Origin: Thermodesulfobacteriota bacterium
GTDB lineage: Bacteria; Desulfobacterota; Desulfobaccia; Desulfobaccales; 0-14-0-80-60-11
Assembly (NCBI GenBank): GCA_049322315.1
Contig: JBMORF010000060.1
Coordinates: 7,557 to 71,556 of the forward strand
Direction of reading: 5' to 3'
Length of the DNA: 64,000 nucleotides
Shown: positions 1 through 64,000 of the stretch, in pieces
Numbering within the stretch: position 1 is the stretch's first letter
Layout: each line of letters begins with the position of its first letter
The notes under the pieces: model-generated
What the model was told of the DNA's origin: nothing
The model's input: the letters and a program-made list of their open reading frames with translations, nothing else
Database searches by the model: none
Translations under genes and position numbers: made by a program

Positions 1-138
1 GTGGCCATCCGTTTGGAAAAGGCCTTGGGCAGCACCGCGGATACCTGGCTGCGGATGCAGGTCAATTATGATCTGGCCCAGGCGCGGCGACGCTCCTCGG
101 AAATTGTGGTGGAACGGCTGACGCCAAAGGTTGCCTAG
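1..138 (+). CDS. HigA/XRE-type antitoxin, C-terminal fragment (5' end outside window)
   Basis: Frame +1 reads VAIRLEKALGSTADTWLRMQVNYDLAQARRRSSEIVVERLTPKVA, then TAG at 136-138. The pattern matches the end of HTH_3 HigA-type antitoxins. Truncated by the window edge. Confidence 0.5.
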   Translation: MAIRLEKALGSTADTWLRMQVNYDLAQARRRSSEIVVERLTPKVA

Positions 139-200
139 TCGTTGATTTGCCGGTTGCTCCTGATTATCTCTCCCCGAAGCCAATAAATTAGAATTTTCTT

Positions 201-1379
201 TTATTCCGGGTAAAGCAAAAACTCCTGCCGCGCTTCCCTAAAGCGCGCCAGTTCCTCCTGCCAGGCGGCTTCCAGTTCCCTGACCGGGGTACCTTGCTCC
301 AGCCCCTCACGAATGGCTGCGTCCCCGGTGAGGAGATCAATGGGCCGGCGCTCGGTCTCATACTCATAGGGCGGCTGCCGCCAGGCAAAATCGTCAGGGT
401 ACAGCTCCCGGATCACCCCCAACAGGGCCAGGGTGGTGAAATACGGTTTGTAGGCCAGACGGTCGGTGACGTGCAGTTGGAACCCCCGGCACAACTCCCC
501 GGCCCATTTATGAAAGGTGGGCTCGAAGGAGACCTCCCGCAGGATTACTCCCGGCAGGGGAATTTTCTCCAAGCGGACCTTAATTCGGGCCGGATCCAGA
601 AAAGGGGCGCCAAATAGCTCAAAGGGGCGGGTGGCGCCCCGGCCTTCCGACAGGTTGGTTCCTTCCAGCAGCACCTGGCCGGGATAGACCACGGCGCTGT
701 CCAGGGTGGGGAGGTTAGGGGAGGGGAGCACCCAGGGCAGGCCGGTGGCTTCGAAGTAATCGCGGCGCCGCCAACCCTTGGCCGGGATCACCTCCAGGTC
801 GCAGCCCAGCTTTTGGGTGACATTATAGTATCGGGCCAACTCCCCCAGGGTCAGGCCGTGGCGCATGGGCAGAGGGTAAGGTCCCACAAAAGAAGCCCAT
901 CCGGGCTTCAGCATATTGCCTTCCACCTGCGCCCCGCCGATGGGATTGGGACGGTCCAGCACCGCCACTTTGACCCCGGCCGCCGCCGCGGCCTCCATCA
1001 CTTTGGCCACCGTGGCGGCAAAGGTATAGACCCGGGCGCCCACGTCCTGGAGGTCCACCAGGACCGCGTCGATTTTTTCCAGGGAATCGGGGGGAGGGGC
1101 CATGCGCGGCCCATAGAGGCTGATCACCGGCAGTTGCAAGGCGGCATCCAAAAAATCCGGGGAAGAGATCATGTTGTCCTGCTTCTCCCCCAAGAGACCG
1201 TGCTGGGGGCTGAACAGGACCCGGAGTTGACCGGGAAAGCGGCTGGCCAGCAATTCCCGGGCGCTGACGAGATCGGCGTCAACACTGGCCGGATGGCTCA
1301 AAAGCCCCAGGCGCGCCCCCTTAACCCAGGCCGGAGGATCGTGCACGAAGACTTCTAATCCGGAGATTACCCTATTCAT
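201..1379 (-). CDS. DUF1343 family protein (NamZ-like exo-beta-N-acetylmuramidase)
   Basis: 392-aa ORF with DUF1343-like motifs FSPQHG, LVDLQDVGARVYTF, LDRPNP, PMRHGLTLGELA and EGTNLSEGRG. Confidence 0.8.
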   Translation of the reverse strand: MNRVISGLEVFVHDPPAWVKGARLGLLSHPASVDADLVSARELLASRFPGQLRVLFSPQHGLLGEKQDNMISSPDFLDAALQLPVISLYGPRMAPPPDSLEKIDAVLVDLQDVGARVYTFAATVAKVMEAAAAAGVKVAVLDRPNPIGGAQVEGNMLKPGWASFVGPYPLPMRHGLTLGELARYYNVTQKLGCDLEVIPAKGWRRRDYFEATGLPWVLPSPNLPTLDSAVVYPGQVLLEGTNLSEGRGATRPFELFGAPFLDPARIKVRLEKIPLPGVILREVSFEPTFHKWAGELCRGFQLHVTDRLAYKPYFTTLALLGVIRELYPDDFAWRQPPYEYETERRPIDLLTGDAAIREGLEQGTPVRELEAAWQEELARFREARQEFLLYPE

Positions 1380-1394
1380 ATTTAAATATTTTGA

Positions 1395-1419
1395 GGCTAA
1401 GGGCCCCAGGCCCTTAGCC
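1395..1419. other. Perfect 11-bp GC-rich hairpin (GGCTAAGGGCC-cca-GGCCCTTAGCC)
   Basis: Read directly. Lies between the GNAT stop and the DUF1343 start. No clear U-tract, so terminator function is uncertain. Confidence 0.4.
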
Positions 1420-1472
1420 CCCGCAAGAAATTTCCCTTGGTAATTGCCGGATGCCAGGAGGCAGTTGTTTTT

Positions 1473-1504
1473 TACTGGCTACTGGCCACTGACTACTGGC
1501 AACT
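1473..1504 (+). repeat. Heptamer array TACTGGC/CACTGAC (about 4.5 units)
   Basis: tactggc tactggc cactgac tactggc aact. Ends 4 nt from the GNAT stop codon (1509-1511, minus strand). Confidence 0.9.
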
Positions 1505-1508
1505 CCCC

Positions 1509-2078
1509 CTAAAACTCCGCCTCTTCTTTTTTCAGCACCGGCCGCATCATCAGGACTACGTCGTGGGTCACCCCGTCTTTGCGGATAAAGTAGTCGTCCA
1601 GGGTGGCCTTGATCTCAAACCCTTTGGACCGGAAGGCCTTGACGACCTTCTTATGGTCTGCCAGGACCTCCGCTTTCAGCCATTGTAGATTTTCTTTCAG
1701 GGCCAGGCTAAGGAGTTCTTCCAGCATCAAGGAACCCAACCCCAGGTTGCGGAAGGGCCGGGAGACGAAGATACGAATTTCGCCGATATGCTTGGCCGCA
1801 TGTTTGCCCCGGTGCAGGGTGGCGTCGGCAATGAGATGGTTGTTTTCCAGATCCACGGCCACCAGGGGCAATACCTTGTGGTAATCTATATGGTCGATCC
1901 AGTAATTGATGAGCTTCTGGTTTTTGACGTCCTGTTTCAGAAACCGGAGATCTTCGTCGGGGGCATCCTGGAATAAATGGATGAGGCCTTCCCGGTCCTG
2001 ATTGTTGAGGAAGCGGAACATCACCCGCTTGCCATTACTCAGGGTGACAAATTTGCGGTAAGCCACATAGTTGATCAT
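1509..2078 (-). CDS. GNAT family N-acetyltransferase
   Basis: 189-aa ORF with an acetyl-CoA binding-like segment (RPFRNLGLGSLMLEELLSLA). Confidence 0.7.
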   Translation of the reverse strand: MINYVAYRKFVTLSNGKRVMFRFLNNQDREGLIHLFQDAPDEDLRFLKQDVKNQKLINYWIDHIDYHKVLPLVAVDLENNHLIADATLHRGKHAAKHIGEIRIFVSRPFRNLGLGSLMLEELLSLALKENLQWLKAEVLADHKKVVKAFRSKGFEIKATLDDYFIRKDGVTHDVVLMMRPVLKKEEAEF

Positions 2079-2224
2079 ACCGGCCTCAGAAAAGGTATTT
2101 ACCTGCTCATGATACCGGGTTCAGCGGATTTGTCAAGGTAACCGCCGGGTTAATGGCCGGGATGGGGCCGCCTGGGCCAACCGCCATGATCGTTGCCTGG
2201 CTTTGATTTTCCCCGGAACTGCGA

Positions 2225-2345
2225 TTGGGAATAACCATGTGAAAATATACACAAAATAATTTTCTTCAAATGTTTTTTAACTAAATTTCAAGGGATAGCG
2301 ATTTTTGCCCTGATATTTTTTCCCTCCCTATGAAAATCGAGGGAA
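2225..2345. promoter_or_regulatory. AT-rich tract upstream of dnaA (candidate DUE/oriC element, weak)
   Basis: Only degenerate DnaA-box-like 9-mers were found: ATATACACA at 2245-2253 (1 mismatch to TTATNCACA), TGTGAAAAT at 2238-2246, and TCACCCACA near 2599-2607. Confidence 0.2.
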
Positions 2346-2653
2346 TTGCCAGCATAGGCGAGATTGAAAAATCAGGAAGAGCAGCCGTAGATTTCTCGAC
2401 AGCCGTTAAAGCCTAGAAATTGGCGGCTTTTATCTTGTTGAATTAATTGAGCAAAAAATTAGCCGGGATTTAAGCCGCCCCGTTACTTGGCCGCGGCCGG
2501 GGGGAACTCCTCCGGAGATCGAGGGGTGGCTAACCTCAATCTGGCGACACCTCCTTTGACCGGAATCGCCCCCAAGGGCTAATATCACCTTCACCGATTC
2601 ACCCACAACCCCGGCATTTACCCTGGAAACGCCCCTCACCCGGGAAGGAGACT

Positions 2654-4033
2654 ATGCAAGGTATCTGGGAACAGGTCAAGAGCTTACTCAAAGAAGAAAT
2701 ATCTCCCTCCGGTTTCCATCTCTGGATCGAACCCCTGGGGGTCCTTCCCGGGGTGGAAGAGGAACTGGTTCTGACCTGTCCTAATCCTTTCGCTCTCAGG
2801 TGGGTGCAATCCCATTACTTCCATTTTATCAACCAGGCAGTATCCCAGGTGTGCGGTCAGGGACTATCGGTCAAGCTTTCTGCCACCCCGGGAACGCCGA
2901 AGCCCCAGAATCCGGCTCAGGCCTGTCAAGGGGACTTGCCCCTGCCGCCGGCAAAACCCTCCGGCAGCGGCAGATTCAACGGCAGTTTCACCTTTGACCA
3001 ATTCGTGGTGGGAGCTTCCAATCGCCTGGCCTTCCAAGCATCCAAGGCCCTGGCCCGCAACGACACCTTTTTCAACCACATACTTTTCTTGACCGGCGGC
3101 CCCGGTCTGGGAAAGAGCCATCTCTCTCAGGCGGTGGGCAATTTTCTGGCCCAATCAGCACCCAACGGGCCGGTGCACTATCTCTCCGCCGAGAGTTTTG
3201 CCAATGAAATGGTGCGGGCCTTAAAAAACGGCCGCATGTCCCAATTCAAGGAACGCTACCGCAAGAATTGTGAGGTCCTGCTGCTGGAAGAGGTGCAGTT
3301 CCTGAGCGGTAAAGAGAAAATCCAGGCGGAGATGTGCTACACCCTGGATACCCTGATGAGTCGCAAAACCAAGCTGGTCTTCACCAGTTGTTACCTTCCC
3401 GGAGAGATCAGCCAGCTCTCCCAGGAACTGCGCTCCCGGCTCACCGGTGGTATCATCACCCCCATCGGCCCCCCGGATTTTCCCACCCGGGTCAATATCC
3501 TGGCCAAGAAAGCCGAGAACCGCGGCTCCCAGATCTCCCCCCCGATCCTGGAATATTTGGCGGAATTTGTCACCGAAGATGTGCGTCGTCTGGAGAGCGC
3601 CATCGACTGCCTGATGGCCCGCTCCACTCTGTTGCAGAAACCCTTCAGCCTCAGTTTGGCCGAAGAGGTGCTCCAGGATTTGCAGGCGGTGGATGCCCGC
3701 CTCCATGTTCCGGCAATCCAAAAGATTGTGGGCGACCACTACCAGGTCAGTCTGCCGGAGTTGTTGGGTCGCGCCCGGCAAAAGAGACTGGTCCGGGCCC
3801 GGCAGATGGCCCTTTATTTCTGCCGCCTCTATACCCAAAAGACCATGGTGGAGTTGGGAAAGCTCTTCAATAGAAGCCATGCTGCCGTGGTCCACGCCCT
3901 GCAAACCCTGGAAAGGGACCGCAAAACGCAGCCGCGGCTGGCTCAGGAGGTGCAGCTGTTGGAGGGTAAACTGGCTCAGGCCCAGGTCAAGGGGGGGTGG
4001 AAGAGAGCATCCACTCCTCGCACCGATGCTTGA
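2654..4033 (+). CDS. dnaA: Chromosomal replication initiator DnaA
   Basis: Walker A GGPGLGKSHL, AAA+ core, and C-terminal DNA-binding helix region (RARQMALYFCRLYT, HAAVVHA). Confidence 0.95.
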   Translation: MQGIWEQVKSLLKEEISPSGFHLWIEPLGVLPGVEEELVLTCPNPFALRWVQSHYFHFINQAVSQVCGQGLSVKLSATPGTPKPQNPAQACQGDLPLPPAKPSGSGRFNGSFTFDQFVVGASNRLAFQASKALARNDTFFNHILFLTGGPGLGKSHLSQAVGNFLAQSAPNGPVHYLSAESFANEMVRALKNGRMSQFKERYRKNCEVLLLEEVQFLSGKEKIQAEMCYTLDTLMSRKTKLVFTSCYLPGEISQLSQELRSRLTGGIITPIGPPDFPTRVNILAKKAENRGSQISPPILEYLAEFVTEDVRRLESAIDCLMARSTLLQKPFSLSLAEEVLQDLQAVDARLHVPAIQKIVGDHYQVSLPELLGRARQKRLVRARQMALYFCRLYTQKTMVELGKLFNRSHAAVVHALQTLERDRKTQPRLAQEVQLLEGKLAQAQVKGGWKRASTPRTDA

Positions 4034-4688
4034 TCACCCGGCCTTCCACGATAAAGACGATATCCTCGGCAATATTGCTGGCCAAGTCGGCAATCCGCTC
4101 CAGATTACGCACAATAATGACAAAGTGATGGAGCCGCGTCACCCAACGTGACTCCTGGATCATGCAGTTCAGAATCTTCTGGATGTATTCATCGTCCAGC
4201 AAATCCACTTCCACGTCCCGCTGACAGACCCGGATGGCCAGCCGGGGGTCTTGCTGCACGAAGGCGTCGATACTGGTGCGCACCATCCCCAGGGCAATGT
4301 CCGCCATCACCTTGAGATCGATGGGAATTTCTACGGGCTCCCGGCTATTGAGCTCCAGGGCGCGTTCGGCAATATTCACCGCTTGATCGCCGATGCGCTC
4401 CAACTCGGTGGCGATGCGCATGGCCGCGGTGATCAACCGCAGGTCCGCGGCCAGGGGCTGGCGGAGGGCCAGAAGTTTCAAACCCTGGTCGTCGATGGCC
4501 AACTCCATGCGGTTAAGAGTGATATCGTCGGTGATTACATCCCGGGCCAGATCGGAATTGCGTTCCATAACCGAGACGATACTCTTGCCCACGGCGATTT
4601 CCGCCATCTCCGCCATGCGCAGGAGATTCTGCTTCAGGTCTTCTAATTCCTGATCAAACTGTCTGGGCAATTTCATGGGAGCTGCCAT
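3987..4688 (-). CDS. phoU: Phosphate signalling complex protein PhoU
   Basis: 233 aa with two PhoU repeats (ERIGDQAVNIAE and ERIADLASNIAEDIVF). The 3' end overlaps the dnaA 3' end by 47 nt. Confidence 0.85.
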   Translation of the reverse strand: MAAPMKLPRQFDQELEDLKQNLLRMAEMAEIAVGKSIVSVMERNSDLARDVITDDITLNRMELAIDDQGLKLLALRQPLAADLRLITAAMRIATELERIGDQAVNIAERALELNSREPVEIPIDLKVMADIALGMVRTSIDAFVQQDPRLAIRVCQRDVEVDLLDDEYIQKILNCMIQESRWVTRLHHFVIIVRNLERIADLASNIAEDIVFIVEGRVIKHRCEEWMLSSTPP

Positions 4689-4916
4689 ACCCGTCCCCTT
4701 CTGGAATAACTTCCCTGATAGATTTGAATATATTACTATAATTCGGTTTAGATCGGAAGAATATTAAAGCAATTTTACAAAATCCTCCGGGTTTTTAACG
4801 AAATTCTCAAAAAATTTTACTTGATCGCCAACTTTTTTCCTCTATTGTCTGGGATAGAGCCTATCTTATGGAGGAGGCCAGGGGAGGCAGGCTGAGATGC
4901 CCTCCAAAGGAAAGCC

Positions 4917-5849
4917 ATGAAAATCGCCGTAATCGGGCCCGGAGCCGTGGGGTGCCTGCTGGCCGTTTCTTTCGCTCAGGCAGGAGAGGACGTTCACCTG
5001 GTGGATTATCGTCCTCAGCGGGTGGCCCTTTTGCGGGAGCAAGGGATTCGCCTCCAAACCCTTCAAGGAGAGACCCGCCTGATTCCCGTTCCTTGCGGGC
5101 TCCCCGGGGAGGTGGGTCCCTGCGGTCTGGCCATCATGGCCGTCAAAGCGCACCAGACCGCGGCCGCGGCCCCATCCCTTCCCTTGCTCCTGGCCCCCGG
5201 CGGCATCGCCTTAAGTCTGCAAAACGGCCTGGGGAACCTGGAGGACATGGCCCGGGTGGTGGGCCCGGCGCCCCTGCTGGCCGGCATTACTTTTTTAGGG
5301 GTCACCCGCCAGGAAGAAGGGCAAATCCTCTACGCCGGACAGGGGGAGATGCTCATCGGCGCCCCCCCGGGCTCAAGCGTTACTTCCCCGGAAATCGGGG
5401 CAGTGGTGGCTCTTTTCACGCAAGCCGGATTCAAATGCCGCTCCGTGGCGGACATTCAGCCCCTGCTCTGGGATAAGCTGATGATTAACGCCGGCATCAA
5501 TCCCCTCACTGCCCTCCTCCGCGTCCCCAACGGGGCCTTGCCGGAACTGCCGGCGGCCTGGTCCCTGGCGGTGGCCGCGGCGGCCGAAGTCCAGGCCGTG
5601 GCTCAAGCCCAAGGGTTGGCCATAAGCGGCGACCCGGCGGAACGCCTCCTCCGGGTCTGCCGGGCCACGGCTAAAAACCGCTCCTCCATGCTCCAGGACG
5701 TCCTGGCGTCCCGGGTGACGGAGATCGATTCCTTGAACGCCCAGGTGGCCGCCCGGGGCGCGGCCCTAAACGTCCCCACCCCCATAAACGACCTCCTCAC
5801 ACGGCTCATCCGGTCGTTAGACGCCTCCACCTCTTTGCGGATAAGTTGA
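4917..5849 (+). CDS. panE: 2-dehydropantoate 2-reductase (ketopantoate reductase)
   Basis: N-terminal Rossmann motif MKIAVIGPGAVGCLLA, ApbA/PanE-like length, and C-terminal domain (SSMLQD). Confidence 0.8.
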   Translation: MKIAVIGPGAVGCLLAVSFAQAGEDVHLVDYRPQRVALLREQGIRLQTLQGETRLIPVPCGLPGEVGPCGLAIMAVKAHQTAAAAPSLPLLLAPGGIALSLQNGLGNLEDMARVVGPAPLLAGITFLGVTRQEEGQILYAGQGEMLIGAPPGSSVTSPEIGAVVALFTQAGFKCRSVADIQPLLWDKLMINAGINPLTALLRVPNGALPELPAAWSLAVAAAAEVQAVAQAQGLAISGDPAERLLRVCRATAKNRSSMLQDVLASRVTEIDSLNAQVAARGAALNVPTPINDLLTRLIRSLDASTSLRIS

Positions 5850-5888
5850 AAAATTGGGAGAAGAGCCCGAGGAACAATTTGGGGAGAA

Positions 5889-5910
5889 GTTCAAGGTTCA
5901 AAGTTCAACG
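5889..5910 (+). repeat. Heptamer array GTTCAAR x3
   Basis: gttcaag gttcaaa gttcaac. Confidence 0.9.
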
Positions 5911-5932
5911 ACCTAATAATCCAGTACTTCTT

Positions 5933-5981
5933 CACTGACCACTGATCACTGCTTTCTGCTCACCGCTCACTGCTCACTCCC
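5933..5981 (+). repeat. Heptamer array CACTGNY x7, overlapping the pcm stop codon
   Basis: cactgac cactgat cactgct ttctgct caccgct cactgct cactccc. The pcm stop (tca, 5974-5976) lies inside the last units. Confidence 0.9.
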
Positions 5982-6693
5982 CCGGCTCCACCAGGGGGAC
6001 AAATCTCACGGGCAGGCGGGAATCTTGTTGGAGCTTGCCCTGGATTTTGCGGAAGCGGGTCAGGGTTTGGACTCCCCCTGAAGGTCCCAGGGGGATGACC
6101 AGGCGGCCTCCCTCCTGAAGCTGCTTCTCCAGGGCCGGGGGGACCCGGGTGGCCGCGGCGGTGACCAGGATGGCGTCGAACGGGGCTTCCTCCGGCCAAC
6201 CCAGGTAACCGTCGCCGCTTTTCACCTGGACCTGAGGGTAATTCAAGGATTTAAGCACCTTGGCGGCCTTCTCCGCCAGCTCCGGGCGGATGTCGATGGA
6301 AAAAACCTTATCCGTGAGTTCCGCCAGCACCGCGGCCTGGTAGCCGGAGCCGGTGCCCACCTCCAGGACTTTTTCTCCCGGCTTGATCTCCGCCCACTCG
6401 GTCATCAGCGCCACAATATAAGGTTGGGAAATGGTTTGCCCGGAGCCGATGGGCAAGGGATGATCCCCGTAGGCCATGGGGGAGAGGTGCTGCGGCACAA
6501 AGAGATGCCGGGGCGCCTTGCCCATGGCCGCCAGCACCCGGGCGTCGCTGATGCCCCGGGCCTTGAGCTGCGAGTCCACCATGCGGTGGCGGGGGACCTC
6601 ATAGGGGTTGGTCTCCGGAGTCGTTCCCAATATCAGACAGATGCCCCCTACCAGGAAGCCAAGCCAGCAGATGTTCCGAATTTTCTTAAGCAT
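5974..6693 (-). CDS. pcm: Protein-L-isoaspartate O-methyltransferase
   Basis: GQTISQPYIVALMTE and SAM motif VLEVGTGSGYQAAVLA. N-terminal signal/TM segment. Confidence 0.9.
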   Translation of the reverse strand: MLKKIRNICWLGFLVGGICLILGTTPETNPYEVPRHRMVDSQLKARGISDARVLAAMGKAPRHLFVPQHLSPMAYGDHPLPIGSGQTISQPYIVALMTEWAEIKPGEKVLEVGTGSGYQAAVLAELTDKVFSIDIRPELAEKAAKVLKSLNYPQVQVKSGDGYLGWPEEAPFDAILVTAAATRVPPALEKQLQEGGRLVIPLGPSGGVQTLTRFRKIQGKLQQDSRLPVRFVPLVEPGE

Positions 6694-6699
6694 GGTGGG

Positions 6700-7740
6700 C
6701 TAGCCTCCTTCCCCCTGGGCCTTGACCTCGGCCTTAAAGGCCGTGAGTCCCAAGCGTTGGTGCGCCTGGCGGATTTTGCCGATAATGGCTTCAGCCAGCA
6801 GCAGATGGCCGGACCTGTTCAAGTGGCCGCTATCGCTAAAATAAGACCGGGCATTGGGGAGAGGGGAGAAGACCTCCTTCATGGAGAGGTGATAGACCCC
6901 CTCGCCGGTTAAGGAGCGCCCCAGGTCGTCCAGGCCGTGGTCCTCGAAGTGGAAAGACCCGTTGCCGTCGGTCAGGAGACGGCATTGGGTAACCAGCAGC
7001 AGGGGAATCTGGTGCGTCCGGGCCAGGGCCACGCTGGCTGCGTTGGTTTCCCGGGCTACCTTGATGCGGGCCTGGACCTCGTTGGCGTCCTCGGACGCGG
7101 CCACCTGGGCGTCGGGATCGTTGGCCGCAAACTTCAACCGCACCTGCTCCGGCACCAGCCTCCAGAAGAGTTTTTCCATTTTGGCCTCGTACAGCCGCCG
7201 GAAGATAAACATTTTCATGGGCCAGTTGCAGGGGTGCCAGGTTTTAAACTCCTGGCTGCGGCGGTACTCCCGTTCATCTTCGTACTTATTGGAGTCGTTC
7301 ACGTGCAGGATGATCAGGCTGGGTTCGAACTCCAGGGCTTTGCGCAAGACGATCTGGCACCGCCGGGCGCCGTACCCGGGAAGCGCCATATTCACCGACT
7401 CGGCTTGAATGTGGCGTGCCCGCAACTCCTGGCCCAGGAGCCAGGGATAGCCCCCTTTAAAGCTGGGACCCCGGGGCACCGAGTCGCCGATGACAAAAAT
7501 CCGGAAAGTACCCGCTGGACGGCGCCGGAAAAAGGTTTGGGGGTGAAAGCGGCGTCCCCCGGCCCGGATGAGCTTAACCGTGCCGTCGGCGCGTTCGTCA
7601 AAACCTGCGTTCGCACTGTAGCCGTACTCAAAGCGCCCGGAGACGCTTTTAGCAAAGAAGAGCCGCGCCCCCACCTCGCCCAGGACCAGGAGCAGGACCG
7701 CCAAGAGAAAAGCCGGGGGAAGCCACTTTTTCATGGTCAT
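6700..7740 (-). CDS. SGNH/GDSL-type hydrolase-acyltransferase partner of MBOAT (PatB/AlgJ/DltD-like role)
   Basis: N-terminal TM helix, GDS block FVIGDSVPRG, and a 1-nt TGATG overlap with the upstream MBOAT gene. Confidence 0.6.
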   Translation of the reverse strand: MTMKKWLPPAFLLAVLLLVLGEVGARLFFAKSVSGRFEYGYSANAGFDERADGTVKLIRAGGRRFHPQTFFRRRPAGTFRIFVIGDSVPRGPSFKGGYPWLLGQELRARHIQAESVNMALPGYGARRCQIVLRKALEFEPSLIILHVNDSNKYEDEREYRRSQEFKTWHPCNWPMKMFIFRRLYEAKMEKLFWRLVPEQVRLKFAANDPDAQVAASEDANEVQARIKVARETNAASVALARTHQIPLLLVTQCRLLTDGNGSFHFEDHGLDDLGRSLTGEGVYHLSMKEVFSPLPNARSYFSDSGHLNRSGHLLLAEAIIGKIRQAHQRLGLTAFKAEVKAQGEGG

Positions 7741-9320
7741 CAGAACTGAAAGTAGATGAACTCCGTATCATGTTCCGTGGAGGAGACAATCAACAGGAGC
7801 AGCAAGGCGTAGAGCAAACCCCGGGCCGGCCAGGGCAGGCGGCCCAGGCTGGTTTCGTCCCGGTATTTCCAGGTCAAAATCTGGAGCAGAAGCAACGGCG
7901 CGATATGGATCAAGAGCCAGAGGAAGGAGGAGGCCCAGGGCAGACTGATGCCGGTCTGCCAATGGCCCAGGGCTGCCAGCCAAAGCCCCAACTGGTGGAC
8001 ATTGGCGCTCCGGAAAATGGCCCAACCCCCCAGGGTAAAAATCCACATTAGAGCCACGGCCAGGATGCCCCGGCCGAGGGAAGATGATTTCTCATCCCCC
8101 AGGGACCGCAGGGCCGGCGCCACCCGGTAAAGGATGAGCAGGACCCCGTGGTAGGCCCCCCAGAGGACAAAGACCCAATTGGCCCCGTGCCACAGGCCCG
8201 CCAAAAGCATGGTCACCGCCAGGTTGCGGATCGTCTCCCATTTGGTGCCCCGGTTGCCCCCCAAAGGAATATAGAGGTAATCCCGGAACCAGGTGGACAG
8301 GGAAATATGCCACCGGCCCCAAAATTCCGAGGGATTCCGGGAAAAATAGGGAAAGCGGAAGTTTTCCGCCAAATCAATCCCCAAAAGCTTGGCGGAGCCC
8401 CGGGCAATGTCCGTATACCCGGAAAAATCCCCATAAATCTGAAAGGCGAAGGCCACCACCCCCAATACCGCCCAATAGCCGTTCAGGGGGGTCCCGGGGG
8501 CGAAGGCATAGTTGGCCAGAATGGCGCAATTGTCGGCCACGAAGACCTTTTTAAAAAAACCCACCAGAATCAAACACATTCCGTCATGGAGGTGGTCCGG
8601 GGTAAAAGCTGTGGTCCGTTCCAACTGCGGAATTAAGTGCCGCCCCCGTTCGATGGGACCGGACACCATCTGGGGGAAAAAGGCGTCATAAGTGGCGAAA
8701 GTCAGGAGCGAAGCGCAGGCCGGAGATTGTCCCCGGTAAACGTCGATGACGTAACCCAGAGACTGAAAGGTATAGAAGGAGATACCCACGGGCAGGATAA
8801 TCTGCAGCAGCACCCGGTTGGGTTGCAGCCCCATGAAGGTCAGAAAAGTATGGGCGGAGTCCAGGAAAAAGCCGAAATATTTGAAAAAACCCAGGATGCT
8901 CAGGCAAAAGCCGATACTGAGTATCAAATAAGGTCGGCGGCGCTTTTCCGGGGCCAGGCGCCAAATGATTTCGTGTCCGGCAAAAAAAGCCAGTCCCAGA
9001 GCCCCGGCCGCGGCCACGATGACCAAATTGATGCCGGCCGCGGGCAGAAACAGGGAGCAACCGGAGAGCCAGACCCCGGGCAGCAGGGCCAGGAGCAAAA
9101 CCCATAACGTGCCCGTCTTTTGACCATCGATGGTCAGGGCGCAGAGATAATCGATAACCGTGGTGGCCAGCACCAGGGCCAGAAAACGCACGTCCCAACA
9201 GGCGTAAAAGAAGTAGCTGGCAATCAGTAGCAAGACGAGCCGCCCCCTGCCCGGCAGTTGCCAGTACAGCAGCAGGACCAGGGGCAGAAACAGCAGATAT
9301 TGCCAGGTGATGAAGGACAT
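7740..9320 (-). CDS. MBOAT family O-acyltransferase (AlgI/DltB/PatA-like)
   Basis: 526-aa polytopic protein with the MBOAT signature WHISLSTWFRDYLYIPLGGNR and a conserved His (GLWHGANW). Confidence 0.9.
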   Translation of the reverse strand: MSFITWQYLLFLPLVLLLYWQLPGRGRLVLLLIASYFFYACWDVRFLALVLATTVIDYLCALTIDGQKTGTLWVLLLALLPGVWLSGCSLFLPAAGINLVIVAAAGALGLAFFAGHEIIWRLAPEKRRRPYLILSIGFCLSILGFFKYFGFFLDSAHTFLTFMGLQPNRVLLQIILPVGISFYTFQSLGYVIDVYRGQSPACASLLTFATYDAFFPQMVSGPIERGRHLIPQLERTTAFTPDHLHDGMCLILVGFFKKVFVADNCAILANYAFAPGTPLNGYWAVLGVVAFAFQIYGDFSGYTDIARGSAKLLGIDLAENFRFPYFSRNPSEFWGRWHISLSTWFRDYLYIPLGGNRGTKWETIRNLAVTMLLAGLWHGANWVFVLWGAYHGVLLILYRVAPALRSLGDEKSSSLGRGILAVALMWIFTLGGWAIFRSANVHQLGLWLAALGHWQTGISLPWASSFLWLLIHIAPLLLLQILTWKYRDETSLGRLPWPARGLLYALLLLLIVSSTEHDTEFIYFQF

Positions 9321-9431
9321 CAGGCGCTAACCCTGTCGGGAGATATAATCATTTATTCTACCCCTTGAGGGAGGGGGCGGGCAAGGAATTCGAACTCCGT
9401 GTAGTGCATCATTTTGAAAATGAGTGGGAAT

Positions 9432-9455
9432 AAAAAAGCGGCCCAGAGGCCGCTT
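9432..9455 (-). terminator. Rho-independent terminator after the small ORF 9496..9690
   Basis: The minus strand reads AAGCGGCC-tctg-GGCCGCTT followed by TTTTTTA. Confidence 0.6.
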
Positions 9456-9495
9456 GGAGAAGGGTTTTTTCAGGTGTGATAATTCATCACAAAGG

Positions 9496-9690
9496 TTATC
9501 CAGTAAGGAATTTTTTATAGCCGTAACGTTCGGTATCTTGGGGCGTAGGCACTCCGGAAATCTTCTTGGGGATTATTCCCCTTTCCCGTTTGTCATCAAG
9601 AAGGCGCCTGATTCTAATTAGATCAGGCCGTCTATCCTCCATTTCCCTTTTGACATCCAATAAATCTTTGAAGTTTTTTCTTTCAGACAT
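9496..9690 (-). CDS. Hypothetical small, highly charged protein (64 aa)
   Basis: AT-rich ORF 12 nt downstream of the Clp-fold protease gene. No family recognised. Confidence 0.4.
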   Translation of the reverse strand: MSERKNFKDLLDVKREMEDRRPDLIRIRRLLDDKRERGIIPKKISGVPTPQDTERYGYKKFLTG

Positions 9691-9702
9691 GACCTTATCT
9701 CC

Positions 9703-10626
9703 CTAAAAGTAGTTCTTGCTGTGAAGAAAGATCGTGTAATCTGATCGCTGGATAAACTCCACCAAAAAATCGTGATAGTCTCTGATCATGGTGCGAAGCG
9801 GGACATCATTTGAATAATCATCGATTTTTAAGCGGAGAAGACCAGTGATAGTGTTTATTCCTATCTTTCGCCCATGAGAATGCCATAATTTGTTATCTGA
9901 AAGCATCTTAGCTATTTCTTCGGCACGTTCTTCCTTTTCCTCTAAAATTACAGGAGATCCAAGTCTCTCAGGATTCGTTTGGTGAGTATCCCAATTGGCG
10001 AATTTATATTGTACTAGCCATTTTTTCAGCAATGTAATGGTGAGGTTTTTGGCCTGCTCATATGAGCTCAATTGAGCTAGGTCAAGCTGTTGAAGCATAA
10101 CCAATTCTGCATCAGTTATGTTCCCTTCTGCTGACTTTTTAATCATTTTCTCGACTTGGTCGAGATATCCCAGCGCCGGAGCATAATCCTTTCCTGTAAA
10201 TACCTGCGGATCAATAGGCCCCAAGGAGGAGGAATAATCCATGAAGATTTTGTTTCCAGACATGCAAAAAATTGTCCCGGCGGACATGGCATAATCAGGG
10301 ACTACAAAATAAACCTCATCATAGTGGAACCTGATAATGTCGACTAACTTCTCAACAGTCTCAGCTACCCCACCAGTGGTCGTGAGAAATATAGTGACTG
10401 TTTGCTTGTCGGTGAATTCAGATTTGAGCTTTTCTAGAAAATCTCGAAATATTTTTTCGATTGGCGGAATTATTGGCCCATAAACGGACACAATGTCCGA
10501 TGAAAACTGATTCTCCAATCTCTTGAGGCGTTCATTGAGGCTGTCCCTTATATGGGTGTCAAAAATTCGTATGGCCATATGAGCATCACCTTCTGAACCT
10601 TCATTTAGACAGTAAATATTTTCCAA
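9703..10626 (-). CDS. SDH-family Clp-fold serine protease (SppA/ClpP-like)
   Basis: LTTTGGVAETVEKLVDIIR and VVPDYAMSAGTIFCMSGNKIFM resemble the Clp/crotonase-fold S49-like (SDH) family. Visibly AT-rich. The start could instead be Met17 (10578). Confidence 0.6.
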   Translation of the reverse strand: MENIYCLNEGSEGDAHMAIRIFDTHIRDSLNERLKRLENQFSSDIVSVYGPIIPPIEKIFRDFLEKLKSEFTDKQTVTIFLTTTGGVAETVEKLVDIIRFHYDEVYFVVPDYAMSAGTIFCMSGNKIFMDYSSSLGPIDPQVFTGKDYAPALGYLDQVEKMIKKSAEGNITDAELVMLQQLDLAQLSSYEQAKNLTITLLKKWLVQYKFANWDTHQTNPERLGSPVILEEKEERAEEIAKMLSDNKLWHSHGRKIGINTITGLLRLKIDDYSNDVPLRTMIRDYHDFLVEFIQRSDYTIFLHSKNYF

Positions 10627-10697
10627 TCCTATGTCAACTCATTTGCACAAAATGACCCAATACCCAACTACCATAGTCGGGGACGATTAAGGTTTCC

Positions 10698-11369
10698 TCA
10701 GCCTAGCCGGGCCGATACCAAAATCCGGGGTTCTTGGCTAAAAGGCAGATGGTAGCGGTGAAGTTCTAGGGTCCTTAATCCCAAAGAAAGGCACCGCTCC
10801 TGGGCTGCCTCCATCTCCTCCGGCTTCAGGTTCGGCCCCTTGAGGGCCAATACCCTGCCTCCGGAGATAAGCAGAGGGGCCGCCAGTTCCAGAAAGCGAA
10901 TCAGGGGAAAAGTAGCCCGGGAAGTCACTGCCGAAACACGCGGACCCCATTGCCGGGCGAGTTTAAGGGTAAGGTGCACCTGGACCACCTTCACTCCTTC
11001 TATTTTTAGCAAGGATACCAGGTATTCCAGGAAAGCCGCCTTCTTGGCCCGGGCTTCCACCAGGGTGAGGGTCATCTCCGGCCGCGCCAGTTTCAGCGCC
11101 AACCCCGGAAATCCCGCCCCGCTCCCCAAATCCGCCAGAGAGGCCGCCTCCCCCAGAAAAGGCAAGACCGCCAGGGAATCCAGAAAATGTTTGCTGATAA
11201 TATCCTGTTCGGTTGTTAGCCCGGTGAGATTGACCCTAGCGTTCCAGCGCTGCAGTTCCTCTAGATATAAGCGGAATTGGTCGAATGCCCGGGGGAGGAG
11301 TTCCAGCCCCAAGTGGGAGACTCCTTCTTGGAATAAATCCAAAGGCTGAGAATGGGAAAGGCGGATCAT
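10698..11369 (-). CDS. rsmG: 16S rRNA (guanine527-N7)-methyltransferase RsmG (GidB)
   Basis: LADLGSGAGFPGLAL SAM motif. Start moved to Met32 of the track ORF (ATG at 11369) to avoid overlap with mnmE. Confidence 0.85.
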   Translation of the reverse strand: MIRLSHSQPLDLFQEGVSHLGLELLPRAFDQFRLYLEELQRWNARVNLTGLTTEQDIISKHFLDSLAVLPFLGEAASLADLGSGAGFPGLALKLARPEMTLTLVEARAKKAAFLEYLVSLLKIEGVKVVQVHLTLKLARQWGPRVSAVTSRATFPLIRFLELAAPLLISGGRVLALKGPNLKPEEMEAAQERCLSLGLRTLELHRYHLPFSQEPRILVSARLG

Positions 11370-11422
11370 TGTAAAGGTAGCTCGGCTAAAAAAAAGTATA
11401 CAATTGAAGAAGTGGCTTGGGG

Positions 11423-11443
11423 TCCTGACCCCTGACCCCTGCA
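11423..11443 (+). repeat. Heptamer array YCCTGAC x3
   Basis: tcctgac ccctgac ccctgca, 3 nt from the mnmE stop (11447-11449, minus strand). Confidence 0.8.
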
Positions 11444-11446
11444 ATC

Positions 11447-12829
11447 CTACTTTCCCAAGCAAAACTCCCCGAAAATGCGGTCCAGGACGTCGTCCCCCAC
11501 TTCCTGGCCGGTGATCTCCCCCAGTTCCCGGATGCCTTCCTGGAGGTCCAGGGCCACCAGTTCCCAGGGGGCCTCGCCTGCCAACAGGAGGTTCCGGGCC
11601 TGGCGCAGGTTATCCCGGCAGCGGCTCAGGTGCCGGTAATGCCGGGCCTGGGTGACGATTTCCCCGCTGGTGTTCAGGCCCCCTTTCAGGGTCAGGTCCA
11701 CGATCCGGGCCTTCAGGTCGTCAATGCCTGCCCCGGTGAGGGCGGAGATTTTGGTAATGGGGAGAGAAGTCGCCCCTTTTAACTCGGCCAGGGCCAGTTC
11801 CTGGGGCAAATCCACCTTATTGATGACCGCCAGGCCGACTCTGTCACCGATTTCCTCCAGATCTTGCCGGGCCTCCGGGGTTAAAGGCTGGCTGCCGTCC
11901 ACCAGGTAAAGCAAGACATCCGCCTGGGCCAGACGCTCCCGGGTGCGCTTGATGCCCAGTTCTTCCAGCCGATCCTGGGCCGGACGCAGCCCCGCGGTAT
12001 CGCTGAACCGCACCCTTACTCCCCCCAACGTGATAACCTCCTCCACCAGGTCCCGGGTGGTGCCGGGAATCTCGGTGACGATGGCCCGCTCCTGGGCCAG
12101 GAGGCGGTTGAGCAGGCTGGATTTGCCCACGTTCGGCGCGCCGGCGATCACCACCAGCAACCCTTCCTTAAGGAGGCGGCCTTCCCGGTAGGAGGCGGTG
12201 AGGGCCTCCAAAGCCTCAAGGGGTGGAACCAAATCCGCGGCCAAGGCTCCGGCCGGTATTTCGGCGGTCTCTTCCGGAAAATCCAGGGCCGCTTCCACCC
12301 GGGCCAGGTGATCCAGGAGGGTTTCCCGAAGCTCTTGCAACTCCCGGCCCAGATGCCCCTGCAGATGCTCTGCGGCCACCCGCACCCCCGCTTCGGTCCG
12401 GGCCTGGATTACTTCCAGGACCGCCTCCGCCTGGGTGAGATCGATGCGCCCGGAGAGAAAGGCCCTTAAGGTAAATTCCCCTGGCCGGGCCAGGCGCGCC
12501 CCGGAGGCCAGGGTCAGCTCCAGGAGGCGCTGCAACACCCCCCAGCCGGAATGGCAGTGAATTTCCACCACGTCTTCCCGGGTGTAAGTACGGGGCCCCC
12601 GCATCAAAGCAAGGAGCACCTCGTCGATGACCTCCTGGGAGGCGGGGTCGACGATCTGGCCTAGATAGAGATGGTGGGAGAGGAGTTGGGGCCGGGGGTG
12701 GCGGGGACGGAAGAGAGACCGGGCGATACCTGCGGCGTCCGGGCCGCTAAGGCGGACGATACCGATGCCCGCCTCACCCAGGGGGGTGGAGATGGCCGCA
12801 ATGGTGTCGGCCGCGTCTTTCGGCGTCAT
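11447..12829 (-). CDS. mnmE: tRNA modification GTPase MnmE (TrmE)
   Basis: G1 motif GAPNVGKSSLLN, DTAG, NKVD, and the C-terminal FCLGK tail. Confidence 0.95.
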   Translation of the reverse strand: MTPKDAADTIAAISTPLGEAGIGIVRLSGPDAAGIARSLFRPRHPRPQLLSHHLYLGQIVDPASQEVIDEVLLALMRGPRTYTREDVVEIHCHSGWGVLQRLLELTLASGARLARPGEFTLRAFLSGRIDLTQAEAVLEVIQARTEAGVRVAAEHLQGHLGRELQELRETLLDHLARVEAALDFPEETAEIPAGALAADLVPPLEALEALTASYREGRLLKEGLLVVIAGAPNVGKSSLLNRLLAQERAIVTEIPGTTRDLVEEVITLGGVRVRFSDTAGLRPAQDRLEELGIKRTRERLAQADVLLYLVDGSQPLTPEARQDLEEIGDRVGLAVINKVDLPQELALAELKGATSLPITKISALTGAGIDDLKARIVDLTLKGGLNTSGEIVTQARHYRHLSRCRDNLRQARNLLLAGEAPWELVALDLQEGIRELGEITGQEVGDDVLDRIFGEFCLGK

Positions 12830-13494
12830 GAACGGTTAGAAGTGTCCTCCTGGCTCTCTCTCTTTTTGGCCGGATAGATGATCACCTTTTTATACAGGCC
12901 CTCCCCCCGGCTCATGGTCTTCAACTCTTTGTCGGTCTGGAGGGTCAGGTGCACTATGCGGCGGTCGTGGGGATTCATGGGATTGAGGGTAATGGACTTG
13001 CCGCTGCGCTTGACCTTATCCCCGTGCTTCAGGGCCAATTGCACCAAAGCCTCGTTATGGCGAGCCCGGTAAGATTCCACGTCGATGGTGATCCGGACTT
13101 TGCGGCGGCTTTTTTTGGCCATGATTTTGGTAATCAGGTATTGGATGGCTTCCAGGGTCTGCCCCTGTTTGCCGATGAGCAACCCGGCATCCTCGGTCTC
13201 GATATTTAAAATGATCCGGTCATCTTCCTGGGTGCCCGTAACCTTGCCGGGCTCATCCATTTTTTCCAGAAGCTGTTCCAGGATCTCCTGGGCCTGGGGC
13301 AACAGGGGCATCGCCGCCTCTTCCCGGAGCACGGCCCGGATTTTGGCCTTGCGGCCTCCCAATCCAAAGAGTCCCGAAGACCCCACGGACAAGATTTCTA
13401 TCTCTAACTGCTCCGGAGAAACCTGGAAATGGGAGCAGGCGCTTTCTATGGCCTCTTCGGTGCTCTTGCCTTCAAATTCCACAAAGTCCATCAA
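12826..13494 (-). CDS. jag: Jag/KhpB RNA-binding protein (KH + R3H)
   Basis: R3H region NPMNPHDRRIVHLTLQ. Conserved position between yidC and mnmE, with a 4-nt overlap with mnmE. Confidence 0.85.
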   Translation of the reverse strand: MMDFVEFEGKSTEEAIESACSHFQVSPEQLEIEILSVGSSGLFGLGGRKAKIRAVLREEAAMPLLPQAQEILEQLLEKMDEPGKVTGTQEDDRIILNIETEDAGLLIGKQGQTLEAIQYLITKIMAKKSRRKVRITIDVESYRARHNEALVQLALKHGDKVKRSGKSITLNPMNPHDRRIVHLTLQTDKELKTMSRGEGLYKKVIIYPAKKRESQEDTSNRS

Positions 13495-13511
13495 TCTTCC
13501 CCCAGGATAGA

Positions 13512-15203
13512 TCAGGTGAGGTATTTGTTGGTGTAGTATTGTTGGACGATGGATAGAACGTTATTGACCAGCCAGTAGATCACCAACCCGGAAGCGAAAT
13601 TCAAAAACATGAAGGTGAAAATTAGGGGCAGAAACATCATCATTTTGGCCTGGGTGGGGTCACCCGGTGAAGGGGTCATCTTTTGCTGGATGAACATGGT
13701 AGCCCCCATGACGATGGGGGTGATGAGCAGGGGGTCCTTGGTGGACAGGTCCGCCAGCCAGACAATATCGGTAAACGGCAGAGTGGGAATAAAAGGCGAG
13801 TGGCGCAGCTCGATGGCGTAGCCCAGGACATTGTAAAGGGCGAGGAAAAAAGGGAGCTGGATGAGCATGGGCAGGCACCCGGCCAGAGGATTGACCTTGA
13901 AGGTGCGATACAGCGCCATCAGCTCCTTGTTCATGGTCTCCTTGTCGTCTTTGTATTTCTCCCGGAGCTTGGCCACTTTGGGCTGCAACTTCTGCATGTC
14001 CTTCATGGACTTGTAGCTCTTATGGTTGGGGTAGAAAAAGAGCACCCGGATGATAACGGTGAGAATGATGATGGCCCAGCCATAATTATGCACGTAATTA
14101 TCAAAGAACTTAAGGATATACAGCAAAGGCACGGCCAGAAAGTGGAACCAGCCGAAATCCACGGCCTTATCCAGACCCAGGTTCAGAGGCTTGAGGTCGC
14201 TGAGATCTTTAGGTCCAAAATAAAGGGTGTAAGTCAGCGAGGTATCCTGTCCCGGGGCCAGGTTCTCCTGAGTTCTTAAGACCAGATCCATGAGCCCGGG
14301 TTGAGCCTCCTTGACGGTGAGAACGGCTTTGGGCGCGGCCAGGGGCACCATGGCGGTCATGAAATACCCCTCATCCAAGCCGGCCCAGTCCACCTTGCCC
14401 GCAAAGGTCTTAGGTTTCTTCAGGTTGCCGGTTTGGATTTGCTCGATCTTATTATTTACCGAAGCATGGAACCCTAAAAAGTTAAAGTGGCTGGCCTCCT
14501 CGCCGACATAATTGGCTACCAGATCCAGGTCCAGTTGCCCTTCTTGGGCTTGTTTGGTGCGGTTTTCCACCTTCACTGCCAGATCAAAGGCATAGCTGTC
14601 GCTCTTAAAGGTGAAATTCTTAAGGAACACCAGACCTTCGGGACTGACCCCGGTGAATTTCAGGGAGGCCGTCTGTCCCGGTTGGAGAGTCAGCGCCGGC
14701 CGGGAGGCTTGATAGAGGATGCTTCCAGGCACCTTGAGTTTCGGTCCGTCCCACTTGACTTCCAGGGGCAGACCCTCTCCCTGCTTGACCCGCACCAGTT
14801 CCTTGGGCTGGACCCCCATCTTCCCCGGGTCCTGATACCGCTCCACTTCGAAATGCACCGGTCCCAAGTTGAACTGATTGAGGACAGTGAAGGGCATCGA
14901 TTCCCGGTATTTTTTCAATTGAAAACTCTTCAGGGCTCCCCCCAGTTCCGAAAACACAGCTTTATATAAGGGGGTATCCACGGTGATGTCCCGGCTCGGA
15001 TGGCTTGGCCGCGACGGCGGAGGCGCAGGCCGGGCCGCTTTGGGAGGAGGCGGGGCAGCAGGGGGGGGAGTCGCAGGTTTGACTTCGGCCTGGGGCGCCG
15101 GCGCCCCGGTGGGTGCCGGCTTTTGCATCTTTTGCCCAAAATAAAGGAAAAGGACGAAAATTGCGAAGCTTAAAGCCAGGGCAATCAGAGCCCGGTTTTC
15201 CAT
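13512..15203 (-). CDS. yidC: Membrane protein insertase YidC
   Basis: PLAGCLPMLIQLPFFLALY and a 60-kDa inner-membrane-protein C-terminal core. Start set at MENRALIAL (ATG at 15203). Confidence 0.9.
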   Translation of the reverse strand: MENRALIALALSFAIFVLFLYFGQKMQKPAPTGAPAPQAEVKPATPPPAAPPPPKAARPAPPPSRPSHPSRDITVDTPLYKAVFSELGGALKSFQLKKYRESMPFTVLNQFNLGPVHFEVERYQDPGKMGVQPKELVRVKQGEGLPLEVKWDGPKLKVPGSILYQASRPALTLQPGQTASLKFTGVSPEGLVFLKNFTFKSDSYAFDLAVKVENRTKQAQEGQLDLDLVANYVGEEASHFNFLGFHASVNNKIEQIQTGNLKKPKTFAGKVDWAGLDEGYFMTAMVPLAAPKAVLTVKEAQPGLMDLVLRTQENLAPGQDTSLTYTLYFGPKDLSDLKPLNLGLDKAVDFGWFHFLAVPLLYILKFFDNYVHNYGWAIIILTVIIRVLFFYPNHKSYKSMKDMQKLQPKVAKLREKYKDDKETMNKELMALYRTFKVNPLAGCLPMLIQLPFFLALYNVLGYAIELRHSPFIPTLPFTDIVWLADLSTKDPLLITPIVMGATMFIQQKMTPSPGDPTQAKMMMFLPLIFTFMFLNFASGLVIYWLVNNVLSIVQQYYTNKYLT

Positions 15204-15213
15204 GTGAAACTCC

Positions 15214-15423
15214 TCAGGGCACAGGGTCCCAACCACCGGGGTGGAAGGGGTGACAGCGAGCCAGACGCCGGATACTCAGCCACAAACCTTGCCGGAAGCC
15301 GTACCGCTGAAAAGCCTCCGCGGCATATTGGGAACAAGTGGGAGCAAACCGGCAACAAGTCGGGATTAAAGGGGAAAGCAATAGTTGATAGGCCCTAATC
15401 AACCAGAGGGCGACTCTAGTCAA
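15214..15423 (-). CDS. yidD: Membrane protein insertion efficiency factor YidD
   Basis: 69 aa with CRFAPTCSQYA and CHPFHPGGWDPVP. Confidence 0.9.
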   Translation of the reverse strand: MTRVALWLIRAYQLLLSPLIPTCCRFAPTCSQYAAEAFQRYGFRQGLWLSIRRLARCHPFHPGGWDPVP

Positions 15424-15428
15424 ATCTG

Positions 15429-15737
15429 TTAACCTTTCACCCGGGTGAGCAACACCCGGGATAGTTCCTCTTGCACCTGCTGATAAGTTAAGGCCGTGGC
15501 GCCTTTTTTTGCCATAATGATCAGGTCTTCAGGAGGGAGCCGGTCCTTATGGCGCCGGAAAAATTCCCGGAGCAGGCGTTTGACCCGGTTGCGCCGCACC
15601 GCTTTCCCTAACCGTTTGGTCACTACCAGTCCCAGGCGGGGGCGTCCCCCCGGGCCCGGGGCCAAAGTGATGCCGAAATGCCGGGTATAAAGCCGCCGCC
15701 CCTGGGCCAGGGCCCGGAGAAATTCGCTCCGGCGCAA
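15429..15737 (-). CDS. rnpA: Ribonuclease P protein component
   Basis: Basic protein with KAVRRNRVKRLLRE. The TTG start is uncertain because the reading frame stays open upstream. Confidence 0.8.
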   Translation of the reverse strand: MRRSEFLRALAQGRRLYTRHFGITLAPGPGGRPRLGLVVTKRLGKAVRRNRVKRLLREFFRRHKDRLPPEDLIIMAKKGATALTYQQVQEELSRVLLTRVKG

Positions 15738-15846
15738 AAGGCGATCCGCCTTGGTGAAACGGGCGGTCCCTGGGGAATCGGGGGACGGAAAAGAAACGGA
15801 GCCCCGGCTATGCTCTGGAGGACGGCTCAGGAGAGCTTCCCGGCCC

Positions 15847-15981
15847 TTAAACGGTCAGGCGCTTGCGGCCTCTGGCCCGGCGGCGTTTTAATACCCGCCG
15901 CCCCCCCCGGGTGCTCATGCGGCTCAAAAAGCCGTGGGTGCGCGCCCGGCGCAGATTGCTGGGTTGAAATGTACGTTTCAT
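15847..15981 (-). CDS. rpmH: 50S ribosomal protein L34
   Basis: Hand translation of the minus strand gives [44 protein letters not shown] then stop. Too short (44 aa) for the ORF track. Confidence 0.95.
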
Positions 15982-16059
15982 GCGCGATTATCCTTGAAAC
16001 CCAGATTTTTCCAAACTTTTTATAAAACATTTATCCCCCTGTTTGTCAAGGGTAAGAAA

Positions 16060-16087
16060 GTTCCATGTTCCAAGTTCCAAGTCAAAA
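16060..16087 (+). repeat. Heptamer array GTTCCAW x4
   Basis: gttccat gttccaa gttccaa gtcaaaa. A partially complementary arm AACTTGG..AACTTAA AACTTAT lies at 16174-16201. Confidence 0.8.
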
Positions 16088-16223
16088 GAAAATGATAGGC
16101 AACCTTGGCGGAAAAAAATTTGGAAATGCCATGGCTCACCCATTAAATATGCACAGTTCAAAGACCTTCCTTTAACTTGGTGCCAGGAACTTAAAACTTA
16201 TAAGAGCATTAAGCCTCTTTCCA

Positions 16224-16253
16224 TTGACAAGCTCAACAAAAATCTGATATGAC
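16224..16253 (+). promoter_or_regulatory. Putative sigma70 promoter of the TetR gene (TTGACA-N18-TATGAC)
   Basis: The -35 TTGACA is at 16224-16229 and a -10-like TATGAC at 16248-16253. This would give a near-leaderless transcript for the ATG at 16263. Confidence 0.35.
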
Positions 16254-16264
16254 CAAGTGGTCAT
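16249..16264. promoter_or_regulatory. Palindromic operator ATGACCAAGTGGTCAT (candidate TetR site)
   Basis: Perfect 7-bp arms overlapping the -10 element and start codon of the TetR gene. A near-identical palindrome lies at 16976-16991. Confidence 0.5.
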
Positions 16265-16913
16265 GTCTCAGGAACCGGCCCTCTCTACTTTCTCCCATCT
16301 GCCGGCGGACAAGCAGGAAAGGGTCTTGGACGCGGCCCTCACCGAGTTCGCCGACCAGGGCTATCACCAGGCCTCTTTAAACCGCCTGGTGGCCCGGGCC
16401 GGGATTGCCAAGGGTTCTCTCTATCAGTATTTTCCCAATAAAGAAGGCATCTTCCGCTACCTCTTCCAGATCGCCCTGAAGTCGGTGCGCCAGACCCTGG
16501 TGGAGGTTAAGGAAACCACCCGAGATGAGAATTTTTTCCTCCGCCTGGAGAAATCCCTCCAGGCCGGGGTGCGCTTCCTGAAGAAACACCCCCGGATTTT
16601 CAGCCTCTATCTGAAGATTCAATTTGACCGGCAGATGCCCTTCCGGGATGAATTTCTGGCCGCGGTGCGCCGCCATGCCGGGGAATACTTCGGCTCCCTG
16701 CTCCGGCGGGCTAAGGATCGGGGGGAACTAAGGCCGGGAATCTCCGCCTCTGCGGCCCTGTTTCTCTTGGACGCGGTCTTTGACCGATTCCTTCAGGCCG
16801 TGGCTGTGCCCTACCTGGACGTCACCCTCAACCTGCACCAGGCCCCGGAAGAGACCATTAACCGGCGCATCCGGGAACTCATTAATCTTCTCCAGGAGGG
16901 CCTGGCCGCCTAG
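16263..16913 (+). CDS. TetR/AcrR family transcriptional regulator
   Basis: N-terminal HTH ASLNRLVARAGIAKGSLYQYFPNKE. Confidence 0.85.
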   Translation: MSQEPALSTFSHLPADKQERVLDAALTEFADQGYHQASLNRLVARAGIAKGSLYQYFPNKEGIFRYLFQIALKSVRQTLVEVKETTRDENFFLRLEKSLQAGVRFLKKHPRIFSLYLKIQFDRQMPFRDEFLAAVRRHAGEYFGSLLRRAKDRGELRPGISASAALFLLDAVFDRFLQAVAVPYLDVTLNLHQAPEETINRRIRELINLLQEGLAA

Positions 16914-16975
16914 CGTAGCACCGGCCTTCCAGCCTGTGCAAACTAGAGACAACCAAAATTTTTTTTGCATCTAAC

Positions 16976-16991
16976 ATGACCAGTCGGTCAT
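16976..16991. promoter_or_regulatory. Palindromic operator ATGACCAGTCGGTCAT upstream of mqnE
   Basis: 6-bp arms identical to the tetR-proximal palindrome. Lies 15 nt upstream of the preferred mqnE start (17006, RBS GAGGTGG). Confidence 0.5.
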
Positions 16992-17005
16992 ATCAGAGGT
17001 GGAAA

Positions 17006-18109
17006 ATGGCATCGCTCCAATTTAGAGACCCTGCCCTTACTCCTATTTATCAGAAGGTAACGGAGAGTCAAAGGCTCTCCGCGGCTGACGGCCTTACCCT
17101 TTTTCACAGCCCCGACCTCCTGGGGGTGGGCTATCTGGCGAATATCGTCCGGGAGCGCCTCCACGCCCGCCGGGCCTTTTACATTTACAATCAGCATCTC
17201 AATTATTCCAATGTTTGCGTCAATGGCTGCAAGTTCTGCGCTTTCGGAAGAGAGGCCGGACAGGAAGGCGCCTATGAAATGACCCTCCAGGAGATCTGCG
17301 CCAAGGTGGAGGCCCGTCTCCATGAGCCCATCACCGAGATTCATATCGTCGGCGGCTGTCATCCCACGCTCCCCTTTTCTTTTTATGTGGAGATGCTGCA
17401 GAACATCAAAGCCCTGCGGCCGGAGGTGCATCTCCAGGCCTTCACCGCGGTGGAGGTGGCCCACTTGGCGGCGTTGAACGGCGCTTCGGTGGCCGACACC
17501 CTGCAAACCTTGAGGGACGCGGGTTTGGGGTCTCTGCCCGGGGGCGGCGCTGAAGTCTTCAGCACCCGGGTGCGCCAGGCCCTCTGCCCCCAGAAGCTAT
17601 CCCCGGAAGGGTGGCTGGAAACCGCCCAGATTGCGCACCGCTTGGGCCTGAACACCAACGCCACCATGCTCTATGGCCACATGGAAACCCTGGAAGAGCG
17701 GGTGGACCACATGCTTAAGCTTAGGAAAGCCCAGGACGAAACCGGGGGTTTTTTGTCGTTTATTCCCCTCGCCTTTCATCCCCAGAACACGGCGCTGGAC
17801 CACCTCCAGGGCCCCAGCGCCTTTGATGACTTGAAGACCCTGGCGGTCTCCCGGCTGCTTCTCGATAATTTTCCCCATATCAAGGCCTTCTGGATCATGT
17901 TGGGGCCGAAAATGGCCCAGTTGTCGCTCTGTTTCGGAGTGGACGACGTGGACGGCACGGTGATGGAAGAGCGCATCACCCATATGGCCGGGGCCCAGAC
18001 CCCCCAGAGCCTGACCCGGTCCCAACTGGAAGCCTTGATCCGGGAAGCGGGCTGCGTGCCCGTGGAACGGGACACCCTTTACCGGCAGGTGACGGAGGCC
18101 GCGGCCTGA
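17006..18109 (+). CDS. mqnE: Aminofutalosine synthase MqnE (radical SAM)
   Basis: NYSNVCVNGCKFCAF radical-SAM cluster motif in a CofH/MqnE-like layout. Start moved to the second ATG. Confidence 0.75.
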   Translation: MASLQFRDPALTPIYQKVTESQRLSAADGLTLFHSPDLLGVGYLANIVRERLHARRAFYIYNQHLNYSNVCVNGCKFCAFGREAGQEGAYEMTLQEICAKVEARLHEPITEIHIVGGCHPTLPFSFYVEMLQNIKALRPEVHLQAFTAVEVAHLAALNGASVADTLQTLRDAGLGSLPGGGAEVFSTRVRQALCPQKLSPEGWLETAQIAHRLGLNTNATMLYGHMETLEERVDHMLKLRKAQDETGGFLSFIPLAFHPQNTALDHLQGPSAFDDLKTLAVSRLLLDNFPHIKAFWIMLGPKMAQLSLCFGVDDVDGTVMEERITHMAGAQTPQSLTRSQLEALIREAGCVPVERDTLYRQVTEAAA

Positions 18110-19161
18110 TGTCGGCAACCGCCTCCCTGGAAGCCCGGCTGGCCGCGGGCGCTCGTTTAGATAAAGAAGAAGCCCAGGGCCTTTGGGAACTGGACCTCCT
18201 CACCCTGGGGCAGGAGGCCGACCAGGCGCGGTGGCGCCTTAATCCCACGGACCTGGTCAGCTACGTGGTGGATCGCAATATCAATTACACCAATATCTGC
18301 ACCTCCGGCTGCCGCTTTTGCGCCTACTTCCGGGAACCCGGCTCCCCGGAGGGTTTTGTTTTGGATCCCGCGGCTTTAAGCCAGAAGCTGGAAGAACTTA
18401 AAGACCACGGCGGCACCGGCGTCCTCCTCCAGGGGGGCCTCAACCCGGACCTGCCCTTCGCCTATTATGAAGACCTGGTCCGGCAGATCAAGTGCTACGA
18501 CCTGGGGGTCCACGGCTTTTCCCCCCCGGAGATCGCCTTCATGTCCCGGCGCTTCGGCCTGTCCTTAAAGGAAGTGCTGGGCCGTCTCATAGAGGCCGGG
18601 CTCACCTCCATCCCCGGAGGCGGCGCCGAGGTCCTGGCGGACCGGGTGCGCCGCCAAATTTCCCCCCGGAAGGGCAGCAGCGGCGAGTGGCTGGAGGTCA
18701 TGGCCGCGGCTCATGAACTGGGGCTGAAGACCAGCGCCACCATGATGTTCGGCCATCTGGAGAGCAGGGCCGAGCGTCTGGAGCATCTTTTTAAAATCCG
18801 GGACCTCCAGGACCGCACCGGGGGGTTCCTCTCTTTCATCCCCTGGACCTTTCAGCCCGGCGCGACAGCCCTGGGAGGGGAGTCCCTGGGCGCGGTGGAG
18901 TATCTCCGCACCCTGGCCGTCTCCCGCCTGGTCCTGGACAACGTGCCCCATCTCCAGGTCTCCTGGGTCACCCAGGGCCCCAAGATCGCCCAGGTAGCCC
19001 TGAAATTCGGGGCCGACGACTTCGGCTCCACCATGCTGGAGGAAAACGTGGTGGCCGCCACCGGCGTGGGCTTCCGCCTGAGCCGGGCTGAAATCGACAC
19101 CCTCGTCCGCCAGGCAGGGTACGAACCCCGGGTCCGGGACCACCGGTATAATTTGCTGTAG
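18109..19161 (+). CDS. mqnC: Cyclic dehypoxanthinyl futalosine synthase MqnC (radical SAM)
   Basis: VVDRNINYTNICTSGCRFCAY. Paralog of the preceding gene, with a TGATG overlap. Confidence 0.75.
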   Translation: MSATASLEARLAAGARLDKEEAQGLWELDLLTLGQEADQARWRLNPTDLVSYVVDRNINYTNICTSGCRFCAYFREPGSPEGFVLDPAALSQKLEELKDHGGTGVLLQGGLNPDLPFAYYEDLVRQIKCYDLGVHGFSPPEIAFMSRRFGLSLKEVLGRLIEAGLTSIPGGGAEVLADRVRRQISPRKGSSGEWLEVMAAAHELGLKTSATMMFGHLESRAERLEHLFKIRDLQDRTGGFLSFIPWTFQPGATALGGESLGAVEYLRTLAVSRLVLDNVPHLQVSWVTQGPKIAQVALKFGADDFGSTMLEENVVAATGVGFRLSRAEIDTLVRQAGYEPRVRDHRYNLL

Positions 19162-19212
19162 CGAACCTTGTGTTCGCCCCCGATGCTGCTGGGCGAACAC
19201 AAGGTTCGCCCC
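19161..19212. repeat. REP-A inverted pair (GCGAACCTTGTGTTCGCCCC / GGGCGAACACAAGGTTCGCCCC)
   Basis: Two inverted copies about 19 nt long, 10 nt apart. The first base is the last base of the mqnC stop codon. Confidence 0.9.
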
Positions 19213-19294
19213 TACGATAATACAAATTAAGTGATTAGGGAAAAACGTAGGGCGGACGCTTCCCGCTTCCAAAACCTTGAACTACTAAAAACAG

Positions 19295-19402
19295 ATGAAT
19301 CCCAAAATCGCCGTCATCGCCAGAGTGGGCGCACACAAAAGTTTTAAGGCCAAAGGTCTTAATCCGGAGGTCAGGGTGGGCACTGCCCACCGATTCCTTT
19401 GA
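19295..19402 (+). pseudogene. Duplicated 5' fragment of the downstream PNP/MTAP-family gene
   Basis: MNPKIAVIARVGAHKSFKAKGLNPE... compared with the true N-terminus MNPKIAIIARVGAHKSFAAQGLKPE. The frame ends after 35 codons. Confidence 0.7.
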
Positions 19403-19418
19403 ATTGCTGAATTCAACA

Positions 19419-20285
19419 ATGAATCCTAAAATCGCGATAATTGCCCGGGTGGGTGCCCATAAAAGTTTCGCGGCCCAGGGCCTGAAACCGGAGAAGACCG
19501 AGGTTTTCTCCACGCCTTATGGCGACAGCCGTCCGGCTCATTTTTTCCGCCATGAGGGCCTGGAGTTTGTCGTCCTCTCCCGCCACGGGGAGGCGGGTTA
19601 CGACCTCTCCGCGCCCTTCCTCAACCCCAAGGCCAACCTCTACGCCCTGAAGGCCCTGGGGGTGGATAAAATCCTGGCCTGGGTGGCCCCCGGGTCTTTG
19701 CAGGAAGATTTGGCTCCCGGCGATCTGGTGGTGCCCCATGACGTCCTGGATGAAGGCAAAGGCGGCCCCCATACCTTTTTCACCGGGGTGGGTTGGGGGT
19801 TTATCCGCCACAACCCACTCTTTTGCCCGGAGTTGCGGGCCGGGTTGCTGGAGGGACTGGAAGGCGTTCCCTTTAAGGTGCATCACCCAGCCGTTTATGT
19901 AGCCACCACCGGCCCCCGGTTGGAAACTGCCGCGGAGATCAGGAAATTCCGTCTCCTGGGCGGCGACTTGGTGGGCCAGACCCTGGTGCCGGAGGTCTTC
20001 CTGGCCCGGGAACTGGAGTTTTGTTATGCGGCCCTCACCTATGTGGTGAATTATGCCGAAGGCCTCCTCGACCGCCCCTACCAGCCGGGAGTGCTTTTCG
20101 AAGGCCTGGCCACCCCGGAGGAAATGGCCCGGGTGGCTGCGGTGGAGGCGGCTTTCCCGGCATTGATCTTACAGCTTCTTCCGTCCCTGGCGGCCACCCC
20201 CCGGGCCTGCCCCTGCCCCCGGTTGCTGGCGCGATACCGCCTCCGGGGGGACATCGGCGAGGACTGGCGCACATGGGTGAGATGA
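19419..20285 (+). CDS. PNP_UDP_1 (MTA phosphorylase/nucleosidase) family protein, possibly the futalosine-pathway nucleosidase step
   Basis: MTAP-like blocks (VVLSRHG, PGDLVVPHD, GPRLETAAE). Start set at ATG 19419. Located inside the mqn cluster. Confidence 0.65.
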   Translation: MNPKIAIIARVGAHKSFAAQGLKPEKTEVFSTPYGDSRPAHFFRHEGLEFVVLSRHGEAGYDLSAPFLNPKANLYALKALGVDKILAWVAPGSLQEDLAPGDLVVPHDVLDEGKGGPHTFFTGVGWGFIRHNPLFCPELRAGLLEGLEGVPFKVHHPAVYVATTGPRLETAAEIRKFRLLGGDLVGQTLVPEVFLARELEFCYAALTYVVNYAEGLLDRPYQPGVLFEGLATPEEMARVAAVEAAFPALILQLLPSLAATPRACPCPRLLARYRLRGDIGEDWRTWVR

Positions 20286-21544
20286 CGGCCCATGTCAGCC
20301 GCTGGGTGCTGCCGGTGAGCGGCCCACCCATTGATAACGGCGCGGTCCTGGTGGCCGGGGACCGGATTAAGGCCGTGGGTTCCGCTTCCGAAGTCCTGCG
20401 GGGCTTTCAGGGGCAGATTAACGACCATGGTTTCGGAGCCATCCTCCCGGGGCTGGTCAATTGCCATACCCACCTGGAGTTTTCCGCCCTGGCCGGCCGC
20501 GTGCCCCCTCAAGAACGCTGGGAAGATTGGCTGGCCCTTACCCTCGCAGCCGCGGCGGCGCTGACTCCCCCGGAAAAAAATGCGGGCCTCCGCCGGGGCC
20601 TCCAGGCCCTGAGAGACACCGGGGTGGCCCTGGTGGGGGATATCAGCAATACCGGGGAAAGTCTGCCCCTGCTGGCGGCGTCTTCCCTGGATTACCAGTT
20701 TTTTTTTGAATGCCTGGGCTTCGACCTGCTGGATCTGGGAAATCTGGAGGAAGCTTTTCCCTTCTTTGCCACCTCCCTGGCTGCTGATAACCCCTGCATC
20801 TCCGCCGGAGCCCATGCCCCCTATTCCGTGTCTCCGGCTCTCTTTAAGGCCGTCAAGCGGTGGAACCGGGAGCGCCGGCGCCCTCAATGCGTGCATCTGG
20901 CGGAATCCCGGGCGGAAGAAGAATTCCTCGCCCGGGGGGATGGTTTTTTCAAGGAACTGTTACAAGCCCGGCGCCGCTGGGTTCCCGATTTCCGGGCTCC
21001 CGGCCTAAGCCCCGCGGCTTATCTCAACTCTCTGGATTTTTGGGGTCCCGACACCCTGGCCGTTCACGGCGTCTGGCTCAATGCCTGGGACTGCGCCCTG
21101 CTGGCAGGCACCGGCGCCTGGGTCGTTCTCTGCCCCCGGGCCAATGTCTATACCGGCGCGGGTACGCCGCCTCTCCCGGAATTGCTGCAAGCCGGAGTGC
21201 CTCTGGCCCTGGGCACCGACTCCCTGGCCGGCAACCACGACCTGAACCTCTTCCAAGAGATGCTCTGGCTCCATCAAAAATACCGCCATTACCCCGAAGG
21301 CCGCTGGCTGCGCCTGGGAACTCTCCAGGGGGCCCGGGCCCTCAAACGTGAATCTGACTTGGGCAGCCTGGAACCCGGGAAAAAGGCGGCGATGGGGTTT
21401 ATTCCTTTAAGCCGGGAAAAAGATTACTGGGAAGAACTCTACACCCGCGGCGCCGCCGGCGAGTGGCGCTGGCTTGGATCAGGGGTTGTTACGGAGAAAG
21501 ATCATGGCAGACAAGGTGCGTTTGGGCCGCATTCAGTATCTTAA
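20282..21544 (+). CDS. Amidohydrolase (MtaD / aminofutalosine deaminase-like)
   Basis: Metal motif VNCHTHLEFS, HLAES and GTDSLA. Start chosen at the ATGA overlap with the upstream stop (20282-20285). Confidence 0.65.
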   Translation: MTAHVSRWVLPVSGPPIDNGAVLVAGDRIKAVGSASEVLRGFQGQINDHGFGAILPGLVNCHTHLEFSALAGRVPPQERWEDWLALTLAAAAALTPPEKNAGLRRGLQALRDTGVALVGDISNTGESLPLLAASSLDYQFFFECLGFDLLDLGNLEEAFPFFATSLAADNPCISAGAHAPYSVSPALFKAVKRWNRERRRPQCVHLAESRAEEEFLARGDGFFKELLQARRRWVPDFRAPGLSPAAYLNSLDFWGPDTLAVHGVWLNAWDCALLAGTGAWVVLCPRANVYTGAGTPPLPELLQAGVPLALGTDSLAGNHDLNLFQEMLWLHQKYRHYPEGRWLRLGTLQGARALKRESDLGSLEPGKKAAMGFIPLSREKDYWEELYTRGAAGEWRWLGSGVVTEKDHGRQGAFGPHSVS

Positions 21545-22331
21545 CGTTTTGCCCATCTATTTTGCCCTGGAAAATCTCTTTGGGGAAAACGGCTTTGACT
21601 TGGTCACCGGCACGCCTGCGGACCTGAACGCCGGGCTGCGTCAGGGCCGGGTGGATCTGGGCTCCGTCTCGGCCATGGAGTACGGCCGTAACTTTCGGGA
21701 TTATTTTCTGCTCCCCGACCTCTCCATCAGTTCCCGGGGGCCGGTGGGCAGTGTCTTGCTCTTCAGCCGGGTGCCGGTGGCCGAGCTGGATGGCCGGAGC
21801 CTCCTGATGAGCGCCCACTCCGCCAGCGGAGCCGCGCTTTTGAAGGTGTTGATGGCTGAACTTTACGGCCTGCAACCCAGCTACCGCCAGGGTTCGGTGG
21901 AGGAGGCCCTTACCTCGGCAGATGACGGCGTACTGGCCATCGGCGATGAGGCCCTGCAATTACAACCCCGAGGCAGTTGGCCCTATCAGTTGGATCTGGG
22001 CGCGGCCTGGCAGGAGTGGGTCGGCCTCCCCTTCGTCTTCGGCGTCTGGGCCGTGCGCCGGGATTATGCCGCGGCCTGTCCGGAAAAAACCGCGGCCTTG
22101 CATTATCTGCTGCTTCGCTCCCGGGATTGGGGCCTTAAGGCCCTCCCGGAGCTGAGCCGCTTGGCCGCCGCCACCCTGGGCCGCCCGGTCTCCGAGCTGC
22201 TCTCTTACTTCCGGCAACTGGATTATTCCCTGGGTCAGGATCACGAAAAGGGTCTGCATACCTTTTTTAACTATCTCTATAACCTGGGAGAACTTGCAGA
22301 AATCCCGGAGCTAACTTATTTTCAGGAGTGA
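21504..22331 (+). CDS. mqnA: Chorismate dehydratase MqnA
   Basis: RLGRIQYLNVLPIYFAL N-terminus typical of MqnA (VitK2_biosynth family). Confidence 0.75.
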   Translation: MADKVRLGRIQYLNVLPIYFALENLFGENGFDLVTGTPADLNAGLRQGRVDLGSVSAMEYGRNFRDYFLLPDLSISSRGPVGSVLLFSRVPVAELDGRSLLMSAHSASGAALLKVLMAELYGLQPSYRQGSVEEALTSADDGVLAIGDEALQLQPRGSWPYQLDLGAAWQEWVGLPFVFGVWAVRRDYAAACPEKTAALHYLLLRSRDWGLKALPELSRLAAATLGRPVSELLSYFRQLDYSLGQDHEKGLHTFFNYLYNLGELAEIPELTYFQE

Positions 22332-22333
22332 AG

Positions 22334-22683
22334 GCAGTGAGCAGCAAGCAGTTAGCGGTGAGCAGTTGTTTTCTTCTGGCCACTGGCCACTGACTACTGG
22401 CCACTGACTACTGGCCACTGACTACTGGCTACTGACTACTGGCTACTGACTACTGGCTACTGACTACTGGCTACTGACTACTGGCTACTGACTACTGGCT
22501 ACTGACTACTGGCTACTGGCTACTGACTACTGGCTACTGGCTACTGGCTACTGGCTACTGACTACTGGCTACTGGCTACTGACTACTGGCTACTGGCTAC
22601 TGGCTACTGACTACTGACTACTGACTACTGACTACTGGCTACTTAGTATTGATTACTGATTTGAGTTCGCTGATCGCTGTTCT
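22334..22683 (+). repeat. Giant phased heptamer array, 50 units (350 bp)
   Basis: The core 22376-22641 is 38 perfect units: 4 CTGGCCA, 18 CTGGCTA and 16 CTGACTA. Degenerate in-phase units flank it (GCAGYRA on the 5' side, CTTAGTA..CTGATCG on the 3' side). The array starts 2 nt after the mqnA stop. Confidence 0.97.
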
Positions 22684-22709
22684 ATCTTCCTCCTTAAAAG
22701 GATAACCCA

Positions 22710-24155
22710 ATGGGATATCGGCATTTACAGGAATTTATCCGACGTCTGGAGCGGGCCGGGGAGTTGGTGCGCCTCAAAGAACCGGTGAACCCCTATTTGG
22801 AGATTACGGAGATCACCGACCGGGTCTCAAAGGCCGGAGGCCCGGCCCTGCTCTTTGAGCAAGTCCCGGGCTACGATCTACCGGTGCTGATGAACGCCTT
22901 CGGCTCCTTGAAACGCATGTGCCTGGCCCTGGAGGTGGACTCCCTGGACGATATTGCCGGGGAGATTCTCTCTTTCCTGGAGGCTGAGGCCAACACCCTG
23001 ATGAAAAAATTGCAGCTCCTCCCTAAGTTGGCCCGGCTCGGCCGCATGTTTCCCAAGACCGTGTCCAAGGCCCCCTGCCAGGAGGTGGTTTACACCGGCG
23101 AGCAGGTGGACTTAAGGACTATTCCCGTGCTCCACTGCTGGCCCCAGGACGGCGGTCCTTTCATCACCCTGCCCGCGGTCATCAGCCACCATCCGGAGAC
23201 CGGCAAACGCAACGTGGGCATGTACCGCCTCCAGGTTTACGATGGGCAGACCACCGGCATGCACTGGCACCGGCATAAGGGCGGAGCCCAGCACTACCGG
23301 GTGGCTTCGGCCAGGGGGGAAAATCTGCCGGTGGCGGTGGCCATCGGCCCCGACCCCGCGGTGATCTATGCGGCCACCGCGCCCTTGCCGGAAGATATCG
23401 ATGAAATCGTCTTTGCCGGTTTCTTAAGGGGGGAGGCGGTGGAGATGGTCAATTGCCTCACCCAGCCGGTGATGGTGCCTGCAGAGAGCCAGATCGTCCT
23501 GGAAGGCTATGTGGCCCCCGGGGAACTGCGCCGGGAAGGCCCCTTCGGCGATCATACCGGTTACTATTCCCTGGCCGACGATTATCCGGTCTTTCATATC
23601 ACCGCCCTGACCCAGCGCCGGGAGGCGGTTTATCCGGCCACCATTGTCGGGCGGCCCCCCATGGAGGATTGTTTCATTGCCAAGGCCACGGAGCGCATCT
23701 TTTTGCCCTTAATGAAGAAAACCCTGCCGGAGATCGTGGACCTCAACCTGCCGGTGGAAGGAGTCTTCCATAACCTGGCCTTTGTCAGTATCGACAAACG
23801 TTATCCCGGTCATGCCCGTAAGGTGATGCACGCCCTCTGGGGCCTGGGGCAGATGATGTTCACCAAGATCATCGTGGTTTTTGACCGGGAGGTGGACGTC
23901 CAGGATCTGGGCCAGGTTCTCTGGCGGTTAGGGAACAACGTGGACCCCAAGCGGGACGTGGTTTTCGCCGAAGGGCCGGTGGACGCCCTGGATCACGCCT
24001 CGCCTTTACCCCATTACGGGTCCAAGATGGGCATCGACGCCACCCGCAAGGGGCCGGAGGAAGGCTTTACCCGGGAATGGCCGCCGGTCATCGACATGGA
24101 CCCGGAAATCAAACGCAAGGTGGATGAACTGTGGCCGCGGCTGGGACTGGCATGA
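22710..24155 (+). CDS. ubiD: UbiD family decarboxylase (menaquinone/ubiquinone-type, MqnL-like)
   Basis: 481 aa with GMYRLQV, HWHRHKGGA and GPFGDHTGYY. Confidence 0.85.
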   Translation: MGYRHLQEFIRRLERAGELVRLKEPVNPYLEITEITDRVSKAGGPALLFEQVPGYDLPVLMNAFGSLKRMCLALEVDSLDDIAGEILSFLEAEANTLMKKLQLLPKLARLGRMFPKTVSKAPCQEVVYTGEQVDLRTIPVLHCWPQDGGPFITLPAVISHHPETGKRNVGMYRLQVYDGQTTGMHWHRHKGGAQHYRVASARGENLPVAVAIGPDPAVIYAATAPLPEDIDEIVFAGFLRGEAVEMVNCLTQPVMVPAESQIVLEGYVAPGELRREGPFGDHTGYYSLADDYPVFHITALTQRREAVYPATIVGRPPMEDCFIAKATERIFLPLMKKTLPEIVDLNLPVEGVFHNLAFVSIDKRYPGHARKVMHALWGLGQMMFTKIIVVFDREVDVQDLGQVLWRLGNNVDPKRDVVFAEGPVDALDHASPLPHYGSKMGIDATRKGPEEGFTREWPPVIDMDPEIKRKVDELWPRLGLA

Positions 24156-24715
24156 ACCGTTATCTAGTGGCCGTCACCGGGGCTTCCGGCATGATCTACG
24201 CCCGGGAGCTATGCCGTTATTTCGCCAACCGGCCGGACCTGGAACTTCATATGGTCATCTCCTCTGCCGGGGAACAGGTGCTTTCCCTGGAACTTGATCT
24301 GACCCCCGGGGATTTGGCGCCGGGAGCCATCTGGCATAAGGTGGATAACTTCGCCTCGGCTTTGGCCAGCGGCTCTTTCCAGGCCCGGGCCATGGTGGTG
24401 ATCCCCTGCACCATGGGCACCCTGGGGGCCATCGCCCAGGGGGTGGGCCGCAACCTGATCCACCGGGCCGGGGAGGTCTTTCTAAAAGAGAAGCGGCCCC
24501 TGATCCTGGTGGTCCGGGAAACCCCCTTGAGCCTCATCCATCTGCAGAACCTCACCCGGGCCGCGGCCGCAGGGGCCACCATCTTCCCGGCCTGCCCCGG
24601 CTTCTACCACCGCCCCCGAACCTTGGAAGAACTGGCCCGGCACCTGGTGGGCCGCATCCTGGATCACCTGGGCCTGGAACACCAACTCGGCCCCCGTTGG
24701 GGAGAGAATGACTGA
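24152..24715 (+). CDS. ubiX: Flavin prenyltransferase UbiX
   Basis: VAVTGASGMIYA. ATGA overlap with the ubiD stop. Confidence 0.85.
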   Translation: MNRYLVAVTGASGMIYARELCRYFANRPDLELHMVISSAGEQVLSLELDLTPGDLAPGAIWHKVDNFASALASGSFQARAMVVIPCTMGTLGAIAQGVGRNLIHRAGEVFLKEKRPLILVVRETPLSLIHLQNLTRAAAAGATIFPACPGFYHRPRTLEELARHLVGRILDHLGLEHQLGPRWGEND

Positions 24716-24718
24716 AAA

Positions 24719-24795
24719 GTTCAAGGTTCAAAGTTCAAGGTTCAAGGTTTCGAGATGCGATAATAACTTTGAACTTTGAACCTTCAACTTTGAAC
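24719..24795. repeat. Inverted heptamer arms GTTCAAR x4 / YTTGAAC x4 (11 phased units, hairpin-capable)
   Basis: gttcaag gttcaaa gttcaag gttcaag gtttcga gatgcga taataac tttgaac tttgaac cttcaac tttgaac. Starts 3 nt after the ubiX stop. Confidence 0.95.
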
Positions 24796-24806
24796 TAAGG
24801 TTCATT

Positions 24807-25667
24807 ATGCAGCAATTTTTTCGCAATATCTATGAAATTCTGGACATGATCAAAATCGGCCACAGTGTCCTGGCCCTCCCCTTTGCCTTTATGGGGGCCA
24901 TGCTGGCGGCCCGGGGCTGGCCGGATGGCCGCACCACCCTCTTTATCCTCCTGGCCATGGTCACCGCCCGGAGCGCGGCCATGGCCTTCAATCGTCTGGT
25001 GGATGCCGCCATCGACGCCGCCAACCCCCGGACCGCCACCCGATCGTTGCCCCAAGGACGTCTAAAGAGGAACTCGGTGCGGCTCTTTGTGGCCGTGAAT
25101 TGCCTGCTCTTTGTCTGGGCCGCGGGCCAGCTCAACCGAATCTGCCTTTTCCTCTCTCCCCTGGCCCTGGCGGTGATTTTAGGCTATTCCCTCACCAAAA
25201 GGTTCACCTCCGCCACCCATTTTATCCTGGGTTTGGGTCTGGGCCTGGCTCCGGTGGGTGGCTGGCTGGCGGTACGGGGCGATCTGAGCCTCCAGGTTCT
25301 GGTTTTGGGAGGGTCTGTCCTTTTTTGGGTGGCGGGTTTTGATATCCTCTACGCCCTCCAGGATGAGGAGTTCGACCGGCAAACGGGGCTCTGGTCCCTG
25401 CCGGCCCGGGTGGGGTCGGATTGGGCCCGGGGTCTGGCGGCCGGCTGCCACCTGCTGGCGGCCGCCGGTTTTCTCCTTACCGGTATCATGGCGGGGTTAC
25501 ACGGGGTTTACCCGGTGGCCGCGCTTTTAGGGGCCGGACTGCTGGCCGGTCAACATATAATTCTTACCCTGAGGGGAGCCACACGGCTCCCTCCAGCCTT
25601 TTTTACTCTCAACGGCTTGGTGGGGCTGGGCTTGGGTTTAGCCACGTGGCTCAGCCTTGTCCGCTAA
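24807..25667 (+). CDS. UbiA family prenyltransferase (4-hydroxybenzoate polyprenyltransferase-like / MqnP-like)
   Basis: NRLVDAAIDAANPRT Asp-rich motif in a polytopic protein. Confidence 0.8.
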   Translation: MQQFFRNIYEILDMIKIGHSVLALPFAFMGAMLAARGWPDGRTTLFILLAMVTARSAAMAFNRLVDAAIDAANPRTATRSLPQGRLKRNSVRLFVAVNCLLFVWAAGQLNRICLFLSPLALAVILGYSLTKRFTSATHFILGLGLGLAPVGGWLAVRGDLSLQVLVLGGSVLFWVAGFDILYALQDEEFDRQTGLWSLPARVGSDWARGLAAGCHLLAAAGFLLTGIMAGLHGVYPVAALLGAGLLAGQHIILTLRGATRLPPAFFTLNGLVGLGLGLATWLSLVR

Positions 25668-25703
25668 ACTTTTTTCTTTTTTGTGTCGAAGATGATTTTA
25701 TCC

Positions 25704-25733
25704 TTGACAAAAAAAAGGCCTGGCGCTTAAAAT
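25704..25733 (+). promoter_or_regulatory. Putative sigma70 promoter (TTGACA-N18-TAAAAT) of OMP paralog 1
   Basis: The TCCTTGACAAAAAAA block is shared with paralog 2. Confidence 0.45.
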
Positions 25734-25861
25734 GGGGGTGCCTTGAAAAGGAGAAAGGATTGGTCTTGATAAATCCTGGAAAGGAGGGATGGGGGGAACT
25801 ATAAAAAGACAGCCTCAAGACCGCAACAAAAGTTCTTCAACGATTAAGGGGGGATAATCTA

Positions 25862-26695
25862 ATGAAAAAAAGTATTGCGTTTGCCGGAGCCGTAGTTCTG
25901 GCAGCCGTCCTGTTGGTCCTGCCCGTCGGGGCCAAGGCGGAGATGTATGTGGAGGCTTATTTAGGGGGGACTCTGACTAGTTCTTCCTCACAGAATTTCA
26001 GCACTTATACGGCGAGCCCAACTTTGGGGCTAAGCCGCGCTTTCACTCATTCCATTCCCGGAACTTTCGATCCCTCGGTAGTCGGTGGTCTGAAGATCGG
26101 TACCTGGTTTGTCAAGGAAGGTGTCCTGGGATATAACTACCCTGACTGGATGAAATATTTGGGGTTCTATCTCGATTTCAGTTATCATCGTCTGGACATG
26201 CGGCGCCAGTCTACCTCTTCCTTTGTCATCACCAACGATATCGGACCCGGGGTTTCCAACGGCGAATGGTTTAGCGAAGGCAATGCGGCCACCTTGGCCT
26301 TCATGTTCGCCTTCCGGTACGGCTTCCTGCCCGACAGCGAAGTTCCCTTCGGCCGCTTGCAGCCTTATATCGCTGTGGGCCCGGCGATCCTGTTCGCTTC
26401 CCAGAATCCCACATTCCATACGGGCGATTTCACCAACGGCTTGTTTGGCCGTACGCTTGAAGGAGGCTCCAAATCTGGTGCCTTTATCGCCCTGGCATTG
26501 GATGCGGGTATCCGCTGGATGGCTTTAAAGAATGTCTCCATCGACGTTTTCTTTAATTACCGTTATGCTCAGCCCAGTTTCTCCTATACCAGCCAGGATA
26601 ATTTTGGCCCCATCGGGTTTACGCCTCAATCTTTTACCCTCAACCCCACCTATCACATCTTCAGTGGGAATGTGGGTGCGGCGTACCACTTCTAA
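25862..26695 (+). CDS. Outer-membrane beta-barrel protein (paralog 1)
   Basis: Signal peptide ending VGAKA-EMY, alternating beta-strand pattern, and C-terminal GAAYHF. Confidence 0.75.
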   Translation: MKKSIAFAGAVVLAAVLLVLPVGAKAEMYVEAYLGGTLTSSSSQNFSTYTASPTLGLSRAFTHSIPGTFDPSVVGGLKIGTWFVKEGVLGYNYPDWMKYLGFYLDFSYHRLDMRRQSTSSFVITNDIGPGVSNGEWFSEGNAATLAFMFAFRYGFLPDSEVPFGRLQPYIAVGPAILFASQNPTFHTGDFTNGLFGRTLEGGSKSGAFIALALDAGIRWMALKNVSIDVFFNYRYAQPSFSYTSQDNFGPIGFTPQSFTLNPTYHIFSGNVGAAYHF

Positions 26696-26720
26696 TCTGA
26701 ACCTGACAACGTAACTCCCA

Positions 26721-26746
26721 AGGCGGCCTTTTGGCCGCCTTTTTTG
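26721..26746 (+). terminator. Rho-independent terminator
   Basis: AGGCGGCC-tttt-GGCCGCCT followed by TTTTT. Confidence 0.8.
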
Positions 26747-26840
26747 TTAAGCTAACCGACAAGTTGACTGCACGGGAAAGTGGTTGTCTCCCTTAACCTC
26801 AACTGAAACCTTAACTGACCATTGCTGATTCACTATTTCC

Positions 26841-26870
26841 TTGACAAAAAAATAACTTAATTCTTATGAT
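26841..26870 (+). promoter_or_regulatory. Putative sigma70 promoter (TTGACA-N18-TATGAT) of OMP paralog 2
   Basis: Same -35 context as at 25704. Confidence 0.45.
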
Positions 26871-26997
26871 GTGTCTGTATGTAGAAATGTATTCAAAGAG
26901 GGGTTAACAGGAAGACGGCAAGAGGTGTATGGCGGAAGCGGAAAACTCGTTCAGAACCTCAACCGATAGTTTCTCTAAGATTAAGGGGGATAATCAA

Positions 26998-27798
26998 ATG
27001 AAAAAAAGTTATGTGCTTGCCGGAATCATGGTTTTGGTGGTCGTCTTGGTGGTCCTGCCTGTGGGGGCCAAGGCGGAGATGTACGTGGAAGCTTACCTCG
27101 GCGCCAACCTTGCGGCTAACGCCAATAACGAGACCACAGGTTCGTATACCATTCCGGGCGGTGGTGGGGCGTGGCCTTTTTCCTTTAATCACCAGGGGCA
27201 TATCGATCCGGCCTTTCAAGGTGGCCTGAAAGTCGGCACCTGGTTCGTCAAAGAGGGGTTTCTGGGGTATAACTACCCGGACTGGATGAAGTATCTCGGC
27301 TTCTATCTTGATTTCAGCTATCATCGGGTGGATTTTCGGCGGCAGAATATGAGAGCGGTTTATGCCACCCCCACCGGTCCGGAGTCCTATAGAGATGACT
27401 TCTTTAGCGAAGGGAACGCCGCCACCTTGGCCTTTATGTTCGCGGCCCGCTATGGCTTTTTGCCGGACAGCGAGGTCCCCTTCGGTCGGCTGCAACCTTA
27501 CGTGGCGGTGGGACCCGCCATCCTCTTTTCCAGCCAGAGACCCAATTTTTATACCCCCGCCTGGTCCTTGCAGTGTCCTTCCCAATCCAGCACCGACATC
27601 TGCCTGGCAGTGGAAGCGGGCCTGAGATGGATGGCTTTGAAAAACGTCTCCATCGATGTTTCCTATAAGTTCCGTTATGCCAATCCAACTTACTCCTTTG
27701 ATGGGGTGTGGGACACTAATCCTTTGTTGCACAACTTCGACTTCAGCCCCACCTTTTATTTCCATAGCTTCCAGGTGGGCGCGGCGTATCACTTCTAA
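26998..27798 (+). CDS. Outer-membrane beta-barrel protein (paralog 2)
   Basis: Start at MKKSYVLAG (RBS AAGGGGG). The N- and C-terminal thirds are near-identical to paralog 1. Ends GAAYHF. Confidence 0.75.
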   Translation: MKKSYVLAGIMVLVVVLVVLPVGAKAEMYVEAYLGANLAANANNETTGSYTIPGGGGAWPFSFNHQGHIDPAFQGGLKVGTWFVKEGFLGYNYPDWMKYLGFYLDFSYHRVDFRRQNMRAVYATPTGPESYRDDFFSEGNAATLAFMFAARYGFLPDSEVPFGRLQPYVAVGPAILFSSQRPNFYTPAWSLQCPSQSSTDICLAVEAGLRWMALKNVSIDVSYKFRYANPTYSFDGVWDTNPLLHNFDFSPTFYFHSFQVGAAYHF

Positions 27799-27823
27799 TC
27801 CGAACCTGATCAGGTAACTTCCC

Positions 27824-27848
27824 AGGCGGCCTAGTGGCCGCCTTTTTT
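27824..27848 (+). terminator. Rho-independent terminator
   Basis: AGGCGGCC-tagt-GGCCGCCT followed by TTTTT. Confidence 0.8.
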
Positions 27849-27999
27849 CGCGGGAACCTCCCCCCTTGTCCTTTCCCGCTCTTGTCTCCTGAAACCCAAG
27901 ATGATATGTTGTGGTGCGATTATCTGAAAAAATTATCAAGGTCGGGGAGGGGGTTTGGGGGAGATGTCCGGACCCCTGCCGCGATAAATTCCATTTCCC

Positions 28000-28863
28000 A
28001 TGTTTCTTCAGCAATTACTCAACGGTTTGACCGCCGGGGCCGTTTACGCCCTGATAGCCCTGGGTTACACCATGATCTATGGTATCCTTGGTCTGATCAA
28101 TTTCGCCCAGGGTGAGATTTATATGTTCGGGGCCTTTGTGGCGGTCCTGCTCCTGGGCACCGGCCAGGTCAATTTTTTTGTGGCCTTTGCCGCCGGCATG
28201 GCCGCCGCCGCCCTCCTGGGTGTGGTTTTGGAACGGGTGGCCTTTAGGCCCCTGCGGGGGTCCCATCCCTTAGTCCCCTTGATCAGCGCCATTGGCGCCT
28301 CCATTTTTCTCCAGAGCCTGGCCCTGCTGCTTTTCGGCCCCAATGACCGGCCCTTTCCCATCCAGTTTAATTTCCGCAGCATCACCATTGCCGGGCTGCC
28401 CCTCTCCAGCCTCCAGGGGGCCATTCTGGTTGCGGCCCTGGGATTCATGGTCCTGCTCCTGCTTTTTGTCCGTTATACCAGATACGGCAAGGCCATTGTC
28501 GCCTGTGCCCTGGATCAGGATACGGCCCGGCTGATGGGCATCAATGTCGACCGCATGGTGGCCCTCACCTTTCTCATCGGCTCCGCCCTGAGCGGCGCCG
28601 CGGGGATCATGATGGCCATTTACTACAATGCCACCTACCCCCGCATGGGGCTCCTGCCCGGCCTCAAGGCCTTCAGCGCCGCCATCCTCGGGGGAGTGGG
28701 GAACATTCCCGGAGCCATCCTGGGGGGGCTGCTCCTGGGGGTGGCCGAGAGCCTGGGCGCGGCCTATGTCTCCTCCGGTTATAAAGACGCCATCGCCTTT
28801 GCCATCCTCATCCTGGTGCTTCTCTTCCGGCCCCAGGGCATTTTGAAGGGCCGGGGAGACTGA
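28000..28863 (+). CDS. livH: Branched-chain amino acid ABC transporter permease LivH
   Basis: MFLQQLLNGLTAGAVYALIALGYTMIYG is a typical LivH N-terminus. Confidence 0.9.
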   Translation: MFLQQLLNGLTAGAVYALIALGYTMIYGILGLINFAQGEIYMFGAFVAVLLLGTGQVNFFVAFAAGMAAAALLGVVLERVAFRPLRGSHPLVPLISAIGASIFLQSLALLLFGPNDRPFPIQFNFRSITIAGLPLSSLQGAILVAALGFMVLLLLFVRYTRYGKAIVACALDQDTARLMGINVDRMVALTFLIGSALSGAAGIMMAIYYNATYPRMGLLPGLKAFSAAILGGVGNIPGAILGGLLLGVAESLGAAYVSSGYKDAIAFAILILVLLFRPQGILKGRGD

Positions 28864-28864
28864 C

Positions 28865-29734
28865 ATGGCCGCCTATTTCCTGCACCTGGCCATCTTAGGG
28901 GGCATCTATATCATCCTGGCCATCAGCCTCAATCTGATCATCGGCTACGCCGGCCAGGTCTCTTTGGGACACGCCGCTTTTTTCGGCATCGGCGCCTATG
29001 TCTCCGCGCTCACCTCCCTGTATTGGGGCTTTCCTTTTCTGCTGGCGGCCTTGAGCGCCCTCCTTTTTTCCGGCCTCTGCGGCCTCCTCCTGGGACTGCC
29101 CACCCTACGGCTCAAGGAGGACTATCTGGCCATTGTCACCCTGGGCTTCGGGGTGATCGTGGACCTGGTCTTTCTCAACCTGGAGATCACCGGCGGTCCG
29201 GACGGGTTGGCGGGCATCCCCGCGCCCCGTATCCTGGGTCTCAGTTTCCGGTCCCCGGGCATGTATCTTCTGCTGACGCTGCTGATGGTGCTCTTGACCC
29301 TGGCCCTCACCTACCGCCTGGTCCATTCCTATCACGGCCGGGCTTTGAAGGCCATCCGGGATCATGAGGTCACCGCCCAGGTCATGGGCATCAACACCCC
29401 GGCCTACAAGGTGGCCATCTTTACCCTGGCCGCGGCCTTGGCCGGGCTGGCCGGTTCCTTGTATGCCCATTACATTACCTTCATCAACCCCGAGTCCTTC
29501 GGCCTTCACACCTCCATCCTGGCCCTGTGCATGGTGGTGCTGGGAGGGATGGGGTCCATTGCCGGGGCCGTGGTGGGCGCTCTGGCCCTCACCGTGCTCC
29601 CGGAAATGCTGCGCCAATTCAAGGCTTATCAGGACCTGATTTACGGGGGGCTGCTGGTCGCCCTCCTCATCTGGCGCCCTGAGGGCCTCTTGGGCCGGGG
29701 CAAATTGAGCTTGAAGTTTATCAGCAGGGAGTAA
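28865..29734 (+). CDS. livM: Branched-chain amino acid ABC transporter permease LivM
   Basis: GYAGQVSLGHAAFFGIGAY motif. Confidence 0.9.
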   Translation: MAAYFLHLAILGGIYIILAISLNLIIGYAGQVSLGHAAFFGIGAYVSALTSLYWGFPFLLAALSALLFSGLCGLLLGLPTLRLKEDYLAIVTLGFGVIVDLVFLNLEITGGPDGLAGIPAPRILGLSFRSPGMYLLLTLLMVLLTLALTYRLVHSYHGRALKAIRDHEVTAQVMGINTPAYKVAIFTLAAALAGLAGSLYAHYITFINPESFGLHTSILALCMVVLGGMGSIAGAVVGALALTVLPEMLRQFKAYQDLIYGGLLVALLIWRPEGLLGRGKLSLKFISRE

Positions 29735-29739
29735 GTGAT

Positions 29740-29898
29740 CGTTTTTGGTTTTTGGTTTTTCGTACGGTTCTCAGAAGAGTAACCGGAGGGGCGGGCCTCG
29801 GCACCCGCCACCCAAGGAAAGTTTTCCTGTTTCTCAAGTAAGCTTGATTGTTAGCAATATGAACGAAAAACGCAAAACGTAAAACGCAGAACGAAACG
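29740..29898. repeat. CGTTTTT...ACGAAAA-armed intergenic element (copy 1)
   Basis: The left arm is cgttttt ggttttt ggttttt. The right arm is acgaaaa acgcaaa acgtaaa acgcaga acgaaac. The core carries a REP-C hairpin at 29788-29809. Starts 5 nt after the livM stop. Confidence 0.9.
29788..29809. repeat. REP-C hairpin GGGGCGGGCCTCGGCACCCGCC
   Basis: Stem GGCGGG/CCCGCC. A second copy lies at 41074-41095. Confidence 0.8.
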
Positions 29899-29917
29899 TC
29901 AAGAATCATTTTACAGC

Positions 29918-30643
29918 ATGCTAACCCTCAAAAGCGTCCAGGCCGGCTACGGCAAATTAACGGTCCTTAAGGGCATCTCCTTCCACGTGCGCCCCGGCGA
30001 GGTGGTGACCTTGATCGGCGGCAACGGCGCGGGCAAAAGCACCACTTTGCGGGCCGTCTCCGGTCTGCTGCCGCCCTGGCGGGGAGTGGTGGAATTTAAC
30101 GGCGCGGATCTGACCCGGCTGCCGCCGGAGCGTATTGTCTCCCTGGGTCTGGCCCTGGTGCCGGAAGGCCGCCGGGTCTTCGCCAGTCTCAGCGTCACCG
30201 CCAACCTGGAGTTGGGAGCCTTCCACCGCCGGGACCAGAGGCAGGCGCACCGGGACCTGGAAGAGATTCGGGAACGCTTTCCCCTTCTTCAGGAGCGGGC
30301 CTCCCAGCCCGCGGGCACCTTGAGCGGCGGCGAGCAGCAGATCCTGGCCATCTGCCGGGCGTTGATGTCCCGGCCCCGGCTGTTGATGCTGGATGAGCCC
30401 TCCATGGGCCTGGCCCCCCGCATGGTGAGCCAGGTCTACCAGATCCTCCGGGAACTGAAGAGTGAGGGCACCACCTTGCTGCTCATCGAGCAGAACGCCC
30501 GGGCCGCCCTGAAGCTGGCGGACCGGGGCTATGTGCTGGAGACCGGCCGCATCATCCTCGACGGCTCCGCGGCTGAACTCCGGGAAGACCCGGAAGTGCA
30601 GCGGGCGTATCTGGGCAAGGGCTACCGGGAAGTTTGGGAATAA
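29918..30643 (+). CDS. livF: Branched-chain amino acid ABC transporter ATP-binding protein LivF
   Basis: YGKLTVLKGISF..GEVVTLIGGNGAGKSTTL, LSGGEQQ, 241 aa. Confidence 0.9.
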   Translation: MLTLKSVQAGYGKLTVLKGISFHVRPGEVVTLIGGNGAGKSTTLRAVSGLLPPWRGVVEFNGADLTRLPPERIVSLGLALVPEGRRVFASLSVTANLELGAFHRRDQRQAHRDLEEIRERFPLLQERASQPAGTLSGGEQQILAICRALMSRPRLLMLDEPSMGLAPRMVSQVYQILRELKSEGTTLLLIEQNARAALKLADRGYVLETGRIILDGSAAELREDPEVQRAYLGKGYREVWE

Positions 30644-30648
30644 ACCGA

Positions 30649-30676
30649 CAGATTACAGCTATCAGCGGTCAGTTTA
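30649..30676 (-). repeat. Heptamer array CAGNNNW x4
   Basis: cagatta cagctat cagcggt cagttta. Starts 5 nt after the livF stop. Contains the 16-mer AGCTATCAGCGGTCAG, which also occurs inverted at 52060-52075. Confidence 0.85.
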
Positions 30677-30704
30677 AAAACACTTAGCCGCGAGAGAATT
30701 AATT

Positions 30705-31817
30705 ATGAGCGCCAAAAAAGCGATTGATTGGATTACCATCTCGGGGTTCAAGTCAATTCGTGACTTGGACCGATTTGAAATGCGTAGTTTGAATGTACTC
30801 ATCGGTGCCAATGGCGCAGGCAAGAGTAATCTTGTGTCATACTTTCGTATGCTGGGTGAGATGGTGGAAGGCCGCTTGCAAAGTTGGACCCGCAACCAGG
30901 GGTCGGCTGATCGCATCGTCAGTTTTGGGGTAAAAGAAACCAACATATTGAAATCTTTTATAGAATTTGGATTAAATGGTTACGAGTTTACTCTAACACC
31001 CACTGTAGAAGGAAGTTTTTCTTTTGTCAGCGAGAGGCTTTTTTTTTCCGGGGTTTATTTTGGTAGCGAATGGATTAACCTTGGTTCAGGTCATATAGAA
31101 TCGCAACTTAAAAATAAATATGAATCATGGAGTAAAGGTAGCGTTGCAGACTATTGCTATAGCTCCATTGCCAGTTGGAAAGTCTTTCATTTCCATGATA
31201 CCAGTGATACCGCGGGCGTAAAACGTCTGGGGTCGGTACATGACAATGAATACCTGCGCCCGGATGCTTCTAACTTAGCTGCTTTCCTATACCGCCTCTC
31301 TGATGAGAACCCCGATATTTATCAGCAGATCCTCAAGACGATCCGTTTAGCCATTCCATTTTTTGATAAGTTTGTATTGAAGCCACAAAGGTTGCCCACA
31401 GAAGAAGAACAGATTAGGCTTTTGTGGCGGCAAAAAGATAGTGATTACTCCCTCTGGCCAAGTCAATTATCAGACGGCTCAATCCGCTTTATCTGTCTGG
31501 TCACGGCCTTGCTGCAACCAGACCCCCCTTCCACTATTATTATCGATGAACCGGAACTAGGCTTGCATCCTTACGCTATCACCTTATTAGGCTCATTGTT
31601 GCGCTCAGCATCCAAACGGATGCAAGTGATCGTTTCTACCCAGTCGGTGCCTTTGGTGGATGAATTTTCAATTGAAGACTTGGTAATCGTAGAACGCGAA
31701 CAGGAAGAGACCGTCTTCAAACGCTATAATGAAGAGGATTTCAAAACATGGTTGGAAGAGTACTCAATTGGTGAACTTTGGGAGAAGAATATCCTCGGTG
31801 GGAGGCCGCGCAAATGA
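30705..31817 (+). CDS. ABC/SMC-type (AAA_21/AAA_15-like) ATPase, stand-alone
   Basis: Walker A LIGANGAGKSNL, signature-like QLSDGSIRF, Walker B IIIDEPELGLHP, H-loop region VSTQS. AT-rich (a hand count of 60 nt at 31000 gives about 33% GC, against about 75% at 30301 in livF). Confidence 0.8.
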   Translation: MSAKKAIDWITISGFKSIRDLDRFEMRSLNVLIGANGAGKSNLVSYFRMLGEMVEGRLQSWTRNQGSADRIVSFGVKETNILKSFIEFGLNGYEFTLTPTVEGSFSFVSERLFFSGVYFGSEWINLGSGHIESQLKNKYESWSKGSVADYCYSSIASWKVFHFHDTSDTAGVKRLGSVHDNEYLRPDASNLAAFLYRLSDENPDIYQQILKTIRLAIPFFDKFVLKPQRLPTEEEQIRLLWRQKDSDYSLWPSQLSDGSIRFICLVTALLQPDPPSTIIIDEPELGLHPYAITLLGSLLRSASKRMQVIVSTQSVPLVDEFSIEDLVIVEREQEETVFKRYNEEDFKTWLEEYSIGELWEKNILGGRPRK

Positions 31818-32494
31818 CCCGCGTGCACGTGATTTGCGAAGGCCAAACCGAAGAAACGTTCGTCAATGAGGTTCTATACGATTGGTTCCATCCCAGGGGA
31901 ATATATCTTTTTCCATCTCTGATTGGCAAACCTGGACATAAAGGCGGCAAACTGAAATTCCAGCGACTCCTGATCGACATACGAGGAAGACTGATGGGTG
32001 ATAAGGCCGCCTATTGCACAACATTTTTTGATTTCTATGGCCTTCCAAGCGACTTTCCGGGCAAGGAAAATGCCCGGTTAAAATCTAACATCGCCGACAA
32101 AGCGGAGTGTGTGATGCAGTCCTTGAGTGCACAATTGCAAGGCAAGTTAGGGGAAGAACCGCTTCGCAGGTTTATTCCCTATGTGCAGATGTATGAGTTC
32201 GAAGGACTTCTGTTCAGTGAACCTGAAATATTAGCTCAAAGTATTTCCCAATCACAGCTTGCCGGCACTTTCCGAAAAATTCGGGACGGATTTAACTCTC
32301 CCGAGGAAATAAATGACGATCCAGAGAAAGCTCCAAGCAAGCGTATCTTAGACTTTTTTACAGCATACGATAAACCGGTATACGGTTCACTTGCCGCTTT
32401 GGAGATTGGCTTGGCAGCTATTCGCCGTGAGTGCGCTTTATTTAATGGATGGTTAGAACGGATTGAGTCATTGCCAACCGAGGTTATCGCATAA
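31814..32494 (+). CDS. DUF4276-like small protein (possible TOPRIM-like effector)
   Basis: 226 aa starting at the ATGA overlap with the ATPase stop. N-terminus RVHVICEGQTEETFV (strand plus conserved EG/acidic motif, as I recall for DUF4276). AT-rich. Confidence 0.55.
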   Translation: MTRVHVICEGQTEETFVNEVLYDWFHPRGIYLFPSLIGKPGHKGGKLKFQRLLIDIRGRLMGDKAAYCTTFFDFYGLPSDFPGKENARLKSNIADKAECVMQSLSAQLQGKLGEEPLRRFIPYVQMYEFEGLLFSEPEILAQSISQSQLAGTFRKIRDGFNSPEEINDDPEKAPSKRILDFFTAYDKPVYGSLAALEIGLAAIRRECALFNGWLERIESLPTEVIA

Positions 32495-32531
32495 GGGGAT
32501 TCGAAAGCCTCTAAAAACAGTAATCCAACAC

Positions 32532-33293
32532 ATGGAATTATTGACAGTCAATCAACTCACGAAATACTTCGGGGGCGTCAAAGCCGTCGACGGGGTTTCT
32601 TTCGCCGTGGACCAGGAGGAGATCGTCGGTCTCATCGGTCCCAACGGCGCGGGCAAGACCACCTGTTTTAACCTCATCAGCGGCTTGCTGCCTCCCACCG
32701 GCGGCTCGGTCAGCCTCCTGGGGCGCAACCTGGGTAGCCTGGCTCCTTATTACCGCTCCCGCCGGGGCCTGGCCCGCACCTTCCAGAATATCCAGCTCTT
32801 CGGGGGCATGAACGTTTTGGAAAACGTCCTCACCGGTTGCCACCAGCGCCAGGAAGTGGGCGCACTCCGGGCCCTGTGGCCCGGGCGGGGAGTGCGCCGG
32901 GCTGAAGCCCACGCCCGGGAACGGGCCCGGGAGCTCTTGGAGTTGGTGGGCCTGGCGGAAAAGGCGGATTTCCCTGCGGACGCCCTGGCCTACGGGGAAC
33001 AGCGCCGCCTGGAAATCGCCCGGGCCTTGGCCCAGGAACCCAAAGTGCTCCTCTTGGACGAGCCGGCCGCGGGCCTCAACTCCCGGGAGACCGAGGACCT
33101 GATGACCCTGCTCCAGGAACTTAGGGAGCGGGGCATTACCCTGTTGATCATTGAGCATGACATGACCCTTATCATGGGACTCTGCCATCGGGTGGTGGTG
33201 TTGGACCACGGCCAGGTCATCGCCGCGGGCCCGCCCTCCGAAATCCGGCGGGACCCCCGGGTGATCGAGGCCTACCTGGGCCGGGAGGATTAA
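32532..33293 (+). CDS. livG: Branched-chain amino acid ABC transporter ATP-binding protein LivG
   Basis: LTKYFGGVKAVDGVSF..IVGLIGPNGAGKTTCFN, YGEQRRLEIARAL. Start at MELLTV. Confidence 0.9.
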   Translation: MELLTVNQLTKYFGGVKAVDGVSFAVDQEEIVGLIGPNGAGKTTCFNLISGLLPPTGGSVSLLGRNLGSLAPYYRSRRGLARTFQNIQLFGGMNVLENVLTGCHQRQEVGALRALWPGRGVRRAEAHARERARELLELVGLAEKADFPADALAYGEQRRLEIARALAQEPKVLLLDEPAAGLNSRETEDLMTLLQELRERGITLLIIEHDMTLIMGLCHRVVVLDHGQVIAAGPPSEIRRDPRVIEAYLGRED

Positions 33294-33298
33294 CAGAT

Positions 33299-33578
33299 CG
33301 TTTTACGTTTTTCGTTTTGCGTTTTCCGCATGCTTATTCGATATCAAAATGGCTGGAGGGGTTTCCGTTCCTTTCCAGCTTGTAAGAAATAAAATTCTTT
33401 ATCAAAGGTTTGTTACCCGTAGGGGCGAACCTTGTGTTCGCCCGGCATCCGGGACGAAAACAAATTTCCGTAAGTAAAATCAGTGATTGATGAAGAATTG
33501 GCACTGGCAGACTGGATCTTGCGACCAGGCAGGTAAAGAAAATACGAAAAACGCAAATCGGAAAACGAAAAACGGAGA
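33299..33578. repeat. CGTTTTT...ACGAAAA-armed intergenic element (copy 2)
   Basis: The left arm is cgtttta cgttttt cgttttg cgttttc. The right arm is acgaaaa acgcaaa tcggaaa acgaaaa acggaga. The core contains REP-A at 33422-33443. Starts 5 nt after the livG stop. Confidence 0.9.
33422..33453 (+). repeat. REP-A copy GGGGCGAACCTTGTGTTCGCCC(GGCATCCGGG)
   Basis: 7-bp stem GGGCGAA/TTCGCCC. Same 22-mer as at 57763. Confidence 0.9.
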
Positions 33579-33583
33579 AGAAA

Positions 33584-34882
33584 ATGGCGATCTTTGATAG
33601 CGACGCGGAACTGTTGGAGCGCCGGTTTATGGCCCAGCTGCAATTGGAGCGCCTCCAGGCCACCCTGCACCGGGTCTATAAGAACGTCAAATTCTATAAG
33701 AGAAAGTTTGATGAGGTGGGCTTTCTGCCGGAGGACTGCCAGTCCCTGGAGGAACTGGCCCGGCTCCCCTTCACCACCCGCCAGGACCTGGCCCACGGCT
33801 ATCCCTATGAAATGTTCGCGGTCCCTCTAAGGGAGGTGGTGCGCATCCATTCCTCCACCGGCAGCCCCGGCGCCCCCATCGTCATGGGCTATACCGCCCG
33901 GGACTTGCGCCATTGGGCGAAACTCGCGGCCCGGGTCCTCACCGCCGCGGGGGTGGACCGGGACGACGTGGTGCAGGTCACCCTGAGCTATGGTCTTCTC
34001 ACCAGCGCCTTCGGGATTCACTACGGCGTGGAACTCCTGGGCGCTTCGGTGATCCCCACCGGCCCCGGGTCCACTGCCCGGCAGGTGGGCATCATGCGGG
34101 ACTACCGCACCACAGTGCTGGTGAGCACCCCGTCTTACGCCCAGGTGTTGGCGGATCAGATGGAAACCATGGGCGTGGACCCCAAGAACCTGCACCTGAA
34201 GCTGGCCCTGCTGGCCGGGGAGCCCTGGACCGAGGCCCAGCGCCGGGAGATCGAATCCCGCCTTTATCTCACCGCCCTGGACCACTACGCCCTCTCCGAA
34301 GCCATGGGCCCGGGGGTGGCCGGAGAATGCGAGCATCGCCGGGGCATGCATATCAACGAAGACCATTTTCTCCCGGAAATCATCGACCCCATAACCGGCG
34401 CGCCCCTGCCCGGGGGGGAGCTGGGGGAACTGGTGGTCACCACCATCACCAAGGAGGCCGCGCCCCTGGTGCGCTTCCGCACCGGGGACCTCTGCCGCCT
34501 GTTGTACGAGCCCTGCCCCTGCGGCCGCACCCTGCCCCGCCTCAGCCGCATCCAGGGCCGGGCCGACGCGGTGGTCATCGTCAAAGGGGTCAATATTTAT
34601 CCCACCCGGGTGGGACAAATCCTGGCGAACCTCCAGGGGGAAGAGCCGGCCTATCAGCTGGTCATCGGCCGGGAGGGCCACCTGGACTACCTGGAAGTGA
34701 AGATCGAAGTCCGGGAGGGCCTCTTCTTCGACCAGATGAAAAAGCAGCGGGAATTTTTGCAAAGCCTCACCCGCAAACTGGCCCAGGGCATCGGCGTCCA
34801 ACCCCGGGTCAAACTGGTGGAACCCCACTCCATCTCCCGGGAAGAGGAGACCTCGCCTTTGGTCATTGATTTTCGGAAATGA
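33584..34882 (+). CDS. paaK: Phenylacetate-CoA ligase family (PaaK / F390 synthetase-like) adenylating enzyme
   Basis: 432 aa with an N-terminal LERLQATLHRVYKNVKFYKRKFDE and an AMP-binding core. Confidence 0.8.
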   Translation: MAIFDSDAELLERRFMAQLQLERLQATLHRVYKNVKFYKRKFDEVGFLPEDCQSLEELARLPFTTRQDLAHGYPYEMFAVPLREVVRIHSSTGSPGAPIVMGYTARDLRHWAKLAARVLTAAGVDRDDVVQVTLSYGLLTSAFGIHYGVELLGASVIPTGPGSTARQVGIMRDYRTTVLVSTPSYAQVLADQMETMGVDPKNLHLKLALLAGEPWTEAQRREIESRLYLTALDHYALSEAMGPGVAGECEHRRGMHINEDHFLPEIIDPITGAPLPGGELGELVVTTITKEAAPLVRFRTGDLCRLLYEPCPCGRTLPRLSRIQGRADAVVIVKGVNIYPTRVGQILANLQGEEPAYQLVIGREGHLDYLEVKIEVREGLFFDQMKKQREFLQSLTRKLAQGIGVQPRVKLVEPHSISREEETSPLVIDFRK

Positions 34883-34907
34883 GTTTTTCACGGTAAGTTC
34901 TAAGTAT

Positions 34908-34936
34908 GGTAGCCACAGGCTTTAGCCTGCGCTGCC
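34908..34936. repeat. Degenerate REP-B-like hairpin
   Basis: GGTAGCCACAGGCTTTAGCCTGCGCTGCC compared with REP-B GGTGGCACAGGCGTCTCGCCTGTGC. Confidence 0.5.
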
Positions 34937-34991
34937 CCCCTCGTTCCCAAGCTAATCGGGATGTTGCCCAAATCGGTTCAAGTGAATGTAA

Positions 34992-35279
34992 TTGGGCAAA
35001 ATCACGGACGAGATCATCGATACCTACGCCTATTACAGCAGCCTCCCGGGCGCAGCCGCGGCGGTGCGCCAGACCGCCAAGCAAATCGAACCCCAAAATA
35101 TGGAAGCTTTGATTTGCCGCTATAAAAAAATCTCCATGCCCACCCTGGTTATCTGGGGAGAGGAGGATGAAGTCATCCCCCTGGCCGTGGGCCGCAATTT
35201 TAAGCGGGATATCAAGGGCGCGCAACTGGTCGTTTTCCCCCGCTGCGGCCATCTCCCCCAGGAAGAGGAACCCCGGTAA
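34992..35279 (+). pseudogene. Alpha/beta-hydrolase C-terminal remnant
   Basis: Only the last 90 aa or so are present (MPTLVIWGEEDEVIP...PRCGHLPQEEEP, catalytic His region). There is no nucleophile-elbow part upstream in any frame. Confidence 0.65.
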
Positions 35280-35604
35280 ACCCTGGACTGCATCCAGGCT
35301 TTCTTAAAAAAATTAAGTAAATATCCTGGTTCCCAAAGGTTTTTTTCGCCTCCCTAACCCTAGCCTGAAGTGCCCCCAAAAGTGAGACACTTTTTGCAGT
35401 TTTGATACCGATTCGCAATCAAAAGGCATTTCTCCTCCTTTGACCTCCTCTGGGGATAATAGTCCGTCGGGTAAAGGGCTTTGGAGCCAGGAGGCCCGGG
35501 ACGCCACCCAGACCCTCTTGTCTCACCCGGCCTCTGGCCTTGAAGTTAAAGGGATAAAAAGTTATATTGAAAATAACTCGAATTTCTATTAACTTAGAAA
35601 ACAC

Positions 35605-36459
35605 ATGTCGGAATGCCCCTATTGCCAGGAGCCTACTGAGGAAAACGCCCTCTTCTGCCGGTCTTGCGGGGCCAGCCTGAGACTGCCGGAGTACGACCGG
35701 GCTTTCTGCCCCCATTGCGGCGCCCGGGTCAGTTCCCGCCAGGAGTTCTGCCACGAATGCCATTGGTCCCTGGTAAAACCCTCGGGCCCGGAACCGAAAC
35801 CTGAGGCCCCGTCCCCCGTCCCCGTCCCCCCTAAACCTTCCCTGTGGAAAAGCCCCTGGTTCTTGGGTCTCCTGGTGGTGGCGGGTTTGTTTGCCGCCTT
35901 GATCCCTTGGCTCTTTATCTCGAATACGCCTCCTCCCCCTAAACCTGCTGCCCCGGCCCCTAAAGTAATCGTGGAACAACCGGTCCCCATTGCCCCTGCG
36001 CCTACGCCGGCGCCTACGACGACGCCGGCGCCCTCCCCACCCGGTCCCTCAAGCGGGACAGCGGCGGCGCCGCCCCCCGCCGAGACCCCTTTGGGCGCCG
36101 CGGTCTTAAAGGATCAGTTGTCGGAGCCTCTCAACCAGTTGCGGGAGGCCCAACTTAAAAAGGATATCTTCCTTTACAGCCAGGCCTTTGCCCCCAATTT
36201 CCCTGATTTTGACAAGAGGCGCCAGAAAACCCTGGCCGTTTGGGAAGCCTATGATTACGCCAGTCTGGTCTTCCAATTGGCGGATGTTAAGCTTATGCAG
36301 GAGGATCAGGCATTTGCCCTGGTAACCTGGAACCTCAAGATCCAGCAAAAAGCCACCCAGACCGGCAAAACTGAAACCCAGTCTTATAAAGTGTGGTTTT
36401 CCAAGGACGCGGGCAAATGGCGGATCAGCAACCTGGAGTTGGTGCAAAAAACCGGTTAA
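35605..36459 (+). CDS. Double zinc-ribbon membrane protein with Pro-rich linker
   Basis: CPYC..CRSC and CPHC..CHEC motifs, one TM helix, a PAPTPAPTTTPAP linker, and a C-terminal globular domain. Confidence 0.6.
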   Translation: MSECPYCQEPTEENALFCRSCGASLRLPEYDRAFCPHCGARVSSRQEFCHECHWSLVKPSGPEPKPEAPSPVPVPPKPSLWKSPWFLGLLVVAGLFAALIPWLFISNTPPPPKPAAPAPKVIVEQPVPIAPAPTPAPTTTPAPSPPGPSSGTAAAPPPAETPLGAAVLKDQLSEPLNQLREAQLKKDIFLYSQAFAPNFPDFDKRRQKTLAVWEAYDYASLVFQLADVKLMQEDQAFALVTWNLKIQQKATQTGKTETQSYKVWFSKDAGKWRISNLELVQKTG

Positions 36460-36473
36460 GGGGAGAGCACAAT

Positions 36474-37298
36474 ATGCAGCGGCGCTGGCTTTGCTCCGGG
36501 ATCCTTCTCTTATGCGGTATCGCCTTATGGTGCAGTGCTTGCGCCCCCAAGAAGGTGGAAACCAACCCCGCCGTTTACTACGTCACCCCGGTAATCACCT
36601 ACCTGAAAGAATGCCCCGGCTACGATTGCAAGGTAGTGGGGGAGCTTTACCGGGCCGACCGCCTGGAGCGGTTGGAAGTCAAGGGTGACTGGTGGCGGAT
36701 GCGCTTGGCGGGGGGCACTCTCACGGGTTGGCTGCAGCGGGAGCTGCTCAGTGCCCAACCCGTGGCTGCGGTTTATTATTATGTGGCCGCGGACAGCCTG
36801 GAATTGCGGGATTGCCCCAGTCCGGATTGCCCCTTTGGGAAGATCCTCTTAAAGGGCGACCGGGTCCAAAAGATCGATAGCAATGACCAGGGTTGGCTGC
36901 GGGTGCTGGTGGAAAAAGACGCCAGCCTCGGCTGGATTCCCGGGGACCAGGTCTCGGATCAGGTCCAGAAGGCCGAAGTCAAGCCGGCTCCGGAGAAAGC
37001 TTATTATTATGCGGCCGCGGCCACCGTCAGTCTCCATTCTTTGCCCCTGTTCAGTTCCCCCATAGTCAAGTCCCTGCCCCTCAACGCCAAGCTGGAAAAA
37101 CTGGCCCAGCACGGCCAAGACTGGTTCAAGGTACGCCACCCGGCCAGCGGCGCCGAAGGCTGGATCGCCGCCAAAGACCTCAAAGACTCCCCTGTAACCC
37201 AGAAACCCGCGCCCAAGAAAAAGAGAAGGTTCAAAAAGAAAGCCGTCCCCTCGCAACCCAAACCAGGATCTCCCTCCCCGGAACCGGAGGCGATGTAG
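36474..37298 (+). CDS. Secreted/lipoprotein with repeated bacterial SH3-like domains
   Basis: Signal peptide MQRRWLCSGILLLCGIALWCSAC. Three repeats of the pattern Y(Y)V..L.(R/L)..P...GW. Confidence 0.55.
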   Translation: MQRRWLCSGILLLCGIALWCSACAPKKVETNPAVYYVTPVITYLKECPGYDCKVVGELYRADRLERLEVKGDWWRMRLAGGTLTGWLQRELLSAQPVAAVYYYVAADSLELRDCPSPDCPFGKILLKGDRVQKIDSNDQGWLRVLVEKDASLGWIPGDQVSDQVQKAEVKPAPEKAYYYAAAATVSLHSLPLFSSPIVKSLPLNAKLEKLAQHGQDWFKVRHPASGAEGWIAAKDLKDSPVTQKPAPKKKRRFKKKAVPSQPKPGSPSPEPEAM

Positions 37299-37375
37299 GG
37301 GGGAGTGAGGTAGAAGGAAATTGACTTTCCATTAGCTCTCTATTTTCCTAAAATGATTTAGGCCAAGTCACGGGG

Positions 37376-37906
37376 ATGGGAGAATCTATCAAGAAAAGGT
37401 CTAATGGCAAATCCGGTGGCACAGGCGTCTCGCCTGTGCACTCCTTTAAGATCACCCGCAGGAACCTGCCACACTGGCAACTGCCGGAAAGTGTTTACTT
37501 TATCATTTGGCGAAGTAAGGATTTTCAAGTTTTATCACCGGAAGAACGCACCATTACTTTAGAAGCCATTAAATATTGGGAAGGCCGCAAATGGACAGTC
37601 CATGCGGCGGTGGTCATGCCGGATCATGTCCATCTACTGGGTCAACCACTGGCTCTGCCTGGAGGTGGATTTGTTAATTTGGCTAAGATTATCCATAGCA
37701 TCAAAAGCTATTCCAGCCACGAAATAAATAAAAAGCGAGGTACGACAGGCTGCATCTGGCAGGATGAAAGGTTTGACCGCATCGTTCGGGATGAGGATGA
37801 ATTCTTGGAGAAATGGCGGTATATCAGAAATAATCCGGTTAAAAATGAATTGGCGGAAAATCCCGAAGATTACCCCTGGCTGTATGAGAATGTGAGTGAA
37901 GAATGA
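37376..37906 (+). CDS. REP-associated tyrosine transposase (RAYT, IS200/IS605 Y1 family)
   Basis: RRNLPHWQ N-terminal motif, HUH motif MPDHVHLL, and catalytic Tyr region WRYIRNNPVK. The 5' end overlaps REP-B, so the true start is uncertain. Confidence 0.8.
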   Translation: MGESIKKRSNGKSGGTGVSPVHSFKITRRNLPHWQLPESVYFIIWRSKDFQVLSPEERTITLEAIKYWEGRKWTVHAAVVMPDHVHLLGQPLALPGGGFVNLAKIIHSIKSYSSHEINKKRGTTGCIWQDERFDRIVRDEDEFLEKWRYIRNNPVKNELAENPEDYPWLYENVSEE

Positions 37907-37954
37907 TAAAGGAGCACAGGCGAGACGCCTGTGCCACCAGACCACCTGTGCCAC
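37423..37954 (+). mobile_element. REP-B / RAYT / REP-B unit
   Basis: The left REP is CCGGTGGCACAGGCGTCTCGCCTGTGCA (37423-37450). The right REP is an inverted GCACAGGCGAGACGCCTGTGCCACC (37914-37938) plus a partial CACCTGTGCCAC (37943-37954). Confidence 0.8.
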
Positions 37955-37995
37955 TAGATTGAAAAGGTATTATAATTAAAAGGGTTAAGTCGATT

Positions 37996-38601
37996 ATGCG
38001 CCCCTCCTGGAATGAATACTTTATGCTCATCGCCAAGCTGGTGAGCACCCGCTCCACCTGCAATTCCCGGCCCACCGGTGCGGTGCTGGTGAAAGACAAG
38101 CAGATTCTGGCCACCGGCTATAACGGCTCCATGCCCGGCGCGCCCCACTGCATCGACCAGACCATGCCCGACGGCAGCCCCTACTGCCACCGCCGGGCCT
38201 TGCAAATCGCCGACGTGGACAAGTATAATTACTGCCGGGCCTCCCATGCCGAGGCCAACGCCATTGCCCAGGCGGCCCGCTACGGCGTGGCCATCAAGGG
38301 CGCCACCCTGTACGTCACCCTGGAGCCCTGCCTGGTCTGCATCAAACTCCTGGCCACCGCCCAGATCACCCGGGTCTATTTCGAGATGCCCTACGAGTCC
38401 CGGGATCAGGCCCGGGACGAGTTCTGGCGGGAGGCGGTGAAGGATGCGGGTATCGAGGTTTACCAACAACTGAGCATCAGCTCGGAAAGCCTGGCTTATA
38501 TCCTTCCCAGCATAGAAGGGGTGACCTCCGCTCGCCGCCTGGCGGCTACCGGGCCGGGGACCCTACCCCGCCCCCTGGTGGGCGCGGTGGAGTCGGATTG
38601 A
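37996..38601 (+). CDS. dCMP deaminase family protein (ComEB-like)
   Basis: Zinc motifs HAEANAI and PCLVCIKLL. Confidence 0.85.
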   Translation: MRPSWNEYFMLIAKLVSTRSTCNSRPTGAVLVKDKQILATGYNGSMPGAPHCIDQTMPDGSPYCHRRALQIADVDKYNYCRASHAEANAIAQAARYGVAIKGATLYVTLEPCLVCIKLLATAQITRVYFEMPYESRDQARDEFWREAVKDAGIEVYQQLSISSESLAYILPSIEGVTSARRLAATGPGTLPRPLVGAVESD

Positions 38602-38633
38602 GCCTTGATGCGGTTATAAAAAGATAGATCTTA

Positions 38634-38665
38634 CGCAAAGGCGCAAAGGCGCAAAGGCGCAAAGA
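38634..38665 (+). repeat. Octamer array CGCAAAGG x4
   Basis: cgcaaagg cgcaaagg cgcaaagg cgcaaaga. A degenerate inverse (cctttgc..cgtctttg) lies at 56487-56510. Confidence 0.9.
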
Positions 38666-38755
38666 GAGATGCAAGAGAACAGGAAGTGCTCTCTTCGCCC
38701 ACATTGGTTTAAAACCAACAAGCGGATTTAGGGTGGGTACCGACCTTACTTAACC

Positions 38756-38797
38756 AAAAGCTAAAAGCTAAAAGCTAAAAGCTAAAAACTAAAAACG
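38756..38797 (+). repeat. Heptamer array AAAAGCT x4 plus AAAAACT and AAAAACG
   Basis: Read directly. Ends 12 nt before the ftsK ATG. Confidence 0.9.
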
Positions 38798-38809
38798 GAA
38801 ACCGGCCTC

Positions 38810-41047
38810 ATGGCCTCCAAAGCCAATACCAAAAAAAATAATTCCAAGAAGGCCAAAACTCCCTCCGCCCCGGACCCCGGCGTCCCCCGGCCCCGGCGGC
38901 TGGGTCAGGAGATGACCGCGGTCCTCCTTCTGGGTCTGGCGGTGTTCCTCCTGCTGTCTTTGTGGACCTGGACCCTGAAGGACCCCCAGAGCCTCACGGA
39001 GCTGTGGCAGGCCCATGGGGTGCGCAATTGGGGCGGCAAGGCCGGGGCCATTTTGGCCCGGTATCTGCTGGTCGCCTTAGGGCTGGCGGCCTTCTGGCTG
39101 CCCCTGTGCGTCATCGGCCTGGCCTGGAAATCCTATCGCTCCGGCTTGGATGATCTCTCTCTCAAGCAGGGAATAGCCCTGGGGGGCATGATGGCGGCCA
39201 GCGCCGGACTCCTGGCCCTGGGTTGGCCCCTGTTGCGCTGGGGTGATTGGAGTTTTCCCTCCGGGGGCTATGTGGGGGTCTTGCTGGCCCGGGGGCTGCC
39301 CCGGCTCCTGAACCCCTCCGGTGCGGCCCTGGCTCTGGCCCTTTTGCTGTTAATCAGCATTATGTCGGCCACCCGCCTCTCCTACCTGGGACTCTTATCC
39401 CTGGTGGGCCGGATATTTACCGGTCTCTGGTCCTTGATCTGGCGTCGGCGCCGGGAACCGGAGCCGCCCCTGCTCCGGGTCCGCAGAACTGCTCCTCCTA
39501 AGCCGGTGGTCAACCGTAGTGCCGGCGAAACCCCGGAGGTGGTGATGGGGCCTGTGGCCCCTCCCGCTCCCGAGTCCGGGACTGCGGCTCCGAAGACCAG
39601 GAAAGGCGCAACTGCCGGCGGCTTCACCCTGCCGCCCCTGGACCTCCTGGACCAGGTGCCCCCCTGGGATCAGCAGGTGCACGAAGGGGTGATGGTGGCC
39701 CAGGCGGAAAAGCTGGAAGACACCCTGCGTCATTTCGGGGTGGAGGGCAAGGTCGCCTCCATCATCACCGGCCCGGTGGTGAGCCGCTTTGAGTTGGAGC
39801 CCGCGCCGGGGGTGAAGATCAGTAAGGTGACGGGTTTGGCCGACGACCTGGCCCTGGCCCTGAAGGCCATCTCCATCCGCATTGTCGCCCCGGTGCCCGG
39901 CAAAGCGGTCATCGGCATCGAGATCCCCAATCCCAAGCGCCAGGTGGTGGGGCTCCGGGAAATCCTGGCGGACGCCGCCTACCGCAAGTCCTCCTCCCGC
40001 CTGACCATCGCCCTGGGCAAAGACATCATGGGCCAGTCGGTGGTCAACGACCTGGCCAAGATGCCTCACCTGCTCATCGCCGGGGCCACGGGGAGCGGCA
40101 AGAGCGTGGGCCTCAACGCCATGATCTTGAGCATCCTTTTCAAGGCCACCCCCCAGGAGGTGCGGTTTCTCCTCATCGATCCCAAGCGCATCGAACTCTC
40201 CAACTATGAGGGTATCCCCCATCTGCTGCACCCGGTGGTGGTCAACCCCAAAGAAGCCACCGTGGCCCTGCATTGGGCGGTGGCGGAGATGGAACGGCGT
40301 TATGCCCTGCTCTCCGATATGGGAGTGCGTAACATCGACGGCTACAACCAAAAGATAGCCAAGAACGCCAAGGAAAAGCCCCCGGAAGGGGAGGATCCCC
40401 CCCGGCCTTTACCCTATATCGTCATCGTCATCGATGAATTGGCGGACCTGATGTTGCTTTCCTCCCGGGACACCGAGGAATATCTGATCCGCCTGGCCCA
40501 AAAGGCCCGGGCCTCGGGGGTGCACCTCCTGGTGGCCACCCAGCGGCCTTCGGTGGATGTCATCACCGGCCTCATCAAGGCCAATTTCCCCACCCGGATT
40601 TCTTACCAGGTCTCCGCCAAACCCGACTCCCGGGTTATTCTGGACACCGTGGGCGCGGAGCGCCTTTTAGGCATGGGCGATCTCTTGTTCCTGCCCCCCG
40701 GCACTTCCCGGTTGCGGCGGATTCACGGGGCCTTTGTCTCCGACGAAGAAGTCGCCCGGGTGGTGGAATTTTTAAAAGCCCAGCAGACCCCGGAGTTCGA
40801 GCCCGGCATCCTGGAGATGCAGGAGAGGGAAGTAGAAGAAGGGGAGGCGGGGGAGAAGGATGAGAAATGGGACGCGGCCGTGGAATTGGTGGCCGAGACC
40901 CGGAACGCCTCCATCTCCATGCTCCAGCGCCGGCTGCGCATCGGCTACAACCGGGCCGCCCGTATCATCGAGACCATGGAACAAGAGGGCCTCATCGGCC
41001 CCTCCGACGGCCTCAAGGCCCGGGAGGTTTATATCCCCCGGAGATAA
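38810..41047 (+). CDS. ftsK: DNA translocase FtsK/SpoIIIE
   Basis: N-terminal TM helices, Walker A LIAGATGSGKSVGLN, and a gamma winged helix ISMLQRRLRIGYNRAARIIETME. Confidence 0.95.
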   Translation: MASKANTKKNNSKKAKTPSAPDPGVPRPRRLGQEMTAVLLLGLAVFLLLSLWTWTLKDPQSLTELWQAHGVRNWGGKAGAILARYLLVALGLAAFWLPLCVIGLAWKSYRSGLDDLSLKQGIALGGMMAASAGLLALGWPLLRWGDWSFPSGGYVGVLLARGLPRLLNPSGAALALALLLLISIMSATRLSYLGLLSLVGRIFTGLWSLIWRRRREPEPPLLRVRRTAPPKPVVNRSAGETPEVVMGPVAPPAPESGTAAPKTRKGATAGGFTLPPLDLLDQVPPWDQQVHEGVMVAQAEKLEDTLRHFGVEGKVASIITGPVVSRFELEPAPGVKISKVTGLADDLALALKAISIRIVAPVPGKAVIGIEIPNPKRQVVGLREILADAAYRKSSSRLTIALGKDIMGQSVVNDLAKMPHLLIAGATGSGKSVGLNAMILSILFKATPQEVRFLLIDPKRIELSNYEGIPHLLHPVVVNPKEATVALHWAVAEMERRYALLSDMGVRNIDGYNQKIAKNAKEKPPEGEDPPRPLPYIVIVIDELADLMLLSSRDTEEYLIRLAQKARASGVHLLVATQRPSVDVITGLIKANFPTRISYQVSAKPDSRVILDTVGAERLLGMGDLLFLPPGTSRLRRIHGAFVSDEEVARVVEFLKAQQTPEFEPGILEMQEREVEEGEAGEKDEKWDAAVELVAETRNASISMLQRRLRIGYNRAARIIETMEQEGLIGPSDGLKAREVYIPRR

Positions 41048-41073
41048 GATATATAAGGCTCAGGTTTTTCGGG

Positions 41074-41095
41074 GGGGCGGGCCTCCGTGCCCGCC
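41074..41095. repeat. REP-C hairpin GGGGCGGGCCTCCGTGCCCGCC
   Basis: Stem GGCGGGC/GCCCGCC, 27 nt after the ftsK stop. Confidence 0.8.
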
Positions 41096-41310
41096 TCAAA
41101 CCCTGCTTCTCACTCCGTTCTCTGCTTCACATATCAGTAGCAATAAACCTTGACTAACCTCTCTCCTCTAATTCAGCACCCATTTTCGCCTCCGCCGGTA
41201 GATAATTGAGACCGCTACGTATAGTATCTTTTTGACTGCAACTCGGCATAAAATACGAGATCCTTGTTTCACTCAGGATGACAATAAATGGCGCTTTCGC
41301 AGAGGTTTCT

Positions 41311-41345
41311 AATTGTAAACGAGATTATTTTATTGGTTGACAATT
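41311..41345. promoter_or_regulatory. BirA operator-like inverted repeat AATTGTAAAC-N15-GTTGACAATT
   Basis: 9 of 10 positions are complementary. The half-site TGTAAAC resembles the conserved bioO/BirA box. Lies about 30 nt upstream of the bioB ATG. Confidence 0.55.
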
Positions 41346-41373
41346 CGTTTTGTTTCAGAGAAGCTTTCCTGGT

Positions 41374-42399
41374 ATGCCATCGCTTAATGAAGCAGATTTT
41401 GTCGAGATTTTTCGCCGGGATTGGGCGGAGTTGTGGCCCTTGCTGGCCGAGGCCCAGAGCCTCCGGGAGCGCCATTTCGGCCGGGAGGTCAGTTTCTGCG
41501 TCATCACCAACGCCAAGTCGGGACTCTGTTCCGAGGATTGTGCTTTTTGTTCCCAGGCGGCCGGCGCTAGGGGAGAAATTCCCCGCTACCCCCTGTCGCC
41601 CCAGGAAGAGTTGGTGGCGGCCGCGGCCCAGGCCGCCGCAGCCGGAGCCTCCCGCTTTTCCCTGGTGACTTCCGGCCGGGGCCTTAACTCCCCCAAAGAG
41701 CAAGAGGCCCTGCTGCGCACGGTGGCCGCCATCAAGGAGACCGTCCCTATCCGGGTCTGCGCCTCCCTGGGGATTGTGGAGCCAAGCTTTCTCAAGGAAT
41801 TAAAAGCCGCGGGCCTCTCCCGTTATCACCACAATCTGGAGGCCGCGGCTTCCTTTTTCCCTCAAATTTGCACCACTCACTCCTATGCCGAACGGGTGGC
41901 CACCATCGAGGCGGCCCGGGCCGCGGGGCTTTCCGTGTGCGCCGGGGGTATTCTGGGATTGGGTGAGTCTCTGGCTCAGCGCTGGGAACTGGCCCAGGCC
42001 TTGAAAGACTTGCCGGTGGATGCTATCCCTCTCAATTTTCTGCACCCATTGCCGGGAACCGGCCTGGCCCGGCGGCCTTTGCTGCCGCCCCTGGAGGCCC
42101 TGCAGATCATCGTCGCTTTCCGCCTCCAACTCCCGGACCGGTCCCTCATCATCTGCGGCGGCCGCCAGGCGACTTTGCGTTCCCTGGCGCCTTTGATCTT
42201 CGCTGCGGGGGCCAACTGCCTGATGACCGGGGACTACCTGACCACCAAGGGCCGCCTCCCGGAGGAGGACCGGCAGATGCTAACCGACCTGGGCCTGGAA
42301 TTGGCGCAGGAAGGAATAGTGAGCAGCGAGCAGCAAGCAGTGAGCAGTGGCCAGTGGCCAGTAGCCAGTGGCCAGTGGCCAGTAGCCAGTGGCCAGTAG
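41374..42399 (+). CDS. bioB: Biotin synthase BioB (with repeat-encoded C-terminal tail)
   Basis: Radical SAM motif CSEDCAFCSQ. The last 27 aa or so (SSEQQAVSSGQWPVASGQWPVASGQ) are translated from the heptamer array. Confidence 0.9.
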   Translation: MPSLNEADFVEIFRRDWAELWPLLAEAQSLRERHFGREVSFCVITNAKSGLCSEDCAFCSQAAGARGEIPRYPLSPQEELVAAAAQAAAAGASRFSLVTSGRGLNSPKEQEALLRTVAAIKETVPIRVCASLGIVEPSFLKELKAAGLSRYHHNLEAAASFFPQICTTHSYAERVATIEAARAAGLSVCAGGILGLGESLAQRWELAQALKDLPVDAIPLNFLHPLPGTGLARRPLLPPLEALQIIVAFRLQLPDRSLIICGGRQATLRSLAPLIFAAGANCLMTGDYLTTKGRLPEEDRQMLTDLGLELAQEGIVSSEQQAVSSGQWPVASGQWPVASGQ

Positions 42400-42477
42400 C
42401 CAGTAGCCAGTGGCCAGTGGCCAGTGGCCAGTGGCCAGTAATCAGTAATCAGTGATCAGTGATCAGTAATCAGTGAA
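42317..42477 (-). repeat. Phased heptamer array CAGTRGC / CAGTRAT, 23 units (161 bp)
   Basis: tagtgag cagcgag cagcaag cagtgag, then 13 units of cagtggc/cagtagc, then cagtaat x2, cagtgat x2, cagtaat, cagtgaa. It is the reverse complement of the 22376-22641 family. The bioB stop TAG (42397-42399) lies inside a unit. Confidence 0.95.
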
Positions 42478-42501
42478 AACCTAGTGATTTCGGCTTAATA
42501 A

Positions 42502-42537
42502 CCTTGAACCTTGAACCTTGAACCTTGAACCTTGAAC
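42502..42537 (-). repeat. Heptamer array CCTTGAA x5
   Basis: Reverse orientation of the GTTCAAG family. Confidence 0.95.
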
Positions 42538-42549
42538 TCTTTGAGTCTA

Positions 42550-43308
42550 ATGAATCCGAAACTACCGGATATTCCCGAAATCAAAGGTCTCTTCGTCACC
42601 GGCACCGATACCAATGTGGGTAAGACCCAGGTGGCGGCCGGACTCACCGCGGCCTTAAGAAAAGGGGGGCTCAAAGCCGGGTATTTCAAGCCCGTCCAGA
42701 GCGGCTGTCCGGAGGAGGGGGGACGCCTGATCCCCACGGATGCCCGGATCGCCCAAGAGCTGGCGGCCCTGCCGGAGCCCTTGGAGCTGCTCACCCCCAT
42801 CACCTTGCGGCTGCCCCTGGCTCCGGGAGTGGCCGCGGCCCGGGAAGGGATCAAAGTGGACCTGGAGCGGGTGGCGGCGGTTTATCGGGAGCTGGCCCGG
42901 CGCTATGACTTCCTGGTGGTGGAAGGCGCGGGCGGCCTTTATGTGCCCCTGGTGGACACCAAATTTTTAGTCCTGGACCTGGCCTGCTGGCTTAATCTCC
43001 CCCTGTTGGTAGTGGCTCGGGCGGGCCTGGGGACCATCAACCACACGGCCCTCACCGTGTTGGCGGCCCGCCGGGCGGGGTTGGCCGTGGCCGGGGTGAT
43101 CCTCAATCGCTGCTCCGCTTCCCCGGGATTGGCGGAGAAGACCAATCCGGAGGTGATTGAGGCCCTCACCGGCGTCCCCATCCTGGGCAAGGTGCCGGAG
43201 ATCGACAACCTCGAATCTCCCGAGGGCAAGCAGATTTTTCTAAGCGCAATGGCAGGAATCTGCTCCGGCATAAATCTTTTCAAAAATTCGCAATGTCGCG
43301 GAGACTGA
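42550..43308 (+). CDS. bioD: Dethiobiotin synthase BioD
   Basis: LFVTGTDTNVGKT P-loop. Start at ATG 42550. Confidence 0.9.
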   Translation: MNPKLPDIPEIKGLFVTGTDTNVGKTQVAAGLTAALRKGGLKAGYFKPVQSGCPEEGGRLIPTDARIAQELAALPEPLELLTPITLRLPLAPGVAAAREGIKVDLERVAAVYRELARRYDFLVVEGAGGLYVPLVDTKFLVLDLACWLNLPLLVVARAGLGTINHTALTVLAARRAGLAVAGVILNRCSASPGLAEKTNPEVIEALTGVPILGKVPEIDNLESPEGKQIFLSAMAGICSGINLFKNSQCRGD

Positions 43309-43353
43309 TCAGTGATCACTGACTACTGATCACTGACTACTGGCCACTGAATC
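43305..43353 (+). repeat. Heptamer array CTGAYYA x7 filling the bioD-bioF spacer
   Basis: ctgatca gtgatca ctgacta ctgatca ctgacta ctggcca ctgaatc. Overlaps the bioD stop and ends at the bioF ATG. Confidence 0.95.
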
Positions 43354-44529
43354 ATGTTCCCGGAACTGGCCCAAGAATTAGCGGATTTAGAGACCCAGGC
43401 CCTGCGGCGTCGCCTCCAGGTGGTGGAGGAGTTGTTGCCCGGCGGTAAGGTGAGGGTTAAGGGACAGGTGTTATTAAACTTGTCGTCCAATGATTATCTG
43501 GGCCTGGCCCAGGACCCCCGCCTCATCAATGAAGCCCAGGCCGCGGCCGCCCGTTGGGGCGTGGGGGCCGGAGCCTCCCGGTTGGTGGTGGGCCACCTGG
43601 GACTGCATGAAGAAGTGGAAACGGAACTGGCCGCGTTCAAGGGCACTGAAGCCGCGGTGATCTTCAGCACCGGTTACATGGCCAACGTGGGGGTGATTGC
43701 CGCCTTAATGGGGCCCGGGGACCTCATCTTCAGCGACAGACTCAACCACGCCAGCATCATGGACGGCATCAAACTATCCGGCGCGGCCCTGCAGCGCTTT
43801 CCCCACCGGGACTTAAACCGGCTGGAAAAAATGTTACAGCAGGCTCCCCCGGCTAAAAGACGCCTGCTCATCACCGATTCCGTCTTTTCCGTGGACGGCG
43901 ACCTGGCCCCTTTAAGGGAATTGGTGGAGTTAAAGGAACGTTACGGCCTTTGGCTGATGATTGACGAGGCCCACGCCACCGGCGTTCTGGGGCCGGGAGG
44001 CGCAGGCCTGGCCCAGGAATTGGGCCTGACGGCTAGGGTGGAGATCCACCTGGGCACCTTCTCCAAGGCCCTGGGCTCCCTGGGAGGCTACGTGGCCGGG
44101 GACCGGCGGCTCATTGACTATCTGCACAACCGGGCTCGCTCCTTCATCTATTCCACGGCCCTGCCGCCGCCGGTTCTGGGCGCCATCCAGGCGGCCTTGC
44201 AGGTAGTCCGGGCGGAGCCGGAAAGAAGGCGGAGTCTCTTGGAGCAATCCGCCAATTTCCGTCGGGGTTTACAAGCCGCAGGCTTTGACACCCTGGGCAG
44301 CGAAACCCAGATCGTCCCCGCGCTGGTGGGGAAAAATGAACCCACCCTGAAGTTTGCCGGCGCGCTTCGGGAGCGGGGCCTGATGGCCGTGGCCTTAAGG
44401 CCGCCCACGGTGCCGCCGGGAAGGGCCCGGGTCCGTTTTTCTTTGTCTGCGGCCCATGGGGCGGCAGACCTGGACGCGGCTCTCAAGACCATTGGGGAGA
44501 CGGGCCGAGCCATGGGGTTGGCCCAATGA
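43354..44529 (+). CDS. bioF: 8-amino-7-oxononanoate synthase BioF
   Basis: PLP-lysine region GTFSKALGSLGGYVAG, 391 aa. Confidence 0.9.
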   Translation: MFPELAQELADLETQALRRRLQVVEELLPGGKVRVKGQVLLNLSSNDYLGLAQDPRLINEAQAAAARWGVGAGASRLVVGHLGLHEEVETELAAFKGTEAAVIFSTGYMANVGVIAALMGPGDLIFSDRLNHASIMDGIKLSGAALQRFPHRDLNRLEKMLQQAPPAKRRLLITDSVFSVDGDLAPLRELVELKERYGLWLMIDEAHATGVLGPGGAGLAQELGLTARVEIHLGTFSKALGSLGGYVAGDRRLIDYLHNRARSFIYSTALPPPVLGAIQAALQVVRAEPERRRSLLEQSANFRRGLQAAGFDTLGSETQIVPALVGKNEPTLKFAGALRERGLMAVALRPPTVPPGRARVRFSLSAAHGAADLDAALKTIGETGRAMGLAQ

Positions 44530-45224
44530 AGACCTTAATTCTCCTCCACGGTTGGGGCGCCGACGGTTCCGTCTGGCAGAAACAGGCGTCGGTTTTCAAA
44601 GAGCAGTTTCAGGTGGAAACTCCCACCATCCCGGCCTGGGACCCGTCCTGGCTGGCGGCTTATCTGCAAAAATATTCCTTGCCGGATTGCCTCCTGGTGG
44701 GCTGGTCTTTAGGGGGCATGCTGTTGCTGGAGGCGCTGGCCCAGCAGCCCGCTCCTGTGGGTGGCCTGGTCCTGGTGGGCGTGGCCCCGGTCTTCTGCTC
44801 CCAGCCGGACCACCCCTGGGGCCAACCTCCGGCGGTGGTGCGGGCCATGCGCCGGGGGTTGAAGCATGATTCCCGGAAGGTATTGCAGGATTTTACCGGG
44901 AGTTGTTTGAGCCCGGGTGAAGAACCCTGGCACCAAGAAATTGTGGCTTTATTTACGGCCAGTAACGGCATCCATTTGGCTGACGGCCTGGATTATTTAT
45001 TGCACCGGGATTTGCGGCCATTGCTCCCCCACCTAAAGGCCCCCTGCACCATCATCCAGGGGGATCAGGACCGCATCGTCGATCCGGAGCAGGCCCGGTT
45101 TCTCCATGACCGGCTGCCTATTTCCAGCCTGCGCCTTTTGCCGGGTGCGGGCCACCTCCCTTTCTGGACCCAGGCGGAAGCGTTTGCGGCAATTTTGCAG
45201 GACCTGATTTTGGGGAGAAGATAG
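44526..45224 (+). CDS. bioH: Pimeloyl-ACP methyl ester esterase BioH
   Basis: LILLHGWG, nucleophile elbow GWSLGG, and GAGHLPF. ATGA overlap with bioF. Confidence 0.8.
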   Translation: MKTLILLHGWGADGSVWQKQASVFKEQFQVETPTIPAWDPSWLAAYLQKYSLPDCLLVGWSLGGMLLLEALAQQPAPVGGLVLVGVAPVFCSQPDHPWGQPPAVVRAMRRGLKHDSRKVLQDFTGSCLSPGEEPWHQEIVALFTASNGIHLADGLDYLLHRDLRPLLPHLKAPCTIIQGDQDRIVDPEQARFLHDRLPISSLRLLPGAGHLPFWTQAEAFAAILQDLILGRR

Positions 45225-45246
45225 GGGCGAACGGCCCTTTGCGCCC
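45224..45246. repeat. REP-A variant GGGGCGAACGGCCCTTTGCGCCC
   Basis: Begins at the last base of the bioH stop codon. Confidence 0.6.
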
Positions 45247-45270
45247 TCTTCTAAAAGACCATAGCGCACC

Positions 45271-46062
45271 ATGAATATCAAACAAAGCATCCGCCGAAAT
45301 TTTGCCCGCCGGGCCGCCTCGTATGACCGGTATGCCGGGGTGCAACGCCTTATGGCCCGAAATTTGCTGGCCCGAGTCCAGGAGGTGCTACCCCCGCCGG
45401 CGCGTATCCTGGAGATCGGTTGCGGCACCGGTTATCTGACCGCGCGGCTGCGGCAGGTCTATCCCCAGGCGCAACTGGTGGCCCTGGATCTGGACCCCGC
45501 CCTCATCGACCAGGCCCGCCGCCGTCTGGGGTCGGACTCAAAAGTCTCCTGGCTGGTGGCGGACGGGGAGGCTTTCATCCGGGGCGGCTTCGACCTCATT
45601 ATCTCCAACGCTACTTTCCAATGGTTCACCCACCCCCGGACCACCCTTGAGTCTCAGGCCCAAGCCCTGGCTCCTGACGGCTGTCTGGCTTTCTCCACCC
45701 TGGGCCCCTTAACCTTCAAGGAACTGGATGCTTCCTTGCGAGAGGCGGCGGCGGCCCTGAATGTGCCCCAAGCGCCGGAGATCCCCACCCGGGGCTTTGC
45801 CACCCTGAAGAAATGGGAAGATTTTCTGGAGCAGGCGGGGTTCTCCCGGGTGCAGTCGGTCCGGGAAATAGTGGAGGCCCATTTCCCCGATGTGCCGGAG
45901 TTTCTTCAGGCCCTCAAGGCTATGGGGGCTACCAACCCCCGGCCCCGCCCCTTTTCTCCCCGCTTGCTTAACGCCCTGATTCAGGCCTATGAATCCCGGT
46001 TCCGGCAAAACGGCAGCATCCCCGTCACCTATGAGATTATCTGGACCCTGGCCCGGAAGTAG
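45271..46062 (+). CDS. bioC: Malonyl-ACP O-methyltransferase BioC
   Basis: FARRAASYDRYAGVQ and SAM motif ILEIGCGTGYLT. Confidence 0.85.
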   Translation: MNIKQSIRRNFARRAASYDRYAGVQRLMARNLLARVQEVLPPPARILEIGCGTGYLTARLRQVYPQAQLVALDLDPALIDQARRRLGSDSKVSWLVADGEAFIRGGFDLIISNATFQWFTHPRTTLESQAQALAPDGCLAFSTLGPLTFKELDASLREAAAALNVPQAPEIPTRGFATLKKWEDFLEQAGFSRVQSVREIVEAHFPDVPEFLQALKAMGATNPRPRPFSPRLLNALIQAYESRFRQNGSIPVTYEIIWTLARK

Positions 46063-46065
46063 GAC

Positions 46066-46308
46066 CGTTTTTCGTTTTGGGTTTTTCGTTTTTCGTTGGG
46101 GTCTGCTATCGTTATCTTTGTGCAATTTTCTGCATACCTCTTAGCTTTTTTATTGGCAAAATCAATTAATATGTTAACATTATAAGGTTTAAGTAAGGTC
46201 GATGTTGATGGTATAGCAGCTTTTCAAACTTGTTCCTGCTAATCAAACTAAAGTAGATCACCAGATGCTTTTAACGAAAAACGAAAAACGGGAAACGGAA
46301 AACCGTAT
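46066..46308. repeat. CGTTTTT...ACGAAAA-armed intergenic element (copy 3)
   Basis: The left arm is cgttttt cgttttg ggttttt cgttttt cgttggg. The right arm is acgaaaa acgaaaa acgggaa acggaaa accgtat. The core is AT-rich. Starts 3 nt after the bioC stop. Confidence 0.9.
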
Positions 46309-46315
46309 TTAAGCT

Positions 46316-48184
46316 ATGTCCGAATTACTCACAGGCCAGCCGGGTGAACGGCGGTTATTTCTGGGAAACGAGGCCATTGTTCGGGGGGCCCTGGAGGCCG
46401 GGGTCGCCCTGGTCGCCACCTACCCCGGCACCCCCGCCTCGGAGATCGGCGACCGCTGTTACGAAATCTCCCGGCAAACGGACCTCTACTTCGAATACTC
46501 CGTCAATGAAAAGGTGGCCCTGGAAGTGGCCGCGGGGGCGGCGGCCTCCGGCTGGCGCTCTCTGTGTTCCATGAAGCACGTGGGCCTCAACGTGGCCGCG
46601 GACACCCTGATGACCCTGGCCTATGTGGGCGTTAAAGCCGGGTTGGTCATCATCAGCGCCGACGACCCTTCTCTCTTTTCCAGCCAGAACGAACAAGATA
46701 ACCGCTACTACGCCAAAATGTCGGGTATCCCTATGCTGGAGCCGTCTTCCCCCCAGGAAGCCAAAGAGATGACCCGGGCCGCGTTCAAGATTTCCGAGGA
46801 GTTGCAACTGCCGGTGCTGCTCCGCACCACCACCCGCATTAACCATTCCCGGGCCCCGGTGACCTTGGGAGAACTGGCCCCCTTTCCCCGCCCCGGTTTT
46901 TTCCCCAAAGAGCCTTTCCAGAAAGTGATGGTTCCCATGGTGGCCCGCCAGGGCCATGTACGGCTGCTGGAGGCCCAGGCCCGGGCCGCGGACCAGGCCG
47001 AGGTTTCCGGCTTTAACCGGATATCTGGTCAAGGGACCTGGGGCATCGTCACCAGCGGCGTGAGCAGCAGCTACGTGGAAGACGCCTTGGCCGAACTGGG
47101 TCTGAAAGACCGGGTGTGGCTTCTCAAGCTGGGCTTCACCCACCCCCTGCCGGTAAATCTGATCACCAAGTTTCTGGCGCCTCTGGAAAAGGTGCTGGTG
47201 GTGGAGGAATTGGAGCCGTACCTGGAGGAGAGCCTCCGGGCCATCGCCCAGGCCCAGGGTTTGACCCTGCCCATCCAGGGGAAGAGCCCGGCCCTCTTTT
47301 CCCGGCTCTATGAGTATCATCCGGCCCTGGTGCGCCGGGTCACGGCCCGGTATTTCGGCGTGCCCGACAAGGTCACGGAGCCTCCGGAACCGGCGGCGAT
47401 TCTGGGACAGCCCCTGCCGGAGCGGCCCCCCAACCTCTGTCCGGGTTGCCCCCACCGTGCCATGTATTATTCCGTGAAAATAGCTTTAAAAGACTTGGGC
47501 GTCGAAGGGGTCTTCCCCACGGACATCGGCTGCTACACCCTGGGGCTGCTGCCGCCCCTTTCCATGGCCGATATCCTCATCTGTATGGGCTCTTCCATCA
47601 ACAACGCCGCGGGCATTTCCCGGGCCACGGAGCAGAAGGTGGTGGCCTTTATCGGTGATTCCACCTTTTTCCATGCCGGCCTGCCGGGCCTGACCAACGC
47701 CGTGCACCAAAACCATGATTTTCTCCTGGTCATCCTGGACAACGGCACTACGGCCATGACCGGCCACCAGCCGCATCCGGGGGTGTCCCTCACTCCCGTT
47801 GGCTACCCGTGCGAACACGTGCCCCTCAAGCGGGTGGTCAAGGCCCTGGGCGTGGAAAAACTCTGGGTGGTCAATCCCTTTAAATATCAGGAGGCCCTTA
47901 AGGCCACCAAAGAAGCGGTAAGCGCCACCGGGGTGCGGGTTCTTATTGCCGAGGCCCCTTGTCATCTGCATGTGCACCGGCTCCAGGGTAAGAAAAGCCA
48001 GGCCCGCTTCCAGGTCACCGACCAGTGCCGGGACTGCCGCCACTGTCTGGATTACTTCGGCTGTCCGGCTATGCAACTGAACGATAAGCCGGAAGGAGGC
48101 CGCATGCTCATCGACACCGACCTCTGCACCGGCTGCGCCTTCTGCGTCCAATGGTGCGAGGCCATCCGGCCGGTGAAGAAGTGA
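46316..48184 (+). CDS. iorA: Indolepyruvate ferredoxin oxidoreductase alpha subunit
   Basis: TPP motif GDSTFFHAG and a C-terminal 4Fe-4S domain (CRDCRHC, CTGCAFCVQWC). Confidence 0.9.
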   Translation: MSELLTGQPGERRLFLGNEAIVRGALEAGVALVATYPGTPASEIGDRCYEISRQTDLYFEYSVNEKVALEVAAGAAASGWRSLCSMKHVGLNVAADTLMTLAYVGVKAGLVIISADDPSLFSSQNEQDNRYYAKMSGIPMLEPSSPQEAKEMTRAAFKISEELQLPVLLRTTTRINHSRAPVTLGELAPFPRPGFFPKEPFQKVMVPMVARQGHVRLLEAQARAADQAEVSGFNRISGQGTWGIVTSGVSSSYVEDALAELGLKDRVWLLKLGFTHPLPVNLITKFLAPLEKVLVVEELEPYLEESLRAIAQAQGLTLPIQGKSPALFSRLYEYHPALVRRVTARYFGVPDKVTEPPEPAAILGQPLPERPPNLCPGCPHRAMYYSVKIALKDLGVEGVFPTDIGCYTLGLLPPLSMADILICMGSSINNAAGISRATEQKVVAFIGDSTFFHAGLPGLTNAVHQNHDFLLVILDNGTTAMTGHQPHPGVSLTPVGYPCEHVPLKRVVKALGVEKLWVVNPFKYQEALKATKEAVSATGVRVLIAEAPCHLHVHRLQGKKSQARFQVTDQCRDCRHCLDYFGCPAMQLNDKPEGGRMLIDTDLCTGCAFCVQWCEAIRPVKK

Positions 48185-48271
48185 GCGGTGAGCGGTGAGC
48201 GGTGAGCAGTAATAAGTAATAAGTAATAAGTAATAAGTAATAAGTAATAAGTAATCAGTTAATAGTGGGCA
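48181..48271 (+). repeat. Phased heptamer array GTGAGCG x4 then GTAATAA x6 and variants (13 units)
   Basis: The first unit contains the iorA stop TGA (48182-48184). Confidence 0.95.
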
Positions 48272-48315
48272 AGAATAGGTAAGGCCGTGGCGGAATTGAT
48301 AATTTAAGATAGGAG

Positions 48316-48343
48316 CCGGTGGCACAGGCGTCTCGCCTGTGCA
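48316..48343 (+). repeat. REP-B copy, 28 of 28 identical to the left REP of the RAYT
   Basis: CCGGTGGCACAGGCGTCTCGCCTGTGCA, identical to 37423-37450. Confidence 0.95.
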
Positions 48344-48362
48344 TGAAAAGCGAGGGACAGAA

Positions 48363-48887
48363 ATGATGAAGGGAGAATTTGATGAGATTGAATTGAAAAT
48401 TAAAGAAATACTTGAAAAGATTGCCCAGCAAGCCGTTGAAGATGGTGGTTATACCAATGAATGGTGGACAAAGAGAATTAAATCTGAACTTTGCATTTTA
48501 GGCCATGAGAAAGGGTATAGTGTCAGTGCAACAGGATGTGAGCGTCTAGAAAAAGCTCCAGAGACTGGAGAATGGCTGTTTGATCTGATTTGGGCAAAAG
48601 GCGAGGGTCATCCATGGATTTTTCGAGAAATGCCCTTAGCTAGGGAATGCGAATGGCCTTTAAATGAAAATGAAATATGGTGGGATTTTGAGAAACTTTT
48701 AGTAATTAGAAGTAAATATCGTATTTTTATTTTTGATAAAAGAAAAAGAGAGGATATTGAGAGACTTTTTAATGAATTTAATGATGCAATTCATGGTTTC
48801 GAGAGTTCACAAAAGGGAGACAGGTATCTTTTAGCCGGTTTTTCTTGCGAAGATAATAATTTCAAATTTCGACAGGTAATCGCCTAA
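48363..48887 (+). CDS. Hypothetical protein (174 aa), AT-rich orphan between iorA and iorB
   Basis: Start at ATG 48363 with RBS GAGGGA (the track start lies inside the REP). No family recognised. A weak PD-(D/E)xK-like pattern is present (EWLFDLIW...ECEW...DFEKLL). Confidence 0.5.
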   Translation: MMKGEFDEIELKIKEILEKIAQQAVEDGGYTNEWWTKRIKSELCILGHEKGYSVSATGCERLEKAPETGEWLFDLIWAKGEGHPWIFREMPLARECEWPLNENEIWWDFEKLLVIRSKYRIFIFDKRKREDIERLFNEFNDAIHGFESSQKGDRYLLAGFSCEDNNFKFRQVIA

Positions 48888-48893
48888 TAAATC

Positions 48894-49562
48894 ATGAGCG
48901 CCACGGAAAACGGAAAACGGAAAACGGAAAACGCCACCCTCCGGCTCCGCATCTTCCTCACCGGCGTGGGCGGCCAGGGGACCCTCCTGGCCAGCCGGGT
49001 CTTGGGGGAGGCGGGGATGGAGGCCGGGTTTGCTCCCCTGGTGAGCGAAACCCACGGCATGGCCCAACGGGGCGGCATCGTCGTCTCCACCGTGGTCCTG
49101 GGGGAGGTGAAAAGCCCCATTATTTCTCCGGGGGAGGCGGATGTGCTCCTGGGTTTCGAGGCCCTGGAGACCTTCCGGGCTTTAAGCTATTGCCATGACC
49201 GCAGCCTGGTGATCGCCAACACCGCGGCCGTGGCCCCTTATCCGGTGGCCATCGGCCAGGCCCAGTATCCCCCGGTGGCCCACCTCCTGGAACTTATAAG
49301 CGAACACGTGGGCGGGCTTTTGGCTTTTGACGCCGGCGCCCTGGCCCGGCAGGCCGGCAGCGCCCTGGCGGTAAACATGGTCCTCCTGGGAGCCCTGGCC
49401 GCCACCCCTTACCTGCCCTTTAGCCTGGAGGACCTGCGGCACATACTTCGGACCCGCACCAATCCGAAATTCCTGGAGGCCAACCTGAACGCCTTCCAAG
49501 CCGGCGTGGACGCCGCCCAGGATTCTCAATATTGGCTACGCCGTCTTGCGTCCTGGCATTGA
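48894..49562 (+). CDS. iorB: Indolepyruvate ferredoxin oxidoreductase beta subunit
   Basis: IFLTGVGGQGTLLASRVL. The N-terminal 13 codons or so are repeat-encoded. Confidence 0.85.
   Translation: MSATENGKRKTENATLRLRIFLTGVGGQGTLLASRVLGEAGMEAGFAPLVSETHGMAQRGGIVVSTVVLGEVKSPIISPGEADVLLGFEALETFRALSYCHDRSLVIANTAAVAPYPVAIGQAQYPPVAHLLELISEHVGGLLAFDAGALARQAGSALAVNMVLLGALAATPYLPFSLEDLRHILRTRTNPKFLEANLNAFQAGVDAAQDSQYWLRRLASWH
48903..48937 (+). repeat. Heptamer array ACGGAAA x4 plus ACGCCAC inside the iorB 5' end
   Basis: Encodes ENGKRKTEN. Confidence 0.9.
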
Positions 49563-49626
49563 CTCGCCCTTAAAGCATAGTTATGTTTTGCTGGAGGATA
49601 TTAGTAAAACTTTTACAGGCAGAACC

Positions 49627-50070
49627 ATGATGGTTTTTTTACAGGGACCGCAGCCGACCAAATATTGGCAATGGTCCCATACCGCGGACCTGGGCCTGCG
49701 GATCTGGGGTAGTACCCCAGAGGAGCTCTTTGAAAACGCCGGAGAAGCGCTGACCGCCGTCCTGACGGACCGGCGGCGGCTGCGGCTCCGGCGCCGGGAA
49801 GAGATTACGGTGGAAGCCGACGATCTGGAAGCCCTCCTGGTTGCGTGGCTCAATCACTTGCTTTATCTTTATGACGTGGACGCTTTTTTGGCTAGGGAAT
49901 TTCAGGTACAGGAGTTAAGTCCCCGACACTTGAAAGCCCAAGCCCGGGGGGAAACCTACGATCCCCAAAGGCACGAGGCCAAGACCGCGGTCAAGGCCGC
50001 CACGTACCACCACTTGGAGATCGTTAAACGGAACGGTGGCTGGCAAGCGACCGTGATTTTAGACCTATGA
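49627..50070 (+). CDS. Archease
   Basis: WSHTADLGLRIWG, KAATYHHLEI. Start set at Met28 of the track ORF. Confidence 0.8.
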   Translation: MMVFLQGPQPTKYWQWSHTADLGLRIWGSTPEELFENAGEALTAVLTDRRRLRLRRREEITVEADDLEALLVAWLNHLLYLYDVDAFLAREFQVQELSPRHLKAQARGETYDPQRHEAKTAVKAATYHHLEIVKRNGGWQATVILDL

Positions 50071-50073
50071 GGG

Positions 50074-50178
50074 GCTATTAGTAATAAGTGATAAGTAATA
50101 AGTGATCAATTATTAATAAATTCTTATGACTTATGACTTATGACTTATGACTTATGACTTATTACTTATTGCTGTCTA
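50074..50178. repeat. Inverted heptamer arms GTRATAA x4 / CTTATGA x5 plus CTTATTR (15 phased units)
   Basis: Starts 3 nt after the archease stop and ends 2 nt before the rtcB ATG. Confidence 0.95.
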
Positions 50179-50180
50179 AA

Positions 50181-51629
50181 ATGGCCAATCAAGTCAAGCT
50201 CCGCCAGGTGGATGAGTACCGCTGGGAGATTCCCCGGGAAGGAAAGATGCGCACCCGGGGTTTGATCTTCGCCTCCCGGAAGATGCTCACCAAGATCCAG
50301 GACGACCAGAGTCTGCAGCAGGTAGCCAACGTGGCCACCTTGCCGGGCATTGAAGGCGCCTCCCTGGCCATGCCTGACATCCATTGGGGTTACGGCTTCC
50401 CCATCGGCGGGGTGGCGGCCTTTAACCTGGAAGAAGGGGTGGTCTCCCCCGGGGGGGTGGGCTACGACATCAACTGCGGCGTGCGCCTGCTGCGCACCAA
50501 CCTGGCCAAGCCGGAGGTGGCGCCCCGCATCGAGGAGCTGGTCAACGCCCTGTTCGGCAACATCCCTTCGGGTCTGGGCTCCCGGAGGAAGGATTTAAAG
50601 CTCACCGTCCCCTCCTTGCACGAGGTGTTGCGCCTGGGGGCCGGCTGGGCCGTAAAAAAAGGCTTCGGCACCAAGGAAGACCTGGCCCACATCGAGGCCC
50701 AGGGCCGGATTTCCGGGGCCGACCCGGAGTTGGTCTCCCAGTTTGCCATGGACCGGGGCAAGGACCAGTTGGGGACTTTGGGCTCCGGCAACCACTTCGT
50801 GGAAGTGGGTTATGTCCTGGAGATTTACGACCAGGCAGTGGCTGCGGCCCTGGGACTCTTTGAAGACCAGATTACGGTGATTGTCCACACCGGCTCCCGG
50901 GGTCTGGGACACCAGGTGTGCGATGACTATATTAAGTTAATGCTCAAGGCCACCAAAAAGTATGGCATTGAACTCCCGGACCGCCAGCTTTGCTGCGCGC
51001 CTTTAAGTTCGCCGGAAGGCCAGCAATATCTGGCGGCCATGGCTGCCGCGGCCAATTTCGCCTTTGCCAACCGGCAGATGATCACCCATTGGGTCCGGGA
51101 GAGCTTCGAGCAGGTCTTGCAGATGGGTCCTAAGGATTTGGGGTTGGAGCTGATTTACGACGTGGCCCACAACATCGCCAAGATCGAGGAACACCGGGTC
51201 AACGGCAAAAAGAAAAAGGTCTGCGTTCATCGCAAGGGCGCTACCCGGGCCTTTCCCCCGGGCCACCCGGAGACGCCGGAAGCCTATCAGGAGACGGGCC
51301 AGCCGGTGCTCATCCCCGGGGACATGGGGCGCTATTCTTTTGTGCTGGTGGGCACGGAAAAAGCCTTGACGGAAACCTTCGGCAGCACCTGCCACGGCGC
51401 CGGCCGGGAGATGTCCCGGTCCCAGGCTCTGAAAACGGCCCGGGGACGCTCCGTCATCCAGGAATTGAAGGCCCAGGGCATCGTCGTCAGGGGCGCGGGT
51501 AGGGCCACGGTGGACGAAGAGATCCCCGAGGCCTACAAAGACGTGGAAATGGTGGTGGAGGTGGCCCACGGCGCGGGAATTTCCCGGAAAGTGGCGAAGC
51601 TGAAGCCTTTGGGAGTGATTAAGGGATAG
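50181..51629 (+). CDS. rtcB: RNA-splicing ligase RtcB
   Basis: [15 protein letters not shown] and [11 protein letters not shown]. Start at MANQVKL. Confidence 0.95.
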
Positions 51630-51656
51630 TTCAAAGTTCAAGGTTAGGTCTGCAAG
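51629..51656 (+). repeat. Heptamer arm GTTCAAR x2 plus degenerate units
   Basis: gttcaaa gttcaag gttaggt ctgcaag. The first base is the last base of the rtcB stop. Confidence 0.85.
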
Positions 51657-51691
51657 CTGAGTTTTTAGATAGGAAGAGAAAGAAGGCAAGC

Positions 51692-51994
51692 ATGCCAATA
51701 ATCGAACTACCACATGGAAATGCCTCGTTCGATTCTGATGATTTAAAAGGATATATTAGAGCAACAGGTAGGAACTACATCATACAAGGACAGCAAAATT
51801 GTAGTAGAAAAAATCATACTAAGCCTCAAAGCTTGGACTGTTGGCTAAAAGGTAATTGTACTCAATATTCTGATACTAAACAAGCAGTAAATGAAGTAAT
51901 ATATGGTCTTATAAACACTGGAGAATTTAGGGAAGGAAGATATATCTGTCCTGATACTGGAAGATGGGCCAAAGGAATCCAAATAATAGATTAA
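51692..51994 (+). CDS. Hypothetical protein (100 aa), AT-rich orphan
   Basis: ATG with upstream GAAGG. No family recognised. Four Cys residues. Confidence 0.4.
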   Translation: MPIIELPHGNASFDSDDLKGYIRATGRNYIIQGQQNCSRKNHTKPQSLDCWLKGNCTQYSDTKQAVNEVIYGLINTGEFREGRYICPDTGRWAKGIQIID

Positions 51995-52010
51995 ACTATA
52001 GCAGCACTAA

Positions 52011-52092
52011 CCTTGAACCTTGAACCTTGAACCTTGAACTTCTCGACAGCAGTCAAAAGCTGACCGCTGATAGCTGAAAGCTGATAGCTAAT
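52011..52092. repeat. Heptamer arm CCTTGAA x4 followed by CTGAYMG-type units (12 phased units)
   Basis: ccttgaa x4, cttctcg acagcag tcaaaag ctgaccg ctgatag ctgaaag ctgatag ctaatat. Ends at the ffh ATG. Confidence 0.9.
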
Positions 52093-53430
52093 ATGTTCGA
52101 CCGACTCTCCGACAAATTAGCCGCGGTCTTCAAAAAACTCAAAGGCCATGGCAAGCTCAACGAGGCCCAGGTAAACGAGGCCCTCCGGGAGGTGCGGCTC
52201 GCCCTGTTGGAGGCCGACGTCCATTACAAGGTGACCAAGAGCTTCATTGAGTCCATTAAGGCCAGGGCCGTGGGCGAAGAGGTGATGCGCTCCTTAACCC
52301 CGGCCCAGCAGGTGATAAAAATCGTCCACGAGGAGTTGACCCAGCTTTTGGGGGGCGAATCCCCCCGTCTGGACTTAGGCGGCAAGCCCCCGGTGGCCCT
52401 GATGCTGGTGGGCCTCCAGGGCTCCGGTAAAACCACCACCGCGGGCAAGTTGGCCCGGCGCCTTAAAAGCCAGGGCCGCCAGCCTTATTTAGTGCCCGCG
52501 GACGTCCAGCGGCCCGCGGCCATCGAGCAATTGAAACGTTTGGGCGCCGATCTGGGGGTGGAGGTCTATCCCTCCCGGACTGATCAGAACCCGGTGGCCA
52601 TCGCCGACGCCGCCATGGAAGCGGCCTACACCGCGGGCTATGATACCGTCATCCTGGACACCGCCGGTCGCCTCCATATCGATGCGCCCTTAATGGCAGA
52701 ACTTAAGGCCATCAGGGAAAAGACGGAGCCCCAGGAAATCCTCCTGGTGGCCGACGCCATGACAGGCCAGGACGCAGTGCAGGTGGCCCAAAAATTTCAC
52801 GACCTGCTAAAGCTCACCGGGGTCATCCTCACCAAGATGGAGGGCGACGCCCGGGGCGGCGCGGCCCTGTCCATGCGGGCGGTGATCGGCAAACCCATCA
52901 AGTTTCTGGGGGTGGGGGAAAAATTGGACGCCCTGGAGGTCTTCCACCCGGATCGCCTCAGCTCCCGCATCCTGGGCATGGGCGACGTCCTCACCCTCAT
53001 CGAGAAGGCCCAGGAGACCTTCGACGCCGGCCAGGCCCAAGCCCTGGAAAAAAAGCTACGAAAAGAGGGCTTTACCCTGGAAGATTTCCGGGACCAATTG
53101 CGGCAGATCAAAAAGATGGGTACAATGGAACAATTACTCAGCATGATCCCGGGCATCGGCAAGAACAAGGCCCTGAAAGGGATGCAACCCGACGAACGGG
53201 AACTGAAACGGGTGGAGGCCATCATCAACTCCATGACCCCCAAAGAAAGGTCCGACCACCAGATCATCGACGGCAGCCGGCGTCGGCGCATCGCTCAAGG
53301 CAGCGGCACCACCGTCCAAGACGTCAATCGCTTGCTAAAAAATTTCGGCATGACCCAAAAAATGATTAAACAAATGACCCAGGGTGGCAAAAAGGGCAAA
53401 CCCCCCTTCTTCCCGGGGAAATTTTTTTAA
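52093..53430 (+). CDS. ffh: Signal recognition particle protein Ffh
   Basis: GLQGSGKTTTAGKLA, DTAGR, and a Met-rich M domain. Confidence 0.95.
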   Translation: MFDRLSDKLAAVFKKLKGHGKLNEAQVNEALREVRLALLEADVHYKVTKSFIESIKARAVGEEVMRSLTPAQQVIKIVHEELTQLLGGESPRLDLGGKPPVALMLVGLQGSGKTTTAGKLARRLKSQGRQPYLVPADVQRPAAIEQLKRLGADLGVEVYPSRTDQNPVAIADAAMEAAYTAGYDTVILDTAGRLHIDAPLMAELKAIREKTEPQEILLVADAMTGQDAVQVAQKFHDLLKLTGVILTKMEGDARGGAALSMRAVIGKPIKFLGVGEKLDALEVFHPDRLSSRILGMGDVLTLIEKAQETFDAGQAQALEKKLRKEGFTLEDFRDQLRQIKKMGTMEQLLSMIPGIGKNKALKGMQPDERELKRVEAIINSMTPKERSDHQIIDGSRRRRIAQGSGTTVQDVNRLLKNFGMTQKMIKQMTQGGKKGKPPFFPGKFF

Positions 53431-53494
53431 TTGGGCAGGGGCTTAGGTTCCGGCTCCTCTCATCATCAAATCTAAAGGAGGATAAGACAGCTTC

Positions 53495-53758
53495 ATGGCA
53501 TTACGTATCCGGTTGGCCCGTTTCGGCGCCAAAAAGCGCCCTTACTATCGCCTCGTGGTGACTAATAACGAGTCCCCCCGGGATGGCAAGTTTCTGGAGA
53601 TCGTAGGTTCGTACGATCCTAATCAAGATCCGGCTGCAGTTACGGTGAAAGAGGACCTCCTGGCCTTGTGGTTAGGCCGGGGAGCTACCCCGACGGACAC
53701 TGTGGCCAGTCTCCTGAAGCGACGGGGAACCCCCGCCGCAGCTGCATCTGCAGACTGA
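53495..53758 (+). CDS. rpsP: 30S ribosomal protein S16
   Basis: MALRIRLARFGAKKRPYYRLVV. Confidence 0.95.
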   Translation: MALRIRLARFGAKKRPYYRLVVTNNESPRDGKFLEIVGSYDPNQDPAAVTVKEDLLALWLGRGATPTDTVASLLKRRGTPAAAASAD

Positions 53759-53820
53759 ACCGCGTTCGCCCGGGAGAAATTTAAGAGGTGGATTCCCCTA
53801 TCCTCGACGAGGTGGCGACA

Positions 53821-54051
53821 ATGAAAGACTTGGTAAAATTCATCGCACAAGCTCTTGTGGACCAACCGGATCACGTGCAGGTCAAGGAAATCGAGGGAGA
53901 GCAGACCTCCGTCATCGAGCTCAAAGTGGCCAAGGAAGATCTGGGGAAAGTGATCGGCAAGCAGGGGCGTACGGCCAGGGCTATGCGCACTATTTTGAGT
54001 GCGGCCTCCACCAAGATTCGTAAACGCGCGGTCCTGGAGATTCTTGAGTAA
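53821..54051 (+). CDS. khpA: KH-domain RNA-binding protein (KhpA/YlqC)
   Basis: [19 protein letters not shown] and [18 protein letters not shown]. Confidence 0.85.
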
Positions 54052-54082
54052 GACAAGCAGGGCTGCCTCCGTATGGGCAGGA

Positions 54083-54586
54083 TTGGGGCGGGTGGCCGGA
54101 GCACATGGACTCCGGGGCGCTCTAAAACTGCGGCCGGATGCGGCCACCGCCACTACCGACCCCGAGGTTATCGCCGCCCTGGGAGAAGTGGAAGTTGGGG
54201 GAAGACGCCACCGGGTGTTGGACGCGGGACGTCTGAAAGGGCAGATTTTGTTGCGCCTGGAGGGTATTGAGACCCGGAACCAGGCGGAGTCCCTCATCGG
54301 GCAGGAGGTCAAAGGGGAGACGAGCCGCTTTCCGCCGCTGCCCGAAGGCGAATATTACTGGTTCCAGGTTTTGGGGTTGCCGGTTCTCCATGCGGCCGAC
54401 GAGGCCTTATTGGGGCATCTGGAGGAGATCATCCCCACGCCGGGCCATGACGTCTACGTGGTGCGCCGGGGGGAAAAGGAGTTGCTCCTCCCCGCGGTGG
54501 AGGAGGTGATAACCGCCATCAATCTGGAAGAGGGCTGGATCAAGGTGATGCCGCCTCCGGGGCTGCTGGAAGCCTATGCTGATTGA
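54083..54586 (+). CDS. rimM: Ribosome maturation factor RimM
   Basis: GRVAGAHGLRGALKL and a PRC barrel (EGEYYWFQVLGL). The TTG start at 54083 is inferred and uncertain. Confidence 0.8.
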   Translation: MGRVAGAHGLRGALKLRPDAATATTDPEVIAALGEVEVGGRRHRVLDAGRLKGQILLRLEGIETRNQAESLIGQEVKGETSRFPPLPEGEYYWFQVLGLPVLHAADEALLGHLEEIIPTPGHDVYVVRRGEKELLLPAVEEVITAINLEEGWIKVMPPPGLLEAYAD

Positions 54587-55313
54587 GCTGCTGACCCTGT
54601 TCCCGGACTTTTTCACCTCCCCCTTAAGCCAGAGCATGCTCAGCCGGGCCCAGTCCCAGGGGGCCGTGGAATTCCGGATCTTGAATCTCCGGGACTTCAC
54701 CACAGACCGCCACCGGGTGGTGGATGACCGCCCCTTTGGGGGCGGCCCGGGGATGGTCCTGAAGATTGAGCCCCTGGTGCGGGCCATCCGTGCGGTCCGG
54801 GACCAGGACCCGGAAATGCGGGTGATCCTCCTGAGCCCCCGGGGTTCGTTGTTCACCCGGGATAAGGCCCGGGAACTGGCCGGGCTCCAGCACCTGCTGT
54901 TGATCTGCGGCCATTATGAAGGGGTGGACGACCGCCTCCGGTTTTTTGTTGATACCGAGCTGTCCATCGGCGATTATATCTTGACCGGGGGGGAAATTCC
55001 CGCCCTGGTGGTGGTGGACGCGGTGACCCGGCTGCTCCCCGGAGTTCTGGGGGGCGAAGGGGCCGTGGAAGAAGAGTCCTTTGAAACCGGGTTGCTGGAG
55101 TATCCACATTACACCCGGCCCCGGGACTTCGAAGGCCGGGAGGTGCCGGAGATTCTGCTCAGCGGCGATCACCGGCGTATTAATGCTTGGCGGCGCCAGG
55201 AGTCCTTGCGGCTGACGGCCAGGCTCAGGCCCGATCTACTGGAAAAAGCGGTCCTGGAGGATGCGGACCGACAGTTTTTGGCAACTTTAACCGATTCTGA
55301 TAAGAAAGACTAG
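54576..55313 (+). CDS. trmD: tRNA (guanine37-N1)-methyltransferase TrmD
   Basis: LTLFPDFF, GGGPGMVL, CGHYEGVDDR. Confidence 0.95.
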   Translation: MLIELLTLFPDFFTSPLSQSMLSRAQSQGAVEFRILNLRDFTTDRHRVVDDRPFGGGPGMVLKIEPLVRAIRAVRDQDPEMRVILLSPRGSLFTRDKARELAGLQHLLLICGHYEGVDDRLRFFVDTELSIGDYILTGGEIPALVVVDAVTRLLPGVLGGEGAVEEESFETGLLEYPHYTRPRDFEGREVPEILLSGDHRRINAWRRQESLRLTARLRPDLLEKAVLEDADRQFLATLTDSDKKD

Positions 55314-55322
55314 GTGGTTTTT

Positions 55323-55676
55323 ATGGAACGCGTATACCAGATAGCCCGGGAACAGATGCGCGCGGATCTGCCCGCTTTTCGCCCGGGAGACACCGTGGAA
55401 GTGCACGTGCGCATCGTCGAAGGGGAAAAGGAAAGAATCCAGGTCTTTAAAGGGGTGGTCATCCGCAAGAGAGGCGCTCTCACCGGGGCTACCTTCACCG
55501 TCCGCAAGGTTTCCTACGGCGTGGGTGTGGAGCGTATTTTCCCCATCCATTCGCCCAATATCGAACAGGTGAAGGTCCTTTTCCGGGGCGCAGTCCGGCG
55601 CAGTCGTTTGTATTATCTGCGTCAGCGGTCGGGCAAAGCGGCCCGCATCAAAGAAAAGCGGACCCGCCAGGCATGA
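55323..55676 (+). CDS. rplS: 50S ribosomal protein L19
   Basis: [29 protein letters not shown]. Confidence 0.95.
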
Positions 55677-56311
55677 AAAGACTCCGGGCCGGCAAACAAG
55701 TCTTTGCTGACCCGGAAGCTTATTGGCGTCTCCAGGGCATCCCCCTCATCGCCGGGGTGGATGAGGTGGGCCGGGGCCCCCTGGCCGGGCCGGTGGTGGC
55801 CGCGGCCGTGATTTTGCCGCCGGAGCTCCATTTTTCCGGCCTGAAGGACTCCAAGCGCCTTACCCCTGAAGCCAGGACCTTTCTGGATGCTAAAATCCGG
55901 GAGAAGGCCCTGGCTTTTGCCGTCCGGGAACTGAGTCCCCGCCAGATCGAGCGTCTGGGCATTCTGGCCGCCAGCCTTAAAGCCATGGCCCAGGCCATTA
56001 AGGCCCTCTCCCTGATCCCCGAGATGGTCTTGGTGGACGGCCCCCATCCCTTGCCCCTGCCGTACCCCCAACAGCCGGTGATCAAGGGGGACGCTCTCTG
56101 TCCCTCCATTTCCGCGGCTGCGGTCCTGGCCAAGGTGCACCGGGACCGGCTGATGACCGCCTACCACCAGCAGTATCCCCAATATAATTTCGCCGGACAC
56201 AAAGGCTACGCCACCGCCGAACACCTGGAGGCCCTGCGCTGCTGGGGTCCATGTCCCCTTCACCGCCGCACCTTCAGCGGCGTAAAGGAATGGGTGGCTG
56301 AGAGGGAATAA
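55673..56311 (+). CDS. rnhB: Ribonuclease HII
   Basis: [26 protein letters not shown] overlap with rplS. Confidence 0.9.
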
Positions 56312-56314
56312 TGC

Positions 56315-56480
56315 CGTTTTTTGTTTTTGGTTTTTCGTTTTTCGTGAAAAGAATCTAAAAATTTCGACAAACTGCACATAACCTTCGATTCGTTTGCAAG
56401 TGAAGAGGACATGCATTGAATTAATTAAGCTTGTCATTAATACTTATCCTTTACGAAAAACGAAAAACGAAAAACGGTCT
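56315..56480. repeat. CGTTTTT...ACGAAAA-armed intergenic element (copy 4)
   Basis: The left arm is cgttttt tgttttt ggttttt cgttttt cgtgaaa. The right arm is acgaaaa x3 then acggtct. The core is AT-rich. Starts 3 nt after the rnhB stop. Confidence 0.9.
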
Positions 56481-56527
56481 ATTTTTCCTTTGCCTTCTTG
56501 GCGTCTTTGCGTGAGATTAACTTTAAG

Positions 56528-56884
56528 ATGAAAGACCCCAGACGACAGCTTGGCGACGCCGGTGAAGACCTGGCCGCAGCCACCCTGAAAAAGCAGGGTT
56601 ACAAGATCCTGGAGCGCAACTACGTCACCCCCCTGGGGGAAATCGACCTCATCGCCCGGCACCGGGGCGAGCTGGTTTTTATTGAGGTGAAAACCCGCAG
56701 CAGCAACAAATTCGCCGACCCCCAGGACGCGGTGACCCCGGCCAAGCAGGCCCGCCTGCAAAGGCTGGCGGATTATTACTTGCAGCGCCAATGCTTAGGG
56801 GAGGTGGACATGCGCTTTGACGTGGTGGGGATCACCCTGTTAGCGGAAGGACCAAAAGTTGAAGTGATTCAGAATGCTTTTTAG
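56528..56884 (+). CDS. yraN: YraN family (UPF0102) endonuclease-like protein
   Basis: GEDLAAATLKKQGYKILERNY and GEIDLIARHRGELVFIEVKTR. Confidence 0.85.
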   Translation: MKDPRRQLGDAGEDLAAATLKKQGYKILERNYVTPLGEIDLIARHRGELVFIEVKTRSSNKFADPQDAVTPAKQARLQRLADYYLQRQCLGEVDMRFDVVGITLLAEGPKVEVIQNAF

Positions 56885-56923
56885 ATAACCTGGGGTCGGG
56901 CAATGCCCGCCATGATATGCCCT

Positions 56924-57754
56924 ATGCTTTACATCGTCGCCACCCCGATCGGCAATCTGGAAGACATCACCCTCCGGGCTCTCCGGGTCCTTAAAGAAGT
57001 GGACCTGATCGCCGCGGAGGACACCCGCCACACCCGGAAACTTCTGACCCACTATGGGATTAAAACCCCCCTTATCAGCTACCACGCCCATAACCAGAAA
57101 ACCAGAGGTCCGGAGCTGATTTCCCGCCTCCAGGAAGGCCAGAGTATCGCCCTGGTGAGTGACGCCGGCACCCCGGGTTTCTCCGACCCCGGCGCCGACC
57201 TGGTGGCCCTGGCCTGGGACGGGAAGATCAAAGTGGAGGCCGTGCCCGGCCCCGCGGCCGGGGTGGCGGCTTTGTCCATGTCGGGGTTCAAAGGTGACGT
57301 TACTTTCGTGGGCTTTCTCCCCAACCGGGAAGGCAAGCGCCGGGAGATGCTGGGCCGCTTGGCGAATGAGCCCCGGGTGGTTATAATATACGTGTCTCCC
57401 CGGCGCCTTGCGGCCACCCTGGAAGAAATCGCCGGGGCGATGGTTGGCCGTCAGGTGCTGGTGGTCCGGGAGTTGACGAAAAAATTCGAGGAGGCCTGGC
57501 GGGGCCCGGTGGCCGAAGTGGCGGCCCGAATCTCAGGCCGGGAGATCAAAGGGGAATGCGCCCTGGTCCTCTCCTGCCCTGAAGGGGCGGCTGTCCAGGA
57601 CGTGGACTTATCCGGCCACCTCCTGCAAAGGGCCGCGGACCGCGGCCTTCAAGGACGGCAGCTTACCGACCTGGTGGCCGGAGAATTGAAAATGCCCCGG
57701 CGCCTGGTGTACCAGACCTACCTGGCCTTAAAGGCCCAGGGCCGCCTAAAATAG
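56924..57754 (+). CDS. rsmI: 16S rRNA (cytidine1402-2'-O)-methyltransferase RsmI
   Basis: LYIVATPIGNLEDITLRALRVLKEVDLIAAEDTRHT. Confidence 0.9.
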   Translation: MLYIVATPIGNLEDITLRALRVLKEVDLIAAEDTRHTRKLLTHYGIKTPLISYHAHNQKTRGPELISRLQEGQSIALVSDAGTPGFSDPGADLVALAWDGKIKVEAVPGPAAGVAALSMSGFKGDVTFVGFLPNREGKRREMLGRLANEPRVVIIYVSPRRLAATLEEIAGAMVGRQVLVVRELTKKFEEAWRGPVAEVAARISGREIKGECALVLSCPEGAAVQDVDLSGHLLQRAADRGLQGRQLTDLVAGELKMPRRLVYQTYLALKAQGRLK

Positions 57755-57762
57755 AAAAGAAA

Positions 57763-57794
57763 GGGGCGAACCTTGTGTTCGCCCAGCATCCAGG
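57763..57794 (+). repeat. REP-A copy GGGGCGAACCTTGTGTTCGCCC(AGCATCCAGG)
   Basis: 22-mer identical to 33422-33443. Confidence 0.9.
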
Positions 57795-57845
57795 GAGAAT
57801 ACAAGGTTAGCCACATAACTCCCCAGTTTCTTTTGAAATTCGCAT

Positions 57846-58154
57846 ATGTCCAAGATATCCGCGTCGCCCAAAAAGTCGAAAATCCCGGTGGTGGTCAAGG
57901 AATTGTGGGTGGAAAACCGTCTGGGACTCCATGCCCGCCCCGCTGCCCAGGTAGTGCGGTTGGCCCAAAAATTTGACGGAGACCTTATCCTGGAAAAAGA
58001 CGGGAGCCGGGCCAACGCCCGGGATCTCCTGGCCCTCCTGGCCTTAAGCTGCCCCCAGGGGACTCGCCTGGTTTTGCGGGCCTCCGGGCCCCAGGCCCAG
58101 GAAGCCGCGGTCGCCCTGGTTTCCCTCTTTGCCAGCAAGTTTGGAGAGAAATGA
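57846..58154 (+). CDS. ptsH: Phosphocarrier protein HPr
   Basis: NRLGLHARPAA active-site His region. Confidence 0.85.
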   Translation: MSKISASPKKSKIPVVVKELWVENRLGLHARPAAQVVRLAQKFDGDLILEKDGSRANARDLLALLALSCPQGTRLVLRASGPQAQEAAVALVSLFASKFGEK

Positions 58155-59938
58155 CGAGTCAGAATCGGGTCCTCCAGGGTATCCCCGCCTCCCCCGGTAT
58201 TGTCTTGGGCCGCGCCAAGGTGCTGGCCGACAAAGTGGAGGCTCAGCCCTACTATTGCCTGCTGTATGCCCCGGAAGAGATCGCTGAAGAGGTGGACCGT
58301 TTCCTGAAGGCCGTAGAGCAGGCGGAAGTGGACCTCATATCCCTAAAGGAATCCCTGTCTCTGGAGTATCAGGAACATGCCCACCTCCTGGACCTGCAAA
58401 TCCTGATGCTCAAAGAGCGGATGATCTTCGAGGAAACCCAGCGGCTCATCCGGGAAGAGCGCTACAATGCCGAGTGGGCCCTGTTCCAGGCCTGGCAAAA
58501 GGTGATGGACCTCTTTAAGGGGATCGGCGATCCGTATATCAAGGGCCGTATTCAAGACGTGGAGGAAGTTTACCGCCGCCTGCAAGCCATTCTCGCCGGT
58601 AAAGAAGCCTTGAGCCTTTCTGCCCACGAGCCGGTGATTATCGTGGCCCGGGACCTGTCTCCTGCCGAGGCTACCCAGATGACCCGCTCCCAGGTGCTGG
58701 GGTTCATCACGGAACGGGGCGGGCGGACTTCTCACACCGCCATTATCGCCCAATCCCTGGAAATCCCCGCCGTGGTGGGGGTGGACTTTGCCACCAGGGA
58801 GATCTCCTCTGGAGATACAGTGATCCTGGACGGGTTAAAGGGTCAGATCATCTTGGACCCGGACGAGGCGGTGAGTCTTTCCTATCAGGAGCGGCAGGAG
58901 GAATTTGAGGCCTTCAAGGAGGAAGTGGCCCAATCAAGCGGTTTGGCCGCCACCACTATCGATGAATACCCCACGAAGATCCTGGCTAACATCGAATTGC
59001 CCGAAGAGGTGGAGCTGGGCCTCAAGTATGGCGCGGATGGGGTGGGGCTTTACCGCACCGAGTTCCTCTATCTCCGGCTACGGCACCTGCCCACCGAAGA
59101 AGAATTGTTTGAAGATTACCGGCGGGTGGTGGAGGCCATGGCCCCTAAAGTAGTGACCATCCGTACCCTGGATATCGGCGGTGACAAGTTTCTCTCGCCT
59201 TTGGAATACGCGCCGGAAATGAACCCGGCCCTGGGGCTCCGGGCCATCCGTTTCTGCCTCAAAGAAACCACTATCTTCCGCACCCAATTAAAAGCCATCC
59301 TCCGGGCTTCCGCCTACGGACAGGTCCGGGTTATGTTTCCTCTCATCTCCAATGTGGGGGAACTCAGAGAGGCCCGGAGGCTCCTGGAGGAGGTGAAGCA
59401 AGACCTGGAGCAAGAAGGCCTGCCCTTTGACCCCCGCATGCCGGTGGGCGCCATGATCGAAGTGCCGGCCGCGGTCACCCTGGCCCATCTCCTGGCCCAA
59501 TATGCAGACTTCTTTAGCATTGGCACCAATGACCTGATACAATATGCCTTGGCCATTGACCGGGTCAACAAACAGGTGGCCGACATGTATCAGCCGCTGC
59601 ACCCGGCGGTGATCCGCATGATCCGGGAGGTGGTCCACGCCGCCCGGGTGGCCCGGATTCCAGTGGCTATGTGCGGAGAGATGGCCGGAGACCCCCTCTA
59701 TATCCCGGTGCTTTTGGGTTTGGGAGTGGCGGAATTATCCATGAACGCCATGTCTATACCGGTCGCCAAGCACGTTATCCGCATGATTACGATTGAGGCG
59801 GCCCGGAGGATCGCCCGCCAGGCCCTGCGGCTGATCACGGTGAAGGAAATCAATGACTACGTGGCCCAGGAGATGAATCGCCGCTTTCCCGGAATTTTCC
59901 GGTTCGGTCGCACCCTGGCCGCCAACCATGAGTTATGA
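58151..59938 (+). CDS. ptsI: Phosphoenolpyruvate-protein phosphotransferase (PTS enzyme I)
   Basis: GGRTSHTAIIAQSLEIPAVVG and a PEP-utilising TIM barrel (GTNDLIQY). Confidence 0.95.
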   Translation: MTSQNRVLQGIPASPGIVLGRAKVLADKVEAQPYYCLLYAPEEIAEEVDRFLKAVEQAEVDLISLKESLSLEYQEHAHLLDLQILMLKERMIFEETQRLIREERYNAEWALFQAWQKVMDLFKGIGDPYIKGRIQDVEEVYRRLQAILAGKEALSLSAHEPVIIVARDLSPAEATQMTRSQVLGFITERGGRTSHTAIIAQSLEIPAVVGVDFATREISSGDTVILDGLKGQIILDPDEAVSLSYQERQEEFEAFKEEVAQSSGLAATTIDEYPTKILANIELPEEVELGLKYGADGVGLYRTEFLYLRLRHLPTEEELFEDYRRVVEAMAPKVVTIRTLDIGGDKFLSPLEYAPEMNPALGLRAIRFCLKETTIFRTQLKAILRASAYGQVRVMFPLISNVGELREARRLLEEVKQDLEQEGLPFDPRMPVGAMIEVPAAVTLAHLLAQYADFFSIGTNDLIQYALAIDRVNKQVADMYQPLHPAVIRMIREVVHAARVARIPVAMCGEMAGDPLYIPVLLGLGVAELSMNAMSIPVAKHVIRMITIEAARRIARQALRLITVKEINDYVAQEMNRRFPGIFRFGRTLAANHEL

Positions 59939-60405
59939 AAAACGAGAAAGAAGAAAATCTGAAGATCATCTGCCGTAACCGCAAGGCTTATTTCGACTAT
60001 GCCATCGACGCCTTTTATGAGGCCGGGATGGTCTTGCAGGGCACCGAAGTCAAGGCCCTGCGACAGGGCCGGGCCAACATCAATGATGCCTACGCCCGCT
60101 TTCGCGACGGTGAGATCTACCTGTATAACGCCCATATCAGCCCTTACTCCCATGCCGCGCTGGACAGCCATAACCCGGAGCGGCCCCGAAAACTGCTGCT
60201 CCACCGGTGGGAGATGCGACGCCTCCTGGGAAAACTTCAGGAACGGGGCTATACTCTTATTCCTTTAAGGCTGTATTTCAGAAATGAACATGCTAAAGTG
60301 GAACTGGGCTTGGCCAAGGGTAAGAAAAAGGTGGATAAACGGGAAGCCATCCGCCGCCGGGAAGAACAGCGGGAAATAGAGCGGGCCCGGAAACGGCGGA
60401 AGTGA
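59935..60405 (+). CDS. smpB: SsrA-binding protein SmpB
   Basis: NRKAYFDY, GTEVKALR, KLLLHRWE. ATGA overlap with ptsI. Confidence 0.95.
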   Translation: MKNEKEENLKIICRNRKAYFDYAIDAFYEAGMVLQGTEVKALRQGRANINDAYARFRDGEIYLYNAHISPYSHAALDSHNPERPRKLLLHRWEMRRLLGKLQERGYTLIPLRLYFRNEHAKVELGLAKGKKKVDKREAIRRREEQREIERARKRRK

Positions 60406-60422
60406 GCAGCAAGCAGTAGCAA
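60402..60422 (+). repeat. Short heptamer array GTGAGCA GCAAGCA GTAGCAA
   Basis: The first unit contains the smpB stop TGA. Confidence 0.7.
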
Positions 60423-60493
60423 AAGAGGGCCTGCCTGGATTTGTTTGAGGCCCTGGCCCCTAGCGCACAAAATCGACCGAACAAGGAAACACC

Positions 60494-60871
60494 GTGGAAT
60501 CTTTTCACAGGATTGCGGAAAATCGCATTTTAGAGGCCATTGACAATGGCCTGTTTGATAATCTCCAGGGCCAGGGACAGCCTCTCAAGTTGGAGGACGA
60601 AAGCCATATTCCCCCCGAGTTGCGCATGGCTTACCGGATCCTCAAGAATGCCGATTGTCTCCCTCCGGAGCTGGAGTTGCGTAAAGAAATAGTACGCTTG
60701 CAGGATTTGGTGGCCAATATGCCCGACGAAGCGGAGAAGCTCACACAGATGCGCCGCCTCAATTTCCTGATGATGAAAATGGATATGACCCGTCCGGTAT
60801 CTCCTCAGTTACTAGAACATGACCTTTATACCCCCAAGATTCTGGAGCGCCTGCAAACCAGGCCCCGTTAA
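60494..60871 (+). CDS. DUF1992 (DnaJ-C28-like) domain protein
   Basis: IAENRILEAIDNGLFDNLQGQGQPLKLED. Confidence 0.7.
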   Translation: MESFHRIAENRILEAIDNGLFDNLQGQGQPLKLEDESHIPPELRMAYRILKNADCLPPELELRKEIVRLQDLVANMPDEAEKLTQMRRLNFLMMKMDMTRPVSPQLLEHDLYTPKILERLQTRPR

Positions 60872-60880
60872 ATCCGCTCC

Positions 60881-61549
60881 ATGAAGCTCCGCTGGGACCA
60901 TCCCCTCTGGCGCCGTCTGGCCCCGGCCCTGGCCCAGGCCTACTTGCGCACCTGCCCCGCCACTACCCAAATCGGCACGGAAGTTCATAAACTGATGCTT
61001 TCGGGCCGGCCGTTGATCTATACTCTCTGGCACTGCCAACTTCTTTATCCCCTGTATTATGTCCGGCGCTACTATCTGCAACTGCCGCCCCTGGTGGTCA
61101 TGGCCAGCCCCAGCCGGGACGGCGAATTTATCGGCGAGGTGGCCCGGCGTCTGGGCTTCAAGGTCTGCTTCGGTTCCCGGCGCAAGGGCGGGGTCCAGGC
61201 CCTGCACCGCCTGGCGGACTTTTTCCGCCAGGGCTACAGTTGCGGCCTGATCGCCGACGGCTCCCGGGGACCGGCCCGGGTGGCCCAGAAGGGACCGCTC
61301 TATCTGGCCCGGGTGACCGGGGCGCCTCTTATCCCCCTGGCGGTGGCCGCCAAGCGCAAGGCCACTTTTAACACCTGGGACCGCTTTGAATTGCCCCTGC
61401 CTTTTAGCCGCCTGGCGGTGTTGTTTGGGGAGCCTCTCCAGGTCCTCTCCACCGACCGGGGCAAGCTCCTGGAGGAGCGCCGCCGGATGCTAGAAACCCG
61501 CCTCAATCTTCTCTATGACCAGAGCCAAAAATATTTTTCTAAAAATTGA
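60881..61549 (+). CDS. DUF374 (lysophospholipid acyltransferase-like) protein
   Basis: SPSRDGEFIG..LGFKVCFGS, LIADGSRGPARVAQKG. Confidence 0.7.
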   Translation: MKLRWDHPLWRRLAPALAQAYLRTCPATTQIGTEVHKLMLSGRPLIYTLWHCQLLYPLYYVRRYYLQLPPLVVMASPSRDGEFIGEVARRLGFKVCFGSRRKGGVQALHRLADFFRQGYSCGLIADGSRGPARVAQKGPLYLARVTGAPLIPLAVAAKRKATFNTWDRFELPLPFSRLAVLFGEPLQVLSTDRGKLLEERRRMLETRLNLLYDQSQKYFSKN

Positions 61550-61639
61550 CTTAAAAGTTGAGGTTGCCGGTATTAATAGTTTGCCCTGGGAGTGCGATAT
61601 GTTAAATTTAAAGGAAATACATTAAGTTGATGGTATAGC

Positions 61640-62443
61640 ATGCGATTTGAAGAATTGGACGCCCAAACCCTGACCCAGATCGGCACGCCGGAGGCCACGG
61701 CCAAGGCCAAGGAATTGGTGCAGGGACATCATGTACTCCATGGTTACCGTCTGCCTGACCGCCTCCGGGGAGTGGTTTGGGATGAGCAGCCCTTCCAGGT
61801 GGAAGTCAGGACTCAGAATGACCAGATATCCTATGTCTGTTCCTGCCCCCAGGAGGAGGGCGGCGAGATCTGCTCCCATGTTCTGGGTCTGTTGTGGGCC
61901 TGGGTGGAGGATCCCGGCAAGTTTTTGCACCGGGCCGAGCTCAAGGAAAAGCTGAAGAAGTACTCCAAAAAGGAATTGCTGGAGATCATCCTGGACCTGG
62001 CGGACCGGGCTCCGGAAGTTCGGGAAATCCTCAAAGAAGAAGAAGAAGGCCTGGAGGATATTTTAGAATCCATTGACCACGTGGTGGAGGAAGTCTCTGG
62101 GGACTCCACCTCTATAAACGATGCGGAGAACAAGCTGCGCCGGGCTCAGGCCCGGGCCGACCGTCTGGCCCAAAGCGGGCAGTTGGCGGAGGCCCGCTCC
62201 ATCTATTTCTATCTCCTGGATAATATCCTGGGCCTGGAGGAGCGGTTTCAACAGGGCCAGGGTTTTTCCCCGGACCTGAAAACCGAGCTGTTTGAGGAAT
62301 ATTGCCAGTTCATCCACGAAGACCGGCACCTGGAAAAAGAGCTGGTGCAGCAGGAGATCGAACAATTGGAAGGCCGTTCCCCCAGGGTCCGGGAAGGACT
62401 GGACCTCATGGAGCTGAAAAGGGAAGTCTTCGGCGCTCCTTAA
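61640..62443 (+). CDS. SWIM zinc-finger protein
   Basis: CSCPQEEGGEICSHVLGLL (CxC..CxH) with an acidic coiled C-terminal half. Confidence 0.65.
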   Translation: MRFEELDAQTLTQIGTPEATAKAKELVQGHHVLHGYRLPDRLRGVVWDEQPFQVEVRTQNDQISYVCSCPQEEGGEICSHVLGLLWAWVEDPGKFLHRAELKEKLKKYSKKELLEIILDLADRAPEVREILKEEEEGLEDILESIDHVVEEVSGDSTSINDAENKLRRAQARADRLAQSGQLAEARSIYFYLLDNILGLEERFQQGQGFSPDLKTELFEEYCQFIHEDRHLEKELVQQEIEQLEGRSPRVREGLDLMELKREVFGAP

Positions 62444-62508
62444 GCGCCCGCGGAAAAAGTTTTGGCCCCAGGCGCGCCTATCCTGAGCCTGCGGCAGTGA
62501 TAATCATG

Positions 62509-62538
62509 GGACCCAACCCCAGCCGGGGCGTTGGGTCC
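62509..62538. terminator. Hairpin between convergent genes (GGACCCAAC...GTTGGGTCC)
   Basis: 9-bp stem plus inner CCCC/GGGG pairs, followed by TTACTTTT on the plus strand. Abuts the AI-2E transporter stop. Confidence 0.45.
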
Positions 62539-63756
62539 TTACTTTTCCAGGGAGACCGGGGCAGGCTTGGTCGAGGCCGGTTTCACCAGGATGGTCTTCT
62601 GGTAGATGCGCAGCAGCGACAGGAGAAAAGAGAGGATCAATGGCCCCAGAATGAAGCCGATTATGCCGAAATAGGCGATTCCCCCCAGGATGCTAAAAAG
62701 GATGAAAACCGTGGGCGTGGAGCGGGTGCCTTTCATCAGCACGGGCTTGAGAAGGTTGTCGATGACACTCACCAGGACCCCTCCCCAGAAAATCAACCCG
62801 ATTCCTGCGCCCACGTGTCCCTCCACGAGGAGATAAATCGCCGCCGGCCCCCAGATGATGGTACTGCCCACCACCGGGATCACCGCCGCAGGGATCATCA
62901 CCGTGCCCCAGAACGCCGGTTGGGGCAGGCCGAAGATCCAGAAACCCACCCCTCCCAGGATGCCCTGGACGAAGGCCACGATCACCGTGCCCCAGAGAGT
63001 GGCCTTGATGGTGGTTTCCGTCTCGTGCAGAATCTCTTCGTTGTGTACCGTATCCAGGGGGGAGAGCTTCTTGATTTCCTCAATGAAATCGTCCCCTTGA
63101 ATAAACATGAAAAAGGCGATAAAGAGCACCAGGACCAGATCTAGGAAAAAATAGGTAAAACCCTTGAGGAGGCCGATGGCGTTGCTGTAAACGAACTCGC
63201 TGGCTTTGGTAAGGACCGTGAGGATGATCTGGTCTATCTTGATCTGCTCCGCTGGCACCGGCAGCTTCAGATGCAGGAGCCAGGCGTGGACGGCCTTGAC
63301 CTTGGCGTCCACCCATTGCCAGAGATGGCCGTCTTGCATTCCCTGGCGCACCACCCCGGAAAACTCCAAAGCCTGGTTGGCGATGATGCTTACCAGAGAA
63401 ACCAGGGGGATAAGGATGACCAGGGCCAGGATTACGCAGGTGACTAAAGAAGCCAGGGTGCGCATGCCGTAGAAGACCCGGGTAAGAGCCCGGTGCAAGG
63501 GCCTGGCCGTGAAAAAAAGCACCAGGGCCATGAAGATGTCCAGCAGATAGGGCTTAATAATTAAATAAGAAAAGTACAACACCAGCAGGGTAATAACCCC
63601 GAAAAAAAGACGGGCGAATTGGGTGGGAAAACCGGTTTGCTCCTCCCCCGGGGGGCAGGGGGGACAGGGCTCCGCTACCGGAGGCGGCGCGGCCTGGGCG
63701 CTTTCCGCCGGGGTTGGCTGGCGCTGGCCCTCTTTGGGGTATTCCGGTTCGCTCAT
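62539..63756 (-). CDS. AI-2E family transporter (PerM/UPF0118)
   Basis: 405-aa polytopic protein in the usual AI-2E layout, with a Pro-rich N-terminus. Confidence 0.75.
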   Translation of the reverse strand: MSEPEYPKEGQRQPTPAESAQAAPPPVAEPCPPCPPGEEQTGFPTQFARLFFGVITLLVLYFSYLIIKPYLLDIFMALVLFFTARPLHRALTRVFYGMRTLASLVTCVILALVILIPLVSLVSIIANQALEFSGVVRQGMQDGHLWQWVDAKVKAVHAWLLHLKLPVPAEQIKIDQIILTVLTKASEFVYSNAIGLLKGFTYFFLDLVLVLFIAFFMFIQGDDFIEEIKKLSPLDTVHNEEILHETETTIKATLWGTVIVAFVQGILGGVGFWIFGLPQPAFWGTVMIPAAVIPVVGSTIIWGPAAIYLLVEGHVGAGIGLIFWGGVLVSVIDNLLKPVLMKGTRSTPTVFILFSILGGIAYFGIIGFILGPLILSFLLSLLRIYQKTILVKPASTKPAPVSLEK

Positions 63757-63849
63757 GGTCGATTAATGGTTTCTTCGGGTTAAAACCTGCGATTAAAGAA
63801 ATCTTAATCCCTGTCACTATAAGGCAAAAATCGGGGTTTTGCAAAGGTG

Positions 63850-63884
63850 AAAAAAAAGGCAGGGGAGGGGGTAAGTCCGCTGCC
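63850..63884 (-). terminator. Probable rho-independent terminator of the SOD gene
   Basis: The minus strand has GGCAG...CTGCC and GAGGGGG...CCCCCTC pairings followed by T8. Confidence 0.45.
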
Positions 63885-63897
63885 CCCCTCACCCCCC

Positions 63898-64000
63898 TTA
63901 TTTGCTCAATCTCTTTTCCACCTCGGCCCAGTCCACATTGTTCAGGAAAGCTCCAATATAATCCCCCCGTTTCAGCCCGTAGTCGGGGAGGTAAGCGTGT
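63898..64000 (-). CDS. sodB: Fe/Mn superoxide dismutase, C-terminal fragment (5' end outside window)
   Basis: Hand translation gives HAYLPDYGLKRGDYIGAFLNNVDWAEVEKRLSK then stop. This resembles the SOD C-terminus (EHAYY..Y.N.R.DY..AF.N.V.W..V..R). Confidence 0.6.
   Translation of the reverse strand, partial: HAYLPDYGLKRGDYIGAFLNNVDWAEVEKRLSK

Follow-up and report, generated by a model that had tools for sequence, protein, structure and literature searches.

Heptanucleotide arrays in the window

We analysed a stretch of 64,000 nucleotides of Desulfobaccales DNA (the window), in which gene identities were taken from Pfam. A match scan shows 16 arrays of period 7 and 0-1 arrays of each other period between 4 and 12, and TRF detects about 29 arrays of period 7, 14 or 21. 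The period-7 arrays are real and period-specific, and their size has a narrow mode of 4-5 units. They are listed here with the genes that they adjoin.

1473-1504, minus strand: (AGCCAGT/AGTCAGT)x4.6 in the GNAT sense, stop-side, 4 nt past the stop of a GNAT gene (1509-2078, minus strand)
5887-5978, no strand assigned: convergent spacer with two non-complementary arrays, AAGTTCA x3.1 (5887-5908), 37 nt past the stop of a plus-strand gene, and TCACTGC x6.7 (5932-5978; GCAGTGA in the pcm sense), overlapping the pcm stop (5974-5976)
11419-11441, minus strand: (CAGGGGT)x3 in the mnmE sense, 5 nt past the mnmE stop (11447-11449) by TRF, just upstream of gidB
16058-16201, no strand assigned: pair in the divergent rpmH/TetR spacer, AAGTTCC x3.6 (16058-16082) and its mate, a weak complementary AACTTGG/AACTTAA run (about 16174-16201)
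22334-22368, plus strand: weak GCAGTGA-type array x5, 2 nt past the mqnA stop
22376-22643, plus strand: CTGGCTA/CTGACTA, 38 copies, of opposite polarity, after the mqnA-side GCAGTGA array
24716-24796, plus strand: inverted pair filling the spacer from ubiX to the next gene, (GTTCAAG)x4.4 at 0-3 nt past the TGA and (AACTTTG)x4.6 at 10 nt before the ATG at 24807; hairpin of -36.4 kcal/mol, z -7.0
29741-29896, plus strand: pair with a 101-nt loop, GTTTTTG x2.9 at 5-6 nt past the stop of a livM-type permease and AACGMAA x4.6 at 21 nt before the ATG at 29918
33298-33584, plus strand: pair whose loop holds a REP hairpin, CGTTTTW x3.9 at 4-5 nt past a liv ATPase stop and GAAAAAC x5, which extends to the ATG at 33584
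38756-38794, plus strand: start-side AAAAGCT x5.6, with 15 nt between its end and the ATG at 38810; the same spacer has an octamer array, CGCAAAGG x3.9 (38634-38664)
42321-42476, plus strand: composite GAGCAGC, then CAGTGGC/CAGTAGC, then CAGTAAT/CAGTGAT, invading the bioB 3' end and supplying the bioB TAG stop (42397-42399), which lies inside it
42500-42537, plus strand: start-side AACCTTG x5.4 before bioD, after the bioB composite array
43304-43350, plus strand: array filling the 45-nt bioD-bioF spacer, one TCAGTGA unit over the bioD TGA, then (ACTGAYC)x5, 3 nt before the ATG at 43354
46066-46303, plus strand: pair with a 175-nt loop containing promoter-like matches, CGTTTTT x4.6 at 3 nt past the stop of a bioC-like methyltransferase and AACGAAA x4.4 at 12 nt before the iorA ATG
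48181-48264, plus strand: GTGAGCG x3.9 over the iorA TGA, then AGTAATA x8
48903-48933, plus strand: (ACGGAAA)x4.4, translated, in iorB codons 4-13
50080-50169, plus strand: pair, AGTRATA x3.9 at 3-9 nt past the archease stop and CTTATGA x6.7 ending about 8-11 nt before the rtcB start (probably the ATG at 50181); hairpin of -29.1 kcal/mol, z -5.3
51630-52093, plus strand: rtcB-ffh spacer, with TTCAAAG x2.5 overlapping or directly after the rtcB TAG, its approximate complement AACCTTG x4.4 about 360 nt away (52009-52039), and AGCTGAT x5.1 (52058-52093, plus strand) reaching the ffh ATG
56315-56476, plus strand: pair, CGTTTTT x4.4 at 3 nt past the rnhB stop and ACGAAAA x3.4 at 21 nt before the next ORF
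60403-60422, plus strand: weak run of GCAGCAA/GCAGTAG, about 2.5 units long, over the smpB TGA

One liv ATPase also has a weak nCAGnnn array about 3-5 nt past its stop. The gaps to upstream stops given in an earlier note on this DNA hold on a check of the sequence, several of the arrays being short and degenerate. The 3 nt given for mnmE and for archease stand when the first unit, a degenerate one, is included, whereas TRF gives 5 and 9 nt. Likewise, the REP-like hairpins at 19161 and 45224 begin on the last base of a TAG, as that note had described.

Placement and polarity at the ends of coding sequences

The arrays lie at both edges of spacers, mostly co-directional ones. Stop-side arrays begin 0-6 nt past the upstream stop and sometimes supply it, and start-side arrays end 0-12 nt ahead of the downstream start, occasionally just inside it. 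Several of the spacers are within operons (bioB-bioD-bioF, iorA-iorB, archease-rtcB and liv), and arrays occupy the extreme ends of ORFs, in bioB and iorA at the C-terminus and in iorB at the N-terminus.

We compared these placements with a null model in which each array was placed uniformly inside its own spacer. For the window this predicts 2.7 period-7 arrays no more than 6 nt from a stop, and 9 are observed (p about 1e-4). A larger set of 788 kb consists of the window and 44 related Desulfobaccales loci; here the counts are not independent, because orthologous spacers are common to loci, and 38 arrays are that close to a stop where 9.1 would be expected (at most 20 in any of 5000 trials). 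Array ends within 10 nt of a start number 37 against 13.4 expected (maximum 26), where genes in the 44 loci were called with our own codon model and their start codons are uncertain. The claim that arrays systematically start at stop codons is correct as to the excess at stops, but start codons are adjoined just as often, and a tie specific to termination, as opposed to one with gene boundaries of any kind, is not supported. The tie to the ends of coding sequences is non-random. Arrays are rarer in divergent spacers (0.36 per kb) than in co-directional ones (0.94 per kb) of the 788 kb; the divergent rpmH/TetR pair shows that they are not restricted to stop codons.

On the sense strand of the gene, stop-side arrays are G/T-rich, (AGTNNNN)n, and start-side arrays are A/C-rich, (NNNNACT)n. 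In the 788 kb, AGT occurs in 23/40 stop-side units and 0/44 start-side units, and ACT in 1/40 and 23/44, respectively. In the window 14 of 16 stop-side arrays are G+T-rich versus 1 of 12 start-side arrays (p=5e-5). Across the whole set the polarity is kept in single arrays too (13/17 versus 2/25). Furthermore, a strict Shine-Dalgarno motif precedes only 1 of 39 genes whose start is no more than 12 nt from a start-side array, compared with 86 of 460 other genes (p=0.007). No canonical terminators were predicted in array-bearing spacers, whereas array-free spacers have clear ones; the arrays are not terminators.

The earlier note had also proposed that the units carry built-in stop triplets and serve as pads ending translation in any frame, or are otherwise termination-specific. 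Its arithmetic (7 mod 3 = 1) and named triplets are right: period-7 units with TGA, TAG or TAA do close three frames, as 12/40 stop-side arrays do, and in 17 cases an array overlaps the 3' end of a gene so that the stop codon lies inside it. Stop triplets are in weak excess over composition in stop-side units (21/40 versus 15.8 expected from unit shuffles, p=0.04), but 16/40 stop-side arrays close no frame at all, and start-side units are richer still (24/44 versus 13.6 expected). Units free of stops (CGTTTTT, GTTTTTG, GTTCAAG, AGTTGCC, AGTTTCG) sit as tightly against stop codons, with 19/56 of their arrays within 6 nt versus 19/45 of those with stop-bearing units. CTTGAAC does contain TGA, but it is the start-side form of the opposite arm, and its stop-side form GTTCAAG has none. 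The proposal is also unsupported because the two arrays of one spacer are usually reverse complements, which a pad does not predict. Most likely, the stop triplets come with the AGT-R-R and ACTGA cores as a by-product and are not the function. Together, the arrays that close no frame, the stop-free units, the start-side arrays and the arm pairing largely refute the stop pad, which we regard as very improbable.

Complementary arms and their conservation

Of 28 spacers with two arrays, 19 have inverted-complementary arms, compared with 14% of cross-spacer pairings, and none of the 28 has arms in direct repeat. Units vary between spacers and species, and the two arms of one spacer remain complementary, mirroring each other's unit variants (for example in locus L028 and at window 24716-24796). 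Hairpin z-scores for four spacers were -5.3, -7.0, -8.9 and -5.3; such a spacer can fold into a helix of 20-35 bp that brings the upstream stop beside the downstream start. The hairpin of the 38-copy array (22376-22643) was not significant (z -1.05). Compared for G-U wobble, the sense and antisense strands show 10 and 5 mismatches, respectively, and out of 20 pairs 13 are more stable in the sense strand, which does not clearly favour either strand. A single array was detected in 74 of 102 array-bearing spacers, and therefore pairing is not the whole story; the iorA GCAGTGA and iorB ACCGAAA arrays, for example, are non-complementary. Promoter-like matches inside some loops (for example 46153-46180) mean that the arms may not always be on one transcript.

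Comparison among relatives, a check suggested in the earlier note, shows that position is conserved and flavour variable. At the iorA stop junction, at least 9 relatives have (G/T)CAGT(G/A)N arrays at the orthologous position, and the N-terminal iorB array keeps its position and its 31-nt length in at least 12 species. In the archease-to-rtcB spacer the arms covary across species (AGTAATA/CTTATGA, AGTGATC/ACTGATT, AGTTGCC/AACTGGC, AGTAGCC/TACTGGC). Heptanucleotide simple-sequence arrays are a lineage-wide trait of the Desulfobaccales.

These data bear on a foldback-type mobile element or MITE with heptamer arrays as terminal inverted repeats, inserting beside stop codons. Inverted arrays do flank variable DNA, and the window has a gene for a Y1 (IS200-like) transposase. 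However, the loops of the four window CGTTTTT/ACGAAAA pairs share no similarity, loop homology being confined to orthologous spacers; the arms adjoin both coding-sequence ends rather than showing target-site duplications, array positions are orthologous across species, and neither identical arm-plus-core copies at non-orthologous sites nor empty and filled sites with target duplications were found. We find such an element scarcely credible.

Possible roles of the arrays and their published counterparts

We tentatively prefer a reading in which the helix bridging stop and start couples translation. Replication slippage would create and alter the arrays, and their likeness would be kept by template switching from arm to arm, by selection for pairing, or by both. 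Working in mRNA, the A/C-rich array may take the place of the Shine-Dalgarno region and serve as an unstructured leader for loading ribosomes, masked by the complementary G/U-rich arm right after the upstream stop. A ribosome terminating at that stop would reach the base of the helix and open it, so that initiation on the downstream cistron would be coupled to upstream translation across a long spacer. In favour of this reading are the position, polarity and pairing of the arrays, their covariation in the archease-to-rtcB spacer, the loss of Shine-Dalgarno motifs, the lack of predicted terminators and the published layouts. Against it are the many single arrays, the promoter-like matches in some loops, the non-significant hairpin of the 38-copy array and the reach of the ribosome, which on terminating would open no more than 1-2 units at the base of a helix of 30 bp.

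It is possible, if doubtful, that the arrays are functionless by-products: slippage-prone heptamer repeats seeded in intercistronic spacers that were originally tiny, so that expansions necessarily adjoin both stop and start. Inverted duplication and template switching would keep the arms alike, later REPs, MITEs and small ORFs would insert in the loop and push them apart, and purifying selection alone would set boundaries and polarity. Consistent with this, the iorA-iorB junction is overlapping or roughly 8-10 nt in array-free relatives (loci L007, L030, L034 and L036) and 100-500 nt in array-bearing ones; the minimal forms are simple spacer-filling hairpins (43304-43350, 24716-24796, L028 and L033), loops hold REP hairpins and unrelated sequence, relatives differ by gain and loss of arrays, and arrays intrude on C- and N-termini. 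Arm mismatches are mostly uncompensated transversions, and several published studies of GGGAATC and TAACTGA repeats report no function. Neutrality alone does not explain the strict gene-relative polarity of single arrays, the loss of Shine-Dalgarno motifs before presumably expressed, partly essential genes (ffh, rtcB, bioF), the 4-5-unit size mode, or the persistence of array positions across species with only 55-80% protein identity.

The imperfect intercistronic helix could also be a putative RNase III-type cleavage site or 3'-end protection, uncoupling the stabilities of operon segments as with REP/BIME and phage T7 intercistronic sites. The long helices with high z-scores in operon spacers and the lack of predicted intrinsic terminators there would suit this, as would the finding in Xanthomonas that G4-capable repeats are more often the site of a transcript start or stop than control repeats are (PMC4692102). 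We consider it unlikely: single arrays, Shine-Dalgarno replacement and tight apposition to start codons are left unexplained, and in our judgement a mismatch every 7 bp is not obviously a good RNase III substrate.

Distinctly unlikely, in our estimate, is a role in DNA, with putative sites for a lineage-specific protein in 7-bp register, or cruciform or non-B structures that affect how the DNA replicates or recombines or how stable the genome is locally. The units keep a strict 7-nt register in which three positions form a conserved core (AGT/ACT) and the other four are free, and this resembles a recognition code. Inverted pairs are identical on both strands, so by our reasoning their polarity needs no reference to transcription; one pair lies in the rpmH spacer, which is divergent and probably near the origin, and local genomic stability is reported to be higher near such repeats (Rehm 2015). 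Against it, even single arrays obey gene-relative polarity, divergent (promoter) spacers are depleted of arrays, and no candidate binding protein was identified.

We are highly confident of the anatomical description of the arrays and of their family assignment. Their layout is that published for the GGGAATC repeats of Xanthomonas and Nostoc, most of which are transcribed (PMC4692102). Slippage is reported to be favoured at 7 nt in work to which MacGregor 2015 and Rehm 2015 refer. TAACTGA repeats lie immediately upstream of start codons that have no RBS (PMC4679880), and the Desulfobaccales arrays are of the same kind as these TAACTGA/STRR repeats of Beggiatoaceae and cyanobacteria. The stop-to-start architecture was thus already known, and the Desulfobaccales are a new lineage for such repeats.

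Heptamer arrays in the window and in related loci

Genes in the window were called with a codon-usage model and corrected with Pfam. Pfam agrees with the gene names that the earlier note had assigned: GNAT, PCMT, MnmE, MqnA-type, UbiX-type flavoprotein, Liv permease and ATPases, BioB/BioD/BioF, BioC-like methyltransferase, IorA/IorB, archease, RtcB, Ffh, RNase HII and SmpB. IorA (46316-48184) is 68-89% identical to its counterparts in ~44 MAG loci labelled Desulfobacca, Desulfobaccales or 'Deltaproteobacteria', and ~50-57% identical to proteins of other orders. We pooled the window with 44 loci (788 kb) and collected TRF arrays of period 7, 14 or 21. Genes in the loci were called with our own codon model, and start codons are uncertain there. 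TRF thresholds lose arrays of fewer than ~3 copies, and arrays may be collapsed or truncated in MAG assemblies. Pooled counts are not independent because orthologous spacers are common to the 44 loci; tests on the window alone (stop distance, polarity) serve as an independent check on them.

Seven is the only over-represented tandem period in the window, where a match scan found 16 arrays of period 7 versus 0-1 at each of the remaining periods from 4 to 12. Likewise, each of the Desulfobaccales loci has 1-5 arrays of period 7 and next to none of any other period, and loci of other Desulfobacterota orders are free of period-7 arrays with two exceptions. The heptamer excess is a trait of the Desulfobaccales clade. 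The sole notable non-heptamer arrays are octamers in similar spacers, CGCAAAGG x3.9 at window 38634-38664 and a GCGTCTTT type upstream of ffh in relatives (L002-L005). No Rfam family reached gathering score anywhere in the window, and a literature search on Desulfobacca tandem repeats returned nothing relevant.

Most arrays are intergenic (130 of 194 in the window and 44 loci), several of them inside obvious operons (bio, ior, archease-rtcB, liv). Density per kb over the 788 kb was 0.94 in co-directional, 0.77 in convergent and 0.36 in divergent spacers, in line with the earlier note's expectation of fewer arrays between divergent genes. True heptamer arrays within coding sequence are confined to extreme termini, such as the N-terminus of iorB and the C-terminal ends of bioB and iorA; 'interior' TRF matches within ORFs are mostly 21-nt coding periodicities. 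Array length has its mode at 4-5 units (median 31 nt, interquartile range 25-34; window and 44 loci) and falls sharply above 5 units, the lower side of the distribution being cut by the TRF threshold.

Paired arrays and separate elements of the window
15738-16256: strand switch, minus-strand rpmH-rnpA-yidC-like-mnmE-gidB on one side, plus-strand genes from the TetR gene at 16257 on
15981-15847, minus strand: rpmH, added to the codon-model gene list
24716-24796: GTTCAAG/AACTTTG array pair
29741/29862, 33298/33538, 46066/46273, 56315/56453: four CGTTTTT/AACGAAA array pairs
50080/50123: AGTAATA/CTTATGA array pair
19161, 33421, 45224, 57762; 37913, 48320: REP-like hairpins separate from the arrays, Y1_Tnp ORF nearby
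30705-32494: candidate two-gene anti-phage system, HEC-01A (AAA_21 ATPase, E 8e-147) and HEC-01B (DUF4276, E 4e-78)
34992-35279: 95-aa ORF matching only the C-terminal part of alpha/beta-hydrolases (Abhydrolase_1 positions 173-245)
37376-37935: IS200-like Y1 transposase ORF (RAYT-like; Pfam Y1_Tnp, E 1.5e-6), followed by hairpin GCACAGGCGAGACGCCTGTGC
48339-48887 (iorA-iorB) and 51692-51994 (rtcB-ffh): putative genes inside array-bracketed spacers, without Pfam match

Several of these elements are observations in their own right. The GCACAGGCGAGACGCCTGTGC hairpin recurs as GGCACAGGCGTCTCGCCTGTGC in the iorA-iorB spacer of the window (48320-48341) and of many relatives, and together with the Y1 ORF may represent a REP/RAYT system. 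A second REP-like family, GGGGCGAACCTTGTGTTCGCCC, occurs at 19161-19215, 33421-33442, 45224-45250 and 57762-57784, once as an inverted dimer; one copy lies within the loop of a heptamer-array pair, and two begin at the final base of a TAG stop (19161 and 45224), exactly as the earlier note had read them. The HEC-01 genes sit between liv ABC ATPase genes 29918-30643 and 32463-33293 and look like an insertion into the liv operon. ORF 48339-48887 has a homologue of 62% identity at the corresponding site in one relative (L004), and the 95-aa ORF is probably a gene fragment or pseudogene. The strand-switch spacer holds a heptamer pair, and the region may lie near the origin, although it has no dnaA and GC skew does not settle the matter.

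Placement of arrays at stop and start codons

The earlier note held that heptamer arrays begin at stop codons and suggested that they may act there as stop pads, closing translation in any reading frame. Its stop gaps hold, with small differences, when all intergenic spacers are read. By TRF the mnmE gap is 5 nt and the archease gap 9 nt, each becoming 3 nt if a degenerate first unit is counted, and the arrays at mqnA, the first liv ATPase, rtcB and smpB are weak (2.5-5 degenerate units). With each array placed uniformly inside its own present spacer as the null, 9 arrays of the window lie within 6 nt of a stop where 2.7 are expected (p ~1e-4). The pooled sample has 38 such arrays (null mean 9.1, maximum 20 in 5000 trials). 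Starts are adjoined equally, with 37 pooled arrays at most 10 nt away (null mean 13.4, maximum 26). The attachment to stop codons therefore beats random placement in the spacer and captures half of the pattern: since stop and start adjacency both exceed the null, arrays mark both gene boundaries and not stops specially.

The pad function itself is not supported. Built-in stop triplets are present in 21 of 40 stop-side units versus 15.8 expected from unit shuffles (p=0.04), a slight excess, but start-side units carry them in 24 of 44 cases (13.6 expected). Part of the latter excess may reflect ascertainment, because a stop-free array before a start would be absorbed into the called ORF. Sixteen of the 40 stop-side arrays close no reading frame at all. 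Moreover, stop-free units abut the stop (within 6 nt) much as stop-bearing units do (19/56 and 19/45), and the window's four CGTTTTT/GTTTTTG-type stop-side arrays lie 3-6 nt from stops without any stop triplet. As a lesser rival among explanations of the arrays, the stop pad is thus rejected on account of stop-free units abutting equally, of unclosed frames and of the greater number of stop triplets on the start side; the triplets are a consequence of the AGT-R-R and ACTGA cores of the units. Pooled data contain 17 arrays that overlap the 3' end of a gene with the stop codon inside, which is easier to reconcile with arrays that expand as far as the coding sequence and a little way into it than with a termination device.

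Start-side arrays end 0-12 nt from starts, with a short, AU-rich linker before the ATG. Genes with such an array within 12 nt nearly always lack Shine-Dalgarno (SD) sequences: a strict motif was found at 1 of 39, versus 86 of 460 other genes (p=0.007). Arrays also mislead ORF callers, as at the rtcB start, the bioB C-terminus (42321-42399) and the iorB N-terminus, and they are a probable cause of breaks or collapses in MAG assemblies. Aligned relatives favour ATG 50181 as the true start of rtcB, not the first in-frame ATG, 50154, which lies inside the CTTATGA array.

Arrays as intrinsic terminators were considered and rejected, since a scan for a GC-rich stem with U-tract predicted none in array-bearing spacers. 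The same window has clear terminators at 26720-26741 and 27824-27843, after array-free genes ending at 26695 and 27798. These adjacent ~280-aa genes (25862-26695, 26929-27798), probably duplicated, have near-identical 3' flanks without heptamer arrays (26696-26745, 27799-27848), both with the textbook form AAGGCGGCC-TTTT-GGCCGCCTT followed by TTTTT.

Polarity, pairing and variation among relatives

Arrays have a polarity relative to the genes they adjoin. Read in gene sense, stop-side arrays are G/T-rich, (AGTNNNN)n or (NGTTTTN)n, with AGT in 23 of 40 units and ACT in 1 of 40. On the start side they are A/C-rich, (NNNNACT)n or (AACGAAA)n, with ACT in 23 of 44 units and AGT in none of the 44. 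In the window alone, 14 of 16 stop-side arrays are G+T-rich versus 1 of 12 start-side arrays (p=5e-5), and spacers with a single array display the same polarity (13/17 stop-side versus 2/25 start-side).

Where a spacer holds two arrays, the arms are reverse-complementary in 19 of 28 cases, versus 14% for cross-spacer pairings, and none of the 28 has direct repeats between its arms. Paired arms fold into long helices (z -5.3 to -8.9), which set in 0-6 nt after the stop and run to within a few nt of the start. Where an arm contains variant units, the opposite arm shows them in mirrored order, as in one relative (L028) and at window 24716-24796. A check for sense-strand G-U wobble gave no clear assignment of the helix to the sense RNA, with 10 versus 5 mismatches and the sense strand the more stable in 13 of 20 pairs. 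Two lesser rivals read such inverted pairs otherwise, either as processing or stability elements or as DNA-level sites for protein binding or cruciforms. Pairing across a gene, in a panhandle of the 5' and 3' arrays of one transcription unit, was rejected: inspection yielded a single fit (29862...33325), and pairs span spacers. A mobile foldback element or MITE was likewise discarded. Loops between arms of the same family are dissimilar save at orthologous spacers, and since they are unrelated, a mobile element with a common core is excluded.

The earlier note had proposed that arrays would be conserved in position and variable in flavour among relatives, and this is what we found at three sites. 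At least 9 relatives carry (G/T)CAGT(G/A)N arrays at the orthologous position by iorA, beginning on or over its stop codon, with differing copy numbers and variants, and in L004, L039 and L042 the array extends into the last codons. The start-side array of ffh keeps its position across relatives and varies in flavour. The archease-rtcB spacer carries arrays in ~20 of 30 species; their flavours differ, and the arms within each spacer stay complementary (AGTGATC/ACTGATT, AGTTGCC/AACTGGC, AGTAGCC/TACTGGC, AGTAGTC/CAACTGA). Among other species, the start-side arm occurs alone, or GC-rich hairpin elements take the place of the arrays. Two relatives (L004 and L018) have a MITE-like palindromic element (TGTCATCCTGAGCGAAGCGAAGGATC...TTCGCTTCCTCAGAATGACA) inserted in the loop of this spacer.

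Within iorB, codons 4-13 are a translated 31-nt (ACGGAAA/ACCGAAA)x4.4 array (window 48903-48933) that keeps its length and position in at least 12 species; more than 20 species have such a 31-nt array lying 9-27 nt after the ATG, and in array-free relatives iorB begins directly at the LRIFLTGVGGQG motif. In those relatives, iorA and iorB overlap or lie ~8-10 nt apart. This junction favours the main rival, a neutral history in which slippage-prone heptamers were seeded in tiny intercistronic gaps, arms were homogenised by template switching and insertions entered the loop later. If it held, our null of uniform placement in the present spacer would be too lenient. A neutral history has difficulty with the polarity seen in single arrays and with the loss of SD motifs, and we consider it unlikely.

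A candidate coupling device and comparison with other heptamer repeats

We suspect that the paired arrays could couple translation across long spacers. The arrays would be transcribed within operon mRNAs, where the A/C-rich arm could provide a leader that needs no SD. Next to the stop, the G/U-rich arm would mask this leader until a terminating ribosome invades the base of the helix, and opening of the helix would couple translation of the downstream gene to that of the upstream one. Taken whole, this mechanism is tentative, possible rather than probable. The variety of flavours at orthologous spacers amounts to natural covariation data and suggests a model of stop-to-start bridging with SD-independent initiation. 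A wider claim would be that polar, covarying pairs are a widespread intercistronic RNA device, in which a stop-to-start bridging helix masks an SD-less leader and downstream initiation needs upstream termination. The same device would lie behind the heptamers of Xanthomonas, cyanobacteria (STRR), Beggiatoaceae and Desulfobaccales, with ~4 units corresponding to a ribosome-sized footprint of ~30 nt and not to a G-quadruplex (G4). This claim is speculative, and we would be surprised to see it borne out.

Heptanucleotide arrays have reportedly been known in cyanobacteria since 1990, when Mazel et al. are said to have described the STRR units CCCCAGT, TTGGTCA and CAACAGT. To our knowledge, no function has been established for heptanucleotide arrays. 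E. coli REP/BIME elements, according to what Liang, Rudd and Deutscher reportedly published in Mol Cell in 2015, lie at most ~15 nt from stops in operons and are proposed to interfere with the terminating ribosome, tuning expression. Like these, the arrays are structured intergenic repeats near a stop, and two REP-like hairpins of the window (19161 and 45224) are placed likewise. Unlike the arrays, REPs are linked to RAYT transposases and have no start-side partner; they are GC-rich imperfect palindromes of ~20-40 nt with near-identical dispersed copies, and the arrays repeat 7-mers of many different sequences in tandem.

Pradhan et al. 2022 (bioRxiv 10.1101/2022.06.06.494920) describe heptamer repeats near start codons of Nostoc PCC 7120 whose deletion alters regulator-dependent reporter activity. 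STRR and these repeats resemble ours in having CAGT/ACTG-type or TTCAAAA-type heptamers close to starts or promoters. They belong to a different phylum, and stop/start bracketing and arm covariation are not reported for them in the text consulted. In many bacterial genomes, heptamers dominate among the long SSRs (Mrazek 2007, cited by PMC4679880).

Marine Beggiatoaceae, some cyanobacteria and Bacteroidetes carry TAACTGA direct repeats (MacGregor 2015, Front Microbiol, PMC4679880). Forward arrays end a few nt before start codons, usually without an RBS, and reversed arrays occasionally follow directly after a stop codon. The forward unit stops all frames, so that ORF ends overlap it only briefly, and strains differ by indels in 7-nt steps (PMC4679880). 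The Desulfobaccales start-side arrays similarly lie near starts without a canonical RBS, and some of their units have an ACTGA core. Unlike TAACTGA, these units are AACTGAC, ACTGATT, ACTGACC and AACTGAA next to the unrelated AACGAAA and AACCTTG, and stop-side arrays are as common as start-side ones. BOGUAY has essentially one unit and one inverted repeat, whereas here unit families are many and inverted pairs common. Geobacter metallireducens, likewise a former deltaproteobacterium, has multicopy elements of 4-5 tandem heptanucleotides (GGACCGG; MTYCTGA), some paired on opposite strands. Aklujkar et al. 2009 (PMC2700814) take the elements to be regulator sites or to act as RNA; but these are fixed-sequence families of defined length, with no stop/start edge rule described.

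The closest likeness is to the repeats of Rehm et al. 2015 (PLoS One, PMC4692102), GGGAATC in Xanthomonas and GGGGA(C/T)T in Nostoc. These are enriched between genes, form 70-75 inverted pairs per genome, have a mode of ~4 units, a size preference put down there to G4 formation, and occupy intergenic positions shared by related species with varying length and sequence; that study identified no function. The Desulfobaccales arrays have the same period, strong intergenic location and polarity, and the preference for co-directional spacers, depletion from divergent ones, frequent inverted pairs and size of ~4 units are all found here. Unlike the G-tract units (GGGNATC) able to form a G4, units here are AGTGATC, CGTTTTT, GTTCAAG, AGTAATA and others, many flavours with only the AGT/ACT core in common. 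The only G-tract-like array in the window is CAGGGGT at 11419-11441. The G tract defines a G4 subclass and not the positional class. The host also differs, being an anaerobic sulfate-reducer lineage, and distances of 0-6 nt are tighter than the 0-50 bp bins of Rehm et al. Since the same positional rules and size mode occur without G4-capable units, the G4 explanation for Xanthomonas and Nostoc is weakened, and the evidence points instead to the 7-nt register, gene-relative polarity and arm complementarity. The Desulfobaccales arrays are a further, independent lineage of a known kind of heptamer repeat, which adds to the published cases many non-G4 flavours with an AGT/ACT core, distances of 0-6 nt and covariation of the arms at orthologous spacers.

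Follow-up and report, generated by a model that had tools for sequence, protein, structure and literature searches.

A 38-unit heptamer array between mqnA and ubiD in a Desulfobaccales-like bacterium and its place in an inverted pair of heptamer arrays

The 64-kb stretch of DNA analyzed here, which we refer to as a whole as the window, carries an operon of the futalosine pathway, as judged from the profile matches of MqnA and UbiD. The best-named UbiD relatives of its host are Desulfobaccales, Desulfobacca or Thermodesulfobacteriota MAGs, and the host is not a heterocystous cyanobacterium. The mqnA reading frame is open from 21474, but an ATG at 21504 yields a protein of 275 aa, the same length as in relatives, that is 82% identical to the orthologue in the closest relative, L001 (L numbers denote loci and contigs from other sequence records). 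As the first-pass annotation had placed it, a long array of 7-nt units lies between the mqnA stop codon (TGA, 22329-22331) and ubiD, the ATG of which is found at 22710. The features of the locus are as follows.

21504..22331, plus strand: mqnA, futalosine-pathway menaquinone biosynthesis (Pfam PF02621 VitK2_biosynth, E = 1.3e-68).
22334..22368, plus strand: 5' arm, five CAGT-oriented heptamers, GCAGTGA GCAGCAA GCAGTTA GCGGTGA GCAGTTG (from register scans and relatives).
22369..22375, plus strand: 7-nt loop TTTTCTT between the arms (read from the sequence; the equivalent in L001 is GTTTCCT).
22376..22641, plus strand: core array, 38 exact ACTG-oriented heptamers (direct count and TRF).
22642..22695, plus strand: decayed 3' units CTTAGTA TTGATTA CTGATTT GAGTTCG CTGATCG CTGTTCT and flank (whole-spacer MFE and duplex energy).
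22696..22712, plus strand: ribosome-binding site (RBS) AAAAGGA at 22696-22702 and the ubiD ATG at 22710 (read off the sequence).
22710..24155, plus strand: ubiD, UbiD-family menaquinone biosynthesis decarboxylase (TIGR03701 mena_SCO4490, E = 2e-197).

The core of the array measures 266 nt in the one assembly and consists of four CTGGCCA, 18 CTGGCTA and 16 CTGACTA units, which follow one another in the order CCACACA GAGAGAGAGAGA GG A GGGG A GG A GGG AAAA G. A direct count thus reproduced the 38 error-free units at 22376-22641 that had been reported before, including their numbers and their order. The 5' part of the core is a strict 14-nt alternation, while the 3' part is made up of runs of one variant. 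TRF describes the array with a period of 7, 38.3 copies and a score of 396, and dinucleotide shuffles of the window contained approximately no exact arrays of 3 or more copies at any period, which puts the array far above chance. Read as their reverse complements, the units are GGCCAGT, AGCCAGT and AGTCAGT, and share a CAGT core. Other parts of the initial description needed revision. Two alternating unit types had been proposed, where the core has three. The interval 22334-22683 does split into 50 in-phase 7-mers, as stated, but a single direct-repeat family accounts only for the 38 core units and about 5 decayed units on the 3' side. Likewise, the edges had been taken to decay into related units on both sides; this is correct for the approximately 5 units at the 3' edge, whereas the units at the 5' edge constitute an inverted-complement arm, and TTTTCTT is the loop. 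The phase of the 50 7-mers is kept across the 5' edge because this loop is itself 7 nt long.

The 5' arm begins 2 nt past the mqnA stop codon. When it is compared with the array, 20-22 of its 35 positions match as reverse complement and 14-16 of 35 in direct orientation, and with G-U pairs allowed 27 of the 35 positions are able to pair, in many registers. Since the 5' units fit the array better when reversed, they make up the other arm of an inverted repeat. An inverted-repeat search of the spacer returned trivial TGGCCA-based pairs only; such a search is blind to the arms, in which about 60-77% of positions are complementary when G-U pairs are counted, and the relation between them was established by register scans and duplex folding. 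The element is therefore an inverted pair of heptamer arrays, a predicted hairpin, and not a single decaying direct array. In the minimum free energy fold of the whole spacer (z = -4.6), the partners of 22325-22368 are the last units and 22668-22690. A proximal fold that combines the 5' arm with the units at the start of the array scores like shuffled sequence (z = 0.06), although a shuffled repeat is an imperfect null for such z-scores. The best duplex energy of the 5' arm, -35.6 kcal/mol, is likewise obtained with the distal flank, as compared to -28 to -30 kcal/mol with segments of the array. The significance of the spacer fold thus comes from pairing with the distal flank. In these models, the stretch 22642..22695, in which the decayed units end at 22683, is probably the original 3' arm, whose pairing partners are the 3' end of mqnA and the 5' arm.

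The array had been predicted to be non-coding, and the core indeed has stops in all six frames, with 4-12 per frame within 266 nt and a longest open stretch of 41 codons; no plus-strand ORF of at least 40 aa spans the array. The alternative that it encodes a repetitive peptide or a protein C-terminus could draw on the one frame that is open for these 41 codons, and on an ORF elsewhere in the window (41350-42399) that enters another heptamer array for some 80 nt. Against this, the mqnA stop lies 5' of the array and relatives have a spacer of only 65-140 nt with unrelated units; together with the six-frame stops, these points leave almost no room for a coding function, which we consider effectively refuted by the stop codons. 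Searches for other known elements gave no match either: we found no sigma-70-like promoter in the spacer, no intrinsic terminator in its approximately 378 nt (22332-22709), and no Rfam 15 covariance model at or above its gathering score in the whole window. The hairpin is followed by the RBS and has no T run of the kind found in Rho-independent terminators. REP and BIME elements are imperfect palindromes of 20-40 nt, spread by RAYT transposases, and intercistronic stem-loops of this kind can stabilize upstream mRNA segments. The element studied here shares their genomic niche, in that both are repeated intergenic palindromic structures inside operons; its arms, however, are tandem 7-nt arrays and not a palindrome of 20-40 nt. 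Considering that the spacer contains no promoter or terminator match, an mqn operon transcript would include it.

Tandem arrays were surveyed in the 64 kb of the window and in the relatives' loci. The lack of a period-7 excess had been set beforehand as a possible refutation, and the excess in the window turned out to be large over every other period: with 3 copies as the minimum, period 7 gave 12 exact arrays, as compared to 0-1 at other periods and approximately none in shuffles. With gene limits taken from crude longest-ORF calls, here as well as for the share of spacers, for the short arrays placed relative to genes and for the polarity counts given below, 20 of 25 period-7 arrays are non-coding (p = 3e-16). 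Period-7 arrays make up 13.6% of the non-coding bases, and at least roughly one in three spacers contains arrays like the one between mqnA and ubiD. Six or more unrelated unit families are present side by side within the 64 kb (AAAAACG, AACCTTG, ACTGGCT, AAGTAAT, AAAAGCT and AAGTCAT). The following arrays illustrate the range.

24716..24796, plus strand: sister hairpin in the ubiX-ubiA spacer, (AAGTTCA/AAGGTTC)4.4, loop, (AACTTTG)4.6 (TRF; fold z = -7.0).
42321..42476, plus strand: second-longest CAGT-core array, about 22 units (TRF).
1473..1504, plus strand: short array of the CAGT-core family, TACTGGC x4.6 (TRF).
43304..43350, plus strand: short array of the CAGT-core family, ACTGACC x6.7 (TRF; fold of the gap z = -5.0).

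The sister hairpin occupies its whole spacer, from stop codon to RBS. The second-longest array runs from GAGCAGT units through GGCCAGT/AGCCAGT to AATCAGT/GATCAGT units and has a higher-order period of 21 nt. Of the two short arrays, the one at 1473..1504 has the CAGT orientation and lies just past the stop codon of a minus-strand gene (1509-2078), and the one at 43304..43350 fills a 45-nt spacer, just 5' of a start codon at 43354. As a separate observation, ORF 41350-42399 runs about 80 nt into a heptamer array.

The syntenic mqnA-ubiD spacers of relatives nearly always contain (NNGCAGT)n after the mqnA stop codon and (ACTGNNN)n before the ubiD RBS, with 2-8 units in each arm and a significant hairpin fold. 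Arrays of the (GCAGTAA)n type occupy the position of the 5' arm, and AAAAGGA or AAGAGGA is found at the equivalent RBS site, directly 3' of the 3' arm. The spacers of L001, L002-5 and L006 (140, 81 and 97 nt) contain short inverted heptamer arrays around a loop and fold with z-scores of -5.7, -3.0 and -4.5, respectively. Among the unique spacers of relatives with at least 83% UbiD identity, 11 of 12 fold at z = -2.0 to -6.5, and in most of these relatives the stop-proximal and RBS-proximal arrays form a closing stem, which is kept around inserts of about 100-170 nt in L007, L036 and L013. Spacers in L045 (91% UbiD identity) and L014 form GC-rich hairpins that are not built from heptamers. The density of arrays falls with decreasing relatedness, from 3.6-4.0 in the closest relatives to 1.1-1.5 and then to approximately 0 per 10 kb, and is approximately 0 below 78% UbiD identity. 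The period-7 trait is thus clade-specific, and members of this Desulfobaccales-like lineage repeatedly carry inverted heptamer arrays between their genes. At 95% UbiD identity, L001 is the closest relative; its 3' arm position holds two CTGGCTA units, one CTGATTA and one CTGATCA, as compared to 38 or more units in the window, a difference in copy number of about 10-fold. As a short hairpin is present at the same spot in relatives, the 38 units reflect an expansion of the 3' arm that is specific to one lineage. A comparison of copy number at this locus between strains had also been proposed; differences between lineages are clear (2-8 units per arm versus 38), while no conspecific spacer was found, and a metagenome scan with UbiD returned relatives at up to 93% identity and no conspecific.

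These data also bear on the possibility that the array is real, but that its length and variant order were produced by the repeat resolution of the assembler. At 266 nt, the array is longer than common assembler k-mers, and exact look-ups of UbiD, MqnA (275 aa, start-trimmed) and UbiX (186 aa) found no record of an independent assembly. The exact look-up of UbiA returned one 1,029-bp Logan contig, L207, the single independent contig of this strain, which is 100% identical to 24721-25749 and ends inside the ubiX-ubiA heptamer array, compatible with short-read assemblies breaking at arrays; the run SRR32167788 contains an identical stretch of 1,029 bp. On the other hand, the 3' half of the core is aperiodic in its variants and the decayed edges are unique, whereas a collapsed or looped repeat usually looks otherwise. 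Moreover, relatives independently carry the element at the same place, and arrays of 13-38 units are found in chromosome-level MAG records with OZ accessions (L120, L138) as well as in MAG contigs (L096). We therefore regard an assembly artefact as very unlikely.

The array probably represents the 3' arm, greatly expanded, of a heptamer-built hairpin between the two cistrons, with (NNGCAGT)n immediately 3' of the mqnA stop codon and (ACTGNNN)n immediately 5' of the ubiD RBS. The expansion of this arm most likely occurred by replication slippage, and the combination of a perfect, homogenized center with decayed edges fits a recent event. The 38 units may have arisen by slipped-strand mispairing, in 14-nt steps first and in 7-nt steps afterwards. 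Functionally, the hairpin would clamp the mqnA stop codon to the ubiD RBS, and this clamp, in the manner of other intercistronic stem-loops, could affect the stability of mRNA segments, permit processing of the RNase III type or control translation initiation at ubiD. The surplus units may loop out and be neutral, or may tune the expression of ubiD-ubiX-ubiA by copy number, like the (ATCTTTC)n repeats of hmw. The hmw1A and hmw2A genes of H. influenzae have such repeats in a transcribed 5'-UTR, where RNase III processing takes place and expression depends on copy number; the repeats are one arm of a long hairpin of which the other arm is complementary but non-identical, and surplus repeats extend beyond the stem (PMC12721329). 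By analogy, the hmw hairpin can serve as the best experimentally supported model for how an element of this kind acts.

The same parallel invites the stronger view that the array is a contingency switch, in which rapid gain and loss of units would set the levels of ubiD-ubiX-ubiA expression in the population and be maintained by selection, as for hmw1A. The array immediately precedes the ubiD RBS and has a partner arm predicted to pair as in the hmw hairpin (PMC12721329), and its copy number differs about 10-fold from that of the nearest relative. However, hmw is a single contingency locus for a pathogen surface adhesin, in a 5'-UTR behind its own promoter, whereas the element in the window is intercistronic, belongs to a housekeeping operon and has many counterparts of similar build. 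The genes downstream function in quinone biosynthesis and not at the surface or in host interaction, and arrays in so many of the spacers point to a genome-wide trait and not to one specific to this locus, which makes a phase-variable switch rather unlikely.

Knowledge of heptanucleotide repeats in bacteria goes back to 1990. The STRR heptanucleotides of heterocystous cyanobacteria, an observation ascribed to Mazel et al. in 1990, reportedly have the units CCCCAGT, TTGGTCA and CAACAGT. Like these, the arrays in the window consist of tandem 7-nt units in many dispersed, mostly intergenic copies, and the CAGT core occurs in two of the three STRR units as well as in AGCCAGT, AGTCAGT and GGCCAGT. 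The unit sequences and the taxon differ, and the arrays in the window are complementary inverted pairs that bridge stop codon and RBS. The STRR-like character suggested by the first-pass annotation, with dispersed, non-coding arrays of head-to-tail 7-nt units, was thus confirmed. Its remark that it was aware of no described equivalent in a genome of this kind needs qualification, since heptamers are known beyond heterocystous cyanobacteria; within the literature we searched, no report of heptamer repeats in Desulfobacca or Desulfobaccales was found.

The TAACTGA repeats of Beggiatoaceae, Bacteroidetes and Cyanobacteria, including non-heterocystous ones, usually have 2-6 copies and rarely up to 43; they are overwhelmingly intergenic, in "forward" orientation just 5' of start codons, and a post-transcriptional role has been proposed (PMC4679880). 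That survey names no Deltaproteobacteria or Desulfobacterota (PMC4679880). The array shares with them the ACTG core, the intergenic location, the forward orientation before a start codon and the shorter orthologous spacers, without a long array, in close relatives. Its units CTACTGA, CTACTGG and CCACTGG are at best 5/7 identical to TAACTGA (CTACTGA), while units of relatives come closer (TTACTGA in L001 and TAACTGC in L013, each 6/7 identical). In addition, BOGUAY has one repeated unit family, with inverted pairs in 1 of 170 cases (PMC4679880), whereas the window has many unit families and inverted pairing is common. Geobacter metallireducens, then classified as a deltaproteobacterium, has several classes of heptanucleotide repeats, one with the consensus MTYCTGA x5, in arrays of fixed 4-5 copies that were annotated as putative regulator sites (Aklujkar 2009, PMC2700814). 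Repeats of GGGAATC and GGGGAYT were described in Xanthomonas and Nostoc together with a general excess of heptamers in bacteria, for which slippage and the polymerase footprint were suggested (Rehm 2015, PMC4692102). These systems resemble the window in their families of tandem heptamers, which are spread over intergenic regions throughout the genome and are not confined to cyanobacteria, in their inverted pairs, and in length variation of the same spacer between close relatives, including a 26-unit pecE-pecF array (PMC2700814, PMC4692102). The Xanthomonas and Nostoc units differ from ours in being G-rich and prone to form G-quadruplexes. In a further article, PMC4060949, no mention of heptamer statistics was found. 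Overall, the array belongs to a known kind of sequence and resembles the heptamer repeats of cyanobacteria, Beggiatoa and other bacteria.

A scan of a genome collection for CTGRCYA x4 arrays found at least 120 stretches in at least 10 phyla. Among the matches listed, none matched the window by BLAST. Some of these arrays reach 30-38 copies with two variants intermixed, as in the MAG contig L096, and the Thermomicrobiales MAG L162 has an identical architecture. Also among the matches listed, CTGRCYA arrays are nearer to the gene on their own 3' side in 71 of 87 cases (median distance 11 nt versus 92 nt, p = 2e-9). Across phyla, the ACTG orientation abuts start codons and the CAGT orientation abuts stop codons. 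This consistent polarity, combined with the turnover of units within a kept architecture, hints at selection or a dedicated generating process beyond neutral slippage.

Such polarity could also be expected of a multivalent binding platform, in which each 7-nt unit is bound by one OB-fold protein of the cold-shock or S1 type on the mRNA, or by a heptad-reading dsDNA protein dimer, and which sequesters or positions its factor upstream of ubiD. A 7-nt register that is kept whatever the unit sequence would agree with this, as would the position of arrays across phyla, next to starts in one orientation and next to stops in the other. A precedent for a heptad-reading dsDNA protein is the omega repressor of pSM19035. 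A study of Nostoc recF and recO postulates a heptamer-binding partner, and S1, Csp and CsrA were proposed as TAACTGA binders, with CspB binding as one protein per heptamer (MacGregor 2015, PMC4679880). Nevertheless, the presence of at least six unrelated unit families in 64 kb argues against one sequence-specific binder, and we set aside a single binder of this type as the main explanation. Furthermore, the complementarity of the paired arrays and their significant folds mean that structure already accounts for them, and the spacer has no promoter on which a dsDNA operator could act. We therefore think a binding platform unlikely. A broader proposal, which we put forward only tentatively and do not expect to hold, is that strand-polar heptamer arrays, with (NNNCAGT)n immediately 3' of stop codons and (ACTGNNN)n immediately 5' of start codons, are operon elements of one class that acts post-transcriptionally in many phyla, and that their 7-nt register comes from a dedicated reader or generator and not from neutral slippage. 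If true, this class would comprise Desulfobaccales, Chloroflexota, Acidobacteriota, Planctomycetota, Cyanobacteria and others, and its arrays would often pair into a stop-to-RBS clamp; a candidate reader would be a ribosome-associated factor or an RNA chaperone with an OB fold, and the 38-unit array would be a runaway or tuned allele.

Heptamers have been reported to be over-represented in many bacterial genomes. In practical terms, heptamer arrays probably fragment short-read assemblies, and they can lengthen ORF calls. The locus adds Desulfobaccales-like relatives of sulfate reducers, a lineage for which the literature searched holds no heptamer report, to the taxa concerned. In addition, a single orthologous spacer provides a series from GC-rich hairpins without heptamers (L045 and more distant relatives) through short heptamer hairpins to 38 units. 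The CTGRCYA/ACTG unit family holds a fixed orientation to stop and start codons across phyla, which points to a role at the transcript level or to an origin linked to transcription, and from this orientation the clamp between stop codon and RBS follows as a concrete hypothesis.

Between mqnA and ubiD, positions 22376-22641 (266 nt) comprise 38 exact consecutive heptamers, namely 4 CTGGCCA, 18 CTGGCTA and 16 CTGACTA (C, G and A, respectively), in the order CC A C A C A, (G A) x6, GG A GGGG A GG A GGG AAAA G. TRF reports a period of 7, 38.3 copies and a score of 396 for this array, and dinucleotide shuffles of the window contain essentially zero exact tandem arrays of any period. The array is real in the given sequence, and the first-pass annotation described its core correctly, including the number, counts and order of the error-free units and the positions of the mqnA stop and ubiD start. 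Since each of the six frames of the core contains 4-12 stops, the core is non-coding, as had also been stated, and a coding role for the array is excluded. The gene upstream matches Pfam VitK2_biosynth (PF02621, E=1.3e-68) and the gene downstream the menaquinone biosynthesis decarboxylase model TIGR03701 (E=2e-197); a UbiX-type and a UbiA/MqnP-type gene follow 3' of ubiD, and the 5' neighbours in the operon are two radical-SAM CofH/MqnC-type genes, an MTAP-like phosphorylase and an aminofutalosine-deaminase-like hydrolase. On its predicted gene content, this set is a futalosine-pathway operon. A search of the mqnA-ubiD spacer for a sigma-70-like promoter, an intrinsic terminator or an Rfam family found none, so that the spacer would most simply be part of the mqn operon transcript. 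The features used below are:

22329-22331, mqnA stop codon (TGA)
22369-22375, loop TTTTCTT, 7 nt
22710, ubiD start codon (ATG)
24716-24796, ubiX-ubiA spacer with inverted period-7 arms, predicted fold z=-7.0 (fold energy versus shuffles)
42321-42476, second-longest array, CAGT-core, ~22 units

The first-pass annotation had counted 50 units over 22334-22683, with both flanks as decaying edges of the array. Fifty in-phase 7-mers can indeed be read across this stretch, but they do not form a single array that decays at both ends: the five units at its 5' end (GCAGTGA GCAGCAA GCAGTTA GCGGTGA GCAGTTG) match the array better as their reverse complement (20-22 of 35 positions) than directly (14-16 of 35), and the phase is kept because the loop is itself 7 nt long. 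With G-U pairs allowed, this 5' arm can pair with the array at 27 of 35 positions in many registers. The whole spacer has a predicted fold with z=-4.6, in which the mqnA end and 5' arm (22325-22368) pair with the final units of the array and its decayed flank on the 3' side (to ~22690), and most of the array loops out. In duplex predictions, the 5' arm pairs best with the distal flank, at -35.6 kcal/mol versus -28 to -30 for array segments, and the 5' arm with the first array units only folds no better than shuffles (z=0.06). These modelled folds suggest that the decayed distal part is probably the ancestral 3' arm, and that the 38 units are probably an insertion-like expansion adjoining the loop.

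The same spacer was compared among relatives ranked by UbiD identity. Named UbiD homologues belong to Desulfobaccales, Desulfobacca or Thermodesulfobacteriota MAGs (~79-82% identity), and the best matches overall (95%, 92% and 86%) are metagenome proteins; synteny is full in the contigs of the best UbiD relatives and in 80 metagenome loci. At identities of at least 83%, a CAG(T)-oriented heptamer array almost always follows the stop directly, for example (GCAGTAA)4-5, GCAGTAG GTGGTGA or CGGTCAG CGGCCAG CAGTCAG, and a complementary ACTG/CTG-oriented array directly precedes the AAAAGGA/AAGAGGA ribosome-binding site, the two arms being separated by a short loop or by ~100-800 nt of unrelated inserted sequence. 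Eleven of the 12 unique spacers of these relatives fold at z -2.0 to -6.5, and in most the stop-proximal and RBS-proximal arrays form a predicted closing stem, even around inserts of ~100-170 nt. GC-rich non-heptamer hairpins take the place of the heptamer arms in L045 (91%) and L014 (83%), and more distant relatives have such a hairpin or a fold without significance. The nearest relative (L001, 95%) reads AGTAATC x3.4, GTTTCCT, then CTGGCTA CTGGCTA CTGATTA CTGATCA, and thus has the CTGGCTA unit of the window in an array of 4 units, versus at least 38 in the window. At the ubiX-ubiA spacer, where the window has period-7 arms, L001 (12016-12123) and L002 (12012-12129), relatives of 92-95% identity, carry inverted arms with a period of 8 and an unrelated sequence (AAGACACC / TCTTGGTG), indicating that the unit and even the period have been replaced while the inverted-array architecture persists.

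The array is one local example of a trait that runs through the lineage. The density of period-7 arrays per 10 kb is 3.6 for the window, 4.0 for relatives of at least 89% identity, 1.45 at 83-89%, 1.08 at 78-83% and ~0 below 78%, and that of other periods is near zero at all identity levels. Exact arrays of at least 3 copies in the 64-kb window number 12 for period 7, 3 for period 14 (a multiple of 7), one each for periods 3 and 8, zero for the remaining periods and ~0 in shuffles. A scoring scan found 25 period-7 arrays (1,077 nt), 20 of which lie mostly in non-coding DNA (~10% of the window; p=3e-16) and account for 13.6% of its bases. Unrelated unit families coexist (AAAAACG, AACCTTG/AAGTTCA, ACTGGCT/ACTGGCC/AATCAGT, AAGTAAT, AAAAGCT, AAGTCAT), many arrays are inverted pairs with strong predicted folds, and predicted folds are stronger in array-bearing spacers than in those lacking arrays (median z -2.2 versus -0.5). 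With 38 units, compared with ~22 in the next longest and ~3-7 in the others, the array is a length outlier, ordinary in kind and extreme in length.

Several further observations were made in the window. The frame of the ORF 41350-42399 stays open ~80 nt into the CAGT-core array, which may encode, or falsely extend, its C-terminus; this array is followed by (AACCTTG)5.4 ahead of the next start. At 48181-48264, a stop codon is followed by (GTGAGCG)3.9 and, without a gap, (AGTAATA)7-8. In the nearby spacer at 50075-50175, (AGTAATA/AGTGATA)3.4 pairs with (CTTATGA)6.9 in a predicted hairpin (z=-6.4), the arm units (50080-50170) being only partly complementary and requiring G-U pairs. One perfect period-8 array, (CGCAAAGG)3.9, lies at 38634-38664. 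Inverted pairs (CGTTTTT)n ... (AAAAACG)n recur at 29741-29893, 33299-33584, 46066-46303 and 56315-56476, flanking ~100-210-nt spacers just 5' of plus-strand gene starts; the one spacer inspected (46098-46272) is visibly AT-rich, and the design is also found in L002 (92%) at syntenic positions 16006-16166 and 18114-18262. Promoters or 5'-UTRs might lie between the arms of these pairs. Spacers of the window (48318-48345, 16917-16940) share a small GC-rich palindrome, GGTGGCACAGGC-(5-6 nt)-GCCTGTGC, whose further occurrences (L007 4879-4901, the L015 mqnA-ubiD spacer, L021 8916-8938, L114 1873-1895) include inserts splitting the mqnA-ubiD hairpin of relatives as well as another 'delta proteobacterium' MAG; the palindrome may represent an element of REP or MITE type. 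The plus-strand ORFs 48339-48887 and 51692-51994 have a third-position GC of 0.28 and 0.21, versus ~0.75 in their neighbours; they are foreign genes or else spurious ORFs within AT-rich non-coding DNA.

Beyond the compared relatives, CTGRCYA x4 was sought in one genome per GTDB species, which gave at least 120 stretches, with a chance expectation of ~0.004 (our own arithmetic, uniform base frequencies). The matches listed span at least 10 phyla, and include Acidobacteriota, Planctomycetota, Chloroflexota, Cyanobacteria (Microcoleus, Tychonema), Bacteroidota, Verrucomicrobiota, Firmicutes, Actinomycetota, Alphaproteobacteria, Latescibacterota, Nitrospinota, Chlorobium, one Desulfobacca MAG and several "delta proteobacterium" MAGs; array lengths among them reach 30-38 copies. 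A Caldilineaceae MAG (L096 918-1182) carries (CCACTGA/CCACCGA)38, likewise with two intermixed variants, and a Thermomicrobiales MAG from a different phylum (L162 4095-4190) has a hairpin identical in design and units to that of the window: stop codon, AGTAGCC AGTAGCC AGTAGTC AGTGGTC, loop, CTGGCTA CTGACTA CTGGCTA CTGACTA. Among the matches listed, and using crude ORF calls, 87 intergenic arrays have a gene on either side; in ACTG orientation, 71 of them are closer to the 3'-side gene (median gap 11 versus 92 nt, p=2e-9). For the 87 arrays, this 3' neighbour is a same-strand gene start in 35 cases and the stop end of an opposite-strand gene in 52. The ACTG orientation therefore precedes starts and CAGT follows stops, a rule obeyed by all six ACTG/CAGT-family arrays of the window. 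Such consistent strand polarity points to a constraint acting on the transcript or to an origin linked to transcription, and is not explained by neutral slippage alone. Polarity, together with the conserved 7-nt register, would also fit a binding platform for a protein reading 7 nt, either Csp/S1 on RNA, as proposed for heptamer repeats (PMC4679880), or an omega-like heptad reader on DNA; we consider this unlikely, as many unrelated unit families coexist and arm complementarity already accounts for the pairs.

We favor a hairpin that would juxtapose the mqnA stop and the ubiD ribosome-binding site, the position of intercistronic stem-loops that set mRNA segment stability, processing or downstream-cistron initiation. 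The 38 units would derive from recent slipped-strand expansion, of which the perfect centre, the decayed edges and the passage from 14-nt alternation to 7-nt runs are usual marks; we count the 21-nt higher-order period at 42345-42439 (CAGTGGC CAGTGGC CAGTAGC) as another. Surplus units may be neutral or may tune ubiD-ubiX-ubiA output, for which H. influenzae (ATCTTTC)n is a direct experimental precedent: it is transcribed, forms one arm of a 5'-UTR hairpin cleaved by RNase III, and lowers expression at higher repeat number (PMC12721329). That the array is a selected phase-variable switch seems quite unlikely, given that the downstream genes have housekeeping functions and that the trait extends across the genome. 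A mis-assembled copy number seems unlikely: exact-sequence look-ups of MqnA, UbiD and UbiX gave no match on record, and the strain's only independent contig, a 1,029-bp short-read contig (Logan SRR32167788), starts 5 nt inside the neighbouring ubiX-ubiA array, but the variant order is aperiodic and comparable arrays occur in chromosome-level MAG assemblies among the matches listed. This contig is 100% identical to window 24721-25749, placing the same strain in that run, and its end inside an array would fit breakage of short-read assemblies at heptamer arrays.

STRR heptanucleotides are known from heterocystous cyanobacteria, and the array differs from STRR1-3 in both unit sequence and host. 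It differs in the same two respects from the TAACTGA repeats of Beggiatoaceae, Cyanobacteria and Bacteroidetes, which are intergenic, lie forward-oriented just 5' of starts and reach 43 copies, the spacers of relatives being shorter (PMC4679880). Also described are GGGAATC/GGGGAYT repeats in Xanthomonas and Nostoc, with inverted pairs noted, a 26-unit heptamer array between pecE and pecF, and an over-representation of heptamer SSRs across many bacteria, with polymerase slippage offered as the rationale (PMC4692102), as well as heptanucleotide classes of Geobacter metallireducens, including MTYCTGA x5 (PMC2700814); regulatory roles for the Nostoc recF/recO heptamer repeats are speculative. The earlier statement that no equivalent had been described was therefore too broad. 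No paper linking heptamer repeats to Desulfobacca was found in the literature searched. As dispersed, intergenic tandem 7-mers that lie forward-oriented before starts, the array is best filed under the known heptanucleotide-SSR kind, in a lineage without a report in that literature. The context is more informative than the array itself: heptamer hairpins running from stop to ribosome-binding site, turnover of units with the architecture retained, and a polarity shared across phyla.

Follow-up and report, generated by a model that had tools for sequence, protein, structure and literature searches.

In the 64-kb stretch of DNA that we analyzed, referred to here as the window, an AT-rich insert of two genes lies between a livF-like and a livG-like gene (Table 1), and this insert is genuine. 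The flanks belong to a liv-type operon, as had been claimed in an earlier note on this DNA: Pfam identifies permease and ATPase domains around the insert, with two BPD_transp_2 permeases followed by two ATPases that carry ABC_tran and BCA_ABC_TP_C domains. The GC content of the insert (positions 30644-32531) is 0.45, compared to 0.665 for livF and 0.65 for livG (flanking genes about 0.65-0.67), and GC3 is 0.46 in the cassette vs 0.78-0.85 in the flanks. No other 1.9 kb stretch of the window has so low a GC content, and single 60-nt lines, with values of 0.75 at position 30301 and of 0.28-0.38 near position 31000, agree with those previously counted by hand. The neighbors of the cassette are liv genes, an AMP ligase gene, and UbiD/X/A; neither BREX genes nor defense genes other than those of the cassette were found within the 64 kb, and the operon that contains the site is a housekeeping one surrounded by core genes. 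Because no terminator-like site and no credible promoter on the + strand could be identified between positions 30600 and 32530, co-transcription of the cassette with the liv genes is probable.

Table 1. Features of the cassette and of its immediate flanks, in window coordinates.
Feature	Position	Strand	Basis
livF-like ABC transporter ATPase, upstream flank	29918..30643	+	Pfam ABC_tran (6e-31), BCA_ABC_TP_C
Host spacer, period-7 array ACCGACA GATTACA GCTATCA GCGGTCA...	30644..30674	+	Common to cassette-free L002
Cassette-borne leader, decayed BREX pglX 3' end	30675..30704	+	L041 alignment; pglX profile via L041/L056
ORF1, HEC-01A, OLD/SMC-like ABC ATPase, 370 aa	30705..31817	+	PADLOC, Pfam, AF2/Foldseek, homologue motifs
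ORF2, HEC-01B, DUF4276/TOPRIM-like putative nuclease, 226 aa	31814..32494	+	Pfam, PADLOC, AF2/Foldseek, invariant residues
Right spacer, probable decayed BREX pglZ 5' end	32495..32531	+	Alignment to L053 pglZ start
livG-like ABC transporter ATPase, downstream flank	32532..33293	+	Pfam ABC_tran (5e-32), BCA_ABC_TP_C (3e-12)

The reading frames of ORF1 and ORF2 overlap by an ATGA at positions 31814-31817, and this overlap, the coordinates and lengths of both genes, and the motifs quoted in the earlier note (GANGAGKSN, LSDGSIRF and IIIDEPELGLHP in ORF1, MTRVHVICEGQTEETF in ORF2) were all found as described. ORF1 is indeed a stand-alone ABC-type ATPase, as it matches Pfam AAA_21 with an E-value of 4.7e-29 and the PADLOC model for HEC-01A (PDLC04175) with an E-value of 8e-147, residues 4-368 aligning on model positions 3-362/363. 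Its Walker A (G34-S41), signature (S256-S259), Walker B (D281-E282), and S311-T-Q313-S motifs are invariant across 52 homologues. The best Foldseek matches of its AF2 model (pLDDT 87.6) point to a predicted resemblance to SMC/Rad50 heads and PtuA, with E-values of 1e-11 to 1e-13, and weaker PADLOC matches include AriA, mad3, AbiLi, NsnB, Old, and GajA. A 28-nt repeat between ORF1 and livG (30798-30825 and 32631-32658; 89% identical) was considered as a possible product of recombination and rejected, as the Walker A peptide shared by the two genes accounts for it.

ORF2 is a DUF4276 protein (Pfam, 2.5e-47), as the earlier note had suggested, and its residues 1-220 match the PADLOC model for HEC-01B (PDLC04188) with an E-value of 4.5e-77. 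HEC-01B models are the only PADLOC matches of this protein; no match to Toprim, DUF4435/AriB, mad4, Old or GajA was returned from Pfam and PADLOC at E-values up to 10, a profile search of PDB sequences yielded one spurious match only, and no ORF2 homologues were found in phage genomes. The proposed likeness to TOPRIM and OLD nucleases was borne out by Foldseek, as the top two PDB matches of the AF2 model (pLDDT 91.5), and hence its best solved structural neighbors, are the C-terminal TOPRIM regions of OLD proteins (6nk8_B and 6njx), the predicted similarity to 6nk8_B being modest (E-value 2e-3, prob 1.0, TM 0.45/0.48). The glutamate that follows strand 1 in TOPRIM folds has a counterpart in E9, located after the strand formed by residues 2-8, and E9 is invariant in 80 homologues, as are E13, E14, D73, E128, E130, K176, and R177. 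The strand encompassing residues 67-73 ends at D73, which is followed by F74 and Y75; the resulting D-x-Y retains only the first Asp of the canonical DxD, and E128 and E130, located after the next strand, might be the source of the other ligands. According to PMC12065111, DUF4276 belongs to the Toprim superfamily and corresponds to Mad4.

The pair had been presented in the earlier note as an undescribed system. Such a view does not hold, because HEC-01 was described in 2024 and the TOPRIM membership of DUF4276 is also in print. In PADLOC, the two proteins match HEC-01A and HEC-01B over their full length, and the two genes are adjacent on the same strand with the ATGA overlap; the pair is therefore a member of HEC-01, a system type already catalogued, and the locus does not reveal a new type of immunity. 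HEC-01 ("Hma-embedded candidate 01") is a candidate anti-phage pair listed in PADLOC-DB v2, and was described by Payne et al. as the combination of an ABC ATPase with a TOPRIM protein (bioRxiv 10.1101/2024.01.29.577857). The window pair has the same gene order, the same 4-nt overlap, and the same ABC ATPase plus TOPRIM-like architecture but, unlike the embedded systems, is located outside Hma, BREX, and defense islands, inside a liv-type operon. When introduced into E. coli MG1655, HEC-01 did not protect against any of the phages tried (bioRxiv 10.1101/2024.01.29.577857); another member was briefly reported to protect E. coli B against at least one of T4, T5, and T7 (bioRxiv 10.1101/2024.09.26.614923).

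Other known systems resemble the pair in part. PARIS also consists of two genes, an ABC ATPase (AriA) and a separate TOPRIM-fold nuclease (AriB, DUF4435), and its ATPases fall within the same AAA_15/21 tree, DUF4276-linked members included (PMC11464382). ORF2, however, belongs to DUF4276 rather than DUF4435 and does not match the AriB HMM, and the match of ORF1 to the AriA model PDLC02980 (6e-31, vs 8e-147 for HEC-01A) is limited to the generic AAA_21 region. ORF1 also matches mad3 (2e-24; NCBIfam MADS3, 1.2e-27) of MADS, a system from Maestri et al. 2024 as cited in PMC12065111, and Mad4 is reported to be the DUF4276 family. ORF1 however scores 97 bits with NCBIfam MADS3, for which the cut-off is 420, the surroundings of the pair contain neither a methyltransferase nor further mad genes, and ORF2 has no PADLOC mad4 match. 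Class 1/2 OLD proteins and GajA of Gabija also combine an OLD-type ABC ATPase with a TOPRIM domain, with 6nk8 and 6njx as the nearest solved structures to the ORF2 model, but in those proteins the two are fused in one chain, whereas they are encoded by two genes in the window, with D-F-Y instead of DxD. The GajA and Old models, in addition, match only residues ~257-350 of ORF1, and there is no gene for a GajB helicase near the pair. Septu, AbiL, and Menshen were rejected, as the partner is not PtuB HNH, AbiLii or NsnA/NsnC and ORF2 matches HEC-01B models only; the matches of ORF1 to AbiLi (6.6e-21) and NsnB (2e-20) are at the level of a generic ATPase.

Comparison with related genomes, which the earlier note had recommended in search of an empty site, showed that eight Syntrophales-type relatives (L002-L008 and L021) carry livH-livM-livF-livG-AMP ligase with a livF-livG spacer of 0-215 nt and no pair. 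The pair was therefore acquired and is, as claimed, foreign to the liv operon, from which it still differs strongly in GC content. In L041-L044, L056, and L057, on the other hand, the pair occupies the same livF-livG site, and the copy of the sister lineage is still AT-rich. The tree obtained from the flanks is ((window, L002), L041), and the livF-like protein of the window is 97% identical at the amino acid level to that of L002 and 93% to that of L041. Between the window and L041, dS is 0.52 for ORF1 and 0.47-0.54 for the flanks; because the site is shared and dS equals that of the flanks, the insertion is old and was inherited vertically, and the cassette was probably lost in L002, the closest sequenced relative. 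Values of dN/dS for the same comparison are 0.07 for ORF1 and 0.135 for ORF2, and the pair is thus under purifying selection. A recent mobile insertion was rejected on the same grounds and because recombinase genes, terminal inverted repeats, and a tRNA are all absent. The description of the module as mobile has to be abandoned for this copy, which has no integrase or transposase alongside and has remained at its site for a synonymous divergence of ~0.5. Homologous pairs are found in the defense and mobile neighborhoods that had been anticipated, namely inside BREX operons, in defense islands, on plasmids, and beside integrases.

The occurrence of the pair at one site in the window, L041-L044, and L056, together with purifying selection and probable co-transcription, could also suggest an accessory of the Liv-type transporter, conserved within its operon in several lineages. 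We regard this as very improbable and largely refuted, as the pair is absent from the eight relatives with an otherwise identical operon, the closest one included, its GC3 is still 0.46 against ~0.8, its homologues at 72-82% identity occur in different phyla and in unrelated settings, BREX for the most part, and pglX remnants flank it. Since HEC-01 is poorly validated so far, members with clear selective maintenance are reasonable candidates for experimental work.

The nearest homologues of the pair (79-82% amino acid identity for ORF1) reside in type 1 BREX operons, with pglX on one side and pglZ on the other. This order, pglX, pair, pglZ, was found in L050, L051/52, L053, and L054/55, and in at least 27 of 80 metagenome loci; ORF1 precedes ORF2 in 78 of the 80, and the remaining two end at contig edges. 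Dyads of an OLD-ABC ATPase and a TOPRIM protein within BREX have been surveyed and are viewed as a back-up layer of BREX (10.1101/2025.10.09.681413). The closest homologues of the window pair are such dyads, and a pglX-derived flank persists in the sister lineages; the window cassette, in contrast, has lost the BREX core genes, and only stubs of ~30-70 nt are left. On the left side, the leader, which is the present 5' UTR and ribosome-binding region of ORF1, aligns with that of L041 (local alignment; 0 of 2000 shuffles). An nhmmer profile built from the pglX 3' ends of 14 BREX-embedded loci found its top matches in 98 kb in the homologous spacers of L056 (E-value 6e-4) and L041 (E-value 1e-3); the window leader has no direct match to this profile and is tied to pglX only through these two loci. 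On the right side, the spacer aligns with the pglZ start of the BREX locus L053 (GAAAGCCTC.T.AAA..CAGT; local alignment, p ~0.001), and the homologous position in L056 reads ATGAGATTAATAGAAAGGCTC, or MRLIERL, which fits the PglZ N-terminal consensus MR[VL]IE.L; with a pglZ 5' profile, the correct position in L056 ranked second (nhmmer E-value 1.7). Based on these alignments, the right spacer is a probable pglZ 5' remnant.

These remnants also bear on how the borders are to be read. The earlier note had correctly placed TAAAAACA at both borders, at positions 30675-30682, in the leader, and 32512-32519, in the right spacer, and had taken it to result from an insertion with target duplication. 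An exact 8-mer common to both short spacers occurs in ~3% of shuffles and ~3% of native low-GC segment pairs, and the repeat is marginal with respect to chance. L041 and L056, furthermore, read AATAAACA on the left side and TCTAAAGGCA or CAATTAGGCA on the right, and thus do not keep the repeat. Because both copies sit inside the pglX and probable pglZ remnants that came with the cassette, they are not a target duplication, and a transposon- or IS-type insertion was rejected; the cassette, in fact, contains neither a recombinase gene nor terminal inverted repeats. Of the heptamer-array remnants reported on both sides, the left one stands (30644-30674, present also in L002), but "CAGTAAT" on the right is a single unit. 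The blastn homology between the window and L002 extends through position 30681 and restarts at 32538. Since the right spacer could not be aligned significantly with that of L002 (p 0.22), a deletion scar in L002 is only suggestive.

We propose that the HEC-01 module originated in a type 1 BREX operon, in which it would have been located between pglX and pglZ, that it was cut out together with a pglX stub and probably also a pglZ stub, and that it was inserted between livF and livG in an ancestor from which a small Syntrophales-type clade descended. Vertical inheritance under purifying selection would have followed, and then loss in the closest sequenced relative. The evolutionary value of the locus is modest, and lies in a dated and traceable exit of a defense dyad from its parent BREX operon with the stubs still recognizable; the locus is also an example of how defense genes may sit outside defense islands. 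Alternatively, the pair could be solely a back-up effector for a BREX system elsewhere in the genome, and inert when alone. The closest homologues are tightly embedded in BREX, with overlapping stops and starts, and dyads of an OLD-ABC ATPase and a nuclease are regarded in the literature as a back-up layer of BREX. We consider this unlikely, as the window is devoid of BREX genes, many homologous pairs are free-standing beside unrelated genes, and purifying selection continued after the pair parted from BREX. That the dyad settled in a core metabolic operon under such selection argues for a HEC-01 function independent of BREX/Hma. A BREX back-up effector dyad might also have been domesticated in the amino-acid ABC transporter operon and kept there without BREX, under purifying selection, for a dS of ~0.5, a scenario to which we assign little probability. 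If it were true, HEC-01 would be autonomous and its expression wired to liv-operon transcription, and hence to nutrient status, or else the ABC ATPase of the pair might have functional interactions with the LivF/LivG ATPases next to it.

Our analysis shows the family to which the pair belongs, its foreign origin, its age, the constraint on its sequence, and its link to BREX, while the defense activity of the window copy, its trigger, its substrate, and its assembly are inferred. A role in defense is favored by the published context and assays of HEC-01 and by the defense, mobile, and plasmid neighborhoods of homologous pairs. As for the mode of action, by analogy with PARIS and OLD, an oligomer of the ATPase would keep the nuclease inactive and sense a trigger derived from the phage; the TOPRIM nuclease would then be released or activated when ATP is bound or hydrolyzed, and might cut nucleic acid (tRNA or DNA) and abort the infection. 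Taken as a whole, the explanation that combines a HEC-01 module, its BREX origin, vertical inheritance, and a PARIS/OLD-like mechanism appears likely to us. It would be improbable, in our opinion, that the pair is instead a toxin-antitoxin-like addiction module, retained through post-segregational killing or selfishness rather than phage defense. Pfam does name AAA_21 a "putative AbiEii toxin" domain, one HEC-01 screen saw no phage phenotype, one homologue adjoins VapBC on a small plasmid, and the cassette was long retained in a housekeeping operon. Most close homologues, however, are integral parts of BREX operons, one HEC-01 member protected against phage, and L002 lost the cassette, and therefore the pair is not strictly addictive. 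The window and L002, closely related and differing in the presence of the cassette, offer a natural comparison.

The cassette between livF and livG belongs, almost without doubt, to the HEC-01 family. The layout given for the region in the earlier note, from the end of livF through two overlapping ORFs to the start of livG (see table), as well as every peptide motif quoted in it, was found in the sequence, and the families it named for the two proteins were borne out by Pfam (AAA_21, 4.7e-29, for ORF1; DUF4276, 2.5e-47, over the full model, for ORF2). The proposal of a defence-type architecture was also correct. ORF1 aligns end to end with HEC-01A of PADLOC-DB (PDLC04175, 8e-147) and has SMC_N and AAA_15 matches at its N-terminus; the AriA, mad3, AbiLi, NsnB, Old and GajA models of PADLOC-DB give only weak matches, which reflect the generic ATPase core, and NCBIfam MADS3 stayed below threshold (97 bits against 420). 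ORF2 matches HEC-01B (PDLC04188, 4.5e-77) and, beyond this model and DUF4276, nothing even at E up to 10, nor anything in NCBIfam; its exact match in NCBI is a 'DUF4276 family protein [Thermodesulfobacteriota bacterium]'.

Features of the window discussed here
Feature	Positions	Remarks
Low-GC segment	8800-10700	GC about 0.46, second-lowest of window
ClpP-like SDH-type serine protease ORF	9703-10626	minus strand
Intergenic period-7 array	22376-22643	
Period-7 arrays	29741-29760/29862-29896	
livF-like gene	end 30643	
Left border array	30644-30674	period 7
ORF1 (HEC-01A-type ATPase)	30705-31817	370 aa
28-nt direct repeat, copy 1	30798-30825	in ORF1
ORF2 (HEC-01B, DUF4276)	31814-32494	226 aa; ATGA overlap with ORF1
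ORF2 codons 64-165	32004-32303	
livG-like gene	32532-33293	
28-nt direct repeat, copy 2	32631-32658	in livG
Period-7 arrays	33299-33325/33538-33584	
ORF with IS200-like Y1 transposase domain	37376-37906	plus strand; 176 aa
Intergenic period-7 array	42338-42476	
Intergenic period-7 array	48208-48264	
Intergenic period-7 array	50123-50169	

In the AlphaFold2 model of ORF1 (pLDDT 87.6) the predicted fold is that of an SMC/Rad50-head-like ABC ATPase, also near Septu and retron PtuA. Walker A, signature, Walker B and D-loop are invariant across 52 homologues, and an equally invariant Gln replaces the usual H-loop His (S311-T-Q313-S, 31635-31646, residues 311-314; 52/52 HEC-01A homologues aligned). 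For the ORF2 model (pLDDT 91.5, pTM 0.89), the sole convincing PDB neighbours come from OLD nucleases, namely the C-terminal TOPRIM regions of 6nk8_B (E 2e-3, prob 1.0, TM 0.45/0.48) and 6njx. Residues E9, E13, E14, D73, E128, E130, K176 and R177 are invariant across 80 ORF2 homologues, and the canonical TOPRIM DxD position is occupied by D73-F-Y75. The system is not a candidate for an undescribed one, as had been suggested: HEC-01 ('Hma-embedded candidate 01') is already in PADLOC-DB, and Payne et al. (bioRxiv 10.1101/2024.01.29.577857) described its ABC ATPase and a TOPRIM partner that has its metal site in common with B. pseudomallei OLD. The authors saw no protection of E. coli MG1655 against the phages tested; protection of E. 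coli B by one representative, effective against at least one of T4, T5 and T7, is reported in a cold-seep survey (bioRxiv 10.1101/2024.09.26.614923). DUF4276 has also been classed as a member of the Toprim superfamily and as the same family as Mad4 of MADS (PMC12065111), and ATPases linked to DUF4276 are among those in the AAA15/21 tree published for PARIS (PMC11464382). HEC-01 is a known kind of system, still poorly validated, and what is unusual here is its genomic context.

The host operon encodes an AMP-binding ligase in addition to two BPD_transp_2 permeases and two ABC_tran/BCA_ABC_TP_C ATPases; UbiD/UbiX/UbiA, MnmE, RsmG and FtsK are encoded in the core-gene region around it. GC is 0.45 across 30644-32531 vs 0.665 and 0.65 in the flanking genes, and GC3 is 0.46 vs 0.78-0.85, the cassette being the lowest-GC 1.9 kb of the window (nearest rival, 8.8-9.5 kb at 0.46). 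The second-lowest segment holds the end of an MBOAT-family gene, the serine protease ORF and the start of rsmG, with no defence or mobile genes recognised within 8800-10700. When species-representative genomes were scanned with LivF (the host clade being Syntrophales/Syntrophobacterales-type MAGs), eight relatives (L002-L008, L021; LivF 78-97% identical) were found with livH-livM-livF-livG-AMP ligase, a livF-livG spacer of 0-215 nt and neither ORF. The pair is therefore an acquisition, which bears out the foreign origin suggested earlier; that it is a transporter accessory, as its place inside the operon might suggest, is essentially excluded.

The acquisition was not the recent duplicative insertion that had been envisaged. 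In sister-lineage loci (L041-L044, L056, L057) the pair occupies the identical site, with ORF1 92% and ORF2 80-83% identical to those of the window and cassette GC still 0.46 vs 0.63-0.66 in the flanks. By blastn, window and L041 share a single 84.4%-identity segment over 28000-33376, cassette included, and dS (Nei-Gojobori) is 0.52 for ORF1, matching the 0.47-0.54 of livH, livM, livF, livG and AMP ligase, with dN/dS of 0.07 for ORF1 and 0.135 for ORF2. Cassette-free L002, the closest relative, is nearer to the window (dS 0.25-0.39) than L041 is. Most simply, the pair was gained once, long ago, then co-diverged with its flanks by vertical descent under purifying selection, and was later lost from the L002 lineage; L002 has ...CAGCTTAAAAACCTGTTAG... 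where the window has ...CAGTTTAAAAACACTTAG..., which fits a deletion scar in a stretch too short for proof. The centre of ORF2 (codons 64-165) has a dS of 1.7 vs L041, against 0.5-0.7 at the gene ends, while dN/dS is alike at about 0.1; rather than positive selection, this points to an old gene conversion with a different HEC-01B allele. LivG evolves faster (dN/dS 0.14-0.20; 86-90% aa identity vs 92-98% for LivH, LivM and LivF) in 3/3 pairwise comparisons, including one in which a member of the pair, L002, has no cassette. The 28-nt repeat (89% identical) between ORF1 and livG is due to a common Walker A peptide (LIGANGAGK / LIGPNGAGK).

As to the source, the closest homologues outside the clade (ORF1 79-82%) all lie between the pglX and pglZ genes of type 1 BREX operons, an arrangement seen in at least 27 of 80 metagenome loci retrieved with ORF1; the BREX-embedded pairs of L050, L051/52, L053 and L054/55 have overlapping stop/start codons. 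A nucleotide profile of the pglX 3' end (last 85 nt, 14 BREX-embedded loci), searched against 98 kb (window, L041, L056 and L002), had its two best matches in the spacers 5' of ORF1 in L056 (E 6e-4; GGCGACCGCATTAACAACCACC, GDRINNH) and L041 (E 1e-3), and the ~30 nt directly 5' of the window ORF1 align with these spacers. At the other border, the right spacer of the window aligns with the first pglZ codons of L053 (p about 0.001), and after the ORF2 stop L056 reads MRLIERL, the PglZ N-terminal consensus, at a weak score (E 1.7). The cassette is probably a former BREX operon fragment on its pglX side and, tentatively, on its pglZ side, and its passage from BREX into a housekeeping operon can be traced. 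In L054 (9074-12157) a 1027-aa product with DUF4276 is called, HEC-01B apparently being fused in frame to the PglZ-like gene that follows it; the two are separate in near-identical L055 (237 + 795 aa), and the fusion may be a frameshift or assembly difference.

The target duplication claimed at the borders was over-read. Of the three copies of TAAAAACA in the window, two are at the cassette borders. A common 8-mer turns up in about 3% of shuffles of two spacers of such lengths, and the figure is also about 3% for pairs of native low-GC segments. Its left counterpart in L041 and L056 is AATAAACA, inside the pglX-derived leader, and the right ones in sister lineages are TCTAAAGGCA and CAATTAGGCA, inside the putative pglZ stub. 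Because the sister lineages differ at both copies, the exact repeat is peculiar to the window lineage, in cassette-borne sequence, and was rejected as a target duplication. Of the heptamer remnants reported on both sides, the left array is real, and the right 'CAGTAAT' belongs to no array. The left array is common to window and L002 and therefore arose after the split from L041/L056. Tandem period-7 arrays, which take up many of the intergenic spacers, occur genome-wide here and in relatives (for example L002 6727-6878 and the livF-livG spacers of L004-L007), often as inverted pairs around a spacer, such as CGTTTTn 3' of one gene and nAAAACG 5' of the next. In relatives, the same livF-livG spacer has like architecture with quite different unit sequences, and three relatives are without any spacer. 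Both the origin and the turnover of such arrays seem to be rapid; in the window/L002 lineage, one of them has overwritten part of the pglX stub.

Neither a terminator-like site nor a credible + strand promoter was found between 30600 and 32530, and the spacers around the pair measure 61 and 37 nt; this makes co-transcription of the pair with the liv genes most likely, with ORF2 translationally coupled to ORF1. ORF2 follows ORF1 in 78 of the 80 metagenome loci, the other two ending at a contig edge. Metagenome loci other than the BREX-type ones are of mixed context, ranging from integrases, type III R-M, AIPR, PIN, AbiU and mad genes to plain housekeeping genes. The homologue lies in a defence island in Pseudoduganella, in an island adjoining an integrase in Cupriavidus, in a WYL-SNF2-pair-methylase cluster on an Aeromonas plasmid and beside VapBC on a small Acinetobacter plasmid. 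An ORF2 homologue is present in 13 plasmid records and was found in no phage record, and in every host examined the cassette is more AT-rich than its surroundings. That the window copy serves defence is, in our view, reasonably probable. An addiction-type module is a less probable rival reading. Equally less probable is a BREX-dependent back-up effector; 'back-up effectors' is the term under which OLD-ABC + TOPRIM dyads inside BREX loci were surveyed (10.1101/2025.10.09.681413). If the pair is defensive, ORF1 would sense a phage component and then license the ORF2 nuclease to cut tRNA or DNA, a sequence of events established for PARIS and OLD-family systems that we infer for HEC-01 by analogy; a mechanism PARIS-like in detail is conceivable but somewhat doubtful. 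Elsewhere in the window, the ORF with the Y1 transposase domain (Pfam Y1_Tnp 1.5e-6) might encode a REP-associated tyrosine transposase.
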